NCBI GenBank assembly: GCA_977017575.1
Contig: CDRNVI010000014.1
Coordinates: 1 to 64,000 of the forward strand
Length of the DNA stretch: 64,000 nt
Reading direction: 5' to 3'
Source of the DNA: Paramoeba atlantica
Taxonomy: Eukaryota > Protista > Discosea
Part shown: positions 1 through 64,000 of the stretch, one piece after another
Layout: the number at the start of each line of letters is the position of its first letter
How positions within the stretch are numbered: position 1 is the first letter of the stretch
Translations under genes and position numbers: made by a program
The notes under the pieces: model-generated
Told to the model about the DNA's origin: nothing
What the model saw: only the letters and a program-made list of their open reading frames with translations
The model's database searches: none

Positions 1-1
1 A

Positions 2-88
2 CGTCAATTGCCAACTGCTGATGTATTAAATGCACACGCACAATTATTTGCAGTTGGACAACAATTTGAATTGCTGAAGAATTCTTGA
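2..88 (+). CDS. fmt: 3' end of methionyl-tRNA formyltransferase (partial, runs off window start)
   Basis: Frame from base 2 reads RQLPTADVLNAHAQLFAVGQQFELLKNS*, resembling the Fmt C-terminus. Its TGA (86-88) overlaps the rsmB ATG (88-90), matching the conserved def-fmt-rsmB order. Confidence 0.7.
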   Translation, partial: RQLPTADVLNAHAQLFAVGQQFELLKNS

Positions 89-1413
89 TGATAATAAATA
101 CGCGACTGATTGCTGCACGTATATTAGTTCAAGTGCAACAAGGTAAATCATTAAATAATGCGATAACAACGGTGATAGCTGCCTATTCACAAATAAATCG
201 TGCCGATCGCAGCTTGGTGCAAGAATTAAGTTACGGTGTATTGCGTTGGCATTTACAGCTTGCGTATCTAGCAACACAATTATTAACAAAATCGTTAAAG
301 TCGCGTGATCAAGACGTTTACTACTTAATATTAATTGGATTGTATCAATTAGGCTATCTTAATCAGCCAGATTATGCAGTGATCAATGAAACGGTTAAGG
401 CAGCGACATTACTCAAAAAACCATGGGCAACTGGGTTAATTAATGCAGTATTGCGACGCGTACAACGCCAAGGACAACAGTGGGTAACTCAAACGATTAC
501 TCAAGCTGATCGAACAGTAATGACAGCACATCCTAAATGGTTGCTGGATGCATTAACAGCTGCATGGCCAGCACATATCGACGATATCATTGCAGCTAAT
601 AATGCTAAACCACCATTGGTGTTGCGGATAAACCGTTTACAAATAACGCGCGATGCGTATTTACAACAATTGACTGAATGTAATATTGCAGTAGCCCCGC
701 AAGTGCACTGTGAGGATGGTGTTGTGTTAACTCAAACATTACCTATAGAAACTTTACCGGGTTATGCTGATGGATTATTTGCTGTGCAAGATGGGGCAGC
801 GCAGTTGGCAGCGACGTTATTAAAATTAGATAGCGCCACATCGATGCTGGATGCATGTGCGGCTCCAGGCGGCAAAACAGCACATATGTTGATGATGGCA
901 CCACCATCAACACGTTGTGTTGCTTGGGATAAGGCGCCTGCACGGTTAGCTATGGTTAAGGAGAACTTACAACGATTGCAATTAGTTGATGAGAATCGCA
1001 TTCAATTGCAGGTGATGGATGCGATTAATCCTCAGCAACCCGATCAACTATTTGATCGAATTTTAGTAGATGCACCGTGTTCGGCAACGGGGATCATTCG
1101 TCGTCATCCGGATATTAAACTACATCGTCAACCAACTGATATTGAAGCGCTTACTGCAATCCAATTACGATTATTACAGTCGTTGTGGTCATTATTATTG
1201 CCAGGAGGGTATTTATTGTATGCAACATGTTCTGTATTGCCGCAAGAAAATGTAAATGTTGTACAATCGTTTTTGCAAGATACACAAGATGCGGTGCATG
1301 TGCCGATTGATGTCACATGGGGAATCGCGCAATCCCTAGGACGACAGATTTTGCCAGGTATGCATGATATGGATGGATTTTATTATGCATTATTAACCAA
1401 ACAAGAGGAATGA
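88..1413 (+). CDS. rsmB: 16S rRNA m5C967 methyltransferase RsmB (Sun), intact
   Basis: N-terminal NusB-like region (ELSYGVLR, LINAVLR), SAM motif LDACAAPGGKT, and DAPCSATG and YATCS catalytic cysteines. ATG at 88 preferred over the track's TTG at 85. Confidence 0.97.
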   Translation: MIINTRLIAARILVQVQQGKSLNNAITTVIAAYSQINRADRSLVQELSYGVLRWHLQLAYLATQLLTKSLKSRDQDVYYLILIGLYQLGYLNQPDYAVINETVKAATLLKKPWATGLINAVLRRVQRQGQQWVTQTITQADRTVMTAHPKWLLDALTAAWPAHIDDIIAANNAKPPLVLRINRLQITRDAYLQQLTECNIAVAPQVHCEDGVVLTQTLPIETLPGYADGLFAVQDGAAQLAATLLKLDSATSMLDACAAPGGKTAHMLMMAPPSTRCVAWDKAPARLAMVKENLQRLQLVDENRIQLQVMDAINPQQPDQLFDRILVDAPCSATGIIRRHPDIKLHRQPTDIEALTAIQLRLLQSLWSLLLPGGYLLYATCSVLPQENVNVVQSFLQDTQDAVHVPIDVTWGIAQSLGRQILPGMHDMDGFYYALLTKQEE

Positions 1414-1418
1414 TAATC

Positions 1419-1738
1419 ATGCTAAAAAATATTGCGTTAACGTTTATTGTTATATTGCTGTGTTTGTTGATTGGTAGTTATTGGTTTTTTGCATCGCCCG
1501 TAGCGTTTGCTGCTGGTGTTTGGGGGTGATTGTCGGTTCTGTAGTATTGTTTTGCATTGCTGCGTTACTATTTTTTGTATTAACTGGCATTGGTATTATT
1601 ATTTTAGGCATGTCCTTTTTTATTTGGACGATAATCTTATTGATTTTATTTCCATTCTTATTGCCACTCTTATTACCATTATTGATCGTGTTAATTTTTA
1701 TTTCATTGGTGCGCAAACGACAGTTGCAGAAAAAGTAA
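1419..1738 (+). CDS. Small hydrophobic membrane protein (~106 aa), split by a frameshift at a G5 run (1522-1526)
   Basis: ATG 1419 reads MLKNIALTFIVILLCLLIGSYWFFASPVAFAAGVWG*. Adding one G to the G5 run joins it to the hydrophobic 1481-1738 frame ending RKRQLQKK*. Confidence 0.7.
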
Positions 1739-1752
1739 TAACAATATGCCAG

Positions 1753-2421
1753 TTAATCAAGACAAGCTAATAGCCAATGTCGTAATTGTTTAATTTCATC
1801 GTGACATACTTCATGTGCGATAGGATATGTATTCCACACGACATCATATTTCAATTTTAATAAGTGTTGGTAGCTAGATTTGCCGAATAACAGCGGCACA
1901 ATCGGATCAACGCTACCATGTGCCATAAAAATTGGTGTCAGCTGATTAGTATCTTGATGACCATCATCAATGTATTTTGCTAAGGGTAAATAACTGGATA
2001 ATGCAATTAGTCCAGCTAATGGTTTTGGATAACATAACCCACTATACAGTGCAGTTGCACCGCCTTGTGAAAAGCCACCGATAATAATGCGTTTTGCGGT
2101 GATCCCACTTTGTTGCTGCTGTTTAATCAGTGCGTGGCATTGAGTACAAGCTTGCTTAATTCCAGTTTCATCTTCTGGTGAGTCAATGGTTAATCCTAAA
2201 ATATCAAACCAACCACGCATTGGCATGCCACCGTTTAGGGTAATTGGGCGTACGGGAGCATGTGGAAATATAAAACGAATCGTGTGGTTGTTGGGTAATG
2301 CTAATTCATTCGGTAGTGTACTGAAGTTATGGCCATCAGCACCTAAGCCATGTAGCCAAATTACACACGCATCAGCAGTATTTGGTGGTTCTTGTGTGAT
2401 ATATTCTAGTGGTTGTTGCAT
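1753..2421 (-). CDS. Alpha/beta-hydrolase, phospholipase/carboxylesterase (EstB/acyl-protein thioesterase type)
   Basis: WLHGLGADG, nucleophile GFSQG, AHGSVDPIVP and the C-terminal His (AHEV). ATG 2421 (MQQPLEY) is the likely start; alternatives are 2436 and 2445. Confidence 0.93.
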   Translation of the reverse strand: MQQPLEYITQEPPNTADACVIWLHGLGADGHNFSTLPNELALPNNHTIRFIFPHAPVRPITLNGGMPMRGWFDILGLTIDSPEDETGIKQACTQCHALIKQQQQSGITAKRIIIGGFSQGGATALYSGLCYPKPLAGLIALSSYLPLAKYIDDGHQDTNQLTPIFMAHGSVDPIVPLLFGKSSYQHLLKLKYDVVWNTYPIAHEVCHDEIKQLRHWLLACLD

Positions 2422-2533
2422 AATTAAAGAACTCATTAATATCAAAGTTAATAGTGATCGATTAAATATTATTTAATAATTAACCAATTAAATAAAACAA
2501 CGTTATCAACTAGATTACGTTGCATAGTGTAAA

Positions 2534-2570
2534 AAAGTTCGTCCCTGGACTGAATCCAGGGACGAACTTT
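2534..2570. repeat. Perfect 16-bp inverted repeat with 5-nt loop in a divergent intergenic region
   Basis: AAAGTTCGTCCCTGGA (2534-2549), loop CTGAA, TCCAGGGACGAACTTT (2555-2570). Confidence 0.9.
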
Positions 2571-2643
2571 CTTAAATGTAAGTTGCTGCTATCATCAGCA
2601 CTCAGTATACTGACACACAATTTCATAACAGTGAAGCATTGAC

Positions 2644-2823
2644 ATGATAAATTATCAACAACACAAACGTTGGAACTACTTGACACTAATATTGGTTTGT
2701 TTGCTAAGTATCAGTTGTTTATTGAACTTAACAGGGTGTGGCATGAATGGGAAATTGTATCTACCTGATAACGATCATCCGGCACCAACCAAACCCGATC
2801 CGAATGAACCGACTTGGTTTTGA
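2644..2823 (+). CDS. lptM: Small outer-membrane lipoprotein LptM/YifL/LppL (59 aa; absent from ORF track)
   Basis: MINYQQHKRWNYLTLILVCLLSISCLLNLTGCGMNGKLYLPDNDHPAPTKPDPNEPTWF*. Lipobox LTGC is followed by the family motif CGxxGxLYLP, and the gene lies directly upstream of lysA as in many gammaproteobacteria. Confidence 0.85.
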   Translation: MINYQQHKRWNYLTLILVCLLSISCLLNLTGCGMNGKLYLPDNDHPAPTKPDPNEPTWF

Positions 2824-2850
2824 GTAAATAACATAGCACAGAGGTAAACA

Positions 2851-4104
2851 ATGGATCATTTTAATTATCATGATGGACAACTCTATGCCGAGAATGTTGC
2901 TGTCATTGATATTATCGCTGAATACGGTACACCTTGTTATATTTATTCACGTGCGACCATCGAACGTCATTGGCAAGTGATGAATGATGTGTGTGGACAA
3001 TGGCCACATCAAATTTGTTATGCAGTCAAAGCCAACGATAATTTGGCGGTGTTAGATGTGCTAACTCGGTTAGGATCGGGTTTTGATCTGGTCTCACAAG
3101 GTGAACTAGAACGCGTATTACACGTTGGTGGTGATCCAAACAAGATAGTATTTTCCGGCGTAGGCAAACTAACCACAGAAATACAACGTGCCTTACAGGT
3201 TGGGATCCATTGCTTTAATATTGAATCGGCAGATGAATTAACTCGGATTCAGCAGTGTGCACAATCATTAAATATAATGGCACCAATTGCGGTGCGGATT
3301 AACCCTAATGTTGATGCAAATACCCATCCTTATATTGCAACCGGTCTGCGTGATAGTAAGTTTGGTGTCGCTCCTGATGTGGCTAGACAGTTATATCAAC
3401 GCGCGCAACAACTCTCTCATATCGATATTGTTGGGATAACCTGTCATATTGGTTCGCAGTTAGCCTCATTAACCCCATTTACCGATGCAATGCGTGAGTT
3501 ATTAACGTTTGTTGATGAATTGCAAGGCATGGGGATCACCTTACAACATATCGATATGGGAGGTGGTTTGGGTGTGCCGTATCGTCAAGATGAACAATTG
3601 CCAACGCCCGCAGAATATACACAAGCATTGATCGATCTATTAGCTGATCGTCAATTAACATTACTATTAGAACCAGGTCGGTTGATCATGGCCAATGCGG
3701 GCATTTTAGTCAGTCGTGTAGAATACATTAAAACAACTGATAATAAACGATTTGCGATTATTGATGCTGGGATGAATGATTTATTACGCCCAGCATTGTA
3801 TCAAGCATGGCATGATGTGATCCCGGTGTAGCAATTAGAACGCGAGCAACACACTTATGATATTGTTGGACCGGTGTGTGAAACATCTGATTGTTTTGCG
3901 ACTAAACGTGAATTAGCAATTGCCACAGATGATTATATTGCGATCCGCAGTGTCGGTGCTTATGGTGCATGCATGAGTTCACAATACAATGCCAGAGTGC
4001 GTGCTGCAGAAGTGATGGTTGATGACAAACAAGCGCATTTGATCCGTCGGCGTGAGACTTGGGATGATCTAATGCGGCATGAAACGCCGCTGCCTGCACG
4101 ATGA
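2851..4104 (+). pseudogene. lysA: Diaminopimelate decarboxylase with one in-frame TAG at 3829-3831
   Basis: YAVKAN (PLP lysine), HIGSQ, DMGGG and EPGR motifs. The same frame continues past the stop: DVIPV*QLEREQHTYDIVGPVCETSD...GAYGACMSSQYNAR. Confidence 0.92.
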
Positions 4105-5790
4105 CAACGACGATATCTCACGACTTAACCCACATCAGTGTTAGTACCTTGCGTGGTGTTGGTAAACAAACGATAACCCGTTTACAACAAGCTGGATTGC
4201 ATACATTATTAGATTTAATCTTACATTTACCAATGCGTTACCAAGATCGCACCCGAGTTATTCCGATTGCTGAGTTGATTCCAGGACAATTTGCTGTGAT
4301 CGAAGGCCGTGTATTGTCAGTGCGTCGCACCTTTGGCAAGAAGCCCAGTTGGCATTGCCAAATTGAAGATGAAACCGACAAGGTGACTGCCATTTTTTTT
4401 CATTTGCATTCAGGATTTAACTCAGCAATTAACTAACGGTGCCTTGATACGTTGCTATGCAGATGTTGCTCAAGATAAACATAAACAAGCGTGTATTTTA
4501 TTACACCCTGCCTGTGATATTGCTACCGATCAATTGCCACCGTTAGCCACTGAGTTAACTCCAATCTATCCGCTTACTGAAGGATTAGGTCAAACACGCT
4601 TGCGTGGTTTTATTCAACAGGCAATCACGATATTAAAGTCGAGTCATGAACATGCACTGGAATTATTGCCAGATGAATTACGTCAACAATATCAATGGCC
4701 AGACTTTGTGACAGCGATTAACGCGTTACATCAACCATCAGTTGATGATGATATTCAAGCGATTTTAAATAACCAACATCCAGCGCAGCAACGATTAATT
4801 GTCGAAGAGTTATTAGCTTATCAATTACGATTGCGCGCCTATCGATTACGAATTCGTCAAGCAGCCAGCTATGTGTTAAATGACGATCAAACGGTATTAA
4901 AGCGTTTCATTAAAACATTGCCCTTTGCGTTAACCGAACCACAACAACATGCTATTGATGCAATTGTTGCTGATATTACTAGCAAAACTCCGATGATGCG
5001 TTTGCTACAAGGTGATGTTGGTTCAGGTAAAACCATTGTGGCCGCGTGTGGATTATTGCAAACGGCAATCAGTGGTTATCAAGCAGCATTAATGGCACCA
5101 ACTGAGTTATTAGCTGAGCAATTGTATCAGCAATGTTATGCATGGTTTTCACCATTGAATATCAATGTGGTGTGTTTAACTGGAAAACTAACCACACAAT
5201 CACGTAATCAAGTGTTAGCCTCTATTGCAGAAGGCAGTGCTCAAATTATTGTGGGAACACATGCCCTGTTTCAACAACAAGTCACCTTTGCCAAATTGGC
5301 GTTTATTTGCATTGATGAACAACATCGTTTTGGGGTGAAGCAACGATTAGCCTTATATGACAAAGGCAAAACGGGACACGTTAAACCACATCAATTAGTG
5401 ATGAGTGCTACACCCATACCGCGTACATTAGCCATGCTGCATTATGCTGATTTAGATTGTTCGATTTTAGATGCATTGCCACCGGCACGATTGCCAATTA
5501 AAACCCTTGTTTTAGCAAATACACGTCGTGATGAAGTCATTCAACGTGTTAACAAATTGTGTGCACAAGGCCAACAAGTGTATTGGGTGTGTCCATTGAT
5601 TGATGAATCAGAGACATTGCAATGTGAGACCGTTGATATGATTGCCAACACATTGCAAACACAATTACCAGCATTGCGTGTTGCGGTTGTTCATGGTCGT
5701 ATTGATAATGATGAAAAATCTCAAATCATGTATGCCTTTCAGCAAGGTGATATCGATATTTTAGTGGCAACAACGGTGATTGAAGTGGGT
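4101..5790 (+). pseudogene. recG: ATP-dependent DNA helicase RecG, +1 frameshift between ~4393 and 4433, truncated at ~5790
   Basis: DLILHLPMRYQDRT, QGDVGSGKT, DEQHRFGV, MSATPIPRTL and VATTVIEVG motifs. The conserved continuation (VDVPNA...QLRGRVGR) is missing and replaced by ARY*. Confidence 0.93.
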
Positions 5791-6112
5791 GCAAGATACT
5801 GAATAGTAAATAGGAGGGGGGACGGTAATATTCCTGGTAGGAATAATACGAGGGTATAGGAATATTAACCCGGAGTGGTTTAATTTTTTTAGGATACATT
5901 TCGACTGCATTTCATCAAAATTTCATTTCACTAAAAGTAACGAGAACGTGTACATCTCAAAATTCTGAACTGATAAGAGGGTGTATAAAATTGCTTAACT
6001 CCTGAATATCTAGGAGTGATCTTTTTCGGGGCACTGCATTTTTACTTTGAGCCGCACCCGCTCGCACCGATCCCGGTTCACCCCTCTTAGTCGTTTCATT
6101 AGTGTATATTGT

Positions 6113-6559
6113 ATGTCTCGTAAGTTTAAGCCTTCGCGCGCTAAGCTAATTAGGTGCAGCACAGCGCGCATGGTTCTCGTGAATGCATCTGTGAAGCCTA
6201 CTACCTTAAAGACTTATGAGCGAGTTTTGAATCCCCTTGAAAGCTTCCTAAAGAGGGTGAGAAAAGTCAAGAGTATTAAAATCGAGACGTGTTCAGAGGA
6301 AGAGTTCATGTCATTTCTTGTGGAATGGTACAATCAAGGCATGTGCTCACCTGCAGGTATTTGGAGTGCACTAATATTTGTGAAACGACGTGCAGGACAC
6401 GAATGCTCGTGGCTGCTTTCTGACATATTAAAAAAGATGCTCAAGGGAGCTGGAAGTAGAGGAACACATGAAATTCGTGGAGCAGAAATTACCCCTCTTA
6501 GCTTTTATTTCGGGCATCAATTTTTGGGTTCAAAAATAGGAAGAATTGGACACAAATGA
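6113..6559 (+). mobile_element. Fragment of a tyrosine recombinase (N-terminal core-binding region) of a DIRS/VIPER-type element
   Basis: NASVKPTTLKTYERVLNPLESFL...FMSFLVEW...WSALIF...ILKKMLKG resembles the N-terminal region of DIRS-group recombinases. The catalytic half is absent. Confidence 0.55.
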
Positions 6560-6880
6560 ATTCTCTGTGTATTTAAGGCGTGTTGGTGAGCTCAAGAGTG
6601 TTTAAAAAGTGAAACAAAAAAACATAGTTTTTTATAGTTTTAAAAAACGTTTATAGTAACTATATAGTACTATATTGATAGTTTTATAGTTTCTGCGAAC
6701 CCTGAAAAAAAACGTTTTAATGAATACAACATAAAGAGGTTCATAAATTGAACATAAAGACTCTTCATACACATAAAGAGTGTACACATCAAGAGTGTAG
6801 ATCAGATAGATATGAAATATTGGATGCACTGTAAGTTTTATTTATAAGTTTAAATTTTCCCTAATTTCGAAACGTTTGAT

Positions 6881-7495
6881 TTAAGTTTTTAGTATTCCAT
6901 TACTCACCGTAACTCGCGTCCATTCAACATTATAGCACAAATTCTTTAGTACGCCATCTACATCCAAGTAACCTTCCAAGTTTATGTTACGATTCAAATA
7001 TAACTCTCTCAAAGTTAGCGGGAGTGAAGAAAAATCAACACAGCCACCAAATTCGTTGTGACCGAATGCGATTTGCTTTAGCATGGGCGGCAAATTACAC
7101 AGGTTTGGGGTTCCCGTAAATTGGTTGCTAGATAAAGTAATAGTTTTTAATGTTCTAGGAAAAGCTTCAAAAGGAAAATTTCCCGAAAACTCATTGTCAT
7201 GAAGAAGTAGAGCCACCAATGTGACGGGCAAATATTTCAGATTCAGTTCACCACGAAGATTTAAATACGACCAATCTATATAGACCACCTTGCCAGCTTT
7301 ATCGCATTCGACACCATCCCATTCATCCGCTGGTGTATTCGTGCTCCAGGTAGAGTCAAGATTCTCTACCTTTTGTAAGAGCCGCATTAAATCATATTCC
7401 GCGGGTAGCGACGCTCCAGTAACCTTACCTGGACGTACAGTCGGTTGCGCATCTGATGCCAGGGATGTGCGTACCAGAGACATGAAAAATAGCAT
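6881..7495 (-). CDS. LRR protein (204 aa), N-cap plus 23-aa LRRs
   Basis: LPAEYDL...W...W.GV.C cap followed by LPxxLxxLxLxxNxFxG repeats. Confidence 0.9.
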   Translation of the reverse strand: MLFFMSLVRTSLASDAQPTVRPGKVTGASLPAEYDLMRLLQKVENLDSTWSTNTPADEWDGVECDKAGKVVYIDWSYLNLRGELNLKYLPVTLVALLLHDNEFSGNFPFEAFPRTLKTITLSSNQFTGTPNLCNLPPMLKQIAFGHNEFGGCVDFSSLPLTLRELYLNRNINLEGYLDVDGVLKNLCYNVEWTRVTVSNGILKT

Positions 7496-8104
7496 ATAGA
7501 ATAGCTTGTAGAAAACACAAAGAATAAAAAGAGATACTGCGTTTTACGACAAACATTACTATTACGCCTAAAACACTGCCAGAGAATGGAAAAGTCTGTG
7601 GAAAAGAATCAAGATCGAATACATTTTTAGTGTGATCTCGGATACTAAGATTAGTAGTGTATGAGAATCAGTGATACAGATAACGAAAAAGGTAGCAAAA
7701 ACATTCATTTACAACGAAAAACACTTAATTGCAATCTGAAATAACATTTATTAGAATTAATAGGACCAAAAACAGTTCCGAAACGTTCACTTAAAATATT
7801 CAAAAAACGCTAGAAGAAAACACCGATTTTAAACGAACTCCGTAAACAGAACAAGGATTTCTCAATTAAAAGTAGACAATATTCATTCATTCGAATAATA
7901 AGTAATAGAAACCAGGGTGATCTACCTCCAAAACGCAAACAACATTTAAAACGAACTGTAAAAATACCAGTAGGATAAGTGACTGTCGTAACAAGAACAG
8001 AAATTTAAGAAAAAAATGCCTTAAAATCTATCCCAACCCCTTTTCACCACATTACATCAACCTTCCCCCCTCATTCTTTCCCCTCTCCCCTGGCTGTTAC
8101 TCAT

Positions 8105-9153
8105 TTACGATTTCAACAGCCCATTTTCCACCGCGCACTGCTTCACCACCTCCGTGCAGTACGGCGCCAACTCCTCCCGCTCCATCGAGTTCAAATCCTT
8201 GAACCCGCTGATTTTGCCGAAACAAAACAGCCGGGCGGGGGAGATACTCGGGGAGAGGGACCCCGCGCGGGTCTGGGACCCTTTCCGTTTCCGTGGTGGG
8301 GTCATGTCCGGGGGGACGGACCCGATCACAGCCCCGGTGGTCATGTCCTGGGCCGCACACACACACTCGAAGGGCTCATCCATGGCGTACTCCGTGGTGA
8401 GGTAGTTGAAACTCAACACCTCCCCGGCGGGAATCGCCGCAATCGTAATCACCCGAAGCACATAGGGGTGGGCGACCATAAAATCTTTGGTCTCATTTCT
8501 AGGCGTCCCGTTTTCGTTCTTCTCCCCCCCTCTTGGGCAGAACTTTCCTCTTTTTTCTGTTCCGGAATCTCACACTCCGGTTCCCCTTTTAATTTTTCAA
8601 TCACCACCTTGGTGTTGGGGCGGCAACTGTGGGCCAGGAACTCGGATCCCCCATAGGGGTTCATGTGGAGCTCCTTGGTGACTTGAATGGTAAATACCGT
8701 CGCGTAGGGGAGGATGGGTCCACGGAGCGTGTAGATCTCCTCGTTCTCCGCGAGATCCACCGCAGCGACCGGAGAGATCCCCATGGGACCTCGACGAAGC
8801 GCGACTTTGTCGGGGTACTTGTTAAAATTCGCCAGGGAGATTTTGGTTTGGCTTTTAGGGGTTGTTTCGCAGGTTGTGTTGTTCTCCTCGGCGGATTTGG
8901 CCATCTTACGTGCAGGGCTTTTACATTCTGTATTTTTTAAAGGAGACTCGGAGGTTTCGGCGGAGGTGTCTACTTTCTCTTCTTCAGGGGTCTCGTTCGC
9001 CATGGAGGCAATCTCACGACGGAGCTCGGTGGAGCAGTAGGGGATAACCGCAATGCGAAAGTCGCAGGAGAGATTGAGGAATTTTTCCACGGTCATGGAT
9101 TGTGCCTCCTTGAGGAGTTCATGGGGGGTAGGTAGGGTCTCGGTAGAGGTCAT
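8105..9153 (-). CDS. SET-domain protein with post-SET cysteines (~349 aa), frameshifted at a 7-nt G run (8524-8530)
   Basis: FLAHSCRPN (NHSC-like) is in one frame; LRVITIAAIPAGEVLSFNYLTTE...FECVC...CFGKISGF is in the other. One extra G fuses them (QEGG-EKNENGTPRNETKDFMVAHPY). Confidence 0.85.
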
Positions 9154-9514
9154 GGAGTTGAAGGGAAGAGTAGCAAGAAAACGGTACTAAAAATAATAAA
9201 AAAGAATTCGAATAGGTATAAAACATGGAAATGAAGGAAAGAGACGAAATACCGTGAGACGCTTCTGGTTCATATCAAATCTGCATGAAATTTCCGTACT
9301 GTGTGAAAGAGTTTTAGATTAATCAAGAGAACAAAGAACTAATTTAGCTCTAAGTAGATGTACTCTAAGTAGTTCTCAATAGATTAAGCACAGTATTAAG
9401 TGCTACTAGAAAATATATTTCATGCATACGTAGGATATTACGAAGAATACGTGCATGAAGATCAAGATTGCCAACACGAAGTTTCAATTTGGAAGCGGTT
9501 CACATGGTCCCAGT

Positions 9515-12500
9515 TCAATAATAGCATGCGTGCGGTCCCAGAATTACGTTCTTCGCATCGGGATTCTCAAAAAGAGGATACAACATGGCGCCGAGTTCTA
9601 AAACAGGTTTCGGAACACTTGGAAGACCCTCTATCCAGGAATCGTCCCCCTCTTCCTCGTCCCCCTCTTCTTCATCTTCCTCATCCCCTTCCTCTTCCCA
9701 TTCTCCGTCCTCTTCCCATTCTCCGTCCTCTTCCCACTCTCTTCTCTCCTCTTTTTTCCTCAAAGGTTTTTTGAACGTCTTTTTGAACGTGTCCCAAAGA
9801 GCACCGTAATCCATCAAAGGAAGAGCTTGCTTGGGCTGCTCCTCCTGGGAACCCACCGCACTCTCTGAGCACGGCGCCTTCATCCCCATCGCTTGAAAAC
9901 ACGCCGCAAGGTTGGGCAAGCGCAACGTCATGCGCTTCTCCTTCTGCCCCCCACAAAAGTGAGTACCCCTCGCGTACGAACCCGAGGTCACGCTCTGACA
10001 ACCCCTCGCCGCACAACGCAGCACCCCCCCCCTCCTGGCCTGCATAAACCGGTTTAACACCTCCAGGGAGGCCCTCACCCGCCGTCGCACCCGTCCCATC
10101 CCCCCCACCATCGGGGCCATCACCGCCCCCAGCGCGAGGACCACCCGCAGCCCATTCATCACCATCACCCCCCACAGGGGGAGGTACACATGGTGGAACC
10201 CGTGACCCTGGCCCGGGACCCGGGGGTCCCCGTACCCCCAGTGTCGCACAAACCCCGAAGGGTCGAGCCCCGCGCCCCACACCGTGGCCCCCCGGGCCTG
10301 GGGCCCGCAACACTGCGACACCATAAAGCACAGGAACTCCTCCCCGGTCTCCACCCCCGGCAGCAGGGCGCTGGTGACCACATAGGACGTGTGGGCCTCG
10401 CGACCCACCGCCTGGGTCTGGAGCGCGTACCCGTACCGGGGCGGGGCGGCCCGGGGAAAGGGGGAGGGAAATGGAGGGTAGGCCAGGCCCCGGGGGCTGG
10501 CCCCGTGGCCGTGGCCCCCTCGGTGGGGCCCACCGTAGGGTGAGCTGTCGTAGTACCCCTCCACGACACTCCAGCTGTCGAGAAACACACGGGCGTCCCC
10601 GTGTGCGGGACTCCTTTTGTGTGGCTTTTGTTTTCCTCCCACGCATCTGTTGTTTTCGTTGTTTTCATCTTGTGAAAAAGAAGAGGACGAAAACAAGACC
10701 CCGGCATTGGGGTTGGTTAACAGTTGATACAAAACTTTCGGTTTGGAGGAGAAGCCGAGAAAGTGGCGATCCTGGATGTGAGCGAACTCGGATTGGAGTT
10801 TGCCTTTTTCTTTACGGTAGAGCCGTCGGAGGAGGTCGACGGGGAGGGGGAAGCGTCGAAGGAGGGGGAGAGGGGGGGAGGGGGTGGGGTTCGTTTGAGT
10901 GGGTTGGGGATCGATTTCGTCATCCTCATCGTCATCACTGTAGCCGCAGAGCTCCGTGCCGTAGAATTTTCGGCGGGAAGAGGAACAGAAACCACGAGAG
11001 AAGGAGGAGGAGGAGGAGGAAGAAAAGGTGGCTAAGGAAGGATTCGAGTTAGCGTCGGGGTCGTTGTCATTAGGATTTGATCCTAGAGTGGTCTCTCTAT
11101 GGGGTGCGGGGGTGTCACAAAAGGTACAGACAAGGGGAGGAGGGATTTCGACCGTGCTCAAGCTTTCGCACATTTCGGACTCCTCTTCTGAGGAGGAGTA
11201 TTCCTCTTCTGAATCGTCGTTCTCCTTCTCCACATTTGTTTCCAAATACCCATCGTGATAGAATTGGTCATTGACGAACTCCACTTTGAGATGACTGCCG
11301 AACTGCGATTTGGTAACCTGACGCACAGGTCCCAATTCCTCAAAATGGGCCCGAACACTCGCTTCTGTGCTGTTTTTTACAATAAGAGAGGTGGAACCGA
11401 ATTCCACTTCCTGGGGGTTGAGCTCGCGGTGTGCCTCGGATTCTCGTGGGGGCTGCATCACTAAGACATGAGACTGACTTGCGAGGAGTATAAACAGAGA
11501 CAGACGACGCGGCCGGAAAACATTCGGGTTGATTTCTCGACGCATGCGAAGGAGACGGGTGGTTTCGGCTGCCGTCAGGGAGGTTCCACAACAGGGCAGT
11601 TTCTCCATCACCTCGAGGAGCTGGCGATCTCGCACACTGAGCAATGTGGGTATAAGCTTGAGCAGTTTCTGTGCAATTCCGCGGACCTCTGTCACAAAGG
11701 ACCGTACCCGGGCGTAGATCAGACTGTGTATTCGACAAAACTCACGCAGTGCGTTCGACTGCCCGGCTTCTCTTGCCTGGGCTCGGTCCATTCCGAGATA
11801 GGTGCTTGCTTCCAGGTAAATCACCAGAAAGGCCACAATATCATTAGCAAAGCCTGCTGACAGAGAGCGCACCCCTTCAACGGTCTGTGCAAACGCCGCG
11901 TGATAATCTGCATTGTTATCGTAAAACACCCGCATAGGATATTTAAACAGCGGTTTTGATAGTGAAAGCCCACAGACCACTACCAGGGTCTCGGGGACAA
12001 TCCCTAAATACGCTGCCGAAACGAGCCACCCGCTGTGAGTGACACTTAATGGAAGTTGGCTCACCACCACCCCAAGTGGGCGAACTTCATACCCCGGAGG
12101 GTTGCCGAGTAGCTGGGCCTGTATCAGTCCCCGCAGCGCGTCCTCGACCGCACCCGTGGCCGGAGCCTCGATAAAACGTGACATTACCTCCTGAGGAGTC
12201 CCAAAGGCTCTCAGGTGGACCCGAGCACGAAGCACGCTGTATTCCAGCGGGTAGAGCTCTGAGGGCTCTACCGGAGGCATCACGACGTCGTGGAGACGTT
12301 CGCTGTATAAACGACACACGATCCCCGTCTGGGTACGTCCCGCTCGCCCAGCACGTTGACGGGCGGCGCCCTGGGAACACCACACGGTTTGAAGCCGTGC
12401 CATTTTTTGCCGCTCCGCGTAGCACACGCGTCGACTAAGCCCGCTGTCCAGCACAATGTGGACATCGGGAATAGTGAGACTTGTCTCCGCGAGATTCGTT

Positions 12501-14608
12501 GCTAAAATTACCCGACACACGGGAGAACTTGTCGAGGAGAGCCGTCGGGTGGCCTTTTGCTGCTCCTCCAGCGGCACCGTGGAGTGGAGCAAAAAGAAGG
12601 AAAGCTCCAACTCGGCGTCGGGGGTCTCCGCCCAACGCTGTGCGGCACGTTGTTGTAGAACCTCACGCTCGGAGTACAGCAGTTCCATCTCCTGTAGCCC
12701 CGGGAGGAACACGAGCACACATCCCATGGGTTTACAAACCGCTGGGATAAGGCAAAGCAACAGGCGATGCATCGCGTCCAGCCCTGGAGGCTCACGGGGG
12801 AGACGAACCAGGCGAGAGGCCCAGTTCTGGATCGCCTCTGTGCCCTCCCGCGTGAGCCCGGAGGTGATCTCCAACGGGAGTGTCTCGAGATAATACTCGA
12901 CGACCGGAAACCGGCGAGTGCCGACTTGTAGACACGGCGGGGGTCCGCCTTGAACCGAGTGAAAGTACGTCACAAAACGCTCCGTCTCCAGCGTTGCGGA
13001 CATGATGATAAGCCTTTTAGCGTTTGTAGGGACACCCGAAGGCTGTGGGTCCAACGTGTCATGGGGGGGTCCACCGTGCCACCCTTTTACCGCGGCCGCC
13101 TCCCGTTCCCGGGCCAGCTTAAGCTTCACCACCAACAGGGTCATATCCTCCTCCAACCCGCGCTCGTGGGCCTCGTCAAACACCAGGTGGGTGAGACGAT
13201 CCCACAGACGGGTGTGATGCAGCAACGACTGCAGGAGGTACCCTGTGGTGACGAACACAATTCGTGTGTGTGGCCCCCCGACACTGTCGTTGGCAATCGC
13301 ATACCCCACCGTGCGCCCCAGCGGCTCCCCAAGGAGAGCCGCGACACGCTGGGCCAGGGAGATGGCGGCCAAGCGTCGGGGCTGGGTCACGACCAAATAG
13401 GGCGTGTTAGCCGTAGGAGTCGTAGTACGTGGGCTAAGGGGGTTTACCCCCTTAGTCGTACTCGGACGACTCACCCCCTCCGAAAAGGTCGTCTCGCCCC
13501 TCACAGGGGATGGGGGCTCCCTTCCCGTGTGGGGGGAGATTTCGGTAAGATTTCGCCACAGTGCGAGAGGGACTTGGGTACTTTTCCCACAGCCCGTTTC
13601 CCCGACCACACAGGTTACGGGGTTGTGCTGGACCGTGTGGACCAGTGTGGGGAGGTAGGGGTCGATGGGGAGAGGGTCGTGGGGGAGGGGGGTGGGGGGA
13701 GGTAGCCTCCCACGGTGGGGGGAGGGGGGTGGGGGTGGAGGTTGGGGGGGTGTGGAGTAGAAGGCGGATTGAAGGCTCGCCGCGAGGGTTTTGGAGGTTG
13801 CGGGGTTTTCGGAGTTCGCGGGAGCGAGAGGGTTGCGGGACGCCGGAGAGGAGACTTGGAGGGATGAGAAAAGGGAGGTTAGTCCGTCGGTTGCTGAAGA
13901 TGAATTTTGGTTAACCCTGTTAGCTTGCGTCGAGGTTGGTGAAGAACCTTCGGGAGGGTTGATTGAATTAAAACTTGCTCCGCTGTGGTTGTAAGAAAAA
14001 TGGGGTGTAAACGGATGGGCTGGTGCCACGACGGAAGATAGTGAAAAGGGATTGTCACAAATTGAATTGTCTTGCGGAACGGATGGAGATCCATGTGTGA
14101 TATGACTAGTGTAAGGAGCATTATCGGTGCAAGAAACAGGAAGAGCGACATTCGGATTGACAGCACGGATTTGCTTTTGCGAGCCATTGAAGAAAGAAAT
14201 TGGTTGCGATGGGGAGTCGGTTTGAATACCTGCGAAGTCGGAAAAGACCTCTTGTGAGGCCGAATATTGACTTTTCACATTATATTCACGAAATGTGTTA
14301 CTACTTTGCATCGACGATGTGCGAGAAGATGCGCTGACGGTCGATGGAGTAAAAACTTCTTTCGGCTGCGATGTGCTCCAATTCGACATGCTTTTTGTTC
14401 CGGTAAAGACAAATGGTAAATTGCCTGGATGCGACAAAAACTCACAGGAACGGTTGTCCTTTTGGTGGTGTTCTTCCTCACCATCTGTATTGTAAACCTG
14501 CACAAAGGGGTTGTTTTCCTTAAACTTTTCGAAAGGATATTCGGCTTGAGAAGTCGACAAGTTAAATTCCTTTGTAGCTGAATGATTTCTTTCCTTCTTT
14601 GAAGACAT
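9515..14608 (-). CDS. DEAH/RHA-family RNA helicase (1697 aa), intron-less, with low-complexity termini
   Basis: GETGCGKST, DEAH, SAT, FLPG, ATNLAETSLTIPDV and QRAGRAGR motifs, then an HA2-like region and an acidic tail. Confidence 0.95.
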   Translation of the reverse strand: MSSKKERNHSATKEFNLSTSQAEYPFEKFKENNPFVQVYNTDGEEEHHQKDNRSCEFLSHPGNLPFVFTGTKSMSNWSTSQPKEVFTPSTVSASSRTSSMQSSNTFREYNVKSQYSASQEVFSDFAGIQTDSPSQPISFFNGSQKQIRAVNPNVALPVSCTDNAPYTSHITHGSPSVPQDNSICDNPFSLSSVVAPAHPFTPHFSYNHSGASFNSINPPEGSSPTSTQANRVNQNSSSATDGLTSLFSSLQVSSPASRNPLAPANSENPATSKTLAASLQSAFYSTPPQPPPPPPSPHRGRLPPPTPLPHDPLPIDPYLPTLVHTVQHNPVTCVVGETGCGKSTQVPLALWRNLTEISPHTGREPPSPVRGETTFSEGVSRPSTTKGVNPLSPRTTTPTANTPYLVVTQPRRLAAISLAQRVAALLGEPLGRTVGYAIANDSVGGPHTRIVFVTTGYLLQSLLHHTRLWDRLTHLVFDEAHERGLEEDMTLLVVKLKLAREREAAAVKGWHGGPPHDTLDPQPSGVPTNAKRLIIMSATLETERFVTYFHSVQGGPPPCLQVGTRRFPVVEYYLETLPLEITSGLTREGTEAIQNWASRLVRLPREPPGLDAMHRLLLCLIPAVCKPMGCVLVFLPGLQEMELLYSEREVLQQRAAQRWAETPDAELELSFFLLHSTVPLEEQQKATRRLSSTSSPVCRVILATNLAETSLTIPDVHIVLDSGLSRRVCYAERQKMARLQTVWCSQGAARQRAGRAGRTQTGIVCRLYSERLHDVVMPPVEPSELYPLEYSVLRARVHLRAFGTPQEVMSRFIEAPATGAVEDALRGLIQAQLLGNPPGYEVRPLGVVVSQLPLSVTHSGWLVSAAYLGIVPETLVVVCGLSLSKPLFKYPMRVFYDNNADYHAAFAQTVEGVRSLSAGFANDIVAFLVIYLEASTYLGMDRAQAREAGQSNALREFCRIHSLIYARVRSFVTEVRGIAQKLLKLIPTLLSVRDRQLLEVMEKLPCCGTSLTAAETTRLLRMRREINPNVFRPRRLSLFILLASQSHVLVMQPPRESEAHRELNPQEVEFGSTSLIVKNSTEASVRAHFEELGPVRQVTKSQFGSHLKVEFVNDQFYHDGYLETNVEKENDDSEEEYSSSEEESEMCESLSTVEIPPPLVCTFCDTPAPHRETTLGSNPNDNDPDANSNPSLATFSSSSSSSFSRGFCSSSRRKFYGTELCGYSDDDEDDEIDPQPTQTNPTPSPPLPLLRRFPLPVDLLRRLYRKEKGKLQSEFAHIQDRHFLGFSSKPKVLYQLLTNPNAGVLFSSSSFSQDENNENNRCVGGKQKPHKRSPAHGDARVFLDSWSVVEGYYDSSPYGGPHRGGHGHGASPRGLAYPPFPSPFPRAAPPRYGYALQTQAVGREAHTSYVVTSALLPGVETGEEFLCFMVSQCCGPQARGATVWGAGLDPSGFVRHWGYGDPRVPGQGHGFHHVYLPLWGVMVMNGLRVVLALGAVMAPMVGGMGRVRRRVRASLEVLNRFMQARRGGVLRCAARGCQSVTSGSYARGTHFCGGQKEKRMTLRLPNLAACFQAMGMKAPCSESAVGSQEEQPKQALPLMDYGALWDTFKKTFKKPLRKKEERREWEEDGEWEEDGEWEEEGDEEDEEEGDEEEGDDSWIEGLPSVPKPVLELGAMLYPLFENPDAKNVILGPHACYY

Positions 14609-15217
14609 ATAAAAGGGAGATTACTTCAAAGAAATTCCTAAAAGTAGAATGCTGGATAATAAATTTATTTCTGCCAAGACCCCAGACAAAGTAAATTGTC
14701 GCTATGGTGGAATCTGCCTTTTTTCCCACAAAAAAAAGGAAATTGTTCAATCGTTTTCCGAGTTCAACGATTTGACAGTCATTTAATATTGGTATTAACG
14801 AAAGAGAGGACAGAGACTTATTTACACCAAGTCATTCTAGGGAATATACAGAAAATAAAGTTCTAGGGCCTAAATTGTGGCATACCAGGTTAAGAAAAGG
14901 TGTGACAAAAATATAGAGCTCGGGTGTATACTGTATGGACTGTATGTAGCTCGGGTCGATACTGTATGGACAACACATGAATAAGCGAGATGGGACATTG
15001 AAAACACGAATAGCCGTTATTTCAGCCTTTGAAGATGAGCTGACGAAATACAAGTAAATAATTTTAGTGTTCAGGATGCCCTTCAAAATTTTTGAAAAAT
15101 TGGGGGGAAAAAGGGAGATTTGACCGTTTCCCCTAAATAGGAGGCTAAATGTTTTAGCCCCCCTAGGCCCCCTCTGGCCTCTAGCCCCCCTCTAATATGT
15201 AAAATATTTTAGCCTCC

Positions 15218-15517
15218 TACCGTTAGACCCCAGTAAGAGAATTGTTTTCGAAGTTCGAACCAAGTAGCCTAATCTCTCTTAAGGGAGGTGAATGCTTTTT
15301 TGAAGGAAAATGCGCGGCACGCAATTATTTTCGTGTTTTCTGTGATTTCTTCGGAATTTTCTCGTTTGCCAACGGCCTCAGGAACCCGACCATCCAAGGG
15401 TCCCAGGACGACCACAAGGCCAGCCTGCTGAGCCAAGTCTCTCTTACCAGCGGTCTTCCCAAAAGGGCCCAATGTCTCGTACTAGGGGGTTTCTTAGTGC
15501 TAGGGGGATCGACGGTA
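15218..15517. mobile_element. ~300-bp MITE-like element with TA ends (family shared with 57585-57885)
   Basis: Starts TACCGTTAGACCCCAGTAAGAGA and ends GGGGGATCGACGGTA. The 3' part (AAAAGGGCC.AAT...TACT.GGGG) aligns with 57828-57885. Confidence 0.55.
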
Positions 15518-15540
15518 AGTAGGTATGGGGGGCATAGTGA

Positions 15541-16212
15541 TTAATCAAAAAGAAAAGGAAACGCGAGTAGTGTAATTAACGTAGCGCATCCAAAATAGTG
15601 TTGTGGCTTAGAAATTTCGTCCATGTGATCGTGCAAAATCGAAGGCCAAGCAGACTCCGAAGTATCTTCAGGAAACACGAGAACTTTGTTTCCTCGCAAG
15701 TCGACCCGGATGAAGGTAGGAAGAAAAGAAACATCAACGACACCCATGAAATAGTTCTGATTAAGATGAAGTCTTGCCAAGGATGCTGGCAGGGAGGCCA
15801 GATCAAGGATTCCGTTAAGAAAGTTGTCATTGACGGTAAAGTAGTTGAGGTTGGAGGGTAGTGAAGTTAGATCAAGTTCGGATGAAAACTCATTGTGTTC
15901 AAGTTTTGCTTCCAAGAGTTCGTTCCCCACATTTCCTAACGAAACCTCCCCTTGAAGTTTGTTGTGCGAAATATCTATGCGGTATACCTCAACGGGGAAA
16001 GAACACCACGTGAGATTTCCTCTCAGGTTCATCATCGCCCATTCGAGTCGGATGAGATTTGGAGATCTAAATGCGGGCTGCACTTTATTCCACTTTAGCA
16101 ATGGAGTCAATACGTTCCAGGAAGGATCGGTATTATATACGTTTTGCAAGAAGGAAATCAAACGAACTTCGGGAGGATGAAAAGATGATCGCGCTTTAGC
16201 AAGTCGCGGCAT
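15541..16212 (-). CDS. LRR protein (223 aa)
   Basis: DPSW...W cap and 23-aa repeats such as LPSNLNYFTVNDNFLNGILDLAS; hydrophobic C-terminus. Confidence 0.88.
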   Translation of the reverse strand: MPRLAKARSSFHPPEVRLISFLQNVYNTDPSWNVLTPLLKWNKVQPAFRSPNLIRLEWAMMNLRGNLTWCSFPVEVYRIDISHNKLQGEVSLGNVGNELLEAKLEHNEFSSELDLTSLPSNLNYFTVNDNFLNGILDLASLPASLARLHLNQNYFMGVVDVSFLPTFIRVDLRGNKVLVFPEDTSESAWPSILHDHMDEISKPQHYFGCATLITLLAFPFLFD

Positions 16213-16302
16213 AAGTAAAGAGATAAAGACGAAAACCAGTGACTTGCACTCCCGTCATAATAGCATGATAAGAGCTTTATCAATAAATAGTTTGAGTTTT
16301 AG

Positions 16303-17321
16303 GGGCAGTAGGGACAAATATTTGACGAAAATTTGATTTTTTTCGAAATAATTTTTTAAACGTTTTCAAATCATTTTCGTATTCATGCAGCCATTTTCAG
16401 CGTCTCTGAGCGCATAATTTTATTAACTTGTTGCACCATACTTCTTTAGTAACATGGCATAGTAATTCACTCTATCGAAACTTTTCCCATGGGTAGATCA
16501 CCCAGAAATCCAACACTCTGGTCGAGAGTGCAATAAGTCAGCGCGGCGAGACGTTCTTGTGGGCGCTTGAGCTCCCCTGACGATTACTTGGGAATGATCG
16601 GTTACTTTGTTTCTTCCCGGCGATCTGAAGGAAGTTTCGACGATTTGATCCATATGAAATCAACATTTTCTTACCTGACAAACGCAGATGACTATCGCAG
16701 GACGGCAAATACGTTTCTGAGTGAATGAAGGGCACCGGGTCGCCCCGGCTGGCCGCTGGCTCCCTCAGGATGTTCCCCCTTTGGGAAGTTGCCACCCTCC
16801 TTCAAGAGTGACACAATAGTCCCTTCACAGACGTTTGGGGGTGCGAGGTCCGAACGCCTCTACCAGTTTCTGCCGACGTGTTTAACGTTGTTTAACGACC
16901 ACATCGGGTAGGGGAGTTGGTTCCATGCGGGGGGGGGGTCCGAGTCGGTCCCCCAGACCTCAGACCTATTCGGAGGGTCTGTGTGGATTCGGAGCAGCTG
17001 TGTGGATCACTAATCATTGTTCTTCCTCGTGGACATCTGACTGGTCGAATTTCTCGGAGTGTTTGACCGCCCACTATTACCGTAAGTCCCGTAAGAGAGA
17101 TTGGGCCCCAGTAAGCGAGATTTAGTTCGAGGGGCTGAGCGGGTGGCTGGATGGGGGATCGTGGCTGGGATGGGCGACGGTAGCTGGGCGGGCGGTGATG
17201 TCTCTTTTAAACGCTTAAAATGGGTGCATGAACCTGCAAATGCCATAAAAACATTTAAAAGGACTTTTGAATCATTTACGAAAAAAATCAATTTTTCGTC
17301 AAATATTTATCCCTACCGTCC
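16303..17321. mobile_element. Non-autonomous Mutator-like (MULE) element, 1019 bp, long imperfect TIRs, 9-bp TSD
   Basis: GAGTTTTAG flanks both ends (16294-16302 and 17322-17330). Termini are GGGCAGTAGGGACAAATATTTGACGAAAA and its near-complement at 17290-17321; similarity extends ~110 bp (TTCATGCA.CCATTTT.AGCGT). Confidence 0.8.
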
Positions 17322-17629
17322 GAGTTTTAGCATGATAAAAGTTTTAGCATGTATCATAATACATGTATCATAATTTATGATGAAAAACGCACCCAGAAAA
17401 GGAAATGTAAGTGAGGACAAACCCGTTGAAAAAAACTACGCTACTACATACAATCTATGTCTGAGCTTGTTTAGCAGGATCTCGCGGGACCTCACCCGCA
17501 GCTCCTCAACTTAAACCATTAGAGTAAAGGGGGGGCTCGCGTATTGTTAACAATTTTTTTGGATATTTTTTGCTAACAATAGTCGAATGTTGACAATAAA
17601 CGACCCCCGTTTATGAGATTAAACTTGAA

Positions 17630-18632
17630 TCATACACCTTTCTTGACGGATTTTTCTGACATAAAAGCGGCGTACGTTTCTGGGGTATATCGAGTAACGA
17701 AATCGTTTATACGATGATAACCACACTGACTGACCCCAGGTAGCAAATCTTTGTAGATCACCGCCGTAATAGGATTGTCGCAAAGGTTAATACCTATCCC
17801 TTCTAGACCATGCGCTGTCAAATCCACGACCCCACTGATTTTGTTATTCGAAACATCCAAAGCACTAAAACTTGGAGAAAGAGACGAAACATTAATTGTG
17901 CCCTCAAACATGTTCCCTCCTAATTCTAACTTCCACAGTGACTCTGGGAGACCATCAAGATTAAGTGTACCACTTAATTGATTATAACTCTAAGTTAATA
18001 CAGTCGATAGTCTTGGGCAACGAAGAAAGTTGAATTGTACCCTCGAATTGGTTGTGATCAGCATTAAGAAAGCTCATATTCGGGGGTAGCTGAGTCAGGT
18101 CGACGGTGCCTTGTAGACGATTGTAGGATATCGTAAGATCTTTCATAGAAGAAGGAAGTGTAGAGAAATCGAATACTCCTTGATGGTAATGATAAGCAAC
18201 AGAAAAAATCATCAATGAGGAAGTGAAATCAGAGGAGGATAATGTCCCTGTGAGTCGCCCATTATTCGGACGACGTTGAGCTCCAACTTTTTCAACGCGG
18301 GGAGGTAAAAAAATCCATGTAATGTTTCCGGAAAGATCGAAATGATTCCACCAGAGTTGTATGACTTGTGAGTCAGAGTTGCACTTCACTCCTTCCCAAG
18401 AGCACGCGGACGTGCTTTTCCATGAGGGAGGGGTTTTGTTGACATATTGGACGAGCCGACGCATCATTTCAATCTCAGGCAAAGTTACGAAGCTCACCTT
18501 ACTTCCAAATTTTCGTCTCTTTTGCGCCGGTTGCTGAAGACACTCATCTACACTCGTAGTGAAGGAGATGCGCAATAAAGCATACGAAACACCCGCTCGT
18601 AATATATTCTCGTATCGCAACCTGTCAATCAT
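17630..18632 (-). pseudogene. LRR protein, frameshifted near 17990
   Basis: SW...CSWEGVKC cap and LRRs. Removing one T at ~17989-17990 gives INLEYNQLSGTLNLDGLPESLWKLELGGNMFEG, joining the 17630-17911 frame. Confidence 0.85.
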
Positions 18633-18916
18633 AAGACTTCGTTAAACAAAATTGAGAAAGAAGAAGAAAAGCCTTTGGGCCATAATTCCCCGCTTTCGAT
18701 ATTTGAGGGGCTGCGGGTGGTGTCCCGCGAACTCGCGACGAACCCGCGCGAAACCGCGGTTCGTCCCCCCCCCCCCCCGAGGCCTGGTCCTATAGTACAC
18801 ACCTTTTGGTTCAATGAACCACGATTGAACCAACTGAACCAACCTACAGGTGTATTCCTGGTGACGATTTCTTGGGTGGCACGAAATTGTCCCGAAGGTT
18901 AGAATGTAGATGCTAA

Positions 18917-19122
18917 AATTAGTACTATTTAAAATACTGCCCCCCCGTTTAAGAGCACCTCGCTTTCACTGAAAAGTGCGCTTAAAAGGGGGGGTCTGAA
19001 TCACTACGTAAAAAAAATTTGGCGCCCTTTCGCGGCGTCGGTCTCTTCCCTTCAACTCTATGTGCGCTTAAAAGGGGAGATCTGACCGGGTGCGCTTAAG
19101 GGGAGGGGGGATAGTACTAATT
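18917..19122. mobile_element. 206-bp MITE-like element
   Basis: 12-bp TIR AATTAGTACTAT (18917-18928) / ATAGTACTAATT (19111-19122), with three internal copies of GTGCGCTTAA(A)AGGG. Confidence 0.6.
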
Positions 19123-19598
19123 AAAACATATTTTGTTTTTGTATTTTTGAACTTGAAGGGTACTTACAAGCGGAGCCTATCACATCAGATGCCTTCCAGC
19201 GTCATCGAGCCCGCCTCCGCCGCGAGCATGTCTGTAACTTTTTCGAGACCGTTCAATGGTTGAATCCCCGGTTTATCAAGTGGACAGCACGTCGTGAAGA
19301 TGGTTCCTTTCTTCTGACGCCCCCTGATATCGAGGTAGTGAATGATATGTTGGGTAATGGTTCGCCGTTTTTTGACGTCTCTTCCAATGAGTTCGAAGAC
19401 TATACGCATTGTGAAGACAAACAAATGTGGCTGTAACGAAATTAATTCAATTAATTTCGTTCGTCAAAGGAAAAGGACAATCATATAATTCATTGTGATC
19501 ATCAGGTGAATAAAAGCTAAGCATGCAGCGAACAAAATGACATGTTTTTGTTTTCAAGGAGACTGAAAGTTACTATCCTATTTTATCTTTGAGTACCT

Positions 19599-22139
19599 AT
19601 GCCCGACGCTCTTCCGAACTTGGTTCCTGACTCAATTTCAGGAATCGGAGACGCTCACCAAGCATTTCTGAGCCTCTGTTCAATGAAACGAATGGGGGTC
19701 ACCTTGCGGCCCGAGATCCTTGATGCGATTTCCGGCGCAGTCTGCCATGTTAAGGAGAAGCATGGCATTGATGAAATTTTTGAGCGCGCTTCAGCTCATG
19801 GTGGGAGTGGCGACAGCTCTCGGGGGGGGTCAAGCGATTCGCCGTGCGCTTGTGGCCCCGCAAAGCGGAGACTTTGGATTCGCGATGAAGCTGTGTGCTC
19901 TTCAAGGAACATTGAACTCCGGTACCTCCACGTGGTTTTATATATACCTCCACGTGGTTTTATATCAGAAAGTATGTTAAGTCACCTGGTTGTGTGGTTG
20001 AGAGCTCTACCAGATGGGAAGCAGCTCGGTGATGCTGTCCAAGTTCAGTTCCACGCAGCACTACGATCATGCGAGGTGGAACTCGTACGAGGGGGAGACT
20101 TGTGCGGTGCAAGTCCGGCTCATCTGCTTCTGCGATGCGACAAGTCCAGGAAGGTAACGTCTAACAAACCGAGGTTTAAACCACTGAGTCAAAAAGGAGA
20201 AACTGTAATTCGCTCGATACTTCAGCGCGTACCCCATGGGGCGCTTGCATTTCCTTTAATTATATTTTCGCTTCCATTAAACTACTGAACGAGTCAATGC
20301 AGTTTAACCCGATCCCACCCAAATCTTATGTAGAAGAAACTATATACTGAATTACGATGTCTACAAGAATGAATAAAACAAAGAATTTTATCTTTACTAA
20401 TGGGCGACTGTTTCTTCTCATTAACAGTCACGAAATCGAGAGGAATAAAATACAAAGTTGTCAAGACGTTATCAACAGTATACATCGATCGTATGAATAC
20501 AACTCAACATAATACTCCTCTTACATTATAGACTTATACATAGTACTCCTCTCCTCCGGAGGAAAATGTCCGACTAGGAGACCGAGTTCAAAAGACTCTT
20601 CCCCTAGATCCTATCACTGTGTCTGGAGTTCTTCAAATATCTCACATCAATACAATGGCGCGCAAATTTGGTTATCAGTGGGCAGTGGACACGTCCGAGG
20701 CTCTTCTAAATGGTTCTTTTTTCATGGAAATGGTCGGACTGGGACCTATCAAAAGCCGCCACGGCTCGCACTCAGAGAGAAAATGGCTACAGCATCTGCT
20801 CGACTTGGTGAACTGCGGAGTCCTGAGGGAAATCAAAGATCCACGCCGAGTTTCTCGAGTGTTTCTAAGGTATTTTGCAATTTCAAAAACTTGCTCTTTC
20901 TCGCGCAGCATCTTTGATGATACTCTCATAAATGCATTGTGCAAGAAACCCCTGTCAGCGAACTTACCACCTTTAGAGGAAATTAGATTTGCAATATCAT
21001 GTTTTTCTAAGGCACAAATGTTATCTGAAGATATGCGGCATGGCTTCCACCAAATTCCCTTCCCTCAAGAATAGAAAATTATGTATCAGTTCAATGCGCT
21101 GGTAGGGTTTTCACACTTAAAGTGCCACCTATGGGGTTTTCTTGGGCCCCATATTTCTCCCAGTGCTTAATTTGGGCAATAGTGTTAACCATCCTACCGC
21201 AGGGGTACGAACCGATGCTTGTGGGTGGAGGGAAGAGTACAGTTCCTTCTTATGTGTGGATCCGAAAAATTAGCGAAGAGGAAAATATCGGCGTTGTTTT
21301 TGTATGGTATGATAATATTTTTGTGGTTTCAAATAGAGGTGGATTTCTCACGGAGCTCTTTCGTAAATTGCAATCTTGCTCCAAGCCCCCACCTAAAGGA
21401 TGTGGTGTTGTGTGGAAATACCTGGAACCACCTCAATCTTCCGGCACGTTCCTAGGGATCACGTATTGGTGGGTGGAGGAAAAATTGCATTGGAAACATT
21501 GCGTATCCAACGTTGAGCGTTGGGCACAAGTCTCGGTAGGATGCTGCACTACAGTGCGTTTCTTGCAACATCTAATTGGAATTGTAGTTTGGGACACTTT
21601 GGTGAGTGGTTTTCCATTCGCTGGCATTTACGAGATCAGAGTAATCAGCAAACGTCTTGCACGCTGCGTCGGAAACAAATACTATCCAATCACATAAAAG
21701 GAGGAAAAACTCCTTGCCGACGCTTTATCTCGCTTGGTGGCCAATAATCCGAATTCTCGAAACCCTCCAACCATCCCATCACATCACGTGGTAGCTTTCT
21801 CTGATGCTTCTTTGAATTACACGGGCTATTGTGTTCTTCACCCCAATCATACTATAATTGAGGAAGTTAGCCGAGTAGTCTCTAAAAAATGCGATATATA
21901 CGCCTTGGAGTTTGAAACTGCAGTCGATGCCTTACACTACGGGTGGTTACGGGCTCCACGTGCTTTTGGGGTGTGACAACACGGATGTTGTACGGGCTTT
22001 GCAGAGACGAACGTCGGTACGGCACGAAATATGTGATCAACTGACGTTACTTTCTGAATTTCAAGAAACTCATAGCAAGAGCTTTAATGTCTTTTACATT
22101 TCTTCTAAAGAAATTCCGGCAGATTCTCTTACACGTTAA
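19599..22139 (+). mobile_element. Defective tyrosine-recombinase retroelement, order YR then RT-RNase H (VIPER/TATE-like)
   Basis: YR box QFHAALRSCEV (~20040-20080). RT: SRSIFD, DMRHGFHQIP, PMGFSWAP, VWYDNIFV. RNase H: FSDAS, IYALE, GCDN, IPADSLTR. Breaks at ~21070, 21695 (TAA) and ~21950. Confidence 0.85.
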
Positions 22140-22652
22140 CAGAAAGGATTGTGCACGGATCACGCGTTAATGGTTAATGCCATGCAACAAGCACAGTTGC
22201 ACGTGCAGTTTCGAACGTAATCTATCGCAAAACAAAAACAAAAAACGATTCGTTAATTTAGACGTGCGTATATTGAATTTTTGTTTATATGCCTTTTATT
22301 CAACCTCATAGTTTCAAATAACGTATTTCATCTCTTTTGTAACAACATTTTGTCAACAGTTCCCATCAAGAAGACCATCCCGTTACCCGCAAATGAAGGT
22401 TACTGTAGGGGGCAGCTACCTATTAAGTAGAACCTATTAGGTATAAGTGAAACAGCTCTCATTTGCTAGCCTTTCTGTCAGCTCGCTGCCCGAAAGATCA
22501 CTAGCCTATGAAAACATCCCCCTTTTATTCAAGGGAAGTACCTGACATTGATGTTTTTGTTATATTCACCATTTCAGGCAAGCAAGCTCCATTTCCGAGG
22601 CTGAGAAAACGTGGCGTTGCTATTATCCTGAGAAGGTATTACCAACGCCGGC

Positions 22653-22842
22653 ATTTAGTGCTCTGAGAGCAAAAATACCCAAAAATGACCACATTTTTTG
22701 AAGATAGGATATTTTTGGCTTTCCAGGCCAAATTTTCTTTCTTAGGCTCTTCGTTAAACGCGGTGGTAGTTTTCAACGCGAAGCGCGCACCATGAGTAAC
22801 TTCTAAGTTGCAAACAACCACCGCGTTTAACGAAGAGCCTAA
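22653..22842 (+). repeat. 3' fragment of a dispersed hairpin-ended repeat family (Helentron/DINE-like)
   Basis: Perfect 26-bp arms TTAGGCTCTTCGTTAAACGCGGTGGT (22742-22767) and ACCACCGCGTTTAACGAAGAGCCTAA (22817-22842) around a 49-nt loop; homologous to 26570-26762. Confidence 0.8.
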
Positions 22843-23342
22843 CAAAGAATTACTTATTTTGTAATCCAGGAGATCTGTGGAGCATGACATAATCATGTTG
22901 CACGACATTGCTTGATGAAACAATGAACAAAATTAAATTATTCGATGCAGTCACTGCACATCTCCACTGTTCTACACGCCGTGTACATACTACTCCATTA
23001 GTTTAAGATGAGGAGCGTTCTACGAACGACTACGACGAATTGTGCCACATCTTCCATACTTATAAACACATTTCATATTTCAAAATCTATATAAAGGAAT
23101 GATTGCGCACTCCTTCATCGACACTGATTTAAGCGGGGGTGTTTATCACAATGAAGGAATCACGGCTTGGCGTGGTCGAGGTTCATTTGCGAATGATCGG
23201 GATCCTCTTTGTCCCCTACAAAGCGTTGGGGGAATAAAAATAATGAGTTCCGACTTCGCTCATATACCCTTTGCATGCCAGGCACTGAAGTTACTAGGCA
23301 CCTCACCTCTCCGTCCAGACATTCAGAAAGAGTGTACTCCCC

Positions 23343-23412
23343 CTCTCATTAATTTTTATAAATATAGATTATAACAAAAATGAAAATTTATATTTATAAA
23401 AATTAATGAGAG
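23343..23412. repeat. Small AT-rich foldback
   Basis: Perfect 24-bp arms CTCTCATTAATTTTTATAAATATA (23343-23366) and TATATTTATAAAAATTAATGAGAG (23389-23412). Confidence 0.85.
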
Positions 23413-23653
23413 AGGGTAGGTGGAAGAGGAGGGTGATATACAGCACTTTAGCTGATAGGATGAACCAATTTGTTTCGCTGTAAGGATAGATTGCGAATAA
23501 ACGAGGATGATAATTATGAGATATTAACGATAAATATTTGCTTAAGCGCCCAGTAGTCTATGATAGAGTAATGAAGGGAGGACTAAGGTACAAAAGGTTG
23601 ATCTGCACTTTCTGGAGAAAATTCTTCCTGTCCCTTTGTCTCCACAAACGTGA

Positions 23654-24618
23654 TTATGCGCTGATTTCTACGGATTTCTTCTTGATCAGCGATGCGCTGC
23701 GGGGAAAAATAAAAGCCAAGCCAGTAGGCCCCTCGACCATCTGTTTTCTTAACTCCCGCATGCTTCGTAGAATTCGCTGCTGCTCTCCAAACAGTGTAGA
23801 ATATGATTTTTTTAGGGAGTCAAGTCTATGAGAATATTCAAGAACTTCGTGCCTAAGCATCTGGCACCTTATCCTGCATTCGTCAGATTCGAGTACAGAA
23901 ATGCGGACGAACTCTTTTGAACGAGCCTCTCGTTCCTCAGATGCATTTATAACCCCCCTTTGAATCCGCAGGCTCTTCTTTAAACGCTTTATCGCATTTC
24001 TCTGTGCCTGCACAGTTCGATTTAGCGAACGAATTGTTTTTTTTTAAGCGTGACTAAAGGTGTGGTTGAATGAGAAGCCTCAATTTCGGAAGGGGATTCC
24101 AACGAATCACCGGTAATCTCAACTGCCCTTCGCTCCATCACCTGTACGTCCGGGGGTTCGTTGCAATCTCTGAGTGCGAGACAAACTTCGGAAGACGTCT
24201 TCTGAACTTCTCCACTTTGCTGAATCTGTAGTACTGGGGGTTCTAAGGCGGGGGATTCTAAAGTGGATGCTAAGTGATTCGATATACTCTGAGTGATTTC
24301 TAATAGATCTGCTTGAAACGTGTGGTCCGTTATACATTTCGTTGAATGGTGCTTCAGTTTCGATTTTTGATAAAGAAAGGGGAGAGTCATACATGTATCT
24401 TCGGAATCGCAACTTTCCGAATCGATATCTTCACCTACAACGAAAGCGATATCTGAACCACTTTCGTGGTAGGTAGATTCGGATTCTTCAGAATCCCCCG
24501 TAGTCGAGCAAGAGGAATTATAGTCCGTTTCAGAAGCTTCCGAAGGTTCCCAGTCTGTATCCGTTGCGGAAGACACGAAAAGACTCTCCGCAGAGAGATT
24601 TAAGTCCGTTTGTGACAT
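23654..24618 (-). pseudogene. Acidic Ser/Glu-rich ORF plus coiled-coil ORF, probably one broken gene or TE ORF
   Basis: ORFs 24022-24618 (acidic) and 23654-24013 (heptad-like) abut with a frame change. The architecture resembles 50698-51630. Confidence 0.4.
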
Positions 24619-25876
24619 TGAAAAATAAGAACAAATCCCAGAAAGTAGACAATTTTCAGATAAAAAATTAAAATAATTTTTTTTTGGTCGTACTGCAAAA
24701 TGATGAATTCTGACTATTTTTCCGTTGTTATCCTAACGTATCCGAGTAGCTACGAACAAGACTACTAAAAAGCTCCTTCCATGCTATCAAAATTTTTCTG
24801 AACGGGGGTGTAGTAGGCTCACTACATAGTGTACAGTGTCACTGGTGAAGCGCCCTGGGAGAGCCTTGTGTCCCCGTACCTGGAATCAGTCGGGAGCCGG
24901 AGTGGTACTTGTGGCGTCTGCACGTGGGAATTGCAGGCGCTCCTGTACCAAACAAACAAACAAACGAAAAATGAACCAAGAAAAGAGTGGAAAGCTAAGT
25001 AATGACAAAAAATACAGGTACACTTAATTCTCCTGCAAGGGAACGTCCGACCTTCCATCCTACAGGAAGTGTGCGTGACTGGCACCCGAGCGGGGCAAGT
25101 CAAGCTATACTTCACGCGAGTTGCATCATTTGGAGATAACAAAAGTGACCGATCAGGCATAGAAAACCTTTTTAAAGAACCCAACAAATCGATCGGAGTC
25201 TATAATGACTGGCATGTGCTAAATTTGGCCGCTGGGACGCTCAGTGGCCAGAACTGATGGATGGCGTGCAAGCTTGGCACTTAATTACCTTGTGAACATA
25301 GCTGCAAAATTTGCGGTGGTTGTATAACTACCGCTCTACCCTCGAATAAAAAGTGAATATAAACAGTTAAAATAAATTATAAAGAGAAACACAGCAATAA
25401 CCCCCCCACAGCGAAAAGTCACCCCCCTCTAACTTTTCAGCCAAGTGTCCGTTTGAGCTCATTTTTGTTGCATTTTGCTGTTCCCAACACAAAGACTTTG
25501 CGCGTTATAGCACGGAACCAAGGCTCTCAAATGCGTGCATCCGATAGATGGATTATCACTTTCTTCACATTTTTCAAGAGACCAATTTCTCACACTTTAA
25601 CAATAAAGTAAACAAAAAATGGAGAAACAAAATATTTCTTCAAAATCGTTTCACCTATTGTATTTTGATAGTTTGGGACCTATACTAGCTTTCTCCGCAG
25701 TTGTTTTCGCAGGCTATCTGGCTTTCTACGAGGTTGTTTTGGCAAGATACCCCTTCTTGGAGCCGTGGTACGCCTATCGAAATGGGTTATTTTTCAGGAT
25801 TCGCGGAAACTTTAGTAAAGTAAAATAAAGTTTTTTTTTGCGAATAAAGTTACTAAACAGTACTTAATTGACTTTA

Positions 25877-26762
25877 TTGCGGTGGTTGTAAAACTACCGC
25901 TCTACACTCGATTATTGAAAAAAAGTGAACAAAAACAGTGAAAATATAAAGAGGAACACAGTAATATAATAGAAGAACAAAATATAAAAGGGGGCTCCGG
26001 TGGACCAAAACTGAAAAAAAAATTTGAAAAAAATGGGGGGTCCATGGGGGGGGTCCAGGGGGGGGTCCAGGGGGGGGGCATGGTCGAGCAAATTTTTTCG
26101 AAAAAATTAGTTTTCGAAAAAAAACCGCAGAAAGGGTAGCCGGGGTCTTGGCGCGCATTTTCCACCCCCCTACCCGGGGGTGACCCCCCCGCGTATCCGC
26201 AGGACGGGTCCGCCAAGTTCGGATTTTTTCGGAAATTTTTTTTTGAAAAAAAATTCAACTTGGCGAAAAAAATGACAAAAAAAAATAGTTTTCCAAAATC
26301 GTTTCCCCTATTGTATTTTGATAGTTTGGGACCTACACTAGCTTTCTCCGCAGTTGTTTTCGCAAGGTATCACTTCTTCGAACCGTGGTGCGCCCCTCAA
26401 AATGACCCAATTTTAACTAAAAAGGGTGAAAAAGTATTTTTCGGACCTAAAGGGGCATTTTTGTGTCGAAAGAATGGTATGGTTGGAGTCGTATTCTCTA
26501 CCCAATACGTTCGGTAGGCTTTCATTCATGCCTACGAGTGATTTCCCACGCGCAAATGTCGGATTTAGTGCTCTGAGAGCAAAAATATGCGAAAATGACC
26601 CCATTTGTACCCGAAATTCGGCTATTTTTGGCTATAATCTTTCCAGGCTAAATTTTCTTTTTTAGGCTCTTCGTTAAACGCGGCGGTAGTTTTCAACGCG
26701 AAGCGCGCAGCATGAGTGACTTCTAAGTTGAAAGCAACCACTGCGTTTAACGAAGAGCCTAA
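25877..26762 (+). mobile_element. Longest copy (~890 bp) of the hairpin-ended repeat family
   Basis: 5' end TTGCGGTGGTTGTAAAACTACCGC (mini-hairpin), G/C-run middle, and 3' long hairpin ending AACGAAGAGCCTAA. Partial copies lie at 25311-25410 and 25600-25860. Confidence 0.75.
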
Positions 26763-27109
26763 AAAAGAAAATTTTACTATAAACTTTTAAAAAACGTATG
26801 TTTCTTTTTTCAAAAAAAGCAACAGAATACGGCTGCCTAGTGGAACAGTGGACTTTACTGACGGGTGGCGTGGCAAAAAATGTGGCGGGGCAACAATCTG
26901 GACTGTAGAAGACTCCACGAAAGGTTTCGGGAAAGGCCTACTGAAACTTGGACAGGGTGAACAGATGTAGGCGATTCCGTTTTCTTCTGCAGTCATGATC
27001 AAGCCCTGGCACCCGCACATTATAATGCGTACTAAGCTGCACATTGCTAATGCATATAGCACATTTATAGTGCATACAGCATTATAAATGTGCTATATTC
27101 ATTATAAAT

Positions 27110-27706
27110 TTAGGCTCTTCGTTAAACGCGGTGGTTGTTTTTAACTTAGAAGTCACTCATGGTGCGCGCTTCGCGTTGAAAACTACCACCAACGAAGAGC
27201 CTAGAAAAGAAAATTTGGTCTGGAAAGCTGAAGAAAACAGAATGACTATAGCCAAAAATAGCCGATTTTTGGGTAAAAATGGGGCCATTTTCGCGTATTT
27301 TACCTCTCAGAGCAAGTTGTGATTTTTTTAAATTTTTTTTTCCGAAAAAATCCGAACTTGGCGGACCCGTCCTGCGGATACGCGGGGGGGTCACCCCCGG
27401 GTAGGGGAGTGGAAAATGCGCGCCAAGACCCCGGCTACCGCTTCTGCGGGTTTGTTTCGAAAAATAATTTTTTCAAAAAAATTTCGTCCCCTGTCCCCCA
27501 AAAAAAGCTCCCCTGTGTCAAAACTAGACCCCCCCCCATGGACCCCCCCTAGACCCCCCATTTTTTTCAATTTTGGACCACCGGAGCCCCCTTTCAAAAA
27601 TTTTTCTTCTATTATATTACTGTATTCCTCTTTATATTTTCACTGTTTTTGTTCACTTTTTTTTTCAATAATCGAGGGTAGAGCGGTAGTTTTACAACCA
27701 CCGCAA
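27110..27706 (-). mobile_element. Internally deleted inverted copy of the same family, inserted in a short tandem array
   Basis: Reverse complement of both ends of 25877-26762. It is flanked on both sides by GCATTATAAATGTGC-type repeats (27030-27109 and 27707-27782). Confidence 0.75.
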
Positions 27707-27999
27707 TGTGCTATATGCATTATAAATGTGCCGTATTAATATGCATTATAAATGTGCCTTAATATGCATTATAAATGTGCTGATGGGCCTTCTTGATCCC
27801 TGCTCCGGCATCTGACACTAGGTGCGTAGCAAAAATTCTCTCGGAACGAAGTTCCACAAAAAAGGGAACTCCATAGGAAAGGGAAAGTAGAAAGATGAAT
27901 GAGACAGTAAATACAAGATTATGTACATAGGATGTGTACGTTCAAAAAGTAAATGTGCTAAAGAGCCGTCAGCCTCCTTAAAAAGTGAAAGGGAAAAAT

Positions 28000-28440
28000 A
28001 AAGTAAAATAAAGTTTTTAAAAAAAAATAAAGTTACTATAAAGTACTTTATTTAAAGTTTTAAAGCTTCCGTGAACCCTGTTATTTTTGACTAAAAAATG
28101 CGAAAAAGTATTTTTTGGACCCAAAGGGCTCTTTTCGTGTCGGAAGAATGGTGTGGTTGAAGCCGCATTCTCTACCCACGTTCTGTATCCTTGAATTCAT
28201 GCCTACGAGTGATTTCCCGCACGCTAATATCGATTTTAGAGCAAAAATACACAAATTCCCATATTTTTACCCCAAAAGTCGGCTATTTTTGTCTCAAATC
28301 CTTCCAGTTTCTTCGGCTTTCCTGGCCATTTTTCTTTTTTAGGTTCTTCGTTCAACGCGGTGGTAGTTTTCAACGCTAAGCGCGCAGCATGAGTAACTTC
28401 TAAATTGAAAACAACCACCTCGTTTAACGAAGAGCCCAAA
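28000..28440 (+). repeat. Diverged partial copy of the hairpin-ended repeat family
   Basis: Matches 26420-26762 (GACC.AAAGGG, ATGCCTACGAGTGATTTCCC, terminal hairpin ending AACGAAGAGCCCAA) and 25800-25860. Confidence 0.7.
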
Positions 28441-28603
28441 ATATTAGGGACCGGGTTACTACAATTCAAGAGAATTTTTCTTTCCTTTCCTTTTCTTGGG
28501 GCGCAATGTAAGAGGGCTAAAACCAGTAAAATGCAAACCCAGGCAAACCCAAGCAAAAACTCTGCACAAAACTGAAAAAAGACAGCACACAGGAGAACGC
28601 GAC

Positions 28604-29506
28604 TCATTCAAGGGATATACAGGTGCCCATCCATACTTCCTCAAGGTGGTCAAGAACTCCCACAGGAAGCTTTGCCACTCTCAAATTTCCCCTTAATTTC
28701 TTATTTTCATGCAAAAAGAGATGTGTCATGACACGGGGGAGTTGGTGCAAATCTACGTTTCCTTCGAACGCGTTGTGATCCAAGAGAAGCTCCTTAAGAG
28801 TCCCGGGTAGTTTGGTTAATACCAATTTTCCTGACAGTACGTTATACGAAAGTTTTAGTTCCACTAAGTTGGGAGGTAAAGTTACGAGACATATACAATC
28901 AGTCAAAAAGTTGCGCATTAAATTGAGCACATTCATACTACCAGGAAGCAAAGTCAGATCTAACGACCCGGTCAGAGCGTTATCGCTGAGTACGCAACTG
29001 TGTAAGCAACTTCCCGTGGCAATATTTGCAAAACTCACGTCACCTGAGAGGTCACAGTAAAATGCTTCAAACTCTTTCACAGTAGCGGGAATATGTTCGA
29101 AATCAAGTGAACCTACTAGATGTGTCCAGGACCAGTGGATTGATTCAACGTTTCCACCCTCATCGCAGTAGACTCCAGTCCACTCACAAGCCGGTGTCTC
29201 AGTGGTCCAGCATTCTGGCTTCACACTCAGTCTGCTTACCAAAGCTTCTAACGTATATTCTTGGGGTAATGTGATTCTACTGATTTTGCCCTTCCGTGTA
29301 ACCACTGGCCTACAGTTTGTTGCATTCGACTTCGGAAGATCTGTTCCCGATAATTGCCCTACAGACGATTTCGTTCCGTCATCTATTTTTCGTTTCTTTA
29401 TGGGCCGCGCTTCTACGTCTGACAGTCGCGTACGTGAAATCATTAATTTTAGGCCCAAAAAATACTTTACTGACTTTTTCTTTGCAACTAATTCCGGTTG
29501 ACCCAA
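28604..29506 (-). CDS. LRR protein (300 aa) with basic N-terminal extension
   Basis: PIKKRKID, LPQEYTL, W...PACEWTGVYC cap and about six LRRs. Confidence 0.9.
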   Translation of the reverse strand: MGQPELVAKKKSVKYFLGLKLMISRTRLSDVEARPIKKRKIDDGTKSSVGQLSGTDLPKSNATNCRPVVTRKGKISRITLPQEYTLEALVSRLSVKPECWTTETPACEWTGVYCDEGGNVESIHWSWTHLVGSLDFEHIPATVKEFEAFYCDLSGDVSFANIATGSCLHSCVLSDNALTGSLDLTLLPGSMNVLNLMRNFLTDCICLVTLPPNLVELKLSYNVLSGKLVLTKLPGTLKELLLDHNAFEGNVDLHQLPRVMTHLFLHENKKLRGNLRVAKLPVGVLDHLEEVWMGTCISLE

Positions 29507-29630
29507 TTAGACACCCGTCCGGGTTAATATACCCCCCCGGCACAATAATTGGCTACAGGTACAATGCGTAGCTACAGGTACAATAAAAATTCCGAAAAAT
29601 AACGAAAATAGTTCAAAAAATTACTAAACT

Positions 29631-29695
29631 GCGGTGCGGGCGTAGTTGGCAGACGGTGGGCCTTACAACCTGCAGGTTCGATTCCCGCTATCGAC
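29631..29695 (+). other. Degenerate tRNA-like sequence (A and B boxes; TAC anticodon-like loop)
   Basis: GGCGTAGTTGG (A box) and GGTTCGATTCC (B box); T arm GCAGG/CCCGC. The acceptor stem is only partly paired and the variable region is missing. Confidence 0.5.
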
Positions 29696-30241
29696 AAAAC
29701 TTGCAACCTGGCGGCCTCACTACAAAGGGAAAGCGATCGGGAGTGCCTTCAAGGCCCACACCCAACCCCGCTCCCCGGCCATTTTTACCCCATAATGACA
29801 TTTTTACCCCTTAATGCATTTCTATTCCATGACATTTTCATCACTTAAGGAGTGGTTTACAAAAAATATATTGCGAAAGCGCCTTCCAATGGTAATCGAG
29901 GATAGAGAGGTAGTTTTAAGAGAAAAATTGAGTCTGAACTTAATTTGCGTACACCTGAACACGTGAAGCCTCGGAAAAAGTTTGGCTAACAACATACACT
30001 GTACATACAGTGTAAATAGTATTGAAAGAAATGCTGGATGACCATATAAAAACGAAGCTCAGGGCGTATAATATTTACTACACCTATCCTAGGAAGGTAA
30101 TTCCTTCACATGCCATGCGGATGTCTTGCACCAAAACTATAATCAACCCAATTTCAAGAGCGATAAATACTGGAACCATAGTGTCTCATTACTGTTCCGG
30201 TAAGGCCCAGGAGTTGCGTGAAGGCCTCCATACCCCACAAC

Positions 30242-30556
30242 TTTCCCCGAAAATTTATCTTTCAGCAAGATGGGGCGGGTGCACATACGGCCAAAAATAC
30301 GAAAACCTATCTTTTCACTTCAAAAATTGAATACATAACAAATTGGCCGGCTAATTCTCCGGACCTTAATTCTATTGAGAACGTGTGAGAAGTGATTCAA
30401 CGAAGTGTAAAAGAAATGAATCCGTCTTGGGATATTTCTCTAATTAAGTGCGCAAAGAAAGCTTTTGAGAATATTGGTGAATCTGAGCTTGACCACACTG
30501 TTTTAAGCTTTGACAAAAGTCTGGAAGTTTGCCAAAAAATGGTGGCGAAAAAGTGA
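30242..30556 (+). mobile_element. Tc1/IS630-type transposase C-terminal relic (D35E spacing)
   Basis: FIFQQDGAGAHTAKNTKTYLFTSKIEYITNWPANSPDLNSIENV*EVIQ has 35 residues between D and E. TGA at 30386 replaces the conserved Trp. Confidence 0.85.
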
Positions 30557-30744
30557 AAAAAAGGTAGTACTAAATTCATTTTTTTTGGCCCAGTTTTATT
30601 CTCTATATGATATGCGCAAACAAGCATCACCGAGATCCGCAAAATGCAACAAAAATTAGCCCAAACGAAGACTTCACAAAATTTAGAGGGGGGTGACTTA
30701 TCGTGTCCCTAGGTTTATACTCTCGGTAGTTCTATTTTTTCCTC

Positions 30745-31272
30745 ATGATTGATACGTTGGTGGATGCCCTTGAAGGGGAGTTCAGCCTCATTCAAAAATA
30801 CGTAATACTGAAAATCAAAGACAAAATGCTTCTTCAACCACTTTTCGAAGCAAGGCACAGCAAGTGGGCAGAAGCCCTGGATTTCCCTTCTGCCGTGCCA
30901 GAAGCGGTTGGTGATGTGGTTCCCCAGGGAGAAAAGTTGAAAGTTGCTAATTTAACGGAAGAGGGCAACTATGCTCATAAAAAGATTACGGGAGAGCTTC
31001 TGCTGGCCATAGCTGGCATAGTGCTGAAGCGGCAGCACGCCACCAAAGCCGAGCGCAAGGCATCGAAGGAAGCGAGTGCTGCTGAAGATGGTGGGGAGAA
31101 GGGTGAAGGGAAGCGAAGCCCGTACCAGTGTTTGATAGGAACTTACGACTCCCCATACCTCTCTCAACTCTTTCTTGACTCTGTACTGGTAAAGGTGGAA
31201 TTCCAGGCCATTCTGACGGAGGAGTCAGATTGTGAACTCTTCCACAGTCTAACTTATCAAGGCGCAATATGA
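30745..31272 (+). CDS. Hypothetical 175-aa ORF, possibly TE-derived
   Basis: Open frame with protein-like composition; no recognised motif. Confidence 0.3.
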   Translation: MIDTLVDALEGEFSLIQKYVILKIKDKMLLQPLFEARHSKWAEALDFPSAVPEAVGDVVPQGEKLKVANLTEEGNYAHKKITGELLLAIAGIVLKRQHATKAERKASKEASAAEDGGEKGEGKRSPYQCLIGTYDSPYLSQLFLDSVLVKVEFQAILTEESDCELFHSLTYQGAI

Positions 31273-32421
31273 CCGTTAAGGCTCTGAGAGAGAACTTCAT
31301 AGTGTATCAACACCGCAACGACAAAAATTGGATGCAGGAGAACGTTCTTTCCTTGGTACATATGAAATGAAGCTTTTGGCCCAAAAGATCGGTGAGAATA
31401 TCTGTGTGTGTGTGTGGGTGCATCCGGGAGGACAGCGCACGAGCACGAATTGCCCAGATAAGGATTCTATTGTCATTTTGTGCCGTATGGTATCGCGATG
31501 CTTCATTTTTTTTTGACTCAGGGGTATTACCATCTTCAGTATCGGATGACGAAAATAATTCAGGCGTGCTAGGTGTCTGCTCTATTCGTCGTTGACGATC
31601 CATGAGTACAGATAAGTTTAGGTAAGAAGAGATTAGTTAGTGCGATCAAACACAAGAGTAATATGATTATTGACTTCTTACTTAGCCTTAAAACACTTCA
31701 CCATAAGGTCCGAAACAAAGATGCACGTTTATTTCCCGATGAAAAGATTCAACAAACAGATATATACATGTATATGTAGCTTTCTAAGACGACCCGTCAG
31801 TGCGGGTCGGTGCGGGTAACTGGATCGCAGACCCGGGTAATTACCCATTTACCCGGCAGGGGTATGTTCTTAGTGCCGCTGAATAGAAACAGGTGGCAAA
31901 AACTCGTTTTGTGCGCGTTTTCACCATATGTGACGCGGAACAGAAGAACGCAACGACCGACTGAAGTGCGCAGGGGAGGTCGTTAACGGGAAGTTGAAAA
32001 GGGGAATGTGTGCAGGCCATCCACTGCGCCGTCTATTTGAAGATATCAAGTTGTATTGTGCCGAAGTAGTTGTTGAATAAAGCAGTACATTGAATTAGTG
32101 ATGAGAAGAGAAAAAAGTAAGGTTTCTTGACATGTTTTTAGATATTTTGTTTTTGACGCAAAACCGGTTCCCTTTAACCGAAAGCTTTTTCTTTTTTAAA
32201 ACTTTTTTGCTCGGTGTTGGGGGTAAAATATTCTTTGGGCCGTTTTTTTCAAAAACAAATAATGATTCCCTTACAAAAATCATGTATATTCGGCTAGAGC
32301 TACGACTTTTCTTAATTTCAAGAACCTAATTTCAACGATCAGAAGTGACTCGTCTTATGAAGCTACGGAGTACAGCTCTTTTGACTCTCCTTCCTCCTCC
32401 TCCACCTCTTCTTCTTCTTCT

Positions 32422-33697
32422 GTGTGCGAATATGGAACAGATGAAGATTGGAAAAGGGGAGGTCGGCCTAAAACAATACGCCATCAAAGAAGAAAACTTT
32501 TGAAACGGTTCAAGCGTCGAAAAGGTGCTCTCTCGGAATCAGATTTATACCTATTAAAAGGTGTTTACGAAACAGGAATTTTCTCTCAGGATGATCTTTG
32601 TTATACATGTTTGTATGTTTTCTATCTCAAGTGGAGCATGCTCACGTTTACTGAGCTGTGAATCGCATGTAGACCAACGCTTGATTCAGATGAAAACAAT
32701 GAGGACATCGCTTTTCACATGGGAGCACTTCGACCATGTGAAATATTTTTTTTCCACAGTTATTGCAAGTCTTCCTTATCGTTCAGTAACAGTAATTCGT
32801 CGAGCTCTCGAGAAGCCTACTGAAGGGCGTATTTCTAACAACCGAGTTCGCGATATTTTGTATTACTTCAATTATTCCCACTCAACAAAGGAAAATACCC
32901 TTCAACTAACGACCAGAAAGCGGGAGGCACGAGTTCACTTTAGCAAATTACTACTGGAAGAAAATATAGCCTTGTATGAAATTCTATTCTCAAACATTGT
33001 TTTCTCCGACGAGACTTATTTCCAAGAGGGTGACACGTCACGAAAAAGTTGGCAGAGCCCCACAGATCGCGTTCCAATGAGTCGAACGCATCACCCAATA
33101 AAGGTTATGCTGTGGGGTGCCATTGATAAGGAAGGCAATATCCTCTATCATTGGTGTGACAATTTTACCGAGTTTTGCACTCGAGCAGCAACTCGATTAT
33201 TGGAACTGGGCGAGAAGAGCGAGATTCCCCCAGACCAATTAAAGCTGGGAAGCCTGTACTATCGAAAATAAATTCTTGATTAAAAGTGGATCCCGTACGC
33301 TTCTCTTCACAAAGATGCAGTATACGTGGATGACGGAGCGCCCGGCCACACAAGCAGAAAGACACGAAAATGGTGGCTGTCGCACGCCGGGCGTGATTTA
33401 GTTTGCGCCGATCTTCCGCATAGAAAAATGCAGAACGGAGAAACGTTTCCAAAGTGGCCACGGTGCAAGGAGAAACTGATCGCCATTACACAATCTACAT
33501 GCAGGGGATGTAAAATAGGGGGGGGGTAAAAAGTTTTATAACTTGATAATGCTAATATCTAATTTGATTATAACATCTGATAATGCGTTTCAGGTGCCAC
33601 GTATCTCTGCGAGAGCTCTCGAATGCGGTGCTACTTTCCAAAATTTGGCAAGTCATAAAAATTTTGACCCCCAATATTTTCGTGCCACCCCCTGTAA
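32422..33697 (+). mobile_element. Defective Tc1/IS630-like element with probable 3' TIR
   Basis: RGGRPK, IVFSDETYF, KVMLWGAI, then in frame YYRK*ILD*KWIP...VDDGAPGHT...WP. Ends with CGTGCCACCCCCTGTA (33682-33697), a Tc1-like terminus plus TA. Confidence 0.8.
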
Positions 33698-34191
33698 TGA
33701 TTACAGTCCATTTTAATGGTGTAAAGTTGTGTAAAAACGTTGTAAGTTAAATTATGATTTAGCAGATTTTTTCGAATTGAAAAAAGAAAAATGTAGTTTT
33801 TTGCGCAATTTAGGTATACTTCCTCCAAGTTTTTTGTGCCAGTTTTGGCTCATTTATATTGCATTCGAGAGATCCCGTTCCAGGAGGAAAGTACTCTGCC
33901 GTTGTCTTTTCCTTTCGGTTATAGCGTTTAGCATAAAAATTACAAGTTCGCAATTAGTCCTACTCCCAATCCCCACTCCTGCGCATGACCCTACGATCCT
34001 GAGAATCACTAATCTGTCAATTAGGAGATTGGAGATCGAAATCACGCGCTTTGCGCGAAGTATCTTGCCTAAATAATTACATACAGTTTCTCAGAGCGAT
34101 TGACATAGGTGCGGAAATTTACCCAATCGCATTGGACCGAAGAAGCATAATGTCTCATAAAAAAGTACTTCTATGCCTCGTGGATAGACGT

Positions 34192-36297
34192 TCACCCCTG
34201 GTCTTCCAAATCGGGGGGTACCCATCTGTTAGCTTTTGTGTCGAAGAACATTTGGCTTTTCGGATCAAAGAACCGAGTCAGTTCGCTGTCATAGTAAAGT
34301 TGCCGTAGTGAAGACCAGTACATTTCAAATTCAGGGTCCCATACCCATTCTGAGGACACAAGAGCCTCAGAAGGAGAAGGCCCAATTTCCGAAACGGAAA
34401 AACTCTGCTCGCGTGTCTCTCCAGCTTGTGTGTTCGATGGAACACATAACGGTGGAACATTCGAATGTTTTATTTCATTGCTTAACGAATGAAACTGAGA
34501 AATGTGCGTCTTTTTCAAACCTTCAGCACTGCCGTCCTCCCCCGAAACACGTAGCAAAGGTACAGCGGGATCACGAACTGAAGCGGATGATGCGATAGGA
34601 TGACTTTGCGCGGCATATCGACCGACGGTTTGATTAGAACGAAGTTGTCCAGTTGGAACGCTGTTAACGAAGGAGGCAGACTTTCTTTGCATCTCCAAGG
34701 CATCTACCACCAACGTCGGCGAGCTACGGTTGTTTACCATCGACCTTTGCTTTCCTAACGCATGAGGAGAGAACAGTTTAGCGTGGGATTCCATCCCTTG
34801 TTGCAATGCCGTCTCGGACGCTACTTTCGTCAACCCCGACAGCACCCCAGAGCCCCCAAACCCCCCTCCTTCCTGCATCTCCCCCCTACACGATTCATCC
34901 TCCCCACGTGGTCTCCACGGCAACAACCCCCCTTTTCCATTTTTCACTCCCTCCCTCGTTTCCTCCCCCACCTTTTCCAACCCCTCCATGCCTCCTCCCC
35001 CCACCAAGGGGGCAAAATCTTGCGCCCTTTTTTTCCTTCTTCCCTTCCCCTCCCCCCCCAGTGCCGCCTTACTCACCCAGGCGACCACGGCCACCTGGAG
35101 CAGGCCGAGCACCGTCGCGGCCGCGGCCAGGGCCAGGGAGTAGCCATAGGCGCTGGTACACCCCAGCGCAGCCGCTGCCTTGCCCACACAGAACCCCACG
35201 CCGCGGTTCACCCAGACCTCATAGGTGCATAGAAAGTAAACGAGTAAACCCACCTGGGCGCTAAACCCCAGGAGAGGGCAAAAAAGAGAAAAAAGCCATA
35301 AGGCCCGAGAGGGGCGCAGGCACCCGAGGCGCAGCACAAGCAGGAGAAGGGAGAGCAGGAGAGCCGCGGTGGAGAGCAGCGCGAGGGATTGGATCCAGGA
35401 GACGCGGGAGGCGTAGGAGGAGGCGGGGGAGGAGAGATAAGAATCCGAAAACGAATCCGAAAATGAATCCGAAGAAGAATCGGAAAAGAGAACTCCATTT
35501 TCATTGTCTTCTTCTTTTTCTTTTTGTCGTTTTTCTTCTCTTTCTCCTTCTCCTTCTTCTTCTTTTCTTGTTGTTTTTATCCTTTCTTGTGCAGTGAAAG
35601 AGTTTTTCAGATTTTCTTTCACCGAAAGGGTGAGAGGTAATAAAGAGGCTTTGGTTTGACTCGTCGTCGTCGTGGCCTGGGGTGCGGTACTGTAAATCGG
35701 ATGGGTAGAGCTCAGGGGCTCGCAGGTGTTGTCGGGGCCACACACCACCCATAGCCCGTAGTGGACGGTGAAACGGGAAAGGGGGGTGGGGGTTCGGGGA
35801 TTTCTTGTTTTTGTGAATGCCTCCATGGGATGGGAGAATGGAGGGACAGAGGAAGAAGGAGCAGCGGGGTTGTGGAGTTGTGCGGTGTCGGGTAGACCAC
35901 TGTGGATAAAATGATCTTTCGAGGGCGTCTTTGTAGCCAACTGCCACTCGCGGTTGTTTTTTATTCCCCCAAGAGGTTTCCAAAAAGAAGTGTGTGGCCG
36001 AGAGGAGGGAATTGTATACACTACCATGGAAGACACATTGGCGTTGGAGCCCGGAAAAGAGAATTCGAAACTCCACCAGTCGTGCGTTATTAAGGCTAGA
36101 CTCCACAGTGTAGTGGTGAGTAGGACGAGTGCAAGTTGCCAACTGAGCACCCAGCCAACGGAAGAGACCTCAACGGGGGCGCGAATGGATTTACGAGATG
36201 TGACGGGGCGCGTGGGGGTGTAAGGCTCATCGTGTGATCCTGGGGGATAAGGGAAGTTCCCGGGTGGGAGAGAAAAAGTCGACTTTGTTTCGCCCAT
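34192..36297 (-). CDS. Four-TM claudin/PMP22/amastin-like protein with C-terminal OCRE-like aromatic octamer repeats (~701 aa)
   Basis: TM1 followed by HDWW, YGLWVVCGPDNTC (W..GLW..C..C signature), three further TM helices, and the tail WDPEFEMY-WSSLRQLY-YDSELTRF-FDPKSQMF-FDTKANRW. ATG 36297 preferred over 36414. Confidence 0.75.
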   Translation of the reverse strand: MGETKSTFSLPPGNFPYPPGSHDEPYTPTRPVTSRKSIRAPVEVSSVGWVLSWQLALVLLTTTLWSLALITHDWWSFEFSFPGSNANVSSMVVYTIPSSRPHTSFWKPLGGIKNNREWQLATKTPSKDHFIHSGLPDTAQLHNPAAPSSSVPPFSHPMEAFTKTRNPRTPTPLSRFTVHYGLWVVCGPDNTCEPLSSTHPIYSTAPQATTTTSQTKASLLPLTLSVKENLKNSFTAQERIKTTRKEEEGEGEREEKRQKEKEEDNENGVLFSDSSSDSFSDSFSDSYLSSPASSYASRVSWIQSLALLSTAALLLSLLLLVLRLGCLRPSRALWLFSLFCPLLGFSAQVGLLVYFLCTYEVWVNRGVGFCVGKAAAALGCTSAYGYSLALAAAATVLGLLQVAVVAWVSKAALGGEGKGRRKKRAQDFAPLVGGGGMEGLEKVGEETREGVKNGKGGLLPWRPRGEDESCRGEMQEGGGFGGSGVLSGLTKVASETALQQGMESHAKLFSPHALGKQRSMVNNRSSPTLVVDALEMQRKSASFVNSVPTGQLRSNQTVGRYAAQSHPIASSASVRDPAVPLLRVSGEDGSAEGLKKTHISQFHSLSNEIKHSNVPPLCVPSNTQAGETREQSFSVSEIGPSPSEALVSSEWVWDPEFEMYWSSLRQLYYDSELTRFFDPKSQMFFDTKANRWVPPDLEDQG

Positions 36298-36725
36298 AAA
36301 AAATGTACGACAAATTAGACCTCCAAAAGCTTTATTTTTACAAAAAAAAATAGTGAACCCCAATTGTGACCCCTTTAATATGCACCCCCTCATACCTCCT
36401 TTTAATAAGCACAAATTTGAAGATAGAACATGTTAGTAATGTTTCCCCCCCAACCCTGGCCGAGCTAACGAACGCTGCGGTTCGTGAAGTGAGGCCTATA
36501 CGTAACATTGAATGTTTTTTTTACTGATACTGGAAACAAACATTGCACTCTCCTGTACCGCCCCTTCTTTTTCACCCCACTGACACAGCAACACCGTTTT
36601 TGCCGTGTCACACATCACATCTTCTGTTCACCCCCTTTCCGAACCCACCACCCCAACTTCGTTCTGCATTGAAACCTTCTCATCGAAAGCTTCTCTTCCT
36701 TAGAAATTTGTCTTACAAAACCGAT

Positions 36726-39700
36726 TTACCCCCCAAACCCGCTACGGTACCCCCGCAACACATTTTCAATCTCCCCCACGGAGGACTGCAACAGTGTCGC
36801 AATCTCCCGTCGTGAGGGCTGCGAGAGGCTCCCCCACACCGCCTCCACAAAGTCCCCGTCCACGATCCCTTTCCGTGGGAGGTAGTAGGAGCGGTAGGCG
36901 TTGTGGTCGGTGCCCCCTAGGCTGTAGTCCCGGGGGTTGGGCTCCCAGAACCCCCGGCTGAGTTGCGTCGCCCGGGGAGGGCGACGACCACCCGCGAGAC
37001 CCAGCCCGTACTGCGGGAGTCGAGGGGTCGTCGCGCTCTCGGGCTCAAACCCCGTCGCACCCCCCTCTGCGGTGTAGTCAAAAGGGTTTCGAGGGAGCTG
37101 CCCGTGGGTGTGGAGGGCATTCTCCAGCCGCGTAAGCAGCGTGGCCTCCACATCGGTGAGCAAAGGCTGTACCGTGCCAATGGCCCCCCCTAGCGTGGTA
37201 TACACCAACGCAGGGGAGGGGGAAGAAAGGGAAGGGACAGAAGCAGAACCAGAAGAACCCGAAACTGGGGTTGTTCCACTGGATAGCCCCGTCGTAGAGG
37301 AACCTGCTCGTTCCCCGGGCTGAGGGATGTCCCCCCTGATTCCCCCTTCTCCCAGGGAGGACAGTGTCGACAGGGAGGTCACCACATCCCCAACATACCA
37401 CTGTGTCAACACCTCCACCTGTTGGGGTCGGGTGCGGGTGGATTGCTGCAGCAGGGCTGCCGCGAGCTCAGGGGTTGTGGTTTTATTCATGACCCCTGTG
37501 GAGGAAGAAGACGAGGAGAGGGCGGAGTCCGCAACCCTCACTGCGGTCTCACTCCCGCGTGCGATACTCTCCTCGCTGACATCCTCCCGCACGTGTCGTG
37601 GCACGCGCAGGGTGGTGAGGCCCCCGTAGCGGTCCGCGACCGCAACCGTGTGGTAATCCAGCACGGTGAGCGCGGTGATGGCCCGGGGGAGGGTGTCCTC
37701 GGCGAATACCGACAACAGATTCGCCGAGGGGGTGTAGTGCACGAAGAACACACTCTCGGCGGCATCCGCCACGAACACCCGACGGGAGAGGGAGGCGACC
37801 CGGGTGACGCGGGTGGGGAAACCCCGGCGCTCACATTTCAACAGCATTTTACGCTTGCCCAGGGCGTAGAGCTGGAGTGTGGTGTGAACCCCGACCAGGA
37901 GTTTCCCCACACGGGGGCCAAACTCGCACAGGGTGAAGGGAATCCCCGGCAGGGGGGTTTTGTGCGCCAGGCGGAGCGTGGGGGCGGTAGGGGAGGACGA
38001 GGAGGATGGCGAGGGCCCAGCGCTCGCGGGGGTTCCCGTACCCAATGCGGGGGGTACGATTTCAAATACTAACAGGGTCCCGGGCATTGTGTCACGTCCG
38101 GAGTCGGTTGCCCCATTTCCGGCACTGCTCGCACTCGAGGTGACACCGAGAGGTTCGGAAAACAGAGCACTCGCGGAGGCAGCGCCTACCACTACGTAGT
38201 CCGTTTCCCCAGAGGAGAAGCAACAAAGACTCACCGCCGCCAAGTCGCCGTCAAGCTCCATCAAATCCACCGTCACGGGGGGAATTTCCGAGATCGTCCC
38301 GTGACGTCGGGAATCTGTGCCAAAATTTGGAGAACCGGAATCGGGAATTAACCCTTGCAACGCCACGGCATTTCCCGCTTCAACATTTTGCGCGGCCAAG
38401 TCGTGCGGCAACGATGAGAGATTTGCCCCGGCACGAGTGAGTGACCCCAGGGAGTGGACATCCACCAGACGGAGATACGACACACATTGCCGAGCGCTGC
38501 CACGGAACCCGACGCCGTATTCCCGATTCTCCTCGAGCGCAAGACTCGCGGAGGGGTTGCTGCTGCTGTTGCTCATCATTTCATTCTCGGATTCCCCGGT
38601 CGCCACACGCTGTTGTGCGACCCCGGCTCGGTATTTTTGCCTCTCTTCGGTATTTAGTGTGTGCGGATCGGTTTCAATCACCGCAGCGTAACGACACTGC
38701 TGGGGGAGAAGAACGAGCTGCCGGGGGGTAGCGCCCAGAGGGAGTTTAGGGGTCAACAAAGGGGTATGCAAGGGAGAGGATGCGAAAGAAGAACGAAAAC
38801 TACCGGGGGAGGATAGACGGGTTGTCTCCCATAATGTAGTGAGCTCACGGAGTTGTAACGCCCCGGTTCGGGAGACCGTTAAAAGGCGCAGCGTGTGGGC
38901 ATTGGGGTCCGCCTCCCATGCACAGCTCTCGATGACGGGCTCATGCAGTACGGTGTGAAATTGTGTCGGGTCGCCGTAATATTTGGGAATCCCATCAACT
39001 GGAGGTGCAGTGGCACTCGCGGATAAGCTTTCTTGTTTCTCCATTAAATAGACCCCTGTCAGACGAAGGCCACTCTCAGATTGTAACGCAATGGCGAAAA
39101 ATTGATGTACCAGGCCCACAGGAGAGGGAGAAGCGGAGTCGATTATCGGGGTGGTCTGGGAGGTACATCGCCAAAACAATTTCTTCACTCTCACAGGGCC
39201 GGTTTCGGACACGACACGTACAATCGGAGCGTGAAAGGTAACGCTGTGTCGAATTGCGAGGGATAAATGAACCGATGAAGTGCTCTCTTGAAGAGGTTGA
39301 ATCCCCAGTTCGCGTACCTCCACGGTTCCGTTATGCAGCCCAAGATACAGAAACAACCGAGTGGGGGAAGAATCGCTCGTTGCCAGCTCTGCCGCGTCGC
39401 TACTCTCCGAGATCTCTACCTCCCCTACCGGCTGCCACGCCAGCACGACGCTAGCAATCTCAACCGCACATTGAAGCGTGGCACGCACCTCCAGCCCCCG
39501 CGCTGTCGAGGACTGGCGCATATTTCGAGGCAGTGGAATTTCAACCACCCATAACTCCCGTCGATCTGTAGCGACGGCCATAAACGAGAACGGCTTACGT
39601 TGACCAATACTAGACGGGGAAGAAGACCCCGTTACCTCCGCACTCACCATCTCCGGGGAGTGTATCACATCCAGCCCGCGCACACTCCCGCTGAGCTCCA

Positions 39701-42011
39701 ATCGGTTGGCATTTCGCAGCACCCCGGCCTCATCTAACGCAAAATACTCCACCACGGGACCTAAGCCCGTGACGAGTTGAAAATGCGTAGAGGCGGCATG
39801 GGAAATCAAACCTTTTGAATCGACAGGATCCGATGAATCCGAACTTGAATACGAACCCATTGAGGGATTTGAACCCTCCGGGGCGCCATGAATCGCCGAG
39901 GGCCTCCAGTGCCTCACATGTCCCCCGGGGAGGTGGTGACGGACCAGGTTGGGGTGAACCCGGACTTGGGAGCCGTCCGCGAGATAGGCCATAAAAACCA
40001 CAGCGGCCGTGTTGTTGCTCTCCCCCCCATCATGGGGAGAGGGGAGAGCGTGTAGCCGAGCGGCCACAGGATTTGTGTTGTCCTTCATGGAAGAAAAAGA
40101 AAATAAAGTAAAGGGGTGGGTAGCGTTGGGGTAGCGCAGCAACACGCACGGGGGAGCCGAGAGGGGGGAGAAAAATTCGTTGAGGGCAGCAGAACGCTCC
40201 GAGGTGGTGATAAGGGAGAGGGGAAGGGTATTGGCGGGGTGGTGAGTGCCATAGGGGTACTCATGGGGTGGGGGGAAGGACTCAAAGGAGGTGAGGGGGA
40301 GGTGGAGAAGGAGCCGGGAGGGGGCCGAGCCCGGGGTGAAGGCGTGCGCGGCCGCTTGTAGTCCTCGTCCACCCCAGCCCAGAAGGGTGAGCTCGCGCCC
40401 GGATCGCACTTCTGGGGGGTTAAGACCCACACACCCAAGGAGAGGACTCGTGTTGGAAAGCTCTTCGCACAGACGTAGGTTCCTCAGGGAGTGGGGAGCG
40501 AACACGGGAAGGTTCTGAATCCCGCCGCGGTTCGCACCTCCCTCTTCTGCTTTTTCGCGCACCACGAGGTGCCCGAGCAAATACCGATCATGGTCAATCC
40601 CAAGAGATTGAAACTGGTACAACCGGTGGTTGGCGACCTCCCCCAAGGCGACCAAACCCCCACGTCGGGTAATATAAAGATACGTCGCCAGCGGAATCGT
40701 GTCAAAGTACCGCACATGGAGTGCCGTCACCACACCGCCCGACCCCCCGTCCCCCTCCCCTGCGGGGACCGACGGAGGGTGCGACACCGTCAGCGTGACC
40801 TTGTACAAATCCCCATACTCACTTTGGAGCAAATAAAAGAACCCCTCCCGGGTTCGCATCAACGCCCCGGCACACACCATCACGGTGTGCTCCACCGGGA
40901 GCGTGTGGCGCCGAGGCAACGCGGCATGGAGACTCCGGCCGGTGGTGACCTCCACATACCGCAGGTGGTTGGGGGAACACACCAGCACCCCCCCGGGGCA
41001 CCCCGTGTGGGGGGGACGGTGCCCCGGGGTGGGCGCCACCCGCAGTGGGGTATAGGGCACCGGGAACAGCAAATGGGAGCCCGGCTCCACCCGCGTGACC
41101 TCACGTACCGTGACCACCGCACAGCTGCGGTCGTAGATGTACACCACGAGATGGGGGGGAGAGGTTTTAGACCCCGCGTCCCCGTGGGGGAGAGACGCCC
41201 TCTCCAGCCCCGCGTACACACACTGCTGGGCGTCCGTCTCGTGCTCGAGCGGGACATAGGCCAGTGTGAGTGTACCCGGGGAGCGCGGTAGGCTCTCGAT
41301 CGGGGAACCGAGTGTGAGAGAACGCGCGGATTTCGGGGTTCCCTCGAAATCGGAGGAAAACGCCCCGTGCTCCGTCCCCCGCTCACGGGGGTCATGCTCG
41401 GATGACAGCGTGGAGATTTGGGTGGGGAAAAATAACTTGGTGCCGTCGAGAGCCGCAAGGGACACACAGCCGCCTCGGGCGTCCACCCCGACATACCTCC
41501 CGGGGGTATCTCGACGTAGCCCGGCGGGTCCGAAATTAAGACGGTGCAACAAACGAAGCCCCGCGGAGCGTGCGGAGGGATCCCCGAGACAGGGAGGTCG
41601 AAGCGGGAGAAAGGAAACCCCGACGTGATCCTCCCGTCCCGCACCACTACTGTCGTCGGAATAAGGGATGTGCGACTCGGTGTACTCCCACAAGGCAACG
41701 CACCCCCCGTCCATGAGTACAAGGAGCGCATCCTTGGAATTGTTGTGCGCGAGTGGAACCGGCCGAATCGCCAGAGTGTGACCCCATAAATAAGTAGAGC
41801 CAAGGGAGGAAAAGCGAGGCGACACAGGAGTGGAGGCGTCTTTTTGAGGTGTCGGACTTGCAATTTCGTAAAGAGAAAGGTGAGTACCAGTGACCAGCAC
41901 AAATTCGTGGACTCGAGCGCCTCGAAACATTCCCGCACATGCGGCATGTATCGCGGAAGGAGGATGAAGCGTAAGGGAATATCCGATTGTCATGGAAAAG
42001 AGTAACGACAA
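36726..42011 (-). CDS. SF3B3: Splicing factor 3B subunit 3 (SAP130/Rse1), 1761 aa, intron-less
   Basis: N-terminus YSLTLHPPSAI...G.F, GRYVGVDARG, LLQSEYGDLYKV, RYFDTIP, AVADRYG, WYVGDVVTSL, and C-terminus DHNAYRSYYLPRKGIVDGD. Confidence 0.93.
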   Translation of the reverse strand: MSLLFSMTIGYSLTLHPPSAIHAACAGMFRGARVHEFVLVTGTHLSLYEIASPTPQKDASTPVSPRFSSLGSTYLWGHTLAIRPVPLAHNNSKDALLVLMDGGCVALWEYTESHIPYSDDSSGAGREDHVGVSFLPLRPPCLGDPSARSAGLRLLHRLNFGPAGLRRDTPGRYVGVDARGGCVSLAALDGTKLFFPTQISTLSSEHDPRERGTEHGAFSSDFEGTPKSARSLTLGSPIESLPRSPGTLTLAYVPLEHETDAQQCVYAGLERASLPHGDAGSKTSPPHLVVYIYDRSCAVVTVREVTRVEPGSHLLFPVPYTPLRVAPTPGHRPPHTGCPGGVLVCSPNHLRYVEVTTGRSLHAALPRRHTLPVEHTVMVCAGALMRTREGFFYLLQSEYGDLYKVTLTVSHPPSVPAGEGDGGSGGVVTALHVRYFDTIPLATYLYITRRGGLVALGEVANHRLYQFQSLGIDHDRYLLGHLVVREKAEEGGANRGGIQNLPVFAPHSLRNLRLCEELSNTSPLLGCVGLNPPEVRSGRELTLLGWGGRGLQAAAHAFTPGSAPSRLLLHLPLTSFESFPPPHEYPYGTHHPANTLPLSLITTSERSAALNEFFSPLSAPPCVLLRYPNATHPFTLFSFSSMKDNTNPVAARLHALPSPHDGGESNNTAAVVFMAYLADGSQVRVHPNLVRHHLPGGHVRHWRPSAIHGAPEGSNPSMGSYSSSDSSDPVDSKGLISHAASTHFQLVTGLGPVVEYFALDEAGVLRNANRLELSGSVRGLDVIHSPEMVSAEVTGSSSPSSIGQRKPFSFMAVATDRRELWVVEIPLPRNMRQSSTARGLEVRATLQCAVEIASVVLAWQPVGEVEISESSDAAELATSDSSPTRLFLYLGLHNGTVEVRELGIQPLQESTSSVHLSLAIRHSVTFHAPIVRVVSETGPVRVKKLFWRCTSQTTPIIDSASPSPVGLVHQFFAIALQSESGLRLTGVYLMEKQESLSASATAPPVDGIPKYYGDPTQFHTVLHEPVIESCAWEADPNAHTLRLLTVSRTGALQLRELTTLWETTRLSSPGSFRSSFASSPLHTPLLTPKLPLGATPRQLVLLPQQCRYAAVIETDPHTLNTEERQKYRAGVAQQRVATGESENEMMSNSSSNPSASLALEENREYGVGFRGSARQCVSYLRLVDVHSLGSLTRAGANLSSLPHDLAAQNVEAGNAVALQGLIPDSGSPNFGTDSRRHGTISEIPPVTVDLMELDGDLAAVSLCCFSSGETDYVVVGAASASALFSEPLGVTSSASSAGNGATDSGRDTMPGTLLVFEIVPPALGTGTPASAGPSPSSSSSPTAPTLRLAHKTPLPGIPFTLCEFGPRVGKLLVGVHTTLQLYALGKRKMLLKCERRGFPTRVTRVASLSRRVFVADAAESVFFVHYTPSANLLSVFAEDTLPRAITALTVLDYHTVAVADRYGGLTTLRVPRHVREDVSEESIARGSETAVRVADSALSSSSSSTGVMNKTTTPELAAALLQQSTRTRPQQVEVLTQWYVGDVVTSLSTLSSLGEGGIRGDIPQPGERAGSSTTGLSSGTTPVSGSSGSASVPSLSSPSPALVYTTLGGAIGTVQPLLTDVEATLLTRLENALHTHGQLPRNPFDYTAEGGATGFEPESATTPRLPQYGLGLAGGRRPPRATQLSRGFWEPNPRDYSLGGTDHNAYRSYYLPRKGIVDGDFVEAVWGSLSQPSRREIATLLQSSVGEIENVLRGYRSGFGG

Positions 42012-42526
42012 TCGAGAAAAAAAAGCTTGTTCACAGGTACTTGAGGATTTATGGTATGTTGTACATACGGAGCTACGGTATACCTGGTGATATTGTAAAT
42101 GTGGTGTTTGAGGTAGCTATTGTGTAACTCCCTCGACGTACATTCATAGTTTACTCCTCCCATATTTTTAACTTACTGATTGCGGTTGTACATACACGTT
42201 TATACGGAATTGTATATTCCCCCTTTCTTTTGCGTTGTTTTATTCGTGTGAATGAGATCGTTAGTTGTGCATTGTAATTTGAAATCACAATAAACGTTTT
42301 TCACAATAATACGTTTTTCTTTTCAAAAAAAGGTACATTCGACTTGAAAAATTAGGAATTCACAGCCCATAAACCAAGTTGCAAAAAGGCGATGAATTCT
42401 TAACTTGAACTTTCCTGTTTCCAACAAATTAAAAGACTTTCAATGTATAAAAGAATAATGCCCATAGATATCTGCTTTCTACACTCGATAGATGTAATTT
42501 ATCTTTTCAAAAAGAACTGACGAATT

Positions 42527-43132
42527 TTATAAGGAAACGAAAAATGGAACATCCGGCCTTCTGGAAAACTTATTTCCCCGCAGAAAAAGTTGAACCAAAC
42601 TTGCTGGCAGCTTGGAAAGATCTCCCACACTGTCAAATTCATTGCCGTTGAGGTACAACGATGTCAAGTTTGGAGGCAACAACGTCAGATCCAGATCTCC
42701 TGAAAACTGATTTCCTCGGAGGTTTAAATACGTCAAACGAGAGGGCAACTCCGTCAAATCTACAGTTCCGAAGAAACTGCAACAAGGAATCACAAAACTG
42801 TTCAATCCGATGGGAAGCTCATTAACAAACAGTCTTCCCGTCATCCCTTTCTGATGCCATATGGAAAACTCTTTTGTAGTATGCGGCATGTGACTCCACG
42901 CAAGTGTTCCAACGTAATTCGTTTCGAGTCGAATGTATCCGACATAGTCACTGGTGCCGCATTCCACACTTTTCCACTCACACGCGGGCGTGTCAATCGT
43001 CCATGAGGAGTCCGGATTGGAGATGTTGGCTAAGAACCGAACGAGATTGTGTTCTTGTGGAAGAACAGATTTACTCACCTTCGAGGGCCGGGCGAGGTCT
43101 TGGAACGTGTCTTTGAAGCTAAGGGAGAACAT
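42527..43132 (-). CDS. LRR protein (201 aa)
   Basis: RPSKV..LPQEHNL, SW.IDTPACEWKSVEC cap and 23-aa repeats (LPSRLTYLNLRGNQFSGDLDLTL). Confidence 0.9.
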   Translation of the reverse strand: MFSLSFKDTFQDLARPSKVSKSVLPQEHNLVRFLANISNPDSSWTIDTPACEWKSVECGTSDYVGYIRLETNYVGTLAWSHMPHTTKEFSIWHQKGMTGRLFVNELPIGLNSFVIPCCSFFGTVDLTELPSRLTYLNLRGNQFSGDLDLTLLPPNLTSLYLNGNEFDSVGDLSKLPASLVQLFLRGNKFSRRPDVPFFVSL

Positions 43133-43529
43133 GGAGCAGAAGTAATGCTGTAGTTTTTGTTGAAAAGGAATACTGTACGTTTGTGATACTAAACATGTTC
43201 TTCGGATTCTGCTTTCTTATTGTATGTACACTACTCCCCTTGTCATTAATAATGATCATAATAAACTTGAAGAAGGCTATTTTTTTTGAGATTATTATTA
43301 TCATTATCATTGTTCATGGACTTGAAAGAATTCTTGAAATTTGAAAATTCTATGTCTTTGCGTTTTAAAAAACGAAAACAAAATGTTTTTGGGGGAAAAA
43401 TTGACTCAAAGAAAATTTGAGAAAAAACTGCCTACGTGAATATGAATTGATGTTCTAAGAGTTTTCACATATGGAGAAAAAGTTTCTTTGCATTATCGTT
43501 ATTAATAATAGGGGGAGTATACATATTAT

Positions 43530-46500
43530 CATACATCTCCTTAGTACGGATAGTACGTACTAAGTACCGTACTATCCGTACTAAGTACGAAAGTCCGTAC
43601 TTCATACATTTTGAAAAATATTTTATGCCAAAGTGGGACCTTGACTACGAATTTCAATTAAAGAAAAGCTCATCTTTTTCATTGGAAAGCAATGTTGGGA
43701 TCGCATTACTTAAACTAATTTATTATTCCGTTACTATAGCATTTTCTTTTCAATTTTTATTCACTTTTCTCCAGCACCATGTCTAGGAAGTCAGGCCGAG
43801 GTGAACAGGATGGAAGCGAGGTAACTCCCGAAAGAACGGTCTCTCGCGCTCATCACGCAACGCCGCCTAGCGTTCTAATGCGAGAGGGGGTGGTTCCCCT
43901 TTTTGCTGTCGTACGTTGCTCGGCAAATTGTCATCACAACCATGATGCAATGCCCGTTGACGGTATGGGGCATGAATGTCATTACAAATGCATGACCCCT
44001 GGCTGCCATTTTGAATCTCATTGCAAGACTCGTAATCATTATCAACAGCATCGTAAGCACTGCGATCTTCGCATTGATAAGGAGAAACTTGACGCTGTTC
44101 AAATGGCTATGTCGTGTGAAAGGGAAGCCGAACTTTACGCCACACGAATAGTACCCAGCATGCATGCTCTCATGAGCACTCTTTCGCAGCAATTTCTTAC
44201 TTTTGTTCGGTCGCTCCTGGAGCAATGGCCTCCAAAGGTTACCATTGAACAGTTTCTAGCCTTTTTCCCCAAAAAGACCGGAAAACTTCACGAATGTGAA
44301 TCTGTTCTCGCCGATGAGCTATGGGAAATTCTCAAGTCGGACATCGATAAGTATACATACTTTGGGGCTGCCGTTGACGCTGGTATCGATCGGATGAAGG
44401 GAGAACATATACTATTATGTGTGGTATATGTCGGCCCTGAGGAATATGTTCTTCCCCCTATGTACTCGCCTCAGTACAAGGCATTTGACGGGAAGCTCAT
44501 GGCTGAAACCCTGGTGAACAGTATGACGATCAATATCGGATGTGAACGACTGAAAAAATTGAAGTTTTTAATGGTTGATGGAAGTGCTGTAAATCATGTA
44601 GCTCGCTTGTATTGCGAGGGACATTTGCGTGACATCTATGAGAGGACAGATTAGATTGGAAATAATGATATTACGAATTTTGAGCAAGGTCTGCGACACT
44701 TTGTTCCTAGTATCGCTTTGCTATCGTGCGTGGGGCACATGATAAATTGTTTTTGCAATACGGCATTCAAGTCTTATGAAGAATCTCCGGCTTTTAAATT
44801 CAAGAAGGCGTTCGCCCAGGCATTCTATTCAGGTGGAAAACCGAGTGCTACAAAAGGTAAATATAAGGGTGTTGCACTTGGAATAAAGTTGGCGAAATGC
44901 GATGAGGCGTATTTGAAAGCTGCTTCAAATTTTCGAACGTACTGCACTAGGTTCGGAGATCGATGCTTGAAAAGATATCGTCCTGGGCTCGAGAACGGTC
45001 TTCTAGAAAGTCTGGAAATATTAAAAACCGTGATACCAGATGAGTCTAAGTATCTCATTGAGAAATTGCTTCTGACCGATTTAACATGGGAAGAAAAGTG
45101 TACTATTTTACATGAGCATAAAGGTGCCGTTCTAGTTGGAATTGATCGATCCTCAAAATCACAAGGTGTAGAAACTCCGCAATTAGGGGGTGTCACACGC
45201 TGGTGTCGTGATAAGTTCACAGCGATGGATTTTATCGCCAACAACATCGATATCATAAAAGCTTTCGTTGAAGCTGAAATGAAAAAACAAAGTCCTACAT
45301 CTAAGTCTATTGTGAACTGTTCAAGGCTTCTAGTTCGTTACGGAGTTGAAAATATTCGCAATTCGTGCTTAACCTTCTTAAAGGAATGCGATATTCTCTT
45401 CGTTGCATTGAACAAATTTTCTGACCTCAATGGGAAACCTACAGCAACGCACGTTGCCGAAACTTTGGAACAGTTATTCGAGGATTCAGAGGAAGGAGTC
45501 GGGCCTGAAGGTTTAAAAGAAGCGCTGAAGCATCATATGGCCCGGCTTTCTAAAAACCATAACATGGAATTTTGGAAAGACATTGTTTGGTTCGATCCAA
45601 TATTCATTTCTGAATTCGGGCGCCCATATAACATGAAGAGTATCAGTGTGCAGCGGGCGATCAACCTTTTTGATCGAGGTTTGGGAGCACTAACAGAGCG
45701 AAACGCCTTATTTTCTATTACTGACACAGAATGGCAAGCGTACGTCACTTGTACTGACTTTGAGTGGGATCCCTCTGTGCACAGTAATGAGTATGATTAC
45801 TGGTGCACTACGGGTGATAGACTTTTCCCATCTATTGCTTTCGCCGCGCGTCATTACGTTTGGACGCCACCTCTCATGACAAAGTGTGACTCATGGCTAT
45901 CGATATTGTCGTATATGTACAGTCCTCGACAATCCAGACTTCCTCCACGTGCGATTGCTGACCGGATTTTTTTGCGTGGAAACCTAAATAAGATTAAAAG
46001 AGTGACTCATAGACCGAAAACGCAATATAAATCATCCGAGGAAGGTGAGTTTGATCTTCTCGAAAGTAGCGATACAGATGAAGGCGAAGACAAAGATTTT
46101 ACAGAGTAACCACCCTCTCATTGGACTAATTTAGGGTGATTTTTCTAACTAAAATTAATGGAATCTTGTAATGTATGATGTTGATTGCATAGCTTTGTAA
46201 AAAAATATATACAGCATTCTATATATTCAATGAAAATAGCTTCTAAAAGTTCTTAGATCACTTTCACTTTTCCTTTCCGTTCTCTTATACATTTTTTGGG
46301 AGGGTGTCGGCGATCACCTATTCGTTAGTTCATAGCAAGTGAGAAAATAGTGATAAATATAGAGTGTCTTTTGATTCAAATTTTTATGCGTTCACCGTAC
46401 GCTTCTTCTATATTCCTTTTAAATTACTTCTATATTTGCTTTTATTTAGTGAGTGTTAGCATGTATGCCCTTCATGACAGAGGTTGCAGCCCTTCATCGT

Positions 46501-46671
46501 CACATGGTACACTACTTCAGTGTGGTTTCTTTATTTGAAATTGTTAGACAAACTGCATGAAGTACGGACTTTCGTACTAAGTACGGATAGTTCGGTACTT
46601 AGTACGTACTAGTACGAAATACGGGGTCCGTACTACGTTTAGTACGAAGTACCGTACTGGGGAGATGTATG
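43530..46671 (+). mobile_element. hAT-superfamily DNA transposon, 3142 bp, with TIRs and 6-bp TSD TATTAT
   Basis: TIR CATACATCTCC (43530-43540) / GGAGATGTATG (46661-46671). TATTAT at 43524-43529 and 46672-46677. Inverted subterminal GTAC-rich arrays at 43551-43605 and 46557-46611. Confidence 0.88.
43779..46109 (+). pseudogene. hAT transposase (776 codons), single in-frame TAG at 44652-44654
   Basis: Cys/His-rich N-terminus, AVDAGID, MVDGSAVN, CVGHMIN (CxxH), GVTRW, and a C-terminal dimerisation-like region FPSIAFAA...TPP...R..RL...IFLRGN. Confidence 0.85.
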
Positions 46672-46840
46672 TATTATATTGTAGTCATTAGTATATTGTA
46701 GTCTTATCGAACATTACTACTCGATTTCAAATTAGTCATATTCATAGATCAACACCCCATATGTACATGCCTTCTCCATGCCAAAAAATGTTTATTGGCC
46801 AGGTGCACTTACATTAACACGAAGAGAGGAACAGAAGATT

Positions 46841-47431
46841 TTACATAATTTTATTACGCCGCAAATCTACATTCTTCAAATGAACTGGAAGTCTTGAAAA
46901 ATCCACTGGTCCCTCAAAGCAGTTTCTATTGAGCTCCAAAACAACTAAATTAGGGGGAAGTGACATTAGGTCCAGAGATCCTTTGAATCGATTTCCATTG
47001 AGATTTAAAGTTGTCAAAGCAGGCGGAAGCACTGTCATGTCTAAATTACCGAAAAGATCGCAATTCGGAACACGAAAGATATTTAGAGCAGCAGGGAGTT
47101 CCCTAACAGGCAAGATCCCAGAAATTCCGGATCGACTGATTTCACATGTTTGAATACTCCCTGGCATATAACCCCATGCCAAAGTCCCGTAATACTCCGG
47201 TGCGGCATATCGGCTCATTCCAATTTCGATCGCTATAACATTTTGATTTTTATCACAGGACACTCCCTTCCATTCACACGCTGTTGTATTTGCTGTCCAC
47301 GATTCGTGTGGATTGTGAATGTTTGCAACGAATTGAGCTAGACTGTATTCTTGTGGAAGAAATGTACCTCGCACTTTCGAAGGACGGGACACGCCCGTGT
47401 CTTTACAACGAAGAAAAGACGAAATAAACAT
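46841..47431 (-). CDS. LRR protein (196 aa)
   Basis: RPSKV..LPQEYSL, SW..NTTACEWKGVSC cap and LRRs. Confidence 0.9.
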   Translation of the reverse strand: MFISSFLRCKDTGVSRPSKVRGTFLPQEYSLAQFVANIHNPHESWTANTTACEWKGVSCDKNQNVIAIEIGMSRYAAPEYYGTLAWGYMPGSIQTCEISRSGISGILPVRELPAALNIFRVPNCDLFGNLDMTVLPPALTTLNLNGNRFKGSLDLMSLPPNLVVLELNRNCFEGPVDFSRLPVHLKNVDLRRNKIM

Positions 47432-47702
47432 GCGAGAGGAGAAACTGTACTCGTGCTCAAAAAATATTAAACAAAATGAGACCCGATGGGGTAGGTGCGA
47501 CTACACAACTATATACACAACTAAATTATACATACTGACTACTATACTGTATATACAGGGGGTGACGCTTGAGTCGCATGGTGATCGCGTCAAATTGTAC
47601 ATAAAATCATAAATAAAATTGCGGGGGTTGTTTACAACCTCTGCCTCTTTCTTCCTTATGGTGTCCGGGGTAGCATGGATCTAATGGGGTGAGATATAAG
47701 GT

Positions 47703-47905
47703 GACTGTGACGGCCCAGTTGGTAACCCTGTCTCCCTTAACGTGGATGTGCCATCGTTCGAACCCCATGCGCGTAGTTTTCACCAAAGCTAACGAGCGGG
47801 GTGCGTTCAGAACCCAGGGTGTGCGCCTTGGTGGCGCCAGTAGTTCAGTGAGTAGAACATCTGATTATGGTTCGGAAGACACAGGTTTGATCCCGCTGCA
47901 CGTAG
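47703..47905 (+). other. Two tandem degenerate tRNA-like sequences (~47703-47775 and ~47833-47905)
   Basis: First has GGCCCAGTTGGT and GTTCGAACC. Second has D stem GTTC/GAAC, anticodon stem TCTGA/TCGGA with loop TTATGGT (His-like), and GGTTTGATCC. Confidence 0.45.
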
Positions 47906-49031
47906 TATTCACAAGACGGGTTATCTCGATGAGCTTACTCTGTACCTAGCTTAGTTCTGTACCTTGTTGATTATGATAACTAAAAATAAAACTTAATAAT
48001 AATAAAAACCACACCCGACCTCAGTTCCGTCATACCCGGAATTGTCCTCCCACCGTCACTCAGACCTCGGGGACCATCCTAGCTCCTCTACGATCTCCAA
48101 GCGGCAGACAAAACCTGTTGTCCCACCATCTCCGTCACGATTAGCTTCCGTGGGTCACGTGGCTGGCGTTGTCGGCACAGCAGTACGGAATGGACTGTTT
48201 CGTTCAGGTGAAAAATATCAAGGATCACAACCCACGGAGCACGGAGCACGTGCACAGGAACTGCTTGAGCAAGCTGTGTTGCGTCTTGCATCTCAAGTGT
48301 CGGAACTACGTAGCTAGCTCGGTTGCAATTCGGAGTAGGTGAGCAATCGAATCAGAAGGTTTTAATACCCCCGTTACACGCATCACAGAACGCTAATCCT
48401 CACGCATTGTAGCTTTCATTAGCATTGTAGCTCCGGTTCTGAGCTCGGAAAAAGATTTCAAATTCCTTCAACAGTGGATTACAAGAGGTCCCTAATACAG
48501 TCTTCTATCACCATGTCATCCAAGGTTCCCAACTACAAAACTTGATGCGGCCAGACATTTTACAGCCTATGCAAAGAAAAATGTTAGCGGAGTCATGTAA
48601 GTAGCAAAAATATGATGCTTAATCATTCGCATAGATAATACTGAAGTAAATTTTTATTTAAAAAAGTCCAAAAATTGAGTTTTTTTTCTTTACGTAGATA
48701 ATACGTTTATATATATAATACTGAAATTTGTTCGAAACTAACATAAAAAAATCAAGTTGTTTTTGGAAAAGGGAAAAAAGTCCCTTTTTACCGAGAATCT
48801 TCCTCAGAAAGTGCGAAACGAATTGAGAATCCCAATGAATAATATTTATACATAGGATAGACGTATGCATAGGATATACATAAGATAGATGTATACATAG
48901 GATAGATGTATGCCGCCGTACATCTAAGAGTATTGGGACTCCTTTGTTTTTTGGGTCCGAGAAACATTCGCACGCGGGGGAACAGATGCTACAGCGAATG
49001 CGGCTCACGTGCAACGCGGTCCACGTGCAGT

Positions 49032-49094
49032 GGACTGGCGCAACTTTATGTTGCTATTTCTCGCGTTCCTTGTTTAGATGACATTCGTCTTCTT
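49032..49094 (+). mobile_element. Remnant of a PIF1/Helitron-type helicase C-terminal motif
   Basis: GLAQLYVAISRVPCLDDIRLL matches the GQLYVALSRV motif; no upstream helicase motifs seen. Confidence 0.55.
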
Positions 49095-49454
49095 TCTTCG
49101 TTGGGAACGCGCGGCCCCGGTACCCGCCTTACTCGCTGTTACTGGCGACCAAAGTCTCCTGCCATGAGACAGGGTGAAAAACTGACAGATTTGTCTTATC
49201 GCTTTGCGTAAAGGCGTCTTTCAAGCGTACACATGGTAGTTAGAACTTACAGGGGGAAACACGCTAGATACCGGTCACAAGCCCGGCGTCTCATAATTTA
49301 TGAAAAGTGTAAGTGACTCTTCTACATACTGTGACCCCTCCTTTAATACGGACCCCCCTGAACCCCCCTTTAATACGGATTTTTTTTTGGAGATTTTTTT
49401 ACCTTCCAATTTCGATTTTCGGAGAAAATTATTTTTTTGGCTTAGACGTCTCCT

Positions 49455-50349
49455 TTGAGCACGGTCAAAAACATTGAAGTGCTTTTTCCTCAGTTTTCTT
49501 CATTTTTGTGCTTAGAATTTGATTCAGGGAATATTATTAGTAACAACACCATGTCTCAACACTGTGATACTTCATCACATGGTACAAATGGTCCGCTCAC
49601 CTTATGGATCAGGAAGCATCCACCACAGCCGCGAATCGGCGACGAATCTCATGTATCACTCGACCTAGGTACGATGCCTCCGGTAGTACAGGGGAAGCGA
49701 GCCCGCCATGATTTAAACGCAAACGAAAAGCGAAAGATTTGTCGTTCCACAATGACAATCAAAGGTCTAATGAAGAAAGACGCCCTTTCTCGTATCTCTG
49801 TGTATGAGATACGGAGTAAAGGTTTAAATCATTACCAGGTCATAATTAATAGTTCAAGAGGAAGATCCTGTAGGAACCGTGGGTTTAACACAAAAGGGGG
49901 GGGACTACAATGATCCAGACGCAGTAGTCTATGATAAGGCTACTGCCATGCGACGCGTTCATGCCTCTTGTGAACAGGCTTCCTCCCTTTGGTGCCCTCT
50001 AACAAGAAGTATCGTAATACATGTAGGGTTAAACACTGGCTTAACTTCAATGAATGCTTTGCAGGACGCGAATGTGCCCTCCACATCATTAACAACTTAT
50101 GCACCCTACTTTTTTTTAGGCAAAGTGGAGAACACACTGACCAGGAAGAATCTCTCCAGAAGTTGGACCCCTTATCTCTCCGGCTTTCCAAACTCATCTG
50201 CTGAAAGTATCTCTGTCCTTGAAGACGCAGACGAAGAAGACGAAGACTACAACATCGTGCTTAAGCTGCTGAAAGATGGCGACTTAGGAGATACCACAGC
50301 AGAAGGATGGGAAAAGACGGAAAATTTCCCCGATAATGTTGAACTGTAA
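49455..50349 (+). pseudogene. Unassigned coding relic, two ORFs joined across a G8 run (~49896-49903)
   Basis: Overlapping ORFs 49455-49913 and 49879-50349; no family recognised. Confidence 0.3.
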
Positions 50350-50697
50350 ATCCTTATGGGCAGGTTAAATATTTCCTATTCGAGTTATACAGTTGCATAG
50401 TTACTTCTAGTACACCCCTGTTCTAAAATAATGAAACTATTCCCTAGAGAGCTACGCCAATCTATTTTGAATATTTTAAAAACGTACTTTTAGAGAACAC
50501 TGCTGAAAAGACTGCTTTTAATTCGATTCTAAAACTTTTTGAAAAACGTTTTTTTAAGCACTGAAAATTTCACTTTATTCGACAATTTTTTGTACCTGCA
50601 TGTCGTATCCATCCGAAGAACCGAGGGCGACATCTCCATCTCTCTCTTCAACACAAGAGGTGACCTCTGAAGTCAGTAGTCAACTCAGCGACTCTGA

Positions 50698-52280
50698 TTG
50701 TACGTGCACAGAGGACATGTCGGGGTCAGAAGATTACATTTCTTCTTACATTGCCGGAATACGCAACTTCTGACTCGAATGATGATCCGAATACAACATA
50801 CTTTTACAAAGTATCCGAATTGGGATCCTGATCAGGAAGTCTCTGATTCTGCAATTTCGGATTCTGATTCCGATTATTTTGAGGAAAGCGATATGCTTTG
50901 CGTACACCAGGAACTAAATGCGGCATCCAGTCCTGAGAATATTAATGACAATATTTCCTCTCCTTCTTTTCCTGAACTGAAAAAGTGCTTTGATGCACAG
51001 CTTGTGGAAGAGGCTGAATTGTTACAAGCAGTTCGGCCAACTGAGCAAATCCAACAATCGAGAAATCGGCCAACAGAAATACAAGACGTCAGCCTTCATT
51101 GTTTTTTCATACGTTGACATCCAACCGCATACTCCTCTCAGCGGACATGAGAATTCTTCAACGACAGCCGCCGAAGGTACCGCAAACGACGTCACGGCAG
51201 TCGAAAACATTTCAAGAGAACCGAAAGAAAACAAGCAGATATTCTAAGTGTTCGACATTCCGTCCACCAGTGGTCGAAAGACCTGCATGCGTCTACAGTC
51301 CGCCTCCGCACTTTGGGCACACGTTTGCGCAGGGAAGAGCGTGAAAAGGAAAAACATAAGAACCAGGCGAAGTCCTTGCGAATTCAATTTGATACCTTGC
51401 GAATCGAGCACGATATGTTGAAAGCAGAGCACTTGACGCTTCGAACGGAATATGGTGAACTAAAAAGGAAATACGATTCTGTCTTAAAAGATCAGCATTC
51501 GCTTCTTACAACAATGGCGATTCTCCGGTCTAGGTTAGAACACCAAAACCAGGCCGTACGTCAGCAACGCAAACGGGGTCGTCCAATGAAAAGAAAGACT
51601 GCACACTTGAATGAACTCCCTGTGATATAGAAAAGGAAAGGGAGTCTAAATGAAACCGGTGTTTTTGCTCCAAAAGTTTTACATTCCACTGGGTTATTTA
51701 CCCAGGTTCAGCTGTGTCACATGCTCACGTTAAACAAATCTACTTGTCATTGTCTACTGAACTGTTATTCTTCGGTGGACGACCGTCTAAGCAAAGTAAA
51801 AGAAACGACCACCACTTTAAAGCACTGGGACTTATGTTACCAAAGTAATGGCAGAAAATCCAGTATACCGCACACTGAATAGATTGGTTTTCGCGATGGC
51901 GGAAGCATACAACTATCAGTTTGTTATATCACATCATCGAACGCGAGCACTTCCAAACCACTACGGATATAAGTTTCGCTCCAAAAAATGTACTCTGCAT
52001 CTTTCTGCGGAAAGAAAAGGGCAAGCCCGAGTAAGTTTCTGTAAAGCACTACTAAACGAAAACGAGGCGACGAGTGGTACGGTTTTTAAAAATTTATGTT
52101 TCAGTGACGAGGTATAGATGTATGTGCATGCGGGTGACATGTCACGATCCTCTTGGCAATCTTCGACTGATCAAGTATTGAAAAGTCGAACTCATCATCC
52201 AACAAGAGCTCTTCTGTGGGGGGCAATAAACTCAGAAGGCGATATTATTTTTCATTGGTGTGATAACTTATTGCACTTTT
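50698..52280 (+). mobile_element. Defective Tc1/IS630-like element with acidic and coiled-coil N-terminal region; same family as 32422-33697
   Basis: RKRGRP, then RKGSLNETGVFAPKVLHSTGLFTQVQLC aligning to RKGALSESDLYLLKGVYETGIFSQDDLC. CFSDEV*...SRTHHPTRALLWGAINSEGDIIFHWCDN aligns to 33000-33160. Confidence 0.75.
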
Positions 52281-53020
52281 ACTCTCAAGAAAAAGGAGGA
52301 AGTAGTCAAACACAGTCCACAACTCCGTTTTTTTGCTGTTTTTGCTGTCTGCGTATCTGAGAGTTTCTGTGGTTTTTCTCAGTGTCGATTCAGGTACGCG
52401 GAATCAATCCATAGATATTGCATTTATGACCGCCCATGATAAAATACAGTGCGCCCAGATAGTAAAGTTTTTTTTGGTAGTTACCACCGATTTTGGGAAA
52501 CAGCACAGCACTTGTGCTTTTTCGCGATGTTAGTGGGAAGCAATTTGCGAAGCCCAATGCACATGCACTAGAACAACCACCGCTTTTTTACGAAGCGATA
52601 GGATATACGAATCTTATACGAAGCAGTGATACACGATCTTATACGAAGCAGCTAACACATTTCAATAATCGAGAACGCTTTTACAGATAATGTATACCCC
52701 CCCTCCATTATTATCTACATCTAAATATAGAAAAACAAGTTTATGTAGATGCCCCCCATATTAAATTTGGAAGAAGGTCGATTGAATTTTCAATGGAATT
52801 TTCAAGAATAATTCTAAAAAAGGCACAGTACTGAGCATAAAGACATATTTTGTAGTCGCTTCAACGCGCATGAAGAAATGTGAAAAGAAGCTCGAATTCA
52901 CCGACAAAATCAGAAGAAAGGCATGTTATAAGACCTCATTTCACTATAACATGCAGGGGGAACATGGCAGGAGGAGTACCTCGTTGAAAAAGAGTTGGAG
53001 AAGGCTACAACGACTGCAAA

Positions 53021-53665
53021 TTAAGTGTTCATTATCTTTTGATAGCTGATCATGATCTGAGGAGGTACGTACTCAGGAATATTAAAGAAATTTCTGGAAA
53101 TTCTTACCTTCTCTATCTGCGGGGGGAGTTTCGTAAAGTCAAGGTCTCCGCAGAAACAATTGTCCGCCAAATCGATTTGACGCAGTGACGCAGGAAGACA
53201 AGTGAAATCGACCGTACCTTCGAAATGGTTTGTGTCCAGGCGAAGCAGACACAAAGAAGAAGGCAAATTAGTAAAGTCTAAGGTACCAGTATGTAAATTG
53301 GTGCTTATATCAAAATCTTCTAGTTTAGAAGGCAACAGAGAAACATTCAAATTCCCCGTCAGGGACTGCCAGTATGCCTCAAATAGAAGCACGGTATGCG
53401 GCATGTATTCCCACTTAAAACTTCCACAAATATGTGCTGATGAGTCAAACTGAATGTCTCCCCAGTTCAGAGACGCTACCTCCTTTTGAGGGTTACACTC
53501 GACGTATGTCCATTCACACGCAGGATTTTGCGCATTCCATGATGACTCTGACGTAGTAATGTTGCTGATGAATTGTGTTAGCGTATATTCTTGAGGCAGT
53601 AAACCCGTACGCACTCTGCCTGCTCGTGAGGACATGTTCTCAGCGGCACGGAAGAACAGTGACAT
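53021..53665 (-). CDS. LRR protein (214 aa)
   Basis: RAGRV..LPQEYTL, SW..NPACEWTYVEC cap and LRRs. Confidence 0.9.
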   Translation of the reverse strand: MSLFFRAAENMSSRAGRVRTGLLPQEYTLTQFISNITTSESSWNAQNPACEWTYVECNPQKEVASLNWGDIQFDSSAHICGSFKWEYMPHTVLLFEAYWQSLTGNLNVSLLPSKLEDFDISTNLHTGTLDFTNLPSSLCLLRLDTNHFEGTVDFTCLPASLRQIDLADNCFCGDLDFTKLPPQIEKVRISRNFFNIPEYVPPQIMISYQKIMNT

Positions 53666-53825
53666 GTCGAATCAAGGGCAAGTGAAAAAAAATAGTGAGA
53701 TTAGACAAAATAAGACGATTAGGCACATAAGATAGAAATTCATGGATGAAGATTTCAATAAAGGTATCTGAACAGAAAGTGATTGACTCGAATATAGTTT
53801 GAAGGAATTTAGAACAAACTGAACC

Positions 53826-54650
53826 CTACAAATTATAACTTAGAACTGCCCTTCGTCCGAAAGTTCCGGAAAGTTCCGCCCGAAAGTTCCAAGCTTCGGA
53901 ATCAAAGACATATCGAATCGGCAAAAAGCACGTGTACGACGCACGACTTGGAAGCGTTTTAATCTGAGTTCCGCGGCAAGAGATCCAATTGTAAAATCGC
54001 GCTGGATCATATTCGCCGCTCAGATTGGGGTTGTTATGCAGCGATAGTACAATGTAGTAGGGCAGGTGTAGCAAATCTACGGGTCCCGAAAAATTATTGC
54101 CCGATAGTTTTAATATACGAGACTGGTCCCATACCGACCCTAGGTTAAGACCACCTGAAAAGCCATTGCGGCTTAAATCTAGACTGACAAGCCCGAACGA
54201 CAATTCATGCAGGGCAATTGCGCCTTGAAAATTGCAACCAATTAGAGTAAGCTCCTCGAGGTTTTCGTGCACTTCCCGCAAGTTTAGAGTCCCATTAAAT
54301 AAGTTACGAGGCGCACTAAATTTCTTCAATTTTGGTGGGAATAATTCGAGCGGGAGTTGTCCCATTAGCTGATTTCTATTGAACCATACCCTTTCGGATA
54401 GTACATTCGAAAAATATACCCAGCGAGGAATACCTCGAAGAGCGCGCCCCCACCACTGTATGCGTTTGATTTTTAGGTCGTCTTCACACAAGACTCCATC
54501 CCATTTACACGCAGGAGTTTCCGTATTCCACGATAGATGTTTGTTGCTGATGTCCTGTAAAAATTGTGCTAAATGATATTCCTGTGGTAATGCGGCTCGC
54601 GCCTTTCCCAAACGGCTGCGTGAGAAGGAGAAATCCGCCATATAGCGCAA
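53826..54650 (-). CDS. LRR protein (274 aa)
   Basis: RLGKA..LPQEYHL, SWNTETPACKWDGVLC cap and LRRs. Confidence 0.9.
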   Translation of the reverse strand: MRYMADFSFSRSRLGKARAALPQEYHLAQFLQDISNKHLSWNTETPACKWDGVLCEDDLKIKRIQWWGRALRGIPRWVYFSNVLSERVWFNRNQLMGQLPLELFPPKLKKFSAPRNLFNGTLNLREVHENLEELTLIGCNFQGAIALHELSFGLVSLDLSRNGFSGGLNLGSVWDQSRILKLSGNNFSGPVDLLHLPYYIVLSLHNNPNLSGEYDPARFYNWISCRGTQIKTLPSRASYTCFLPIRYVFDSEAWNFRAELSGTFGRRAVLSYNL

Positions 54651-54845
54651 AATAAATTCTAATCACCGCTAATGAAGGTTTAGGAAATAGGATGTATGTC
54701 GAATTTATATGAGCTTCTTATACTACAAAAATGTATACTGGATGAGTCGTACACCACCGATAGAATATAGCAAAAGAAGTAGCAAAAATACGAATGGTTG
54801 CACACGCAATGAAACTCACAAACGAAACACATTTTCACTAAATCC

Positions 54846-57490
54846 TCAGAGGTGTACTACAATAAATTCAGAACATTTTTCTTTGCCCACAGTCGTAAAC
54901 CGATTCTTGCTTATGTCAAGATAGACTATATTTTTTGCGAGGCCCCCTAAATTCACCCCCCCGGTGAGTCGGTTGTGGTCCAGCGCGAGCACAAACAGAG
55001 TCACGGGGAGGCTCCCGAGTTCAATCTCCCCGGTAAACCGGTTGTGACTCAGGGAGACCATCAGTATCCCACTCGGGAGCTGGGTGAGGTCCAGGGACCC
55101 TGTGAACCGGTTCTGGTTCAGGTGCAGCGCCCGTAGCGTGCACGGGAGCTCACTGAGCTCAAGCGACCCGTGCAGGCAGTTGCTGCTTAGTTGAATCACT
55201 TGGATCCCATGGGGGAAGTCCATAAAGGATAAGGTGCCGGTGAGGCGGTTGTTGTTCATGTGGAGCTCAAGGAGCTCGGGGGGGAGGGCAGCCCAGTTCG
55301 GGGTCCCAGAAAGCCCCATGTAGGAGGCGTCCAGCTGGACGTAGGTGGCCCCCGGGACGGGGGGACCGGCGGCACGGAGCAGTGCCACAGCCACCTCCAT
55401 CATCCCCGGTCCCTTTAGTTTGGGAAAGTCGGGGTCGTGGTAGGGGAAGAAGGGGTCGTGGGGGGGAGAGGGCGCAGCCTCGGACAGAGGACGCGTGTCC
55501 GGGGAGCCCTGTGGGGTCGGTTTTGTTTCATTCATTTTTATAACCCCGCAGGAGGGAGAGGAAGTGCCCTGGGAGTGGAAAGAAGTGCTTTTTTTTGATG
55601 CCTCGGGGCGTGTCATTGTTTTAGTCTCTTTTGCGGCAAGAATGAGATCTCCACTGCGTCCTCCTCGGATGACGTTTAACATCGAAGCCGGACGGTGGGG
55701 TTGTAGAATGGGTTCGTGAGGTACCTCAACGGTTCCGGAGTGGGAAGGGATTATGTGAGAAGGAGGAGGAGGGGAGAGCAGGGGTTGTAAGCTTCGACGG
55801 TACAAACCACTCTCTTTGTTGATTTCGGAAACTATGAGATTTGTTGCTTCGCTATCGGAATTCCTTTGGTCTTGCTGTGGCATCTGCGTGAGACAGTCTC
55901 CCTGAGTACGAATTGATTTTTGCGACACCTTTTCCTGCGATTTCGGTTTTCCGCTTTGGGTGGGTGGAGAAACGAGAGTGTGACTTGGGCTAGATTCGGT
56001 GCTCTCCTTCTCGGCTTCCTTTTGCTTCACAGGTTTCGGAAAAGAATCCTTAGAGGAGCTGAAGCTCCCCATGTCAAAGCTCCCCAGCTCCCACTCAGGA
56101 GAAGTAGCCGAGATCCGAAGCTTCGGGGATACTTTCTCACTCAGAGTACCAGCTTCTTCTTCTGCCACCTCCATGGCCTGTGGCTGAAGCAACTCCATAG
56201 ACATTGGAAAATCGGATTCTTGAGGGGAAGATTTGTTTCCGCTTTGCGTTCCTTCCGCAGAGCTTTCAGCCTGAAACTCACTTTCCGTCGTTGGAGCTTT
56301 CCCTGCACCCTTTTCGGGTCCTTTTACGGGTGTGTTGAAGGAACCCTCTTTCGGAGTCGCCAGAATTAGGTCTCCGCTCCGTCCTCCTTTAATCACATTA
56401 AGAACGGAAAGAGAGGGACGTGGTGGTTTGACCTCACCTACCGAAATGCGTGAACCAGAGGAAACCGTGGGACAGGCTCCCCCCAGTCGTCGACGAAAAA
56501 TACCACTTCCCCTGGAGCTCTTTTCGTGACGTGGCTGATTCGCCAAACGCGGACTCGGGGTTCCCAACTTCCGGTACGACAAGGGCGAGGACGGTGGCCT
56601 CTTTCCCTCATGCGAAGCCCCACCCTTTTCTGCCGTTTCCACATATTCCCCCAAAAAGAAACCCCTTCTTGACACATTCCCCCCCACCGCTTTCCCCACC
56701 GATGGGAACACCACCTCCCTCCGTTCCCCCTCCTCCTCCCCCCCTCCACCATCCTGTCCATCACCGCCAACCCCAACACCCCTTGTCGCTTCCCCCGCTG
56801 CCCTTTCATCTCTTCTTCCCCCCCCTCCCCCGCTCCCCCGTCCACGAGACGCATCAGGCTGGACCCCACGGCGAAGAGCCCGGTGAAGAGGTCGGGGCGT
56901 ATGCGGTGGATCTCGAGGTCGAGGTGGAACCCGTTGACCCAGCGGGAGGGGGAGGTGGCGACGCGGTCCCAGCGGGGGAGGGGCGTGCGGGGGGTCCAGG
57001 AGGGGTGGAGGTGGGAGAGGGGGGAGAGGAAGGCGTGGAGGGAGGACGCGAGGGAGGGGAGGGGGAGGGGAGGGGGGAGGGAGGCCGGGGGGAGGCGGCG
57101 GGGGGGTGGTGGGGTGGTGGGTGGTTGGGATTGTGGTGGTTGTTGTTGGGATTGTTGTTGTGGTTGGGATTGTTGTTGTGGTTGTTGTTGGGATTGTTGT
57201 TGTTGTTGTTGTGGTTGGGATTGTTGGAATTGTTGTTGTTGTTGGGATTGTTGTTGTTGTTGGGATTGTTGTTGTTGTTGGAATTGTTGGAATTGATGTT
57301 GTTGTTGGTATTGTTGTTGCTGGGTAGTTGCCTTGGAGGGTTCTCCAGTAGAGGAGGAGGAAGAAGAGGATGAATAAAGAGAAGTAGAAGAGGATGAAGA
57401 GGGCGGAAGATCACGGAGGGTGACTTCGGGGGTGGGGGTGAGGAGGGAAAGGGAGAGAAGAAGGGTGGGAAGGAGGAGGGAATGGGGCAT
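54846..57490 (-). CDS. Large LRR protein (~881 aa): signal-peptide-like start, polyS/polyQ/polyP, cap-like segment, disordered linker, C-terminal LRRs; frameshift at 7-nt G run (56738-56744)
   Basis: MPHSLLLPTLLLSLSLLTP start and HPSWTPRTPLPRWDRV cap-like segment. One extra G joins ORF 56438-57568 to ORF 54846-56714 (EGG-EEEGERREVVFPSVG). Confidence 0.72.
57105..57320 (-). repeat. CAA-rich trinucleotide microsatellite encoding polyQ
   Basis: (GTT/TTG)n with interruptions on the plus strand. Confidence 0.9.
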
Positions 57491-57584
57491 TGGGGGAAAA
57501 AGGAAAGGGGGTAGAGAAAAAAACGGGATGGAGGAAAAATGGAAGAGGAAGCATATTACGGTTACCATAGAATGATACGTTGCA

Positions 57585-57885
57585 TACCATAAACCCCCCA
57601 GTAATAGAATCGATTTTGGGCCAAAATGACCAATTCCTTGTTACTGGGGGGTATGTGTTTTTGTTCATGAGTGCGTTGCTTTTCTGTCCAGCCACCCCCG
57701 CAACTACACCATTCGCTCCCGCGCAACTACCCTCACTCCGCCCGGCAACCCCCACCCGCCCAAACACCCCCCCCCCCCCCCTCCAACCACCCTGCCGAGC
57801 CAAATCCTTGTTACTGGGGGTCAGCCGAAAAAGGGCCAAATCCTTGTTACTGGAGGGGTCTATTACTGGGGGGGGGTCTACGGTA
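57585..57885. mobile_element. ~300-bp MITE with TA ends (Tc1/mariner-type)
   Basis: TACCATAAACCCCCCAGTAATAGA (57585-57608) versus the reverse complement of 57859-57885, TACCGTAGAC(C)nAGTAATAGA. Three internal copies of TCCTTGTTACTGG. Confidence 0.7.
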
Positions 57886-57986
57886 GTAAGGGGAGGTGAG
57901 AAAAAAAGGGCTGAAAGAGGGGATCCCCTACCCCTTTAGGGGTATTTAGGGGTTAAGGGGATTTCCGAACTTCTAGTTAGGAAAAT

Positions 57987-59123
57987 CTACCACATTTGCA
58001 TTCGCTTCAACTCATCTCTGCGTACTATTCGAGACAGCAGCACAGTAATGTCATCTGGCTTGCCCCCTAGTCGGCGCTCCCCTAGCAGGTGGGAGAGCAT
58101 CACGGAAAACGGAGTACGAATATCGGCACTATGTGAAGCAACGTAGGCGTCGGAGACCAAACCCTGTACGACCCGAAAAGGGTCGGTGTATACAAAATTA
58201 GGTGTGGAGAAAAGCTTCTTCAATACGTATCCAAGAACCGGAATCTGCCCGAAAAATCCAAGAGAACTCGCTTCCACGAAACCCACTGTTCCCGCCTTTT
58301 CCGCAATCACGTGACTCCAAAGGTTGTCAAAAAGCCCATCGGTGCCCATAACCAGAACGTCCCCCTCTTGCACCTCCCACAATTCACGCACCGCATCCTT
58401 TGGAGAGTCATGAAAAAAAGCGCTCTTCCCCGATCCCTTATTTTCTTCTTCCACCCCACCCTGTGAATCACCCCTCTCCCCACCTTCCTCCTCCTCCGGC
58501 AGCACCGACAACTGAAACGGCGCATTCAACCCATGCACCTTCTCATGGGCGCGGTGCACGATCTCCTGATTCCGTATCAGCATCGCCCCACTGTCCCCGA
58601 CATTCGCCACATCCAGCAACCCCCTCCCGGGACGTACCCCCGGCCTCAAACACCCCACCACCCCCGTCGAACCCCCACACCCCACCTCCCGATTCCGTCT
58701 CACCTTTTCATACGCGTTCGTTAACACCCGTAGCGCGTCCCCCTCCGTTCGGTGGGTCTCACTGTAGAGCTTTGCATTCCTCATCAATGCATTGGCAAAC
58801 CTCCCGGGGTCCGCCTCCCCGTGGGTGGCTCTCCAGCCCCCTACCCCATCCGCGACCGCGACCGTTTTATAGGTGTTGCTCACCATAAAGCTGTCGTCCC
58901 CGCAGTCGAGGGCCAGGAAGCTGGCACGCTTTCGCCAGCGCATGGCACGCCGGCGCTGCCGCTCCTGGTCCTCGGTGCGGTAGGGGTGGGAGGGGTCGCG
59001 CCGGGCCCGGCAGCAGGCCCAGGACTGCAGCACGAGCTCCTCGGAGGCCTCGCGCTCGGAGGGGCTGGGGCCCTCCGGGGGGGAGCCCCAGGTGCTGCCG
59101 TAGGGGGGAGGGGGGCGTGTCAT
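57987..59123 (-). CDS. PTC7: PP2C-family protein phosphatase, PTC7/PPTC7 type (378 aa)
   Basis: GDDSF, VADGVGGW, GGST, ANVGDSG, GTDGLFDNL and GGKPDDITV motifs. Confidence 0.9.
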   Translation of the reverse strand: MTRPPPPYGSTWGSPPEGPSPSEREASEELVLQSWACCRARRDPSHPYRTEDQERQRRRAMRWRKRASFLALDCGDDSFMVSNTYKTVAVADGVGGWRATHGEADPGRFANALMRNAKLYSETHRTEGDALRVLTNAYEKVRRNREVGCGGSTGVVGCLRPGVRPGRGLLDVANVGDSGAMLIRNQEIVHRAHEKVHGLNAPFQLSVLPEEEEGGERGDSQGGVEEENKGSGKSAFFHDSPKDAVRELWEVQEGDVLVMGTDGLFDNLWSHVIAEKAGTVGFVEASSLGFFGQIPVLGYVLKKLFSTPNFVYTDPFRVVQGLVSDAYVASHSADIRTPFSVMLSHLLGERRLGGKPDDITVLLSRIVRRDELKRMQMW

Positions 59124-59270
59124 AGAAAAAGGAGAGTAAAAGGAAAAGAATGGTGTTCAAGAGAAGGGAAAAAAGAAGAAAGAGGAAAGGAGGAAAAGAA
59201 AGAAAAGGTAGGGAAAATGAGAATAAAAGATAGGGAAAAAAGGGTAAAAGATACGGGTAGAAAGTGTAGT
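59124..59270 (-). promoter_or_regulatory. Long polypyrimidine tract upstream of the PP2C start (candidate trans-splicing signal)
   Basis: The plus strand is almost pure A/G over ~140 nt. Similar tracts precede 9153 and 57490. Confidence 0.55.
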
Positions 59271-59686
59271 TTAGAAGGTAAATGTCTAGCTCGATCTGTA
59301 GATAAAGTTAAGAAGAAAAGGCTCGAATGGTACATCTTTCGAGTGTGCTAAGGAAAGTCAAATGAAGGAATAAGAGAATATTCATATGAAAATTATTTTA
59401 TTGAAAACCTAACATTGAACTGATGTGCTGAGTAAAAATTTGTAATCTATGTTTTGACTGAAATTTCTAGGCGAAGCATATCCACAAATATTTAAAACTT
59501 GTTTTACGAATCACTTACAAGCGCTTTCAATGCGTTAAGCTCAGAGGTAATAAAACAAAATAGAAATCGTGTCAATGATCAGAACAAAAAAAGTAAGAAA
59601 AAACTCATCTAGAAAATGATTGTATATCCCGTTTAATTTTTCTGTATTTCGTATTGCTTGAAAAAGTGTATGTCTTGAATTCTACC

Positions 59687-60088
59687 CTAAGAAGTCATTT
59701 CTTTGCTCTTACGAAAATACGAAGCTTTCTCCGCCTCAGGTAGAGCGCGCCACAGTTTTCCAAGTTCCTTTGCTCGCTGGACCGGCTTTAGAGTTTTCGG
59801 AACTTTCTCCTGATTCGCTTTTACGAATATCATAAAGGGATTCGCAGTACCCCGTTTGGAACGTCCCGGGTTTTTGGCTTTCGAAATCTTTTTAGGGGGT
59901 GTCAGGCTTTTGGCCTTCTGCTCGTACGCTGCTATTTGCTCTTTAGAGAGATCTCTGTACATCTTTCCCAAGGTTTTTCCAATCTGACCGAATCGAATGC
60001 CAGGGTTGCTAGCGATAACTTTTTGTCGGGTTTCTTTGCTAAACACCATGTAGGCGTTCATACGCAGTCCTAGGCTACGGAAAAGCAT
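59687..60088 (-). CDS. Tandem HMG-box protein (133 aa) with mitochondrial-like presequence; KAP/Abf2/TFAM-like
   Basis: MLFRSLGLR, box 1 (NAYMVF...NP..F.QIGK.LGKMYRDLS) and box 2 (NPFMIF...KELGKLWRALPEAEK). Confidence 0.85.
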   Translation of the reverse strand: MLFRSLGLRMNAYMVFSKETRQKVIASNPGIRFGQIGKTLGKMYRDLSKEQIAAYEQKAKSLTPPKKISKAKNPGRSKRGTANPFMIFVKANQEKVPKTLKPVQRAKELGKLWRALPEAEKASYFRKSKEMTS

Positions 60089-60469
60089 AGTGAGTGGAGT
60101 GGTGAAATAGAAAGTCAGTAAGTTTCAAGATAATGAAAAAATGCAATAATAGATGGCGAAAGAAAAGTTCGGTGCAAAACGTTAATACTGGATCAATATT
60201 TTAAAAAGATTGATACATCTGCTGAGCACCTGTATAGAAGGGAAGCATCACCTGCATTTGAACGCGTAAGTGCTCCTTGTAGTATACTAAACAGTACAGG
60301 CAACGTTTCGGAAACATGATTTCGTAGGAGTCTCCTGGTGCAAAGATTCGATACTTCGCTACCCATAGTTATAAGTTTCTCGCGAAATTTCATTTCATTT
60401 CATATGTTGCCCTAAAAAATTGTATTTCCGTGTTATAAATCCCTATTCTAACCTATTTTCCCTTTTCTT

Positions 60470-60930
60470 CTAACGTTTTTTAATGGATTTCTGCAATAGA
60501 GCACTTTTTCGTTTATAGAAATCCCTTCGTTCCTTAGGAAGGGCTAGCCATAATTGTCCAACCTTTTTTCCTCTTTCGCCTAGACTGGTTGTGCCGGATA
60601 AAGTTGGCTTGACATCCTTGGCAAACAGCATGTAGGGATTACTTTTATACAGTTCAGATTTTATGCGCGATCTACTGTTTTTGGGTTGCTTTGGTATCAA
60701 AGCTACCTCTCTAATCTTTTCCTTCTCAATAGAGTTGAGGTTTGCAGCTTTTTTGCGTCGAGGTTTGCAGCATGGCGAACTTCTGAAAGAGCGCGATACA
60801 ATTTCGCTATTTTCTTACCTATTTCACAAAATGAAAAGTGTGGATATGTTTTTCTAATATCCAAACGATGATCTTTGACGAAGAGAGAGTATGCGTTCAC
60901 AAAACAATATCTGGAGCTGCAAGCGAACAT
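60470..60930 (-). CDS. Second tandem HMG-box paralogue (~153 aa), frameshifted at an A6 run (~60750)
   Basis: MFACSSRYCF-VNAYSLF...EIGKKIAKLYRALS. One extra A gives AKKAANLNSIEKEK...NPYMLF...KVGQLWLALPKERR. Confidence 0.8.
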
Positions 60931-61093
60931 GGAAATAAGTTTTTGCAAGTACGATTATTATTATAGTTATTGCTTTAGAGACTGAGATAGGTAAGGTACG
61001 GTGCAATAAAAAGCTTTTTCACAGGCATCGTAAACACGCTTCATACCCAAGCCCGGCGTCGTCGATTTTTCGACGAAGTGTGAGGGGGTAGGC

Positions 61094-61617
61094 GGGAGGA
61101 TCATCCCTCAGGTTTGTTGGGTTTTATCCCCAGGAGCACACGGAGGGTCACCCCTCAGGTTTGTTGGGGTCATCCCCAGGAGTACTCGGAGGGTTATCCC
61201 TCAGGTTAGTTAGGGTCATCCCAGAAGTACTCGGAGGGTCATCCCTCAGGTTAGTTAGGGTCATCCCCAGAAGTACTCGGAGGGTCATCCCTCAGGTTAG
61301 TTGGGGTCATCCCCAGAAGTACTCGGAGGGTCATCCCTCAGGTTTGTTGGGTTTTATCCCCAGGAGCACACGGAGGGTCTTCCCTCAGGTTTGTTGGGTT
61401 TTATCCCCAGGAGTACACGGAGGGTCATCCCTCAGGTTAGTTGGGGTCATCCCCAGGAGTACACGGAGGGTCATCCCTCAGGTTTGTTGGGGTCATCCCC
61501 AGGAGTACACGGAGGGTCATCCCGCAGGTTTGTTGGGGTCATCCCCAGGAGTACTCGGAGAGTCATCCCTCAGGTATGTTGGGGTTATCCCCAGGAGTAC
61601 ACGGAAGGTCATCCTTC
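61094..61617. repeat. Minisatellite, 11 full units of 45-47 bp plus a partial unit
   Basis: Consensus CGGAGGGTCATCCCTCAGGTTTGTTGGGGTCATCCCCAGGAGTACA. Unit starts near 61094, 61141, 61187, 61232, 61278, 61324, 61371, 61418, 61464, 61510, 61556 and 61602. Confidence 0.95.
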
Positions 61618-62392
61618 TGGATTGATGAGGATCATTCCTCTGGGTTAATGGGGATCACTGCTCCGGTGCTTGTCATACTTCCGGTTGACTTGGAGATCGT
61701 CCCTCAATCTGGGTTAATGAGGTTTTTTCATCTAGGGAAAGTAGTGACATATTCTACAAGAAATATTTCTGTACGTTAACATAATTACGGTTGTTGTCAA
61801 TAGACGACAGGCTCAATAATTGATGGTGTGACTCGCACAATCGACAGAAGAAAAGGAGAAATTGGGAATGCTATGGGCCATTAGGTGTGGCTTGGTCCCG
61901 ATATCAAGGTGCTTACGATGGCTGTGAAAATGCAAGCGTTGGTGATTCCTCTCCAGAACATCATCAACGCAACGTTTTCTCAGCCTCGGAAGCGGAGCTT
62001 GCTTGCCCAAAGAATTGTTCAAAAAAAGGGGGGGGGAAGGAGCAGATAAAAGATGAAATCTGAAAATAGAAGGCAACATTAAAGTTAAGCTTCAGTCTTT
62101 CTCCTCTTAATCCATTTCAGCCTACATGGGTAAGCAGGCCAAGCAGGCTCTGAAGAAGAGATCCTTAGGTAGCGAAGCATTAGATCGTGAACCGATCATC
62201 GGTCCAGGAAAAAATCTCGAAGCTTTGTCTTCGGGGAACGAAGAAATAGATGTCCTATTGAAGAAGCCTCGAACATTTGCTGCCGAAAAAATGGATATGA
62301 AAGTCAAGCTGACATATAAATAAGAAATTTCACTCGATTCTCTGGCTTCTCTGCTACACTTAGCTCCGGAAGAATCTTGTCTCACCACTGTA

Positions 62393-62900
62393 ATGGCTTT
62401 TGTTGAGCAATGTTATGCTACTTCTTCGAAAGAGGAGAAATCAAAGATCACTCGCCGAATTTTGGAAGTCGCTCAAAAGAACAATTCTTTCCTTTTTAAG
62501 GATGAACTGGAGTTTTCCTTCAAACGTCGGAAACTAGCAGAATTGATTATAGATACCCCCAAAGAACTCACTCAAAAGAGTAGTCGATCTCAAAATCAAG
62601 ACTTAAACACAAAGCTGTGCACTTGGTTAGGTACTTTTGATGACCCCTTTTTAGGAGGGGAACTTTGCGCTCAACTTAAAAAACAAAGTATCGCGCCCTC
62701 CGCGTGGCTCCATATCTGAGAGTATGCTTTTTCACCTTATAGAATGGTTCAAACAACATGAAAATGGGAAACAATTGGCGGATGCAGTACGAGTTCTGTT
62801 TTATGCGGCGCTGCGGTCATGCGAGGTAGAGCTAATACGGGGTGGTGATCTTTGTCGCACGAACCCCCCCATCTGCTCTTCGTGGTCCCTTGAAGCAGGA
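62393..62900 (+). mobile_element. Second, diverged tyrosine-recombinase relic homologous to 19599-20288
   Basis: PPRGSISESMLFHLIEWF...GKQLADAVRVLFYAALRSCEVELIRGGDL versus PPRGFISESMLSHLVVWL...GKQLGDAVQVQFHAALRSCEVELVRGGDL. Confidence 0.85.
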
Positions 62901-63282
62901 CAATCTTACTCGTACCATTGAGTGATATGCAGCACTATCAGGCCACCACACTCAATGGTACCTTGGGCAGTACACTCATCTAGACCTTCGCCCAAAATTT
63001 TATACACACATTTTTTTGTTCTACCACTGGAATATGTACATCGCCTGTGACGGATCTATTGAGATATCAAATGCAGAACAAATACGTTTCTGTTCTAAAT
63101 GCGTAGCAATGAAAAAAACAGGCATATCTTTCCAAAATGTTCGAACTAAATAGGGGTATAAAATTTTGGGCGAAGGTCTAGATGAGTGTACTGCCCAAGG
63201 TACCATTGAGTGTGGTGGCCTGATAGTGCTGCATATCACTCAATGATACGAGTAAGATTGTCCTGCTTCAAGGGACCACGAA
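62879..63282. repeat. 127-bp near-perfect inverted repeat around a 150-bp spacer
   Basis: Arms 62879-63005 and 63156-63282 differ at one position. Each arm has an internal 13-bp inverted repeat GTACCATTGAGTG / CACTCAATGGTAC. Confidence 0.92.
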
Positions 63283-64000
63283 TACTGAACTGTTCGTTGA
63301 TTTTTCATACGCTAATAATGAAGAATAATGCCACACAATGTCCTTAGCCGCTTAAAATGAGTGGATTACATGGGGATCTGAATTCGCCAGAGAATATAGT
63401 AAAATATAGATTTTTTCATTGAATATAGTTACTATATAGTACTATGTTTACTATATTTTACTATAAAACTATAAGAAAACTATAAAGTTTTTTTCACTTT
63501 ACAAGTGATATTTTTTGAGTCCTCTCCGCTTGTGAAGGACATACACACGCCTCTACATGCGGTCTTACACGCTTACATACGTATGATATGACAAGAAATT
63601 CTGAAAAAAATGTAACCCAAGCTAAAGTGGACGAGGGAGATACTAAAAGCACCTTTGGCAAACCACCATAAAAATGGAAGGGTATGTAGAGAGAAAGATT
63701 CTTAAAGATTCTTAATTTCCTTAAAGATTCTTTTGGCACGTTGGAATCCTTTACAAACCGGGAGATATCATTCCATTTTTGTGGTGGTTTAAAGGTGCTT
63801 TTAGAACCTCCCTCGTCCACTTTATCCTGGGTTACATACAGTGGTTTCAGTTGATCTTGCCCCCCCCTCGGAATTTTGATTTTTTTTATCCTTTTTTGCT
63901 GATCTTTGCAGCATTGCAGAGATCTCGTTCCCCTAACGAAGAGCTTTGACGCCTTTTTTTCATAGAGACCCCCTGGTGACCCCTGGGTCCAAAAAACACT

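Follow-up and report, generated by a model that had tools for sequence, protein, structure and literature searches.

Probable chimeric-read origin of a bacterial tip on a Paramoeba atlantica contig

Bacterial and eukaryotic genes around the junction

The window analyzed here comprises the first 64,000 nucleotides of a Paramoeba atlantica contig (C14:1-64000), and a search of the genome delineates the bacterial DNA as the first 5790 bases of this contig. Because the window begins at the contig start, the bacterial DNA (1-5790, plus strand) is a contig tip, with no host sequence on its 5' side and a single junction; it corresponds to approximately positions 961169-966958 of the bacterial chromosome OZ220716.1, with one substitution and one inserted base. 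The sequence-only reading described this part of the window as operon-packed bacterial DNA, which is borne out by the calls of rsmB, an esterase, an LptM-like lipoprotein, lysA, and recG. The rsmB gene, encoding the 16S rRNA m5C967 methyltransferase (85-1413, plus strand; NF008149, 492 bits, over the cut-off), is intact and 100% identical to its copy in OZ220716.1. It is followed by a pair of small hydrophobic ORFs (1419-1738, plus strand) that are apparently split at a run of five G (1522-1526), with a stop at 1527-1529, and gave no match in a Pfam search. The intact esterase gene (1753-2445, minus strand) encodes a hydrolase of the phospholipase/carboxylesterase family (Abhydrolase_2, PF02230, E = 3.4e-57). 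Between this gene and the next lies an inverted repeat (2530-2574; opposite-strand self-match, 89%) that, judging by its sequence, looks like a bidirectional terminator hairpin. The small lipoprotein encoded at 2644-2823 (plus strand) contains a lipobox (...LTGC) and scores 20.9 bits with NF047847, below the cut-off of 27.7; of the three genes previously listed as intact, rsmB and the esterase stand as such, and the third, taken for lptM, can be called only LptM-like. The tip is completed by lysA, encoding diaminopimelate decarboxylase (2851-4104, plus strand), with an in-frame TAG at 3829-3831, and recG (4101-5790, plus strand), which carries an extra T at 4416 and is cut at approximately position 555 of the 692 positions of the profile.

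The abrupt stop at position 5790, directly behind the recG codons that spell ATTVIEVG, is confirmed, and unrelated eukaryotic repeat DNA comes next. The probably chimeric junction (5790-5791) reads ...GAAGTGGGT, then G, then CAAGATACT..., with at most one base (G5791) common to both partners, and it lies mid-gene in recG and mid-repeat on the eukaryotic side.

The eukaryotic DNA at 5791-13303 (plus strand) matches the reverse strand of another contig of the assembly, C73 (positions 9002-1488), with 100% identity in the genome search and 99.97% identity with two gaps in a local BLAST comparison, an overlap of 7.5 kb. Within it, a repeat-borne ORF of 149 amino acids (6110-6556, plus strand) has paralogs elsewhere in the genome that are 30-52% identical, longer ones among them. 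This ORF had been read as a tyrosine-recombinase relic, an assignment that found no Pfam match at E ≤ 0.01 and no support from NCBIfam, the sole hint being the SAM-like integrase N-terminal domain PF13495 (E = 0.1). Another ORF (204 amino acids; 6881-7495, minus strand) belongs to a family that is multi-copy in this genome and shows only faint leucine-rich-repeat/FNIP hints. An ORF for a eukaryotic DEAD/DEAH-type helicase (1697 amino acids; 9515-14608, minus strand) is intact across 13303/13304, the point where C73 turns into foreign bacterial DNA.

The unbroken host site and the free bacterial chromosome

C73 crosses the junction point with unbroken eukaryotic sequence and extends for 2.6 kb more at 98.5% identity, collinear with a third contig, C23. 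The C23 copy is 97-98.5% identical to 5791-13303, collinear with it, and likewise unbroken at the junction point. Thus, uninterrupted copies of the same host site are present in the same assembly, in C73 (100%) and in C23 (~98%).

The counterpart of the bacterial part, OZ220716.1, is a separately assembled chromosome of 2,447,832 bases, filed as "MAG: Gammaproteobacteria bacterium". It carries a Dot/Icm-type DotI/IcmL gene; a search of it with PF03219 (ATP/ADP translocase) gave no match, and the control genomes were blank as well. Positions 1-5790 of the contig are 99.97% identical to this chromosome, with only two differences in 5790 bases: position 3829 is T in the contig and C in OZ220716.1 (TAG versus CAG in lysA), and the extra T at 4416 in recG, which converts GGATT to GGATTT, is absent from OZ220716.1. 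A separate bacterial copy with both genes intact, the search for which had been suggested as a check, is therefore found: lysA (418 amino acids) and recG (704 amino acids) are undamaged in OZ220716.1, and recG runs on past the cut point, reading TCAATGTACCCAATGCC... from 5791. The sequence-only reading counted three damaged genes; the TAG in lysA and the +1 in recG hold relative to this chromosome, whereas the presumed -1 in the membrane-protein ORF drops out, the break at the run of five G being the same in OZ220716.1 and hence not damage specific to the contig copy.

The same comparison was made with public data, namely Logan assembled contigs of four runs (X1-X4) from one study, in which the source sample may be included. 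In each run, a contig reaches 5791, and all contigs that extend this far then continue as recG of OZ220716.1; none of the public contigs bridges 5790/5791, with the proviso that these are assembled contigs and not raw reads, so that rare variants are dropped. All listed contigs over the bacterial part in the four runs have C at 3829 and lack the extra T at 4416; in X3, two contigs without this T account for 15,554 of the depth of 25,097 at 4416. The coverage step suggested as a further check is seen as well, with a 30- to 500-fold drop at 5790 in the public-run contigs: from ~10,979 to 22-30 in X1, from 65 to 2 in X2, and from 1,104 to 0-5 in X4. The gammaproteobacterium is abundant in all four runs, at 30-500x the host depth. 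In the sequence-only reading, a lack of reads across 5790, a step in coverage, and an intact bacterial copy elsewhere were named as outcomes that would count against a real integration; the public contigs come close to this outcome, which is suggestive but not final.

Foreign tips at other contig ends

C73 itself starts with DNA of a different bacterium (positions 1-1487), which encodes a frameshifted GSDH, a MurQ-like SIS protein, and the C-terminal part of a DeoR protein cut at the junction. The join lies within the eukaryotic helicase gene whose copy in C14 is whole, and a search of the assembly for a second copy of C73:1-1487 returned only the tip itself.

Sampling of 117 kb of OZ220716.1 yielded three further tips, 99.94-100% identical to it and each at a contig end. 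One (C108:23725-29143) runs to the contig end at 29,143 and meets its partner within a mitochondrial-type SSU rRNA gene; for another (C57:29590-33160), the position at the contig end is deduced from the clipped locus; and the third (C23:1-3278) lies directly at the contig start. Together, the tips differ from the bacterial chromosome at 5 of 18,058 bases (~Q35). The segments of OZ220716.1 at 100-120, 1300-1320, and 2300-2320 kb have no identical match in the assembly; for the former two, small contigs of the assembly match at 69-91% identity, and for the last one, there is no match at E ≤ 1e-50. Some small contigs of the assembly appear to come from other bacteria. Foreign tips recur at unrelated contig ends, including one with a mitochondrial-type partner and one with a second bacterium.

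Origin of the tip and consequences for the assembly

In all likelihood, positions 1-5790 represent a chimeric long read that was kept as a contig tip, that is, an assembly artifact and not gene transfer. A single hybrid long molecule or read would have formed during library preparation or amplification, fusing a 5.8 kb piece of bacterial chromosome to protist DNA end to end, and could have been the outermost read at a thinly covered protist locus. The neighboring contig C73 would end in a separate hybrid read with DNA of a different bacterium; because the C73/C14 overlap is flanked by foreign overhangs on both sides, we propose that the assembler left the contigs unmerged and kept both tips. 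Decontamination may then have taken out the wholly bacterial contigs, with the bacterium filed as OZ220716.1, but not the tips on eukaryotic contigs. The two differences in 5790 bases match the rate across the tips, a level of error to be expected in a single read.

The sequence-only reading offered either a decaying integration or a chimeric assembly, leaning slightly toward decay on the strength of the lysA substitution; the contigs, the depth, and the intact bacterial copy favor the chimera and not the lean. Neither T3829 nor the extra T in recG occurs in any of the four runs or in OZ220716.1, so that the argument from decay fails. The TAG in lysA and the +1 in recG would, by these sequence comparisons, be single-read errors or rare variants. 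In lysA, the substitution creates a stop codon, an outcome that random substitutions seldom have, and this counts against an artifact.

If symbiont DNA had entered a protist chromosome in a real, fixed, and very recent integration and were now starting to decay, this would account for the presence of the junction in the deposited assembly and for the two inactivating changes that set the contig copy apart from the free bacterium. The idea gains some plausibility from the abundance of this bacterium in four samples and its DotI/IcmL gene, which make a close physical association, one that might promote transfer, plausible. We nevertheless consider such an integration extremely improbable: the unbroken site is found in the same assembly, there is only one junction on a contig that starts in bacterial DNA, the junction and both supposed decay changes are missing from the public-run contigs, further contig ends show the same pattern, one of them with a join in a mitochondrial rRNA gene and one with a second bacterial species, and 99.97% identity to the donor leaves no time for decay. 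The terminal position alone does not discriminate, because a real insert identical to a far more common free chromosome would also tend to break contigs within the inserted DNA. The junctions are blunt, the partners having 0-1 base of homology, which suits repair by end joining no less than ligation in the library, and many of them involve the same abundant bacterium. Both points could also fit a subclonal or somatic ligation of DNA from an intracellular bacterium into broken nuclear and mitochondrial host DNA, captured by sequencing of single molecules. The present data do not separate such an event from a library chimera, but the tip of an unrelated bacterium at C73:1-1487 fits abundance-driven in vitro joining better than symbiont-specific biology, and a mitochondrial rRNA gene broken by such a join does not make for a viable genome; we therefore regard this possibility as very unlikely. 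The broader proposition that the tips reflect a real and ongoing flow of DNA from symbiont to host, in which pieces of a Legionellales-like intracellular bacterium's genome are frequently and subclonally inserted into nuclear and mitochondrial host DNA, appears just as improbable. The combination of a multi-copy repeat on the eukaryotic side with the extreme bacterial depth, both of which strain assembly graphs, might suggest that the assembler wrongly linked bacterial and protist paths through common sequence, with no hybrid molecule involved. However, no more than one base is common to the partners, which leaves no overlap to join through, and the genome search with the bacterial segment found no second similar sequence in the genome. 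An overlap-driven mis-join was rejected on the former ground, an end-to-end join being likely instead, and a mis-join without any hybrid molecule accordingly has very little probability.

Nuclear integration of endosymbiont DNA is known, for instance, from Wolbachia-to-host transfers. The C14 tip resembles these cases in that genes of a probably host-associated bacterium lie beside a host repeat and show apparent inactivating changes. Unlike such integrations, it has neither a second junction nor read support as judged from the public-run contigs, an empty site of 100% identity occurs within this assembly, the bacterial DNA has not diverged from the donor beyond the level of read error, and equivalent joins involve mitochondrial DNA and, in one case, a second bacterium. 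The likeness to tips derived from chimeric reads is closer: the foreign DNA is terminal and nearly identical to an abundant co-sequenced genome, the breakpoints lack homology and fall within genes of either partner, a number of contig ends show the pattern with varying partners, and the base quality is that of a single read. The difference is that support of this tip by exactly one read is inferred. Chimeric alignment is reported for ~0.8% of bulk HiFi reads, and for ~60% once the DNA has undergone multiple displacement amplification (bioRxiv 10.64898/2026.06.11.730069).

The C14 tip provides no evidence of gene transfer, and its value is that of a quality warning for the assembly rather than of a biological finding. 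The assembly consists of 45.7 Mb in 248 contigs, several of which have foreign bacterial tips at their ends. The three additional tips come from 4.8% of the bacterial chromosome, the part that was sampled, and extrapolate to ~60 (range about 13-180). Any claim of a bacterial gene in a protist that is made near a contig end in this assembly should first be compared with OZ220716.1. After trimming of both tips, C73 (reverse strand) and C14 could be joined via their 7.5 kb overlap.

The bacterial end of contig C14 and its donor

The window is the very start of contig C14 in the Paramoeba atlantica assembly (45.7 Mb, 248 contigs), and its first 5,790 bases are tightly packed bacterial DNA, that is, a foreign tip on the contig with one junction only. 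This segment encompasses rsmB (85-1413; NCBIfam NF008149, 492 bits), two small hydrophobic ORFs (1419-1738), a minus-strand Abhydrolase_2 esterase (1753-2445), a hairpin (2530-2574), an LptM-like lipoprotein with a score under the family cut-off (2644-2823), lysA (2851-4104), and recG, which starts at 4101 and is broken off at 5790 just behind its ...ATTVIEVG codons, around position 555 of the 692 in the RecG profile. The junction within recG reported by the sequence-only reading is present, with unrelated DNA from 5791 on, as are two of the lesions it listed, the in-frame TAG in lysA (3829-3831) and the +1 frame change in recG near 4416.

A search with RsmB retrieved OZ220716.1 (“MAG: Gammaproteobacteria bacterium ... 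chromosome: 1”, 2,447,832 bases; hereafter, the MAG) with a protein identity of 100%, followed by relatives from Legionellales, Coxiellaceae and unclassified gammaproteobacterial MAGs at only 43-47%. Window 1-5790 differs from the MAG at exactly two sites (a third apparent gap is a slide of the aligner across the junction and was left out of the count): T for C at 3829, which changes CAG to TAG in lysA, and an additional T in recG at 4416 (GGATT to GGATTT). The MAG encodes intact open frames for both genes, lysA of 418 aa (TIGR01048, 510 bits) and recG of 704 aa (NF008163, 891 bits), the latter reading on past the breakpoint as GTC AAT GTA CCC AAT GCC.... The third lesion, a -1 frameshift in a membrane protein gene, did not stand as damage to the window copy: the G5 run (1522-1526) at which the very hydrophobic small ORF is apparently split is the same in the MAG and hence was not acquired by the window copy. 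The split ORF could be a genuine pseudogene or a pair of short genes, or else reflect a homopolymer error common to both assemblies.

The MAG also encodes a type IVB secretion protein, DotI/IcmL (382884-383426; PF11393, E = 2.9e-52), and its RsmB is closest to those of Legionellales-type MAGs; judging from these genes and from its abundance in the public runs described below, a host-associated, Legionellales-like lifestyle can reasonably be proposed for this bacterium. A search for an ATP/ADP translocase (PF03219) gave no match in the MAG and none in the control genomes either.

The uninterrupted site and the public sequencing runs

The DNA beginning at 5791 bears no relation to recG, and portions of it have matches at many sites in the assembly. 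Window 5791-13303 matches the opposite strand of C73 (C73:9002-1488) at 100% identity, and contig C73 runs past the junction point into eukaryotic repeat (...TTTTCGCGCCGGGGG|GCAAGATACT...). A third copy, C23:318000-336312, represents the other haplotype or else a segmental duplicate; its collinearity with C14 extends from 5787 to at least 21350 (97-98.5% identity), and that with C73 for 2.6 kb more past the junction point (98.5%). Given that C73 and C23 are continuous across this point, the uninterrupted site is found twice in one assembly, once at 100% identity.

The ORF at 6110-6556, previously taken for a tyrosine-recombinase relic, produced no family match at E ≤ 0.01, the only hint being a SAM-like integrase N-terminal domain (E = 0.1), and this assignment is a tentative one. 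The ORF is repeat-borne: C73 and C23 carry copies that match it fully or at 99%, and paralogs elsewhere in the genome stand at 30-52%. Two further segments are multi-copy eukaryotic elements, one of about 225 bases (6482-6705) repeated on many contigs at 87-92% identity, the other (6886-7491) an ORF family with faint leucine-rich-repeat hints and 76-82% copies on C14, C23 and C73.

One search identified four public runs (X1-X4), all from one study, that hold this stretch, and their assembled contigs were placed on window 2900-8800. In every contig listed over the bacterial part, position 3829 is C and the extra T at 4416 is absent; in all four runs, a contig reaching 5791 goes on with TCAATGTACCCAATGCCACATTAATGGTGA, as MAG recG does. 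Sequence depth drops at the junction from ~10,979 to 22-30 in X1, from 65 to ~2 in X2, from ~10^4-10^5 to ~50 in X3 and from 1,104 to 0-5 in X4; in each of the four samples the bacterium is abundant, with 30-500 times the depth of the protist. No junction-bridging record is among those listed for the four runs, which may include the source sample and whose contigs drop rare variants. Together with the depth step and the continuation of recG elsewhere, this is what the sequence-only reading had named as evidence against a real integration.

Other foreign tips in the assembly

Comparison of 117 kb (4.8%) of the MAG with the protist assembly revealed three more MAG segments, all of them terminal on their contigs: C108:23725-29143, comprising the final 5,419 of 29,143 bases (99.98% identity; MAG 954228-948811); C57:29590-33160, a presumed end where the locus stops (99.94%; MAG about 604030-607599); and C23:1-3278 (100%; MAG about 1916315-1919592). 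Extrapolation from these three hits, with the starting tip excluded, gives about 60 tips (Poisson range about 13-180). Outside its tip, C108 resembles a mitochondrial genome, with a bacterial-type LSU rRNA and a mostly clustered set of 19 tRNA genes; its SSU rRNA gene is truncated exactly at the start of the bacterial DNA (junction 23724/23725), an arrangement that cannot be a working genome. The MAG sequence adjoining the end of this tip (about 946317-948804) is a tandem array of ~420-base units, 74-89% alike, which may be a large repetitive gene and is also represented by the last 414 bases of C108.

The four tips together show 5 differences from the MAG in 18,058 bases, or about Q35, a level typical of individual accurate long reads and not of a consensus sequence. 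The lysA and recG lesions fit this rate; in coding DNA every indel shifts the frame, and a substitution that creates a stop codon, although uncommon as a single event, carries no weight when there is one instance.

A second chimeric tip, C73:1-1487, comes from a bacterium other than the MAG organism and encodes a fragment of a glucose/sorbosone dehydrogenase whose reading frame is broken (PF07995), a MurQ-like SIS protein (PF22645, PF01380) and the C-terminal part of a DeoR regulator (PF00455) cut at 1487. The join (1487/1488) lies inside a eukaryotic DEAD/DEAH-type helicase gene that C14 carries across this point as an unbroken open frame of 1697 aa (window 9515-14608, minus strand).

Origin of the tips

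Taken together, these observations make it highly probable that the bacterial tip on C14 is an assembly artefact and not a feature of the organism. Between the integration and the chimera initially proposed, the chimera is favored, whereas incipient decay is not, given the uninterrupted site at 100% identity, the single junction, its absence from the run contigs, and lesions within the tip difference rate. A fixed recent integration of bacterial DNA into a protist chromosome, confronted with that same site and with a lone junction lacking read support in the contigs of four runs, appears extremely unlikely. Joining of bacterial and host DNA in vivo in a subclone would formally look no different from a library chimera; nevertheless, the DNA of a second bacterium on C73 and the break within a mitochondrial rRNA gene on C108 both point to abundance-driven joining in vitro, and we consider the subclonal origin very unlikely. 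Much the same low probability attaches to a pure graph mis-join: the partners have at most 1 base in common at the junction (G5791), which leaves no overlap for such an error.

Under the artefact explanation, one bacterium's DNA would dominate the sample, and library preparation or amplification would generate hybrid molecules among abundant DNAs (bacterium, mitochondrion, nuclear repeats). Where host coverage is thin, a single hybrid read could become the last read of a contig, with its foreign half as the tip, and decontamination would have removed whole bacterial contigs and left the tips. In a recent study, chimeric alignments were seen for about 0.8% of reads in bulk HiFi data and about 60% of reads derived from MDA (bioRxiv 10.64898/2026.06.11.730069).

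The overlap between C73 (reversed) and C14 comprises 7,513 identical bases, with a foreign overhang beyond it on each contig. String-graph assemblers usually discard overlaps with overhangs on both sides; if this applies here, it would account for C73 and C14 being left as two contigs with both tips kept. Once the tips are trimmed, the two should join into one sequence, closing the gap.

The practical value of these findings is a warning on bacterial tips and leftover bacterial contigs in the P. atlantica assembly. Six small contigs (C109, C126, C131, C197, C216 and C230; for example, C197:3-1201 and C230:25795-29197) show 69-91% identity to MAG genes and are probably whole contigs of other bacteria.

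What the first reader, a model, noticed from the sequence alone, without database searches (positions are those of the whole stretch)
6881..54650. Expanded LRR family with a shared, apparently unnamed leader motif
Seen: seven small LRR proteins carry R-x-[GSA]-[KR]-[VAI], then 3-4 residues, then a conserved LP[QA]E[YH]xL-like block, before a W..C.W.GV.C cap: RPGKV..LPAEYDL, RPSKV..LPQEHNL, RPSKV..LPQEYSL, RAGRV..LPQEYTL, RLGKA..LPQEYHL, RKGKI..LPQEYTL, and the more divergent RLAKA..HPPEVRL. An eighth has GSKV..LPEIEM. The copies are highly diverged, mostly intact and dispersed between housekeeping genes. Inference: the leader may be a sorting or translocation signal or a structural pre-cap helix, and the family may act in host or partner recognition.
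Basis: partly seen in the sequence, partly recalled or inferred. Interest (0 to 1): 0.72.

Follow-up and report, generated by a model that had tools for sequence, protein, structure and literature searches.

The report
Conserved leader on Perkinsela-type LRR proteins
Eight small leucine-rich-repeat genes of a Perkinsela-like amoeba symbiont share a real N-terminal motif, but half of it is simply the start of the known plant-type LRR cap and the family was already noted in 2017. Only a short basic block in front of the cap remains unexplained.

Summary
A strict pattern for the leader hits seven times in the six-frame translation, only in the minus-strand LRR genes; an eighth gene (g3) carries the divergent form.

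The motif is two things:
- LPQEYxL is the N-cap and first turn of the LRRNT_2 capping helix, by the Pfam alignment, two AlphaFold models and structural alignment to plant LRR ectodomains.
- RxGKV(R/S)G lies outside every Pfam model. It sits in a gap-free register with the cap in 41 of 42 diverged relatives. K/R is kept in 95% of them, although silent codon positions are saturated. A G-[KR]-hydrophobic version occurs in Perkinsela sp. CCAP 1560/4.

The distance from the start codon varies from 2 to 70 residues, and no canonical signal peptide is present. It therefore looks like a cap-proximal element and not an N-terminal sorting signal. About a third of relatives carry a PxxKRRK block further upstream.

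One window gene (g7) has a 100% identical transcript contig headed by a spliced-leader tail.

The family is the "leucine-rich proteins" of Tanifuji et al. 2017 (462+ genes, function unclear). This scan had already flagged the same leader on other pieces of this genome (s1-370043, s1-381676).

The parts
6881..7495 (-). g1, 204-aa small LRR protein. Its leader RPGKV..LPAEYDL is at 7388-7435. The first cap Cys is replaced by D.
15541..16212 (-). g2, 223 aa. Its divergent leader RLAKA..HPPEVRL (16159-16206) starts at residue 3. Both cap cysteines are absent.
17982..18632 (-). g3, 216-aa ORF. Leader GSKV..LPEIEM is at 18462-18509, directly preceded by QKRRK. The gene is frameshifted: three more LRR units continue in another frame downstream of the stop, to about 17720.
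   Evidence: (LRRNT_2 22.7 bits)
28604..29443 (-). g4, 279 aa from the first ATG. Leader RKGKI..LPQEYTL is at 29249-29296. An upstream NLS-like PIKKRK starts at residue 14.
42527..43132 (-). g5, 201 aa. Leader RPSKV..LPQEHNL is at 43043-43090.
46841..47431 (-). g6, 196 aa. Leader RPSKV..LPQEYSL is at 47339-47386. It was modelled with a 60-sequence alignment: pLDDT 91.7, helix at residues 27-34, and pLDDT about 62 over residues 11-20, which include the basic block at 16-20.
   Evidence: (LRRNT_2 26.8 bits)
53021..53665 (-). g7, 214 aa. Leader RAGRV..LPQEYTL is at 53579-53626.
52626..53708 (-). Transcribed span of g7. It is 100% identical over 1083 nt to transcript contig Ga0186503_107683. The 5' UTR is 43 nt with no upstream AUG. 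The contig's first 10 nt (CTGTACCTTG) are not encoded here and look like a spliced-leader tail.
53826..54641 (-). g8, 271 aa from the first ATG. Leader RLGKA..LPQEYHL is at 54570-54614, with a spacer one residue shorter than in the other copies.
54846..56714 (-). g9, 622-aa ORF with the same 23-residue LRR type at its C-terminus but no leader or Cys cap. It is a relative, not a carrier of the motif.

Best explanation
The eight genes belong to the very large family of small LRR-only proteins of the Perkinsela lineage, the kinetoplastid endosymbionts of Paramoeba. Each protein has a plant-type LRRNT_2-like cap followed by 3-9 repeats of a 23-residue unit (LPxxLxxLxLxxNxFxGxVDLxx). None has a canonical signal peptide, a transmembrane segment or a C-terminal cap.

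The 'leader' has two parts.
1. LPQEYxL is the N-cap and first turn of the capping helix that shields the hydrophobic core of the first repeat. This is shown.
2. R-x-[GAS]-K-V-[RS]-G is a family-specific, basic, extended segment immediately in front of that helix. It keeps a fixed register with the cap and is under purifying selection at the protein level. This is shown.

I infer that the second part works as a cap-proximal element. It either packs onto or extends the cap, or it presents a fixed binding epitope next to it. I do not think it is an N-terminal sorting signal.

Any sorting information is more likely to lie in the variable region upstream. That region has a short hydrophobic start and, in about a third of relatives, a PxxKRRK block 13-23 residues from the Met.
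For: - Pfam: LRRNT_2 aligns from profile positions 4-7 at the Q/E of LPQEY. It passes the gathering score in g3, g6, g7 and g8. No model covers RxGKV.
- AlphaFold: g7 has a helix at 25-32 (QEYTLTQF), and g6 at 27-34.
- Fold: VIA-align gives Z 17-21 and rmsd about 2 A over about 166 residues to BRL2, PSKR, HAESA and SERK1 ectodomains. Model ranges start at residues 24-26, the L-P, in nearly all 50 rows. Foldseek's top hits are OsSERK2 and BAK1.
- Conservation in 42 non-redundant relatives, aligned without gaps from the cap W: R(-29) 62%, [GAS](-27) 86%, K/R(-26) 95%, V(-25) 76%, L(-20) 90%, P 95%, E 93%. Upstream of -30 there is only about 0.7 bits. The W-to-CxW spacing is constant in 41 of 42.
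- The K and V columns are about as constrained as the LRR core positions.
- Codon test in the window genes: the RxGKV block is 47% identical at the amino-acid level, but codon positions 1/2/3 are 0.63/0.56/0.32 identical. Selection therefore acts on the peptide and not through recent gene conversion.
- The region before the block is 2-70 residues long, and none has an uncharged run of 15 or more.
- G-[KR]-hydrophobic, four residues, then [LM]-[PS]-Q-[QE], with the same spacing, is present in Perkinsela CCAP 1560/4 XU18_1880 and in a tandem array of a second related genome.
- Other LRRNT-bearing proteins among the 150 best profile hits have ordinary signal peptides and no such block.
- Tanifuji et al. 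2017 list family members as cytosolic with negative signal-peptide predictions.
Against: - AlphaFold gives the basic block only pLDDT under 50 (g7, shallow alignment) or about 57-62 (g6, 60 sequences), with no secondary structure. No docked conformation is predicted, which fits a flexible linear motif equally well.
- The profile used to collect relatives contained the leader, so the sample is somewhat biased towards carriers.
- I could not scan the whole proteome for the block on non-LRR proteins. Only this 64-kb window was checked.
- No localisation, N-terminal proteomic or binding data exist.
- The conserved Cys pair of the cap forms a disulfide in plants (from my own knowledge, not tested here). 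That sits oddly with a protein that lacks an ER signal.
Confidence: 0.5

Rival explanations
1. The basic block is a signal-peptide-independent export or host-targeting tag that sends these LRR proteins from the endosymbiont into the amoeba cytoplasm. It would be functionally analogous to PEXEL or RxLR motifs.
For: - The block is conserved, basic and predicted unstructured.
- There is no canonical signal peptide.
- The organism lives in the cytoplasm of its host, and Tanifuji et al. propose secretion into the host.
- The family is very large and has hypervariable LRR surface positions.
Against: - The block is fixed relative to the cap but lies 2-70 residues from the N-terminus.
- It does not match PEXEL (RxLxE/Q/D) or RxLR, both of which follow a signal peptide (from my own knowledge).
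- It was not seen on other ORFs in the window.
- No secretion data exist.
Confidence: 0.15
2. The block is the downstream half of a nuclear localisation signal. It would work alone (three basic residues in six) or as a long-linker bipartite signal together with the upstream PxxKRRK block.
For: - 13 of 42 relatives, including g3 and g4, carry K[KR]x[KR] clusters, mostly PxxKRRK, 13-23 residues from the Met.
- The R-x-x-K-x-R pattern is basic.
Against: - Two thirds of members lack the upstream cluster.
- The linker is 15-30 residues and variable in length.
- The Perkinsela-type relatives have G-R-[LFV]-D, with one basic and one acidic residue.
- The conserved hydrophobic V/L/F is not an NLS feature (from my own knowledge).
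Confidence: 0.12
3. The block marks a proteolytic maturation site at which the variable N-terminal region is removed, so that all mature proteins start at the same point before the cap.
For: - A variable-length, variable-sequence region ends at a sharply conserved basic block.
- In plant LRR ectodomains the equivalent position is the signal-peptide cleavage region (chain ranges).
- Perkinsela-type relatives have a short hydrophobic start ending in small residues followed by D or S.
Against: - No known protease consensus fits. The block is not dibasic, and the hydrophobic stretch is too short for a canonical signal peptide.
- In g2 only two residues precede the block.
- Signal-peptide predictors were negative in Tanifuji et al.'s table.
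Confidence: 0.08
4. The shared block is passive similarity left over from recent duplication or gene conversion, with no constraint of its own.
For: The genes are paralogues in one directional cluster.
Against: - Third codon positions in the block are at 0.32 identity while positions 1 and 2 are at 0.63 and 0.56.
- The flanking spacer and the upstream region are not conserved.
- The block persists across representatives less than 50% identical to each other and in a different genome type.
Confidence: 0.02

Closest known systems
Perkinsela sp. 'leucine-rich proteins' (Tanifuji et al. 2017, Sci Rep 7:11688, Supplementary Note 1.4)
   Same: The best named hit is XU18_1880 of Perkinsela sp. CCAP 1560/4 (34% identity, E 1e-26; profile E 2e-85). 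The family has hundreds of small LRR-only paralogues with RNA-seq support, and its members are predicted cytosolic.
   Different: - That note does not mention the N-terminal leader.
- The window copies ('type A') keep the CxWxGVxC cap and have K-V-[RS]-G, where XU18_1880 has G-K-V-D-Q and lacks both cap cysteines; other 'type B' relatives read G-R-[LFV]-D and some keep the Cys pair.
- The window copies are dispersed among housekeeping genes. In a related genome they form a tandem array.
LRRNT_2 cap (PF08263) of plant LRR receptor ectodomains (SERK1/BAK1, HAESA, PSKR, BRL2)
   Same: The helix, the W and the CxWxGVxC cap are shared. Four of eight genes pass the Pfam gathering score. Structural alignment gives Z 17-21 and rmsd about 2 A from the L-P onward.
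   Different: - Plant proteins have a cleaved signal peptide directly in front of the cap; these proteins have none (from my own knowledge for plants; for these).
- These proteins add the conserved RxGKV(R/S)G segment.
- Their repeats are 23 residues long, not the plant-specific 24.
- They have no C-terminal cap, transmembrane segment or kinase.
Host-targeting leaders of intracellular eukaryotes (PEXEL RxLxE/Q/D; oomycete RxLR-dEER), compared from my own knowledge of the motifs
   Same: Both are short, basic, conserved motifs near the N-terminus of large, fast-diverging families in an organism that lives with or inside a host.
   Different: - PEXEL and RxLR follow a signal peptide at a loosely fixed distance from the N-terminus.
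- The present block has no signal peptide, a different sequence pattern, and is fixed to the folded domain instead.
PTS2 glycosomal import signal ([RK][LVI]x5[HQ][LA]), compared from my own knowledge of the consensus
   Same: Both are N-terminal, with a basic-plus-hydrophobic pair followed some residues later by Q.
   Different: The spacing here is x6, not x5. A conserved Pro lies inside the stretch. The final positions are Q-E/Q, not [HQ][LA]. It is not a PTS2.

Membership tests
LRRNT_2 (PF08263) | Score at or above the Pfam gathering threshold (20.7 bits) | tested here: met
   g3 22.7, g6 26.8, g7 23.6 and g8 23.7 bits. g4 (16.8) and g5 (13.8) are below the cut-off. g1 and g2 have no hit.
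LRRNT_2 (PF08263) | Capping helix, then W, then a CxWxGVxC pair | tested here: met
   Present in 6 of 8 window genes and in 40 of the 42 type A sequences analysed (39 of them were picked by this pattern). The helix is predicted at the QEY position.
LRRNT_2 (PF08263) | The whole leader lies inside the model | tested here: not met
   Alignments begin at profile positions 4-7 at Q/E of LPQEY. RxGKV lies 4-9 residues before the start of the model. Structural alignments start at L-P.
Plant-specific LRR class | 24-residue repeat LxxLxxLxLxxNxLSGxIPxxLGx (consensus from my own knowledge) | tested here: not met
   242 units give a 23-residue consensus LPxxLxxLxLxxNxFxGxVDLxx. The fold is nevertheless closest to plant LRR ectodomains.
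Perkinsela leucine-rich protein family (Tanifuji 2017) | Significant similarity to Perkinsela CCAP 1560/4 members; small LRR-only architecture; many paralogues | tested here: met
   XU18_1880 at E 1e-26 and profile E 2e-85. There are eight paralogues in 64 kb.
Canonical ER signal peptide | N-terminal hydrophobic core of roughly 8-15 uncharged residues followed by a cleavage region | tested here: not met
   No pre-block region has an uncharged run of 15 or more; 3 of 42 reach 12. Pre-block length is 2-70 residues. This was a crude hydrophobicity test, because SignalP was not available.
PTS2 | [RK][LVI]x5[HQ][LA] nonapeptide | tested here: not met
   By inspection of the aligned leaders, the spacing is x6 and a Pro lies inside the stretch.
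Classical monopartite NLS | K-[KR]-x-[KR] cluster | tested here: inconclusive
   Present upstream of the block in g3, g4 and 13 of 42 relatives, but it is not part of the block itself. Function was not tested.
Bodonin (Bodo saltans) | Sequence similarity to bodonins | not tested
   Tanifuji et al. report no BLAST hits between bodonins and the Perkinsela family. I did not repeat the search.

The most novel reading that the evidence does not exclude
The conserved N-terminal region is a signal-peptide-independent delivery code. It comprises the short hydrophobic start, the optional PxxKRRK block and the fixed basic block. It would send a diversified LRR repertoire out of the endosymbiont into the amoeba, with the KRRK-bearing subset going on to the host nucleus, next to which the endosymbiont lies (its position is from my own knowledge). 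This would be a new kind of host-targeting leader in a eukaryote-in-eukaryote symbiosis.
Probability: 0.1. Interest if true: 0.8.

Novelty: new variant of a known kind. Interest (0 to 1): 0.35.

Why it matters
Perkinsela-type endosymbionts devote hundreds of genes to small LRR proteins whose role has been called unclear since 2017.

This work splits the shared 'leader' into a plant-type cap helix and a fixed-register basic block that is under protein-level selection. It also separates out an optional NLS-like module further upstream. That gives three defined elements to mutate or fuse to reporters.

It also corrects the idea that the whole motif is an unnamed sorting signal. If the basic block proved to be a binding or delivery determinant, it would be a handle on how the kinetoplastid and its amoeba host talk to each other. 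If it is only a cap extension, the finding is an annotation refinement.

Tried and rejected
- I searched for homologues of the RSE1/SF3B3-like neighbour to test synteny of the dispersed copies. It returned only the window's own protein.
- The degenerate DNA scan of metagenome contigs for K-V-x4-LPQEYEL gave one match, on a 127-kb metagenome contig; the one frame I translated over it is full of stops and not LRR-like, so I treat it as chance. That collection evidently lacks the transcript sample.
- PTS2, PEXEL/RxLR and a canonical signal peptide were considered and rejected on pattern, spacing and hydrophobicity.
- Gene conversion as the cause of the similarity was rejected by the codon-position test.
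- The transcript contigs of two paralogues (L004, L005) show no clear spliced-leader tail at their 5' ends.
- Literature searches for Perkinsela together with LRR terms found no description of the leader.


Full report
**What is in the window.** All ORFs of at least 120 aa were listed.

From about 6.8 kb to 60 kb the large genes lie on the minus strand:
- a DEAD/DEAH-type helicase at 9515-14608;
- an OCRE-tailed membrane protein at 34192-36414;
- an RSE1/SF3B3-like protein at 36726-42011;
- a PP2C at 57987-59123.

Plus-strand ORFs in between look like mobile elements.

Eight small ORFs on the same minus strand are LRR proteins, here called g1 to g8: 6881-7495, 15541-16212, 17982-18632, 28604-29443, 42527-43132, 46841-47431, 53021-53665 and 53826-54641. 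tblastn with the family finds these eight loci and only one more, the C-terminal LRRs of a 622-aa ORF (g9, 54846-56714) that lacks the leader.

A strict pattern for the leader hits seven times, only in these genes. From residue frequencies I estimate about 5e-5 hits by chance. The eighth gene (g3) has GSKV..LPEIEM.

In-frame stops lie 2-28 codons upstream of each first ATG. The N-termini are therefore well bounded, and the block starts between residue 3 (g2) and residue 50 (g4).

Corrections:
- The cysteine pair of the cap is complete in six of eight genes.
- g4 and g8 start at internal ATGs of the listed ORFs.
- g3 is frameshifted. Three further LRR units continue in another frame after its stop.

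**Which organism and family.**
- The best named relative is hypothetical protein XU18_1880 of Perkinsela sp. CCAP 1560/4.
- A profile search adds unnamed proteins from long ENA contigs.
- An exhaustive profile search gives 43,969 LRR proteins at E up to 0.001 and 2,370 at E up to 1e-30.
- Two paralogues elsewhere in this genome cluster at 90% identity or more with MMETSP transcripts. One of these is catalogued as Paramoeba atlantica in EukProt.
- Tanifuji et al. [quoted passage not shown] Their localisation table lists members as cytosolic with negative signal predictions. They do not mention the leader.

Two earlier notes of this scan (s1-370043, s1-381676) reached the same family and the same split of the tag on other pieces of this genome. 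My result agrees with them and was obtained independently before I read them.

**The LPQEYxL half is the cap helix.**
- Pfam LRRNT_2 aligns from profile positions 4-7 at the Q/E of LPQEY and runs to the second Cys. It passes the gathering score in g3, g6, g7 and g8.
- AlphaFold2 models of g7 (10-sequence alignment, pLDDT 85.9) and g6 (60 sequences, pLDDT 91.7) put a helix at QEYTLTQF and QEYSLAQF.
- Foldseek's best matches are OsSERK2, SERK1 and BAK1 ectodomains.
- VIA-align gives Z 17-21 and rmsd about 2 A over about 166 residues to plant LRR ectodomains. The aligned model range starts at residues 24-26, the L-P, in nearly every row.

**The RxGKV half is real, outside the known model, and tied to the cap.** I used 42 non-redundant 'type A' relatives: the representatives, which are less than 50% identical to each other, plus the window genes. 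They can be stacked without gaps from the cap W.
- Column frequencies are R(-29) 62%, G/A/S(-27) 86%, K/R(-26) 95%, V(-25) 76%, R/S(-24) 83%, L(-20) 90%, P 95%, E 93% and L(-14) 93%.
- Upstream of -30 the columns fall to about 0.7 bits.
- The K and V columns are about as constrained as the LRR core positions.
- Among the window genes the block is 47% identical in amino acids, while codon positions 1/2/3 are 0.63/0.56/0.32 identical. The peptide is under selection and the DNA is saturated.
- The stretch before the block varies from 2 to 70 residues and never contains an uncharged run of 15 or more.
- 13 of 42, including g3 and g4, carry a PxxKRRK-like cluster 13-23 residues from the Met.

**Older relatives.** Perkinsela CCAP 1560/4 and a second related genome have a 'type B' N-terminus. 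The second genome carries a tandem array, at L002 10001-13910. The type B N-terminus reads:
- a Met followed by 5-10 hydrophobic residues;
- then [AT]-[AD]-D and a few residues;
- then [LI]-G-R-[LFV]-D, three residues, and [LM]-[SP]-[QD]-Q-x-x-M-E-L-L-V.

The G-to-L spacing is the same as in type A. Some type B proteins lack the cap cysteines. The pattern used to collect them makes their column statistics circular. However, the short and nearly constant distance of the G from the Met (9-21 residues in 32 of 38) is not circular.

Larger LRRNT-bearing proteins among the 150 best hits have ordinary signal peptides and no such block.

**Transcription.**
- The exact g7 protein is encoded on a 1,093-nt contig of JGI sample 3300017035, which also holds MMETSP transcripts.
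- Positions 11-1093 of that contig match window 53708-52626 at 100%.
- The 43-nt 5' UTR has no upstream AUG, so the assigned N-terminus stands.
- The first 10 nt (CTGTACCTTG) are not encoded at that place. The same 10-mer, preceded by AGTT, occurs at window 47953-47966. It resembles the 3' end of kinetoplastid spliced leaders (from my own knowledge).

**Reading.**
- Shown: the motif exists; it has a two-part nature; it is in fixed register with the cap; selection acts on the peptide; no canonical signal peptide is present; and g7 is transcribed.
- Inferred: the basic block is a cap-proximal structural or binding element and not an N-terminal sorting signal. The reason is that it is fixed to the domain and floats relative to the N-terminus.
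- Against this inference: AlphaFold gives the block low confidence and no secondary structure. A flexible linear motif therefore remains a live rival. Such a motif could act in export, nuclear import with the upstream KRRK, or processing.

**Verdict.** This is a confirmed but largely explained finding: a known family, half of the motif a known cap, and the rest a lineage-specific extension of unknown role. The same leader had already been flagged twice in this scan.

Noticed in passing
window 1-5794: The first 5,794 bases are 99.95% identical and colinear with chromosome OZ220716.1 of an uncultured gammaproteobacterial MAG (2.45 Mb). Its next relatives are Legionellales/Coxiellaceae-like MAGs at 43-47% RsmB identity. 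The segment carries rsmB, an esterase, lysA and recG. Identity stops abruptly inside recG at 5794/5795, where kinetoplastid-type sequence begins. This is most simply a chimeric assembly join; a real integration is not excluded.
   Followed up: partly
window 53700-53720 (minus strand) and 47953-47966 (plus strand): The spliced-leader-like tail of the g7 transcript is joined to genomic sequence where no AG dinucleotide precedes the junction; the nearest AG is about 60 nt further upstream. An SL-like fossil (AGTTCTGTACCTTG) lies in an intergenic stretch at 47953-47966.
   Followed up: partly
window 17720-17985, minus strand: g3 is interrupted by a frameshift. About three more LRR units read on in another frame after its stop. 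It is either a pseudogene or an assembly indel.
   Followed up: partly
window 54846-57568, minus strand: Two overlapping ORFs in different frames may be one frameshifted gene. One is 622 aa with C-terminal LRRs. The other is 376 aa, with a polyQ tract and a cap-like SW..W.RV segment. They lie in a GC-rich stretch. No in-frame stop occurs in the 600 nt upstream of the 622-aa ORF's listed start.
   Followed up: no
L002 10001-19839 (ENA ERZ25071330, contig ctg580726_138x_l): In a related genome the family forms a head-to-tail array of at least four genes of about 259 aa, plus several more diverged copies on the same strand. This contrasts with the dispersed copies of the window.
   Followed up: partly
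window 43021-63669 compared with L001 (ENA ERZ24900291 ctg4010l): The public contig that carries g7 differs from the window by about 0.8% (59 mismatches and 25 gaps in 18.6 kb). By coordinates it would begin near window position 27.7 kb. g2 lies on a separate 19.5-kb public contig. The window therefore comes from a different, more contiguous assembly or haplotype. A tandem repeat at 61095-61635 gives multiple offset matches.
   Followed up: partly
N-termini of family members (for example g4, window about 29390-29443; P0103, P0132, P0107, P0139): A second conserved N-terminal module is present in 13 of 42 relatives. It reads Met, 4-8 mostly hydrophobic residues, [SD]-D-x-Q-E-P-P-x-K-R-R-K, with the basic cluster 13-23 residues from the Met. 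It looks like a classical nuclear localisation signal.
   Followed up: partly
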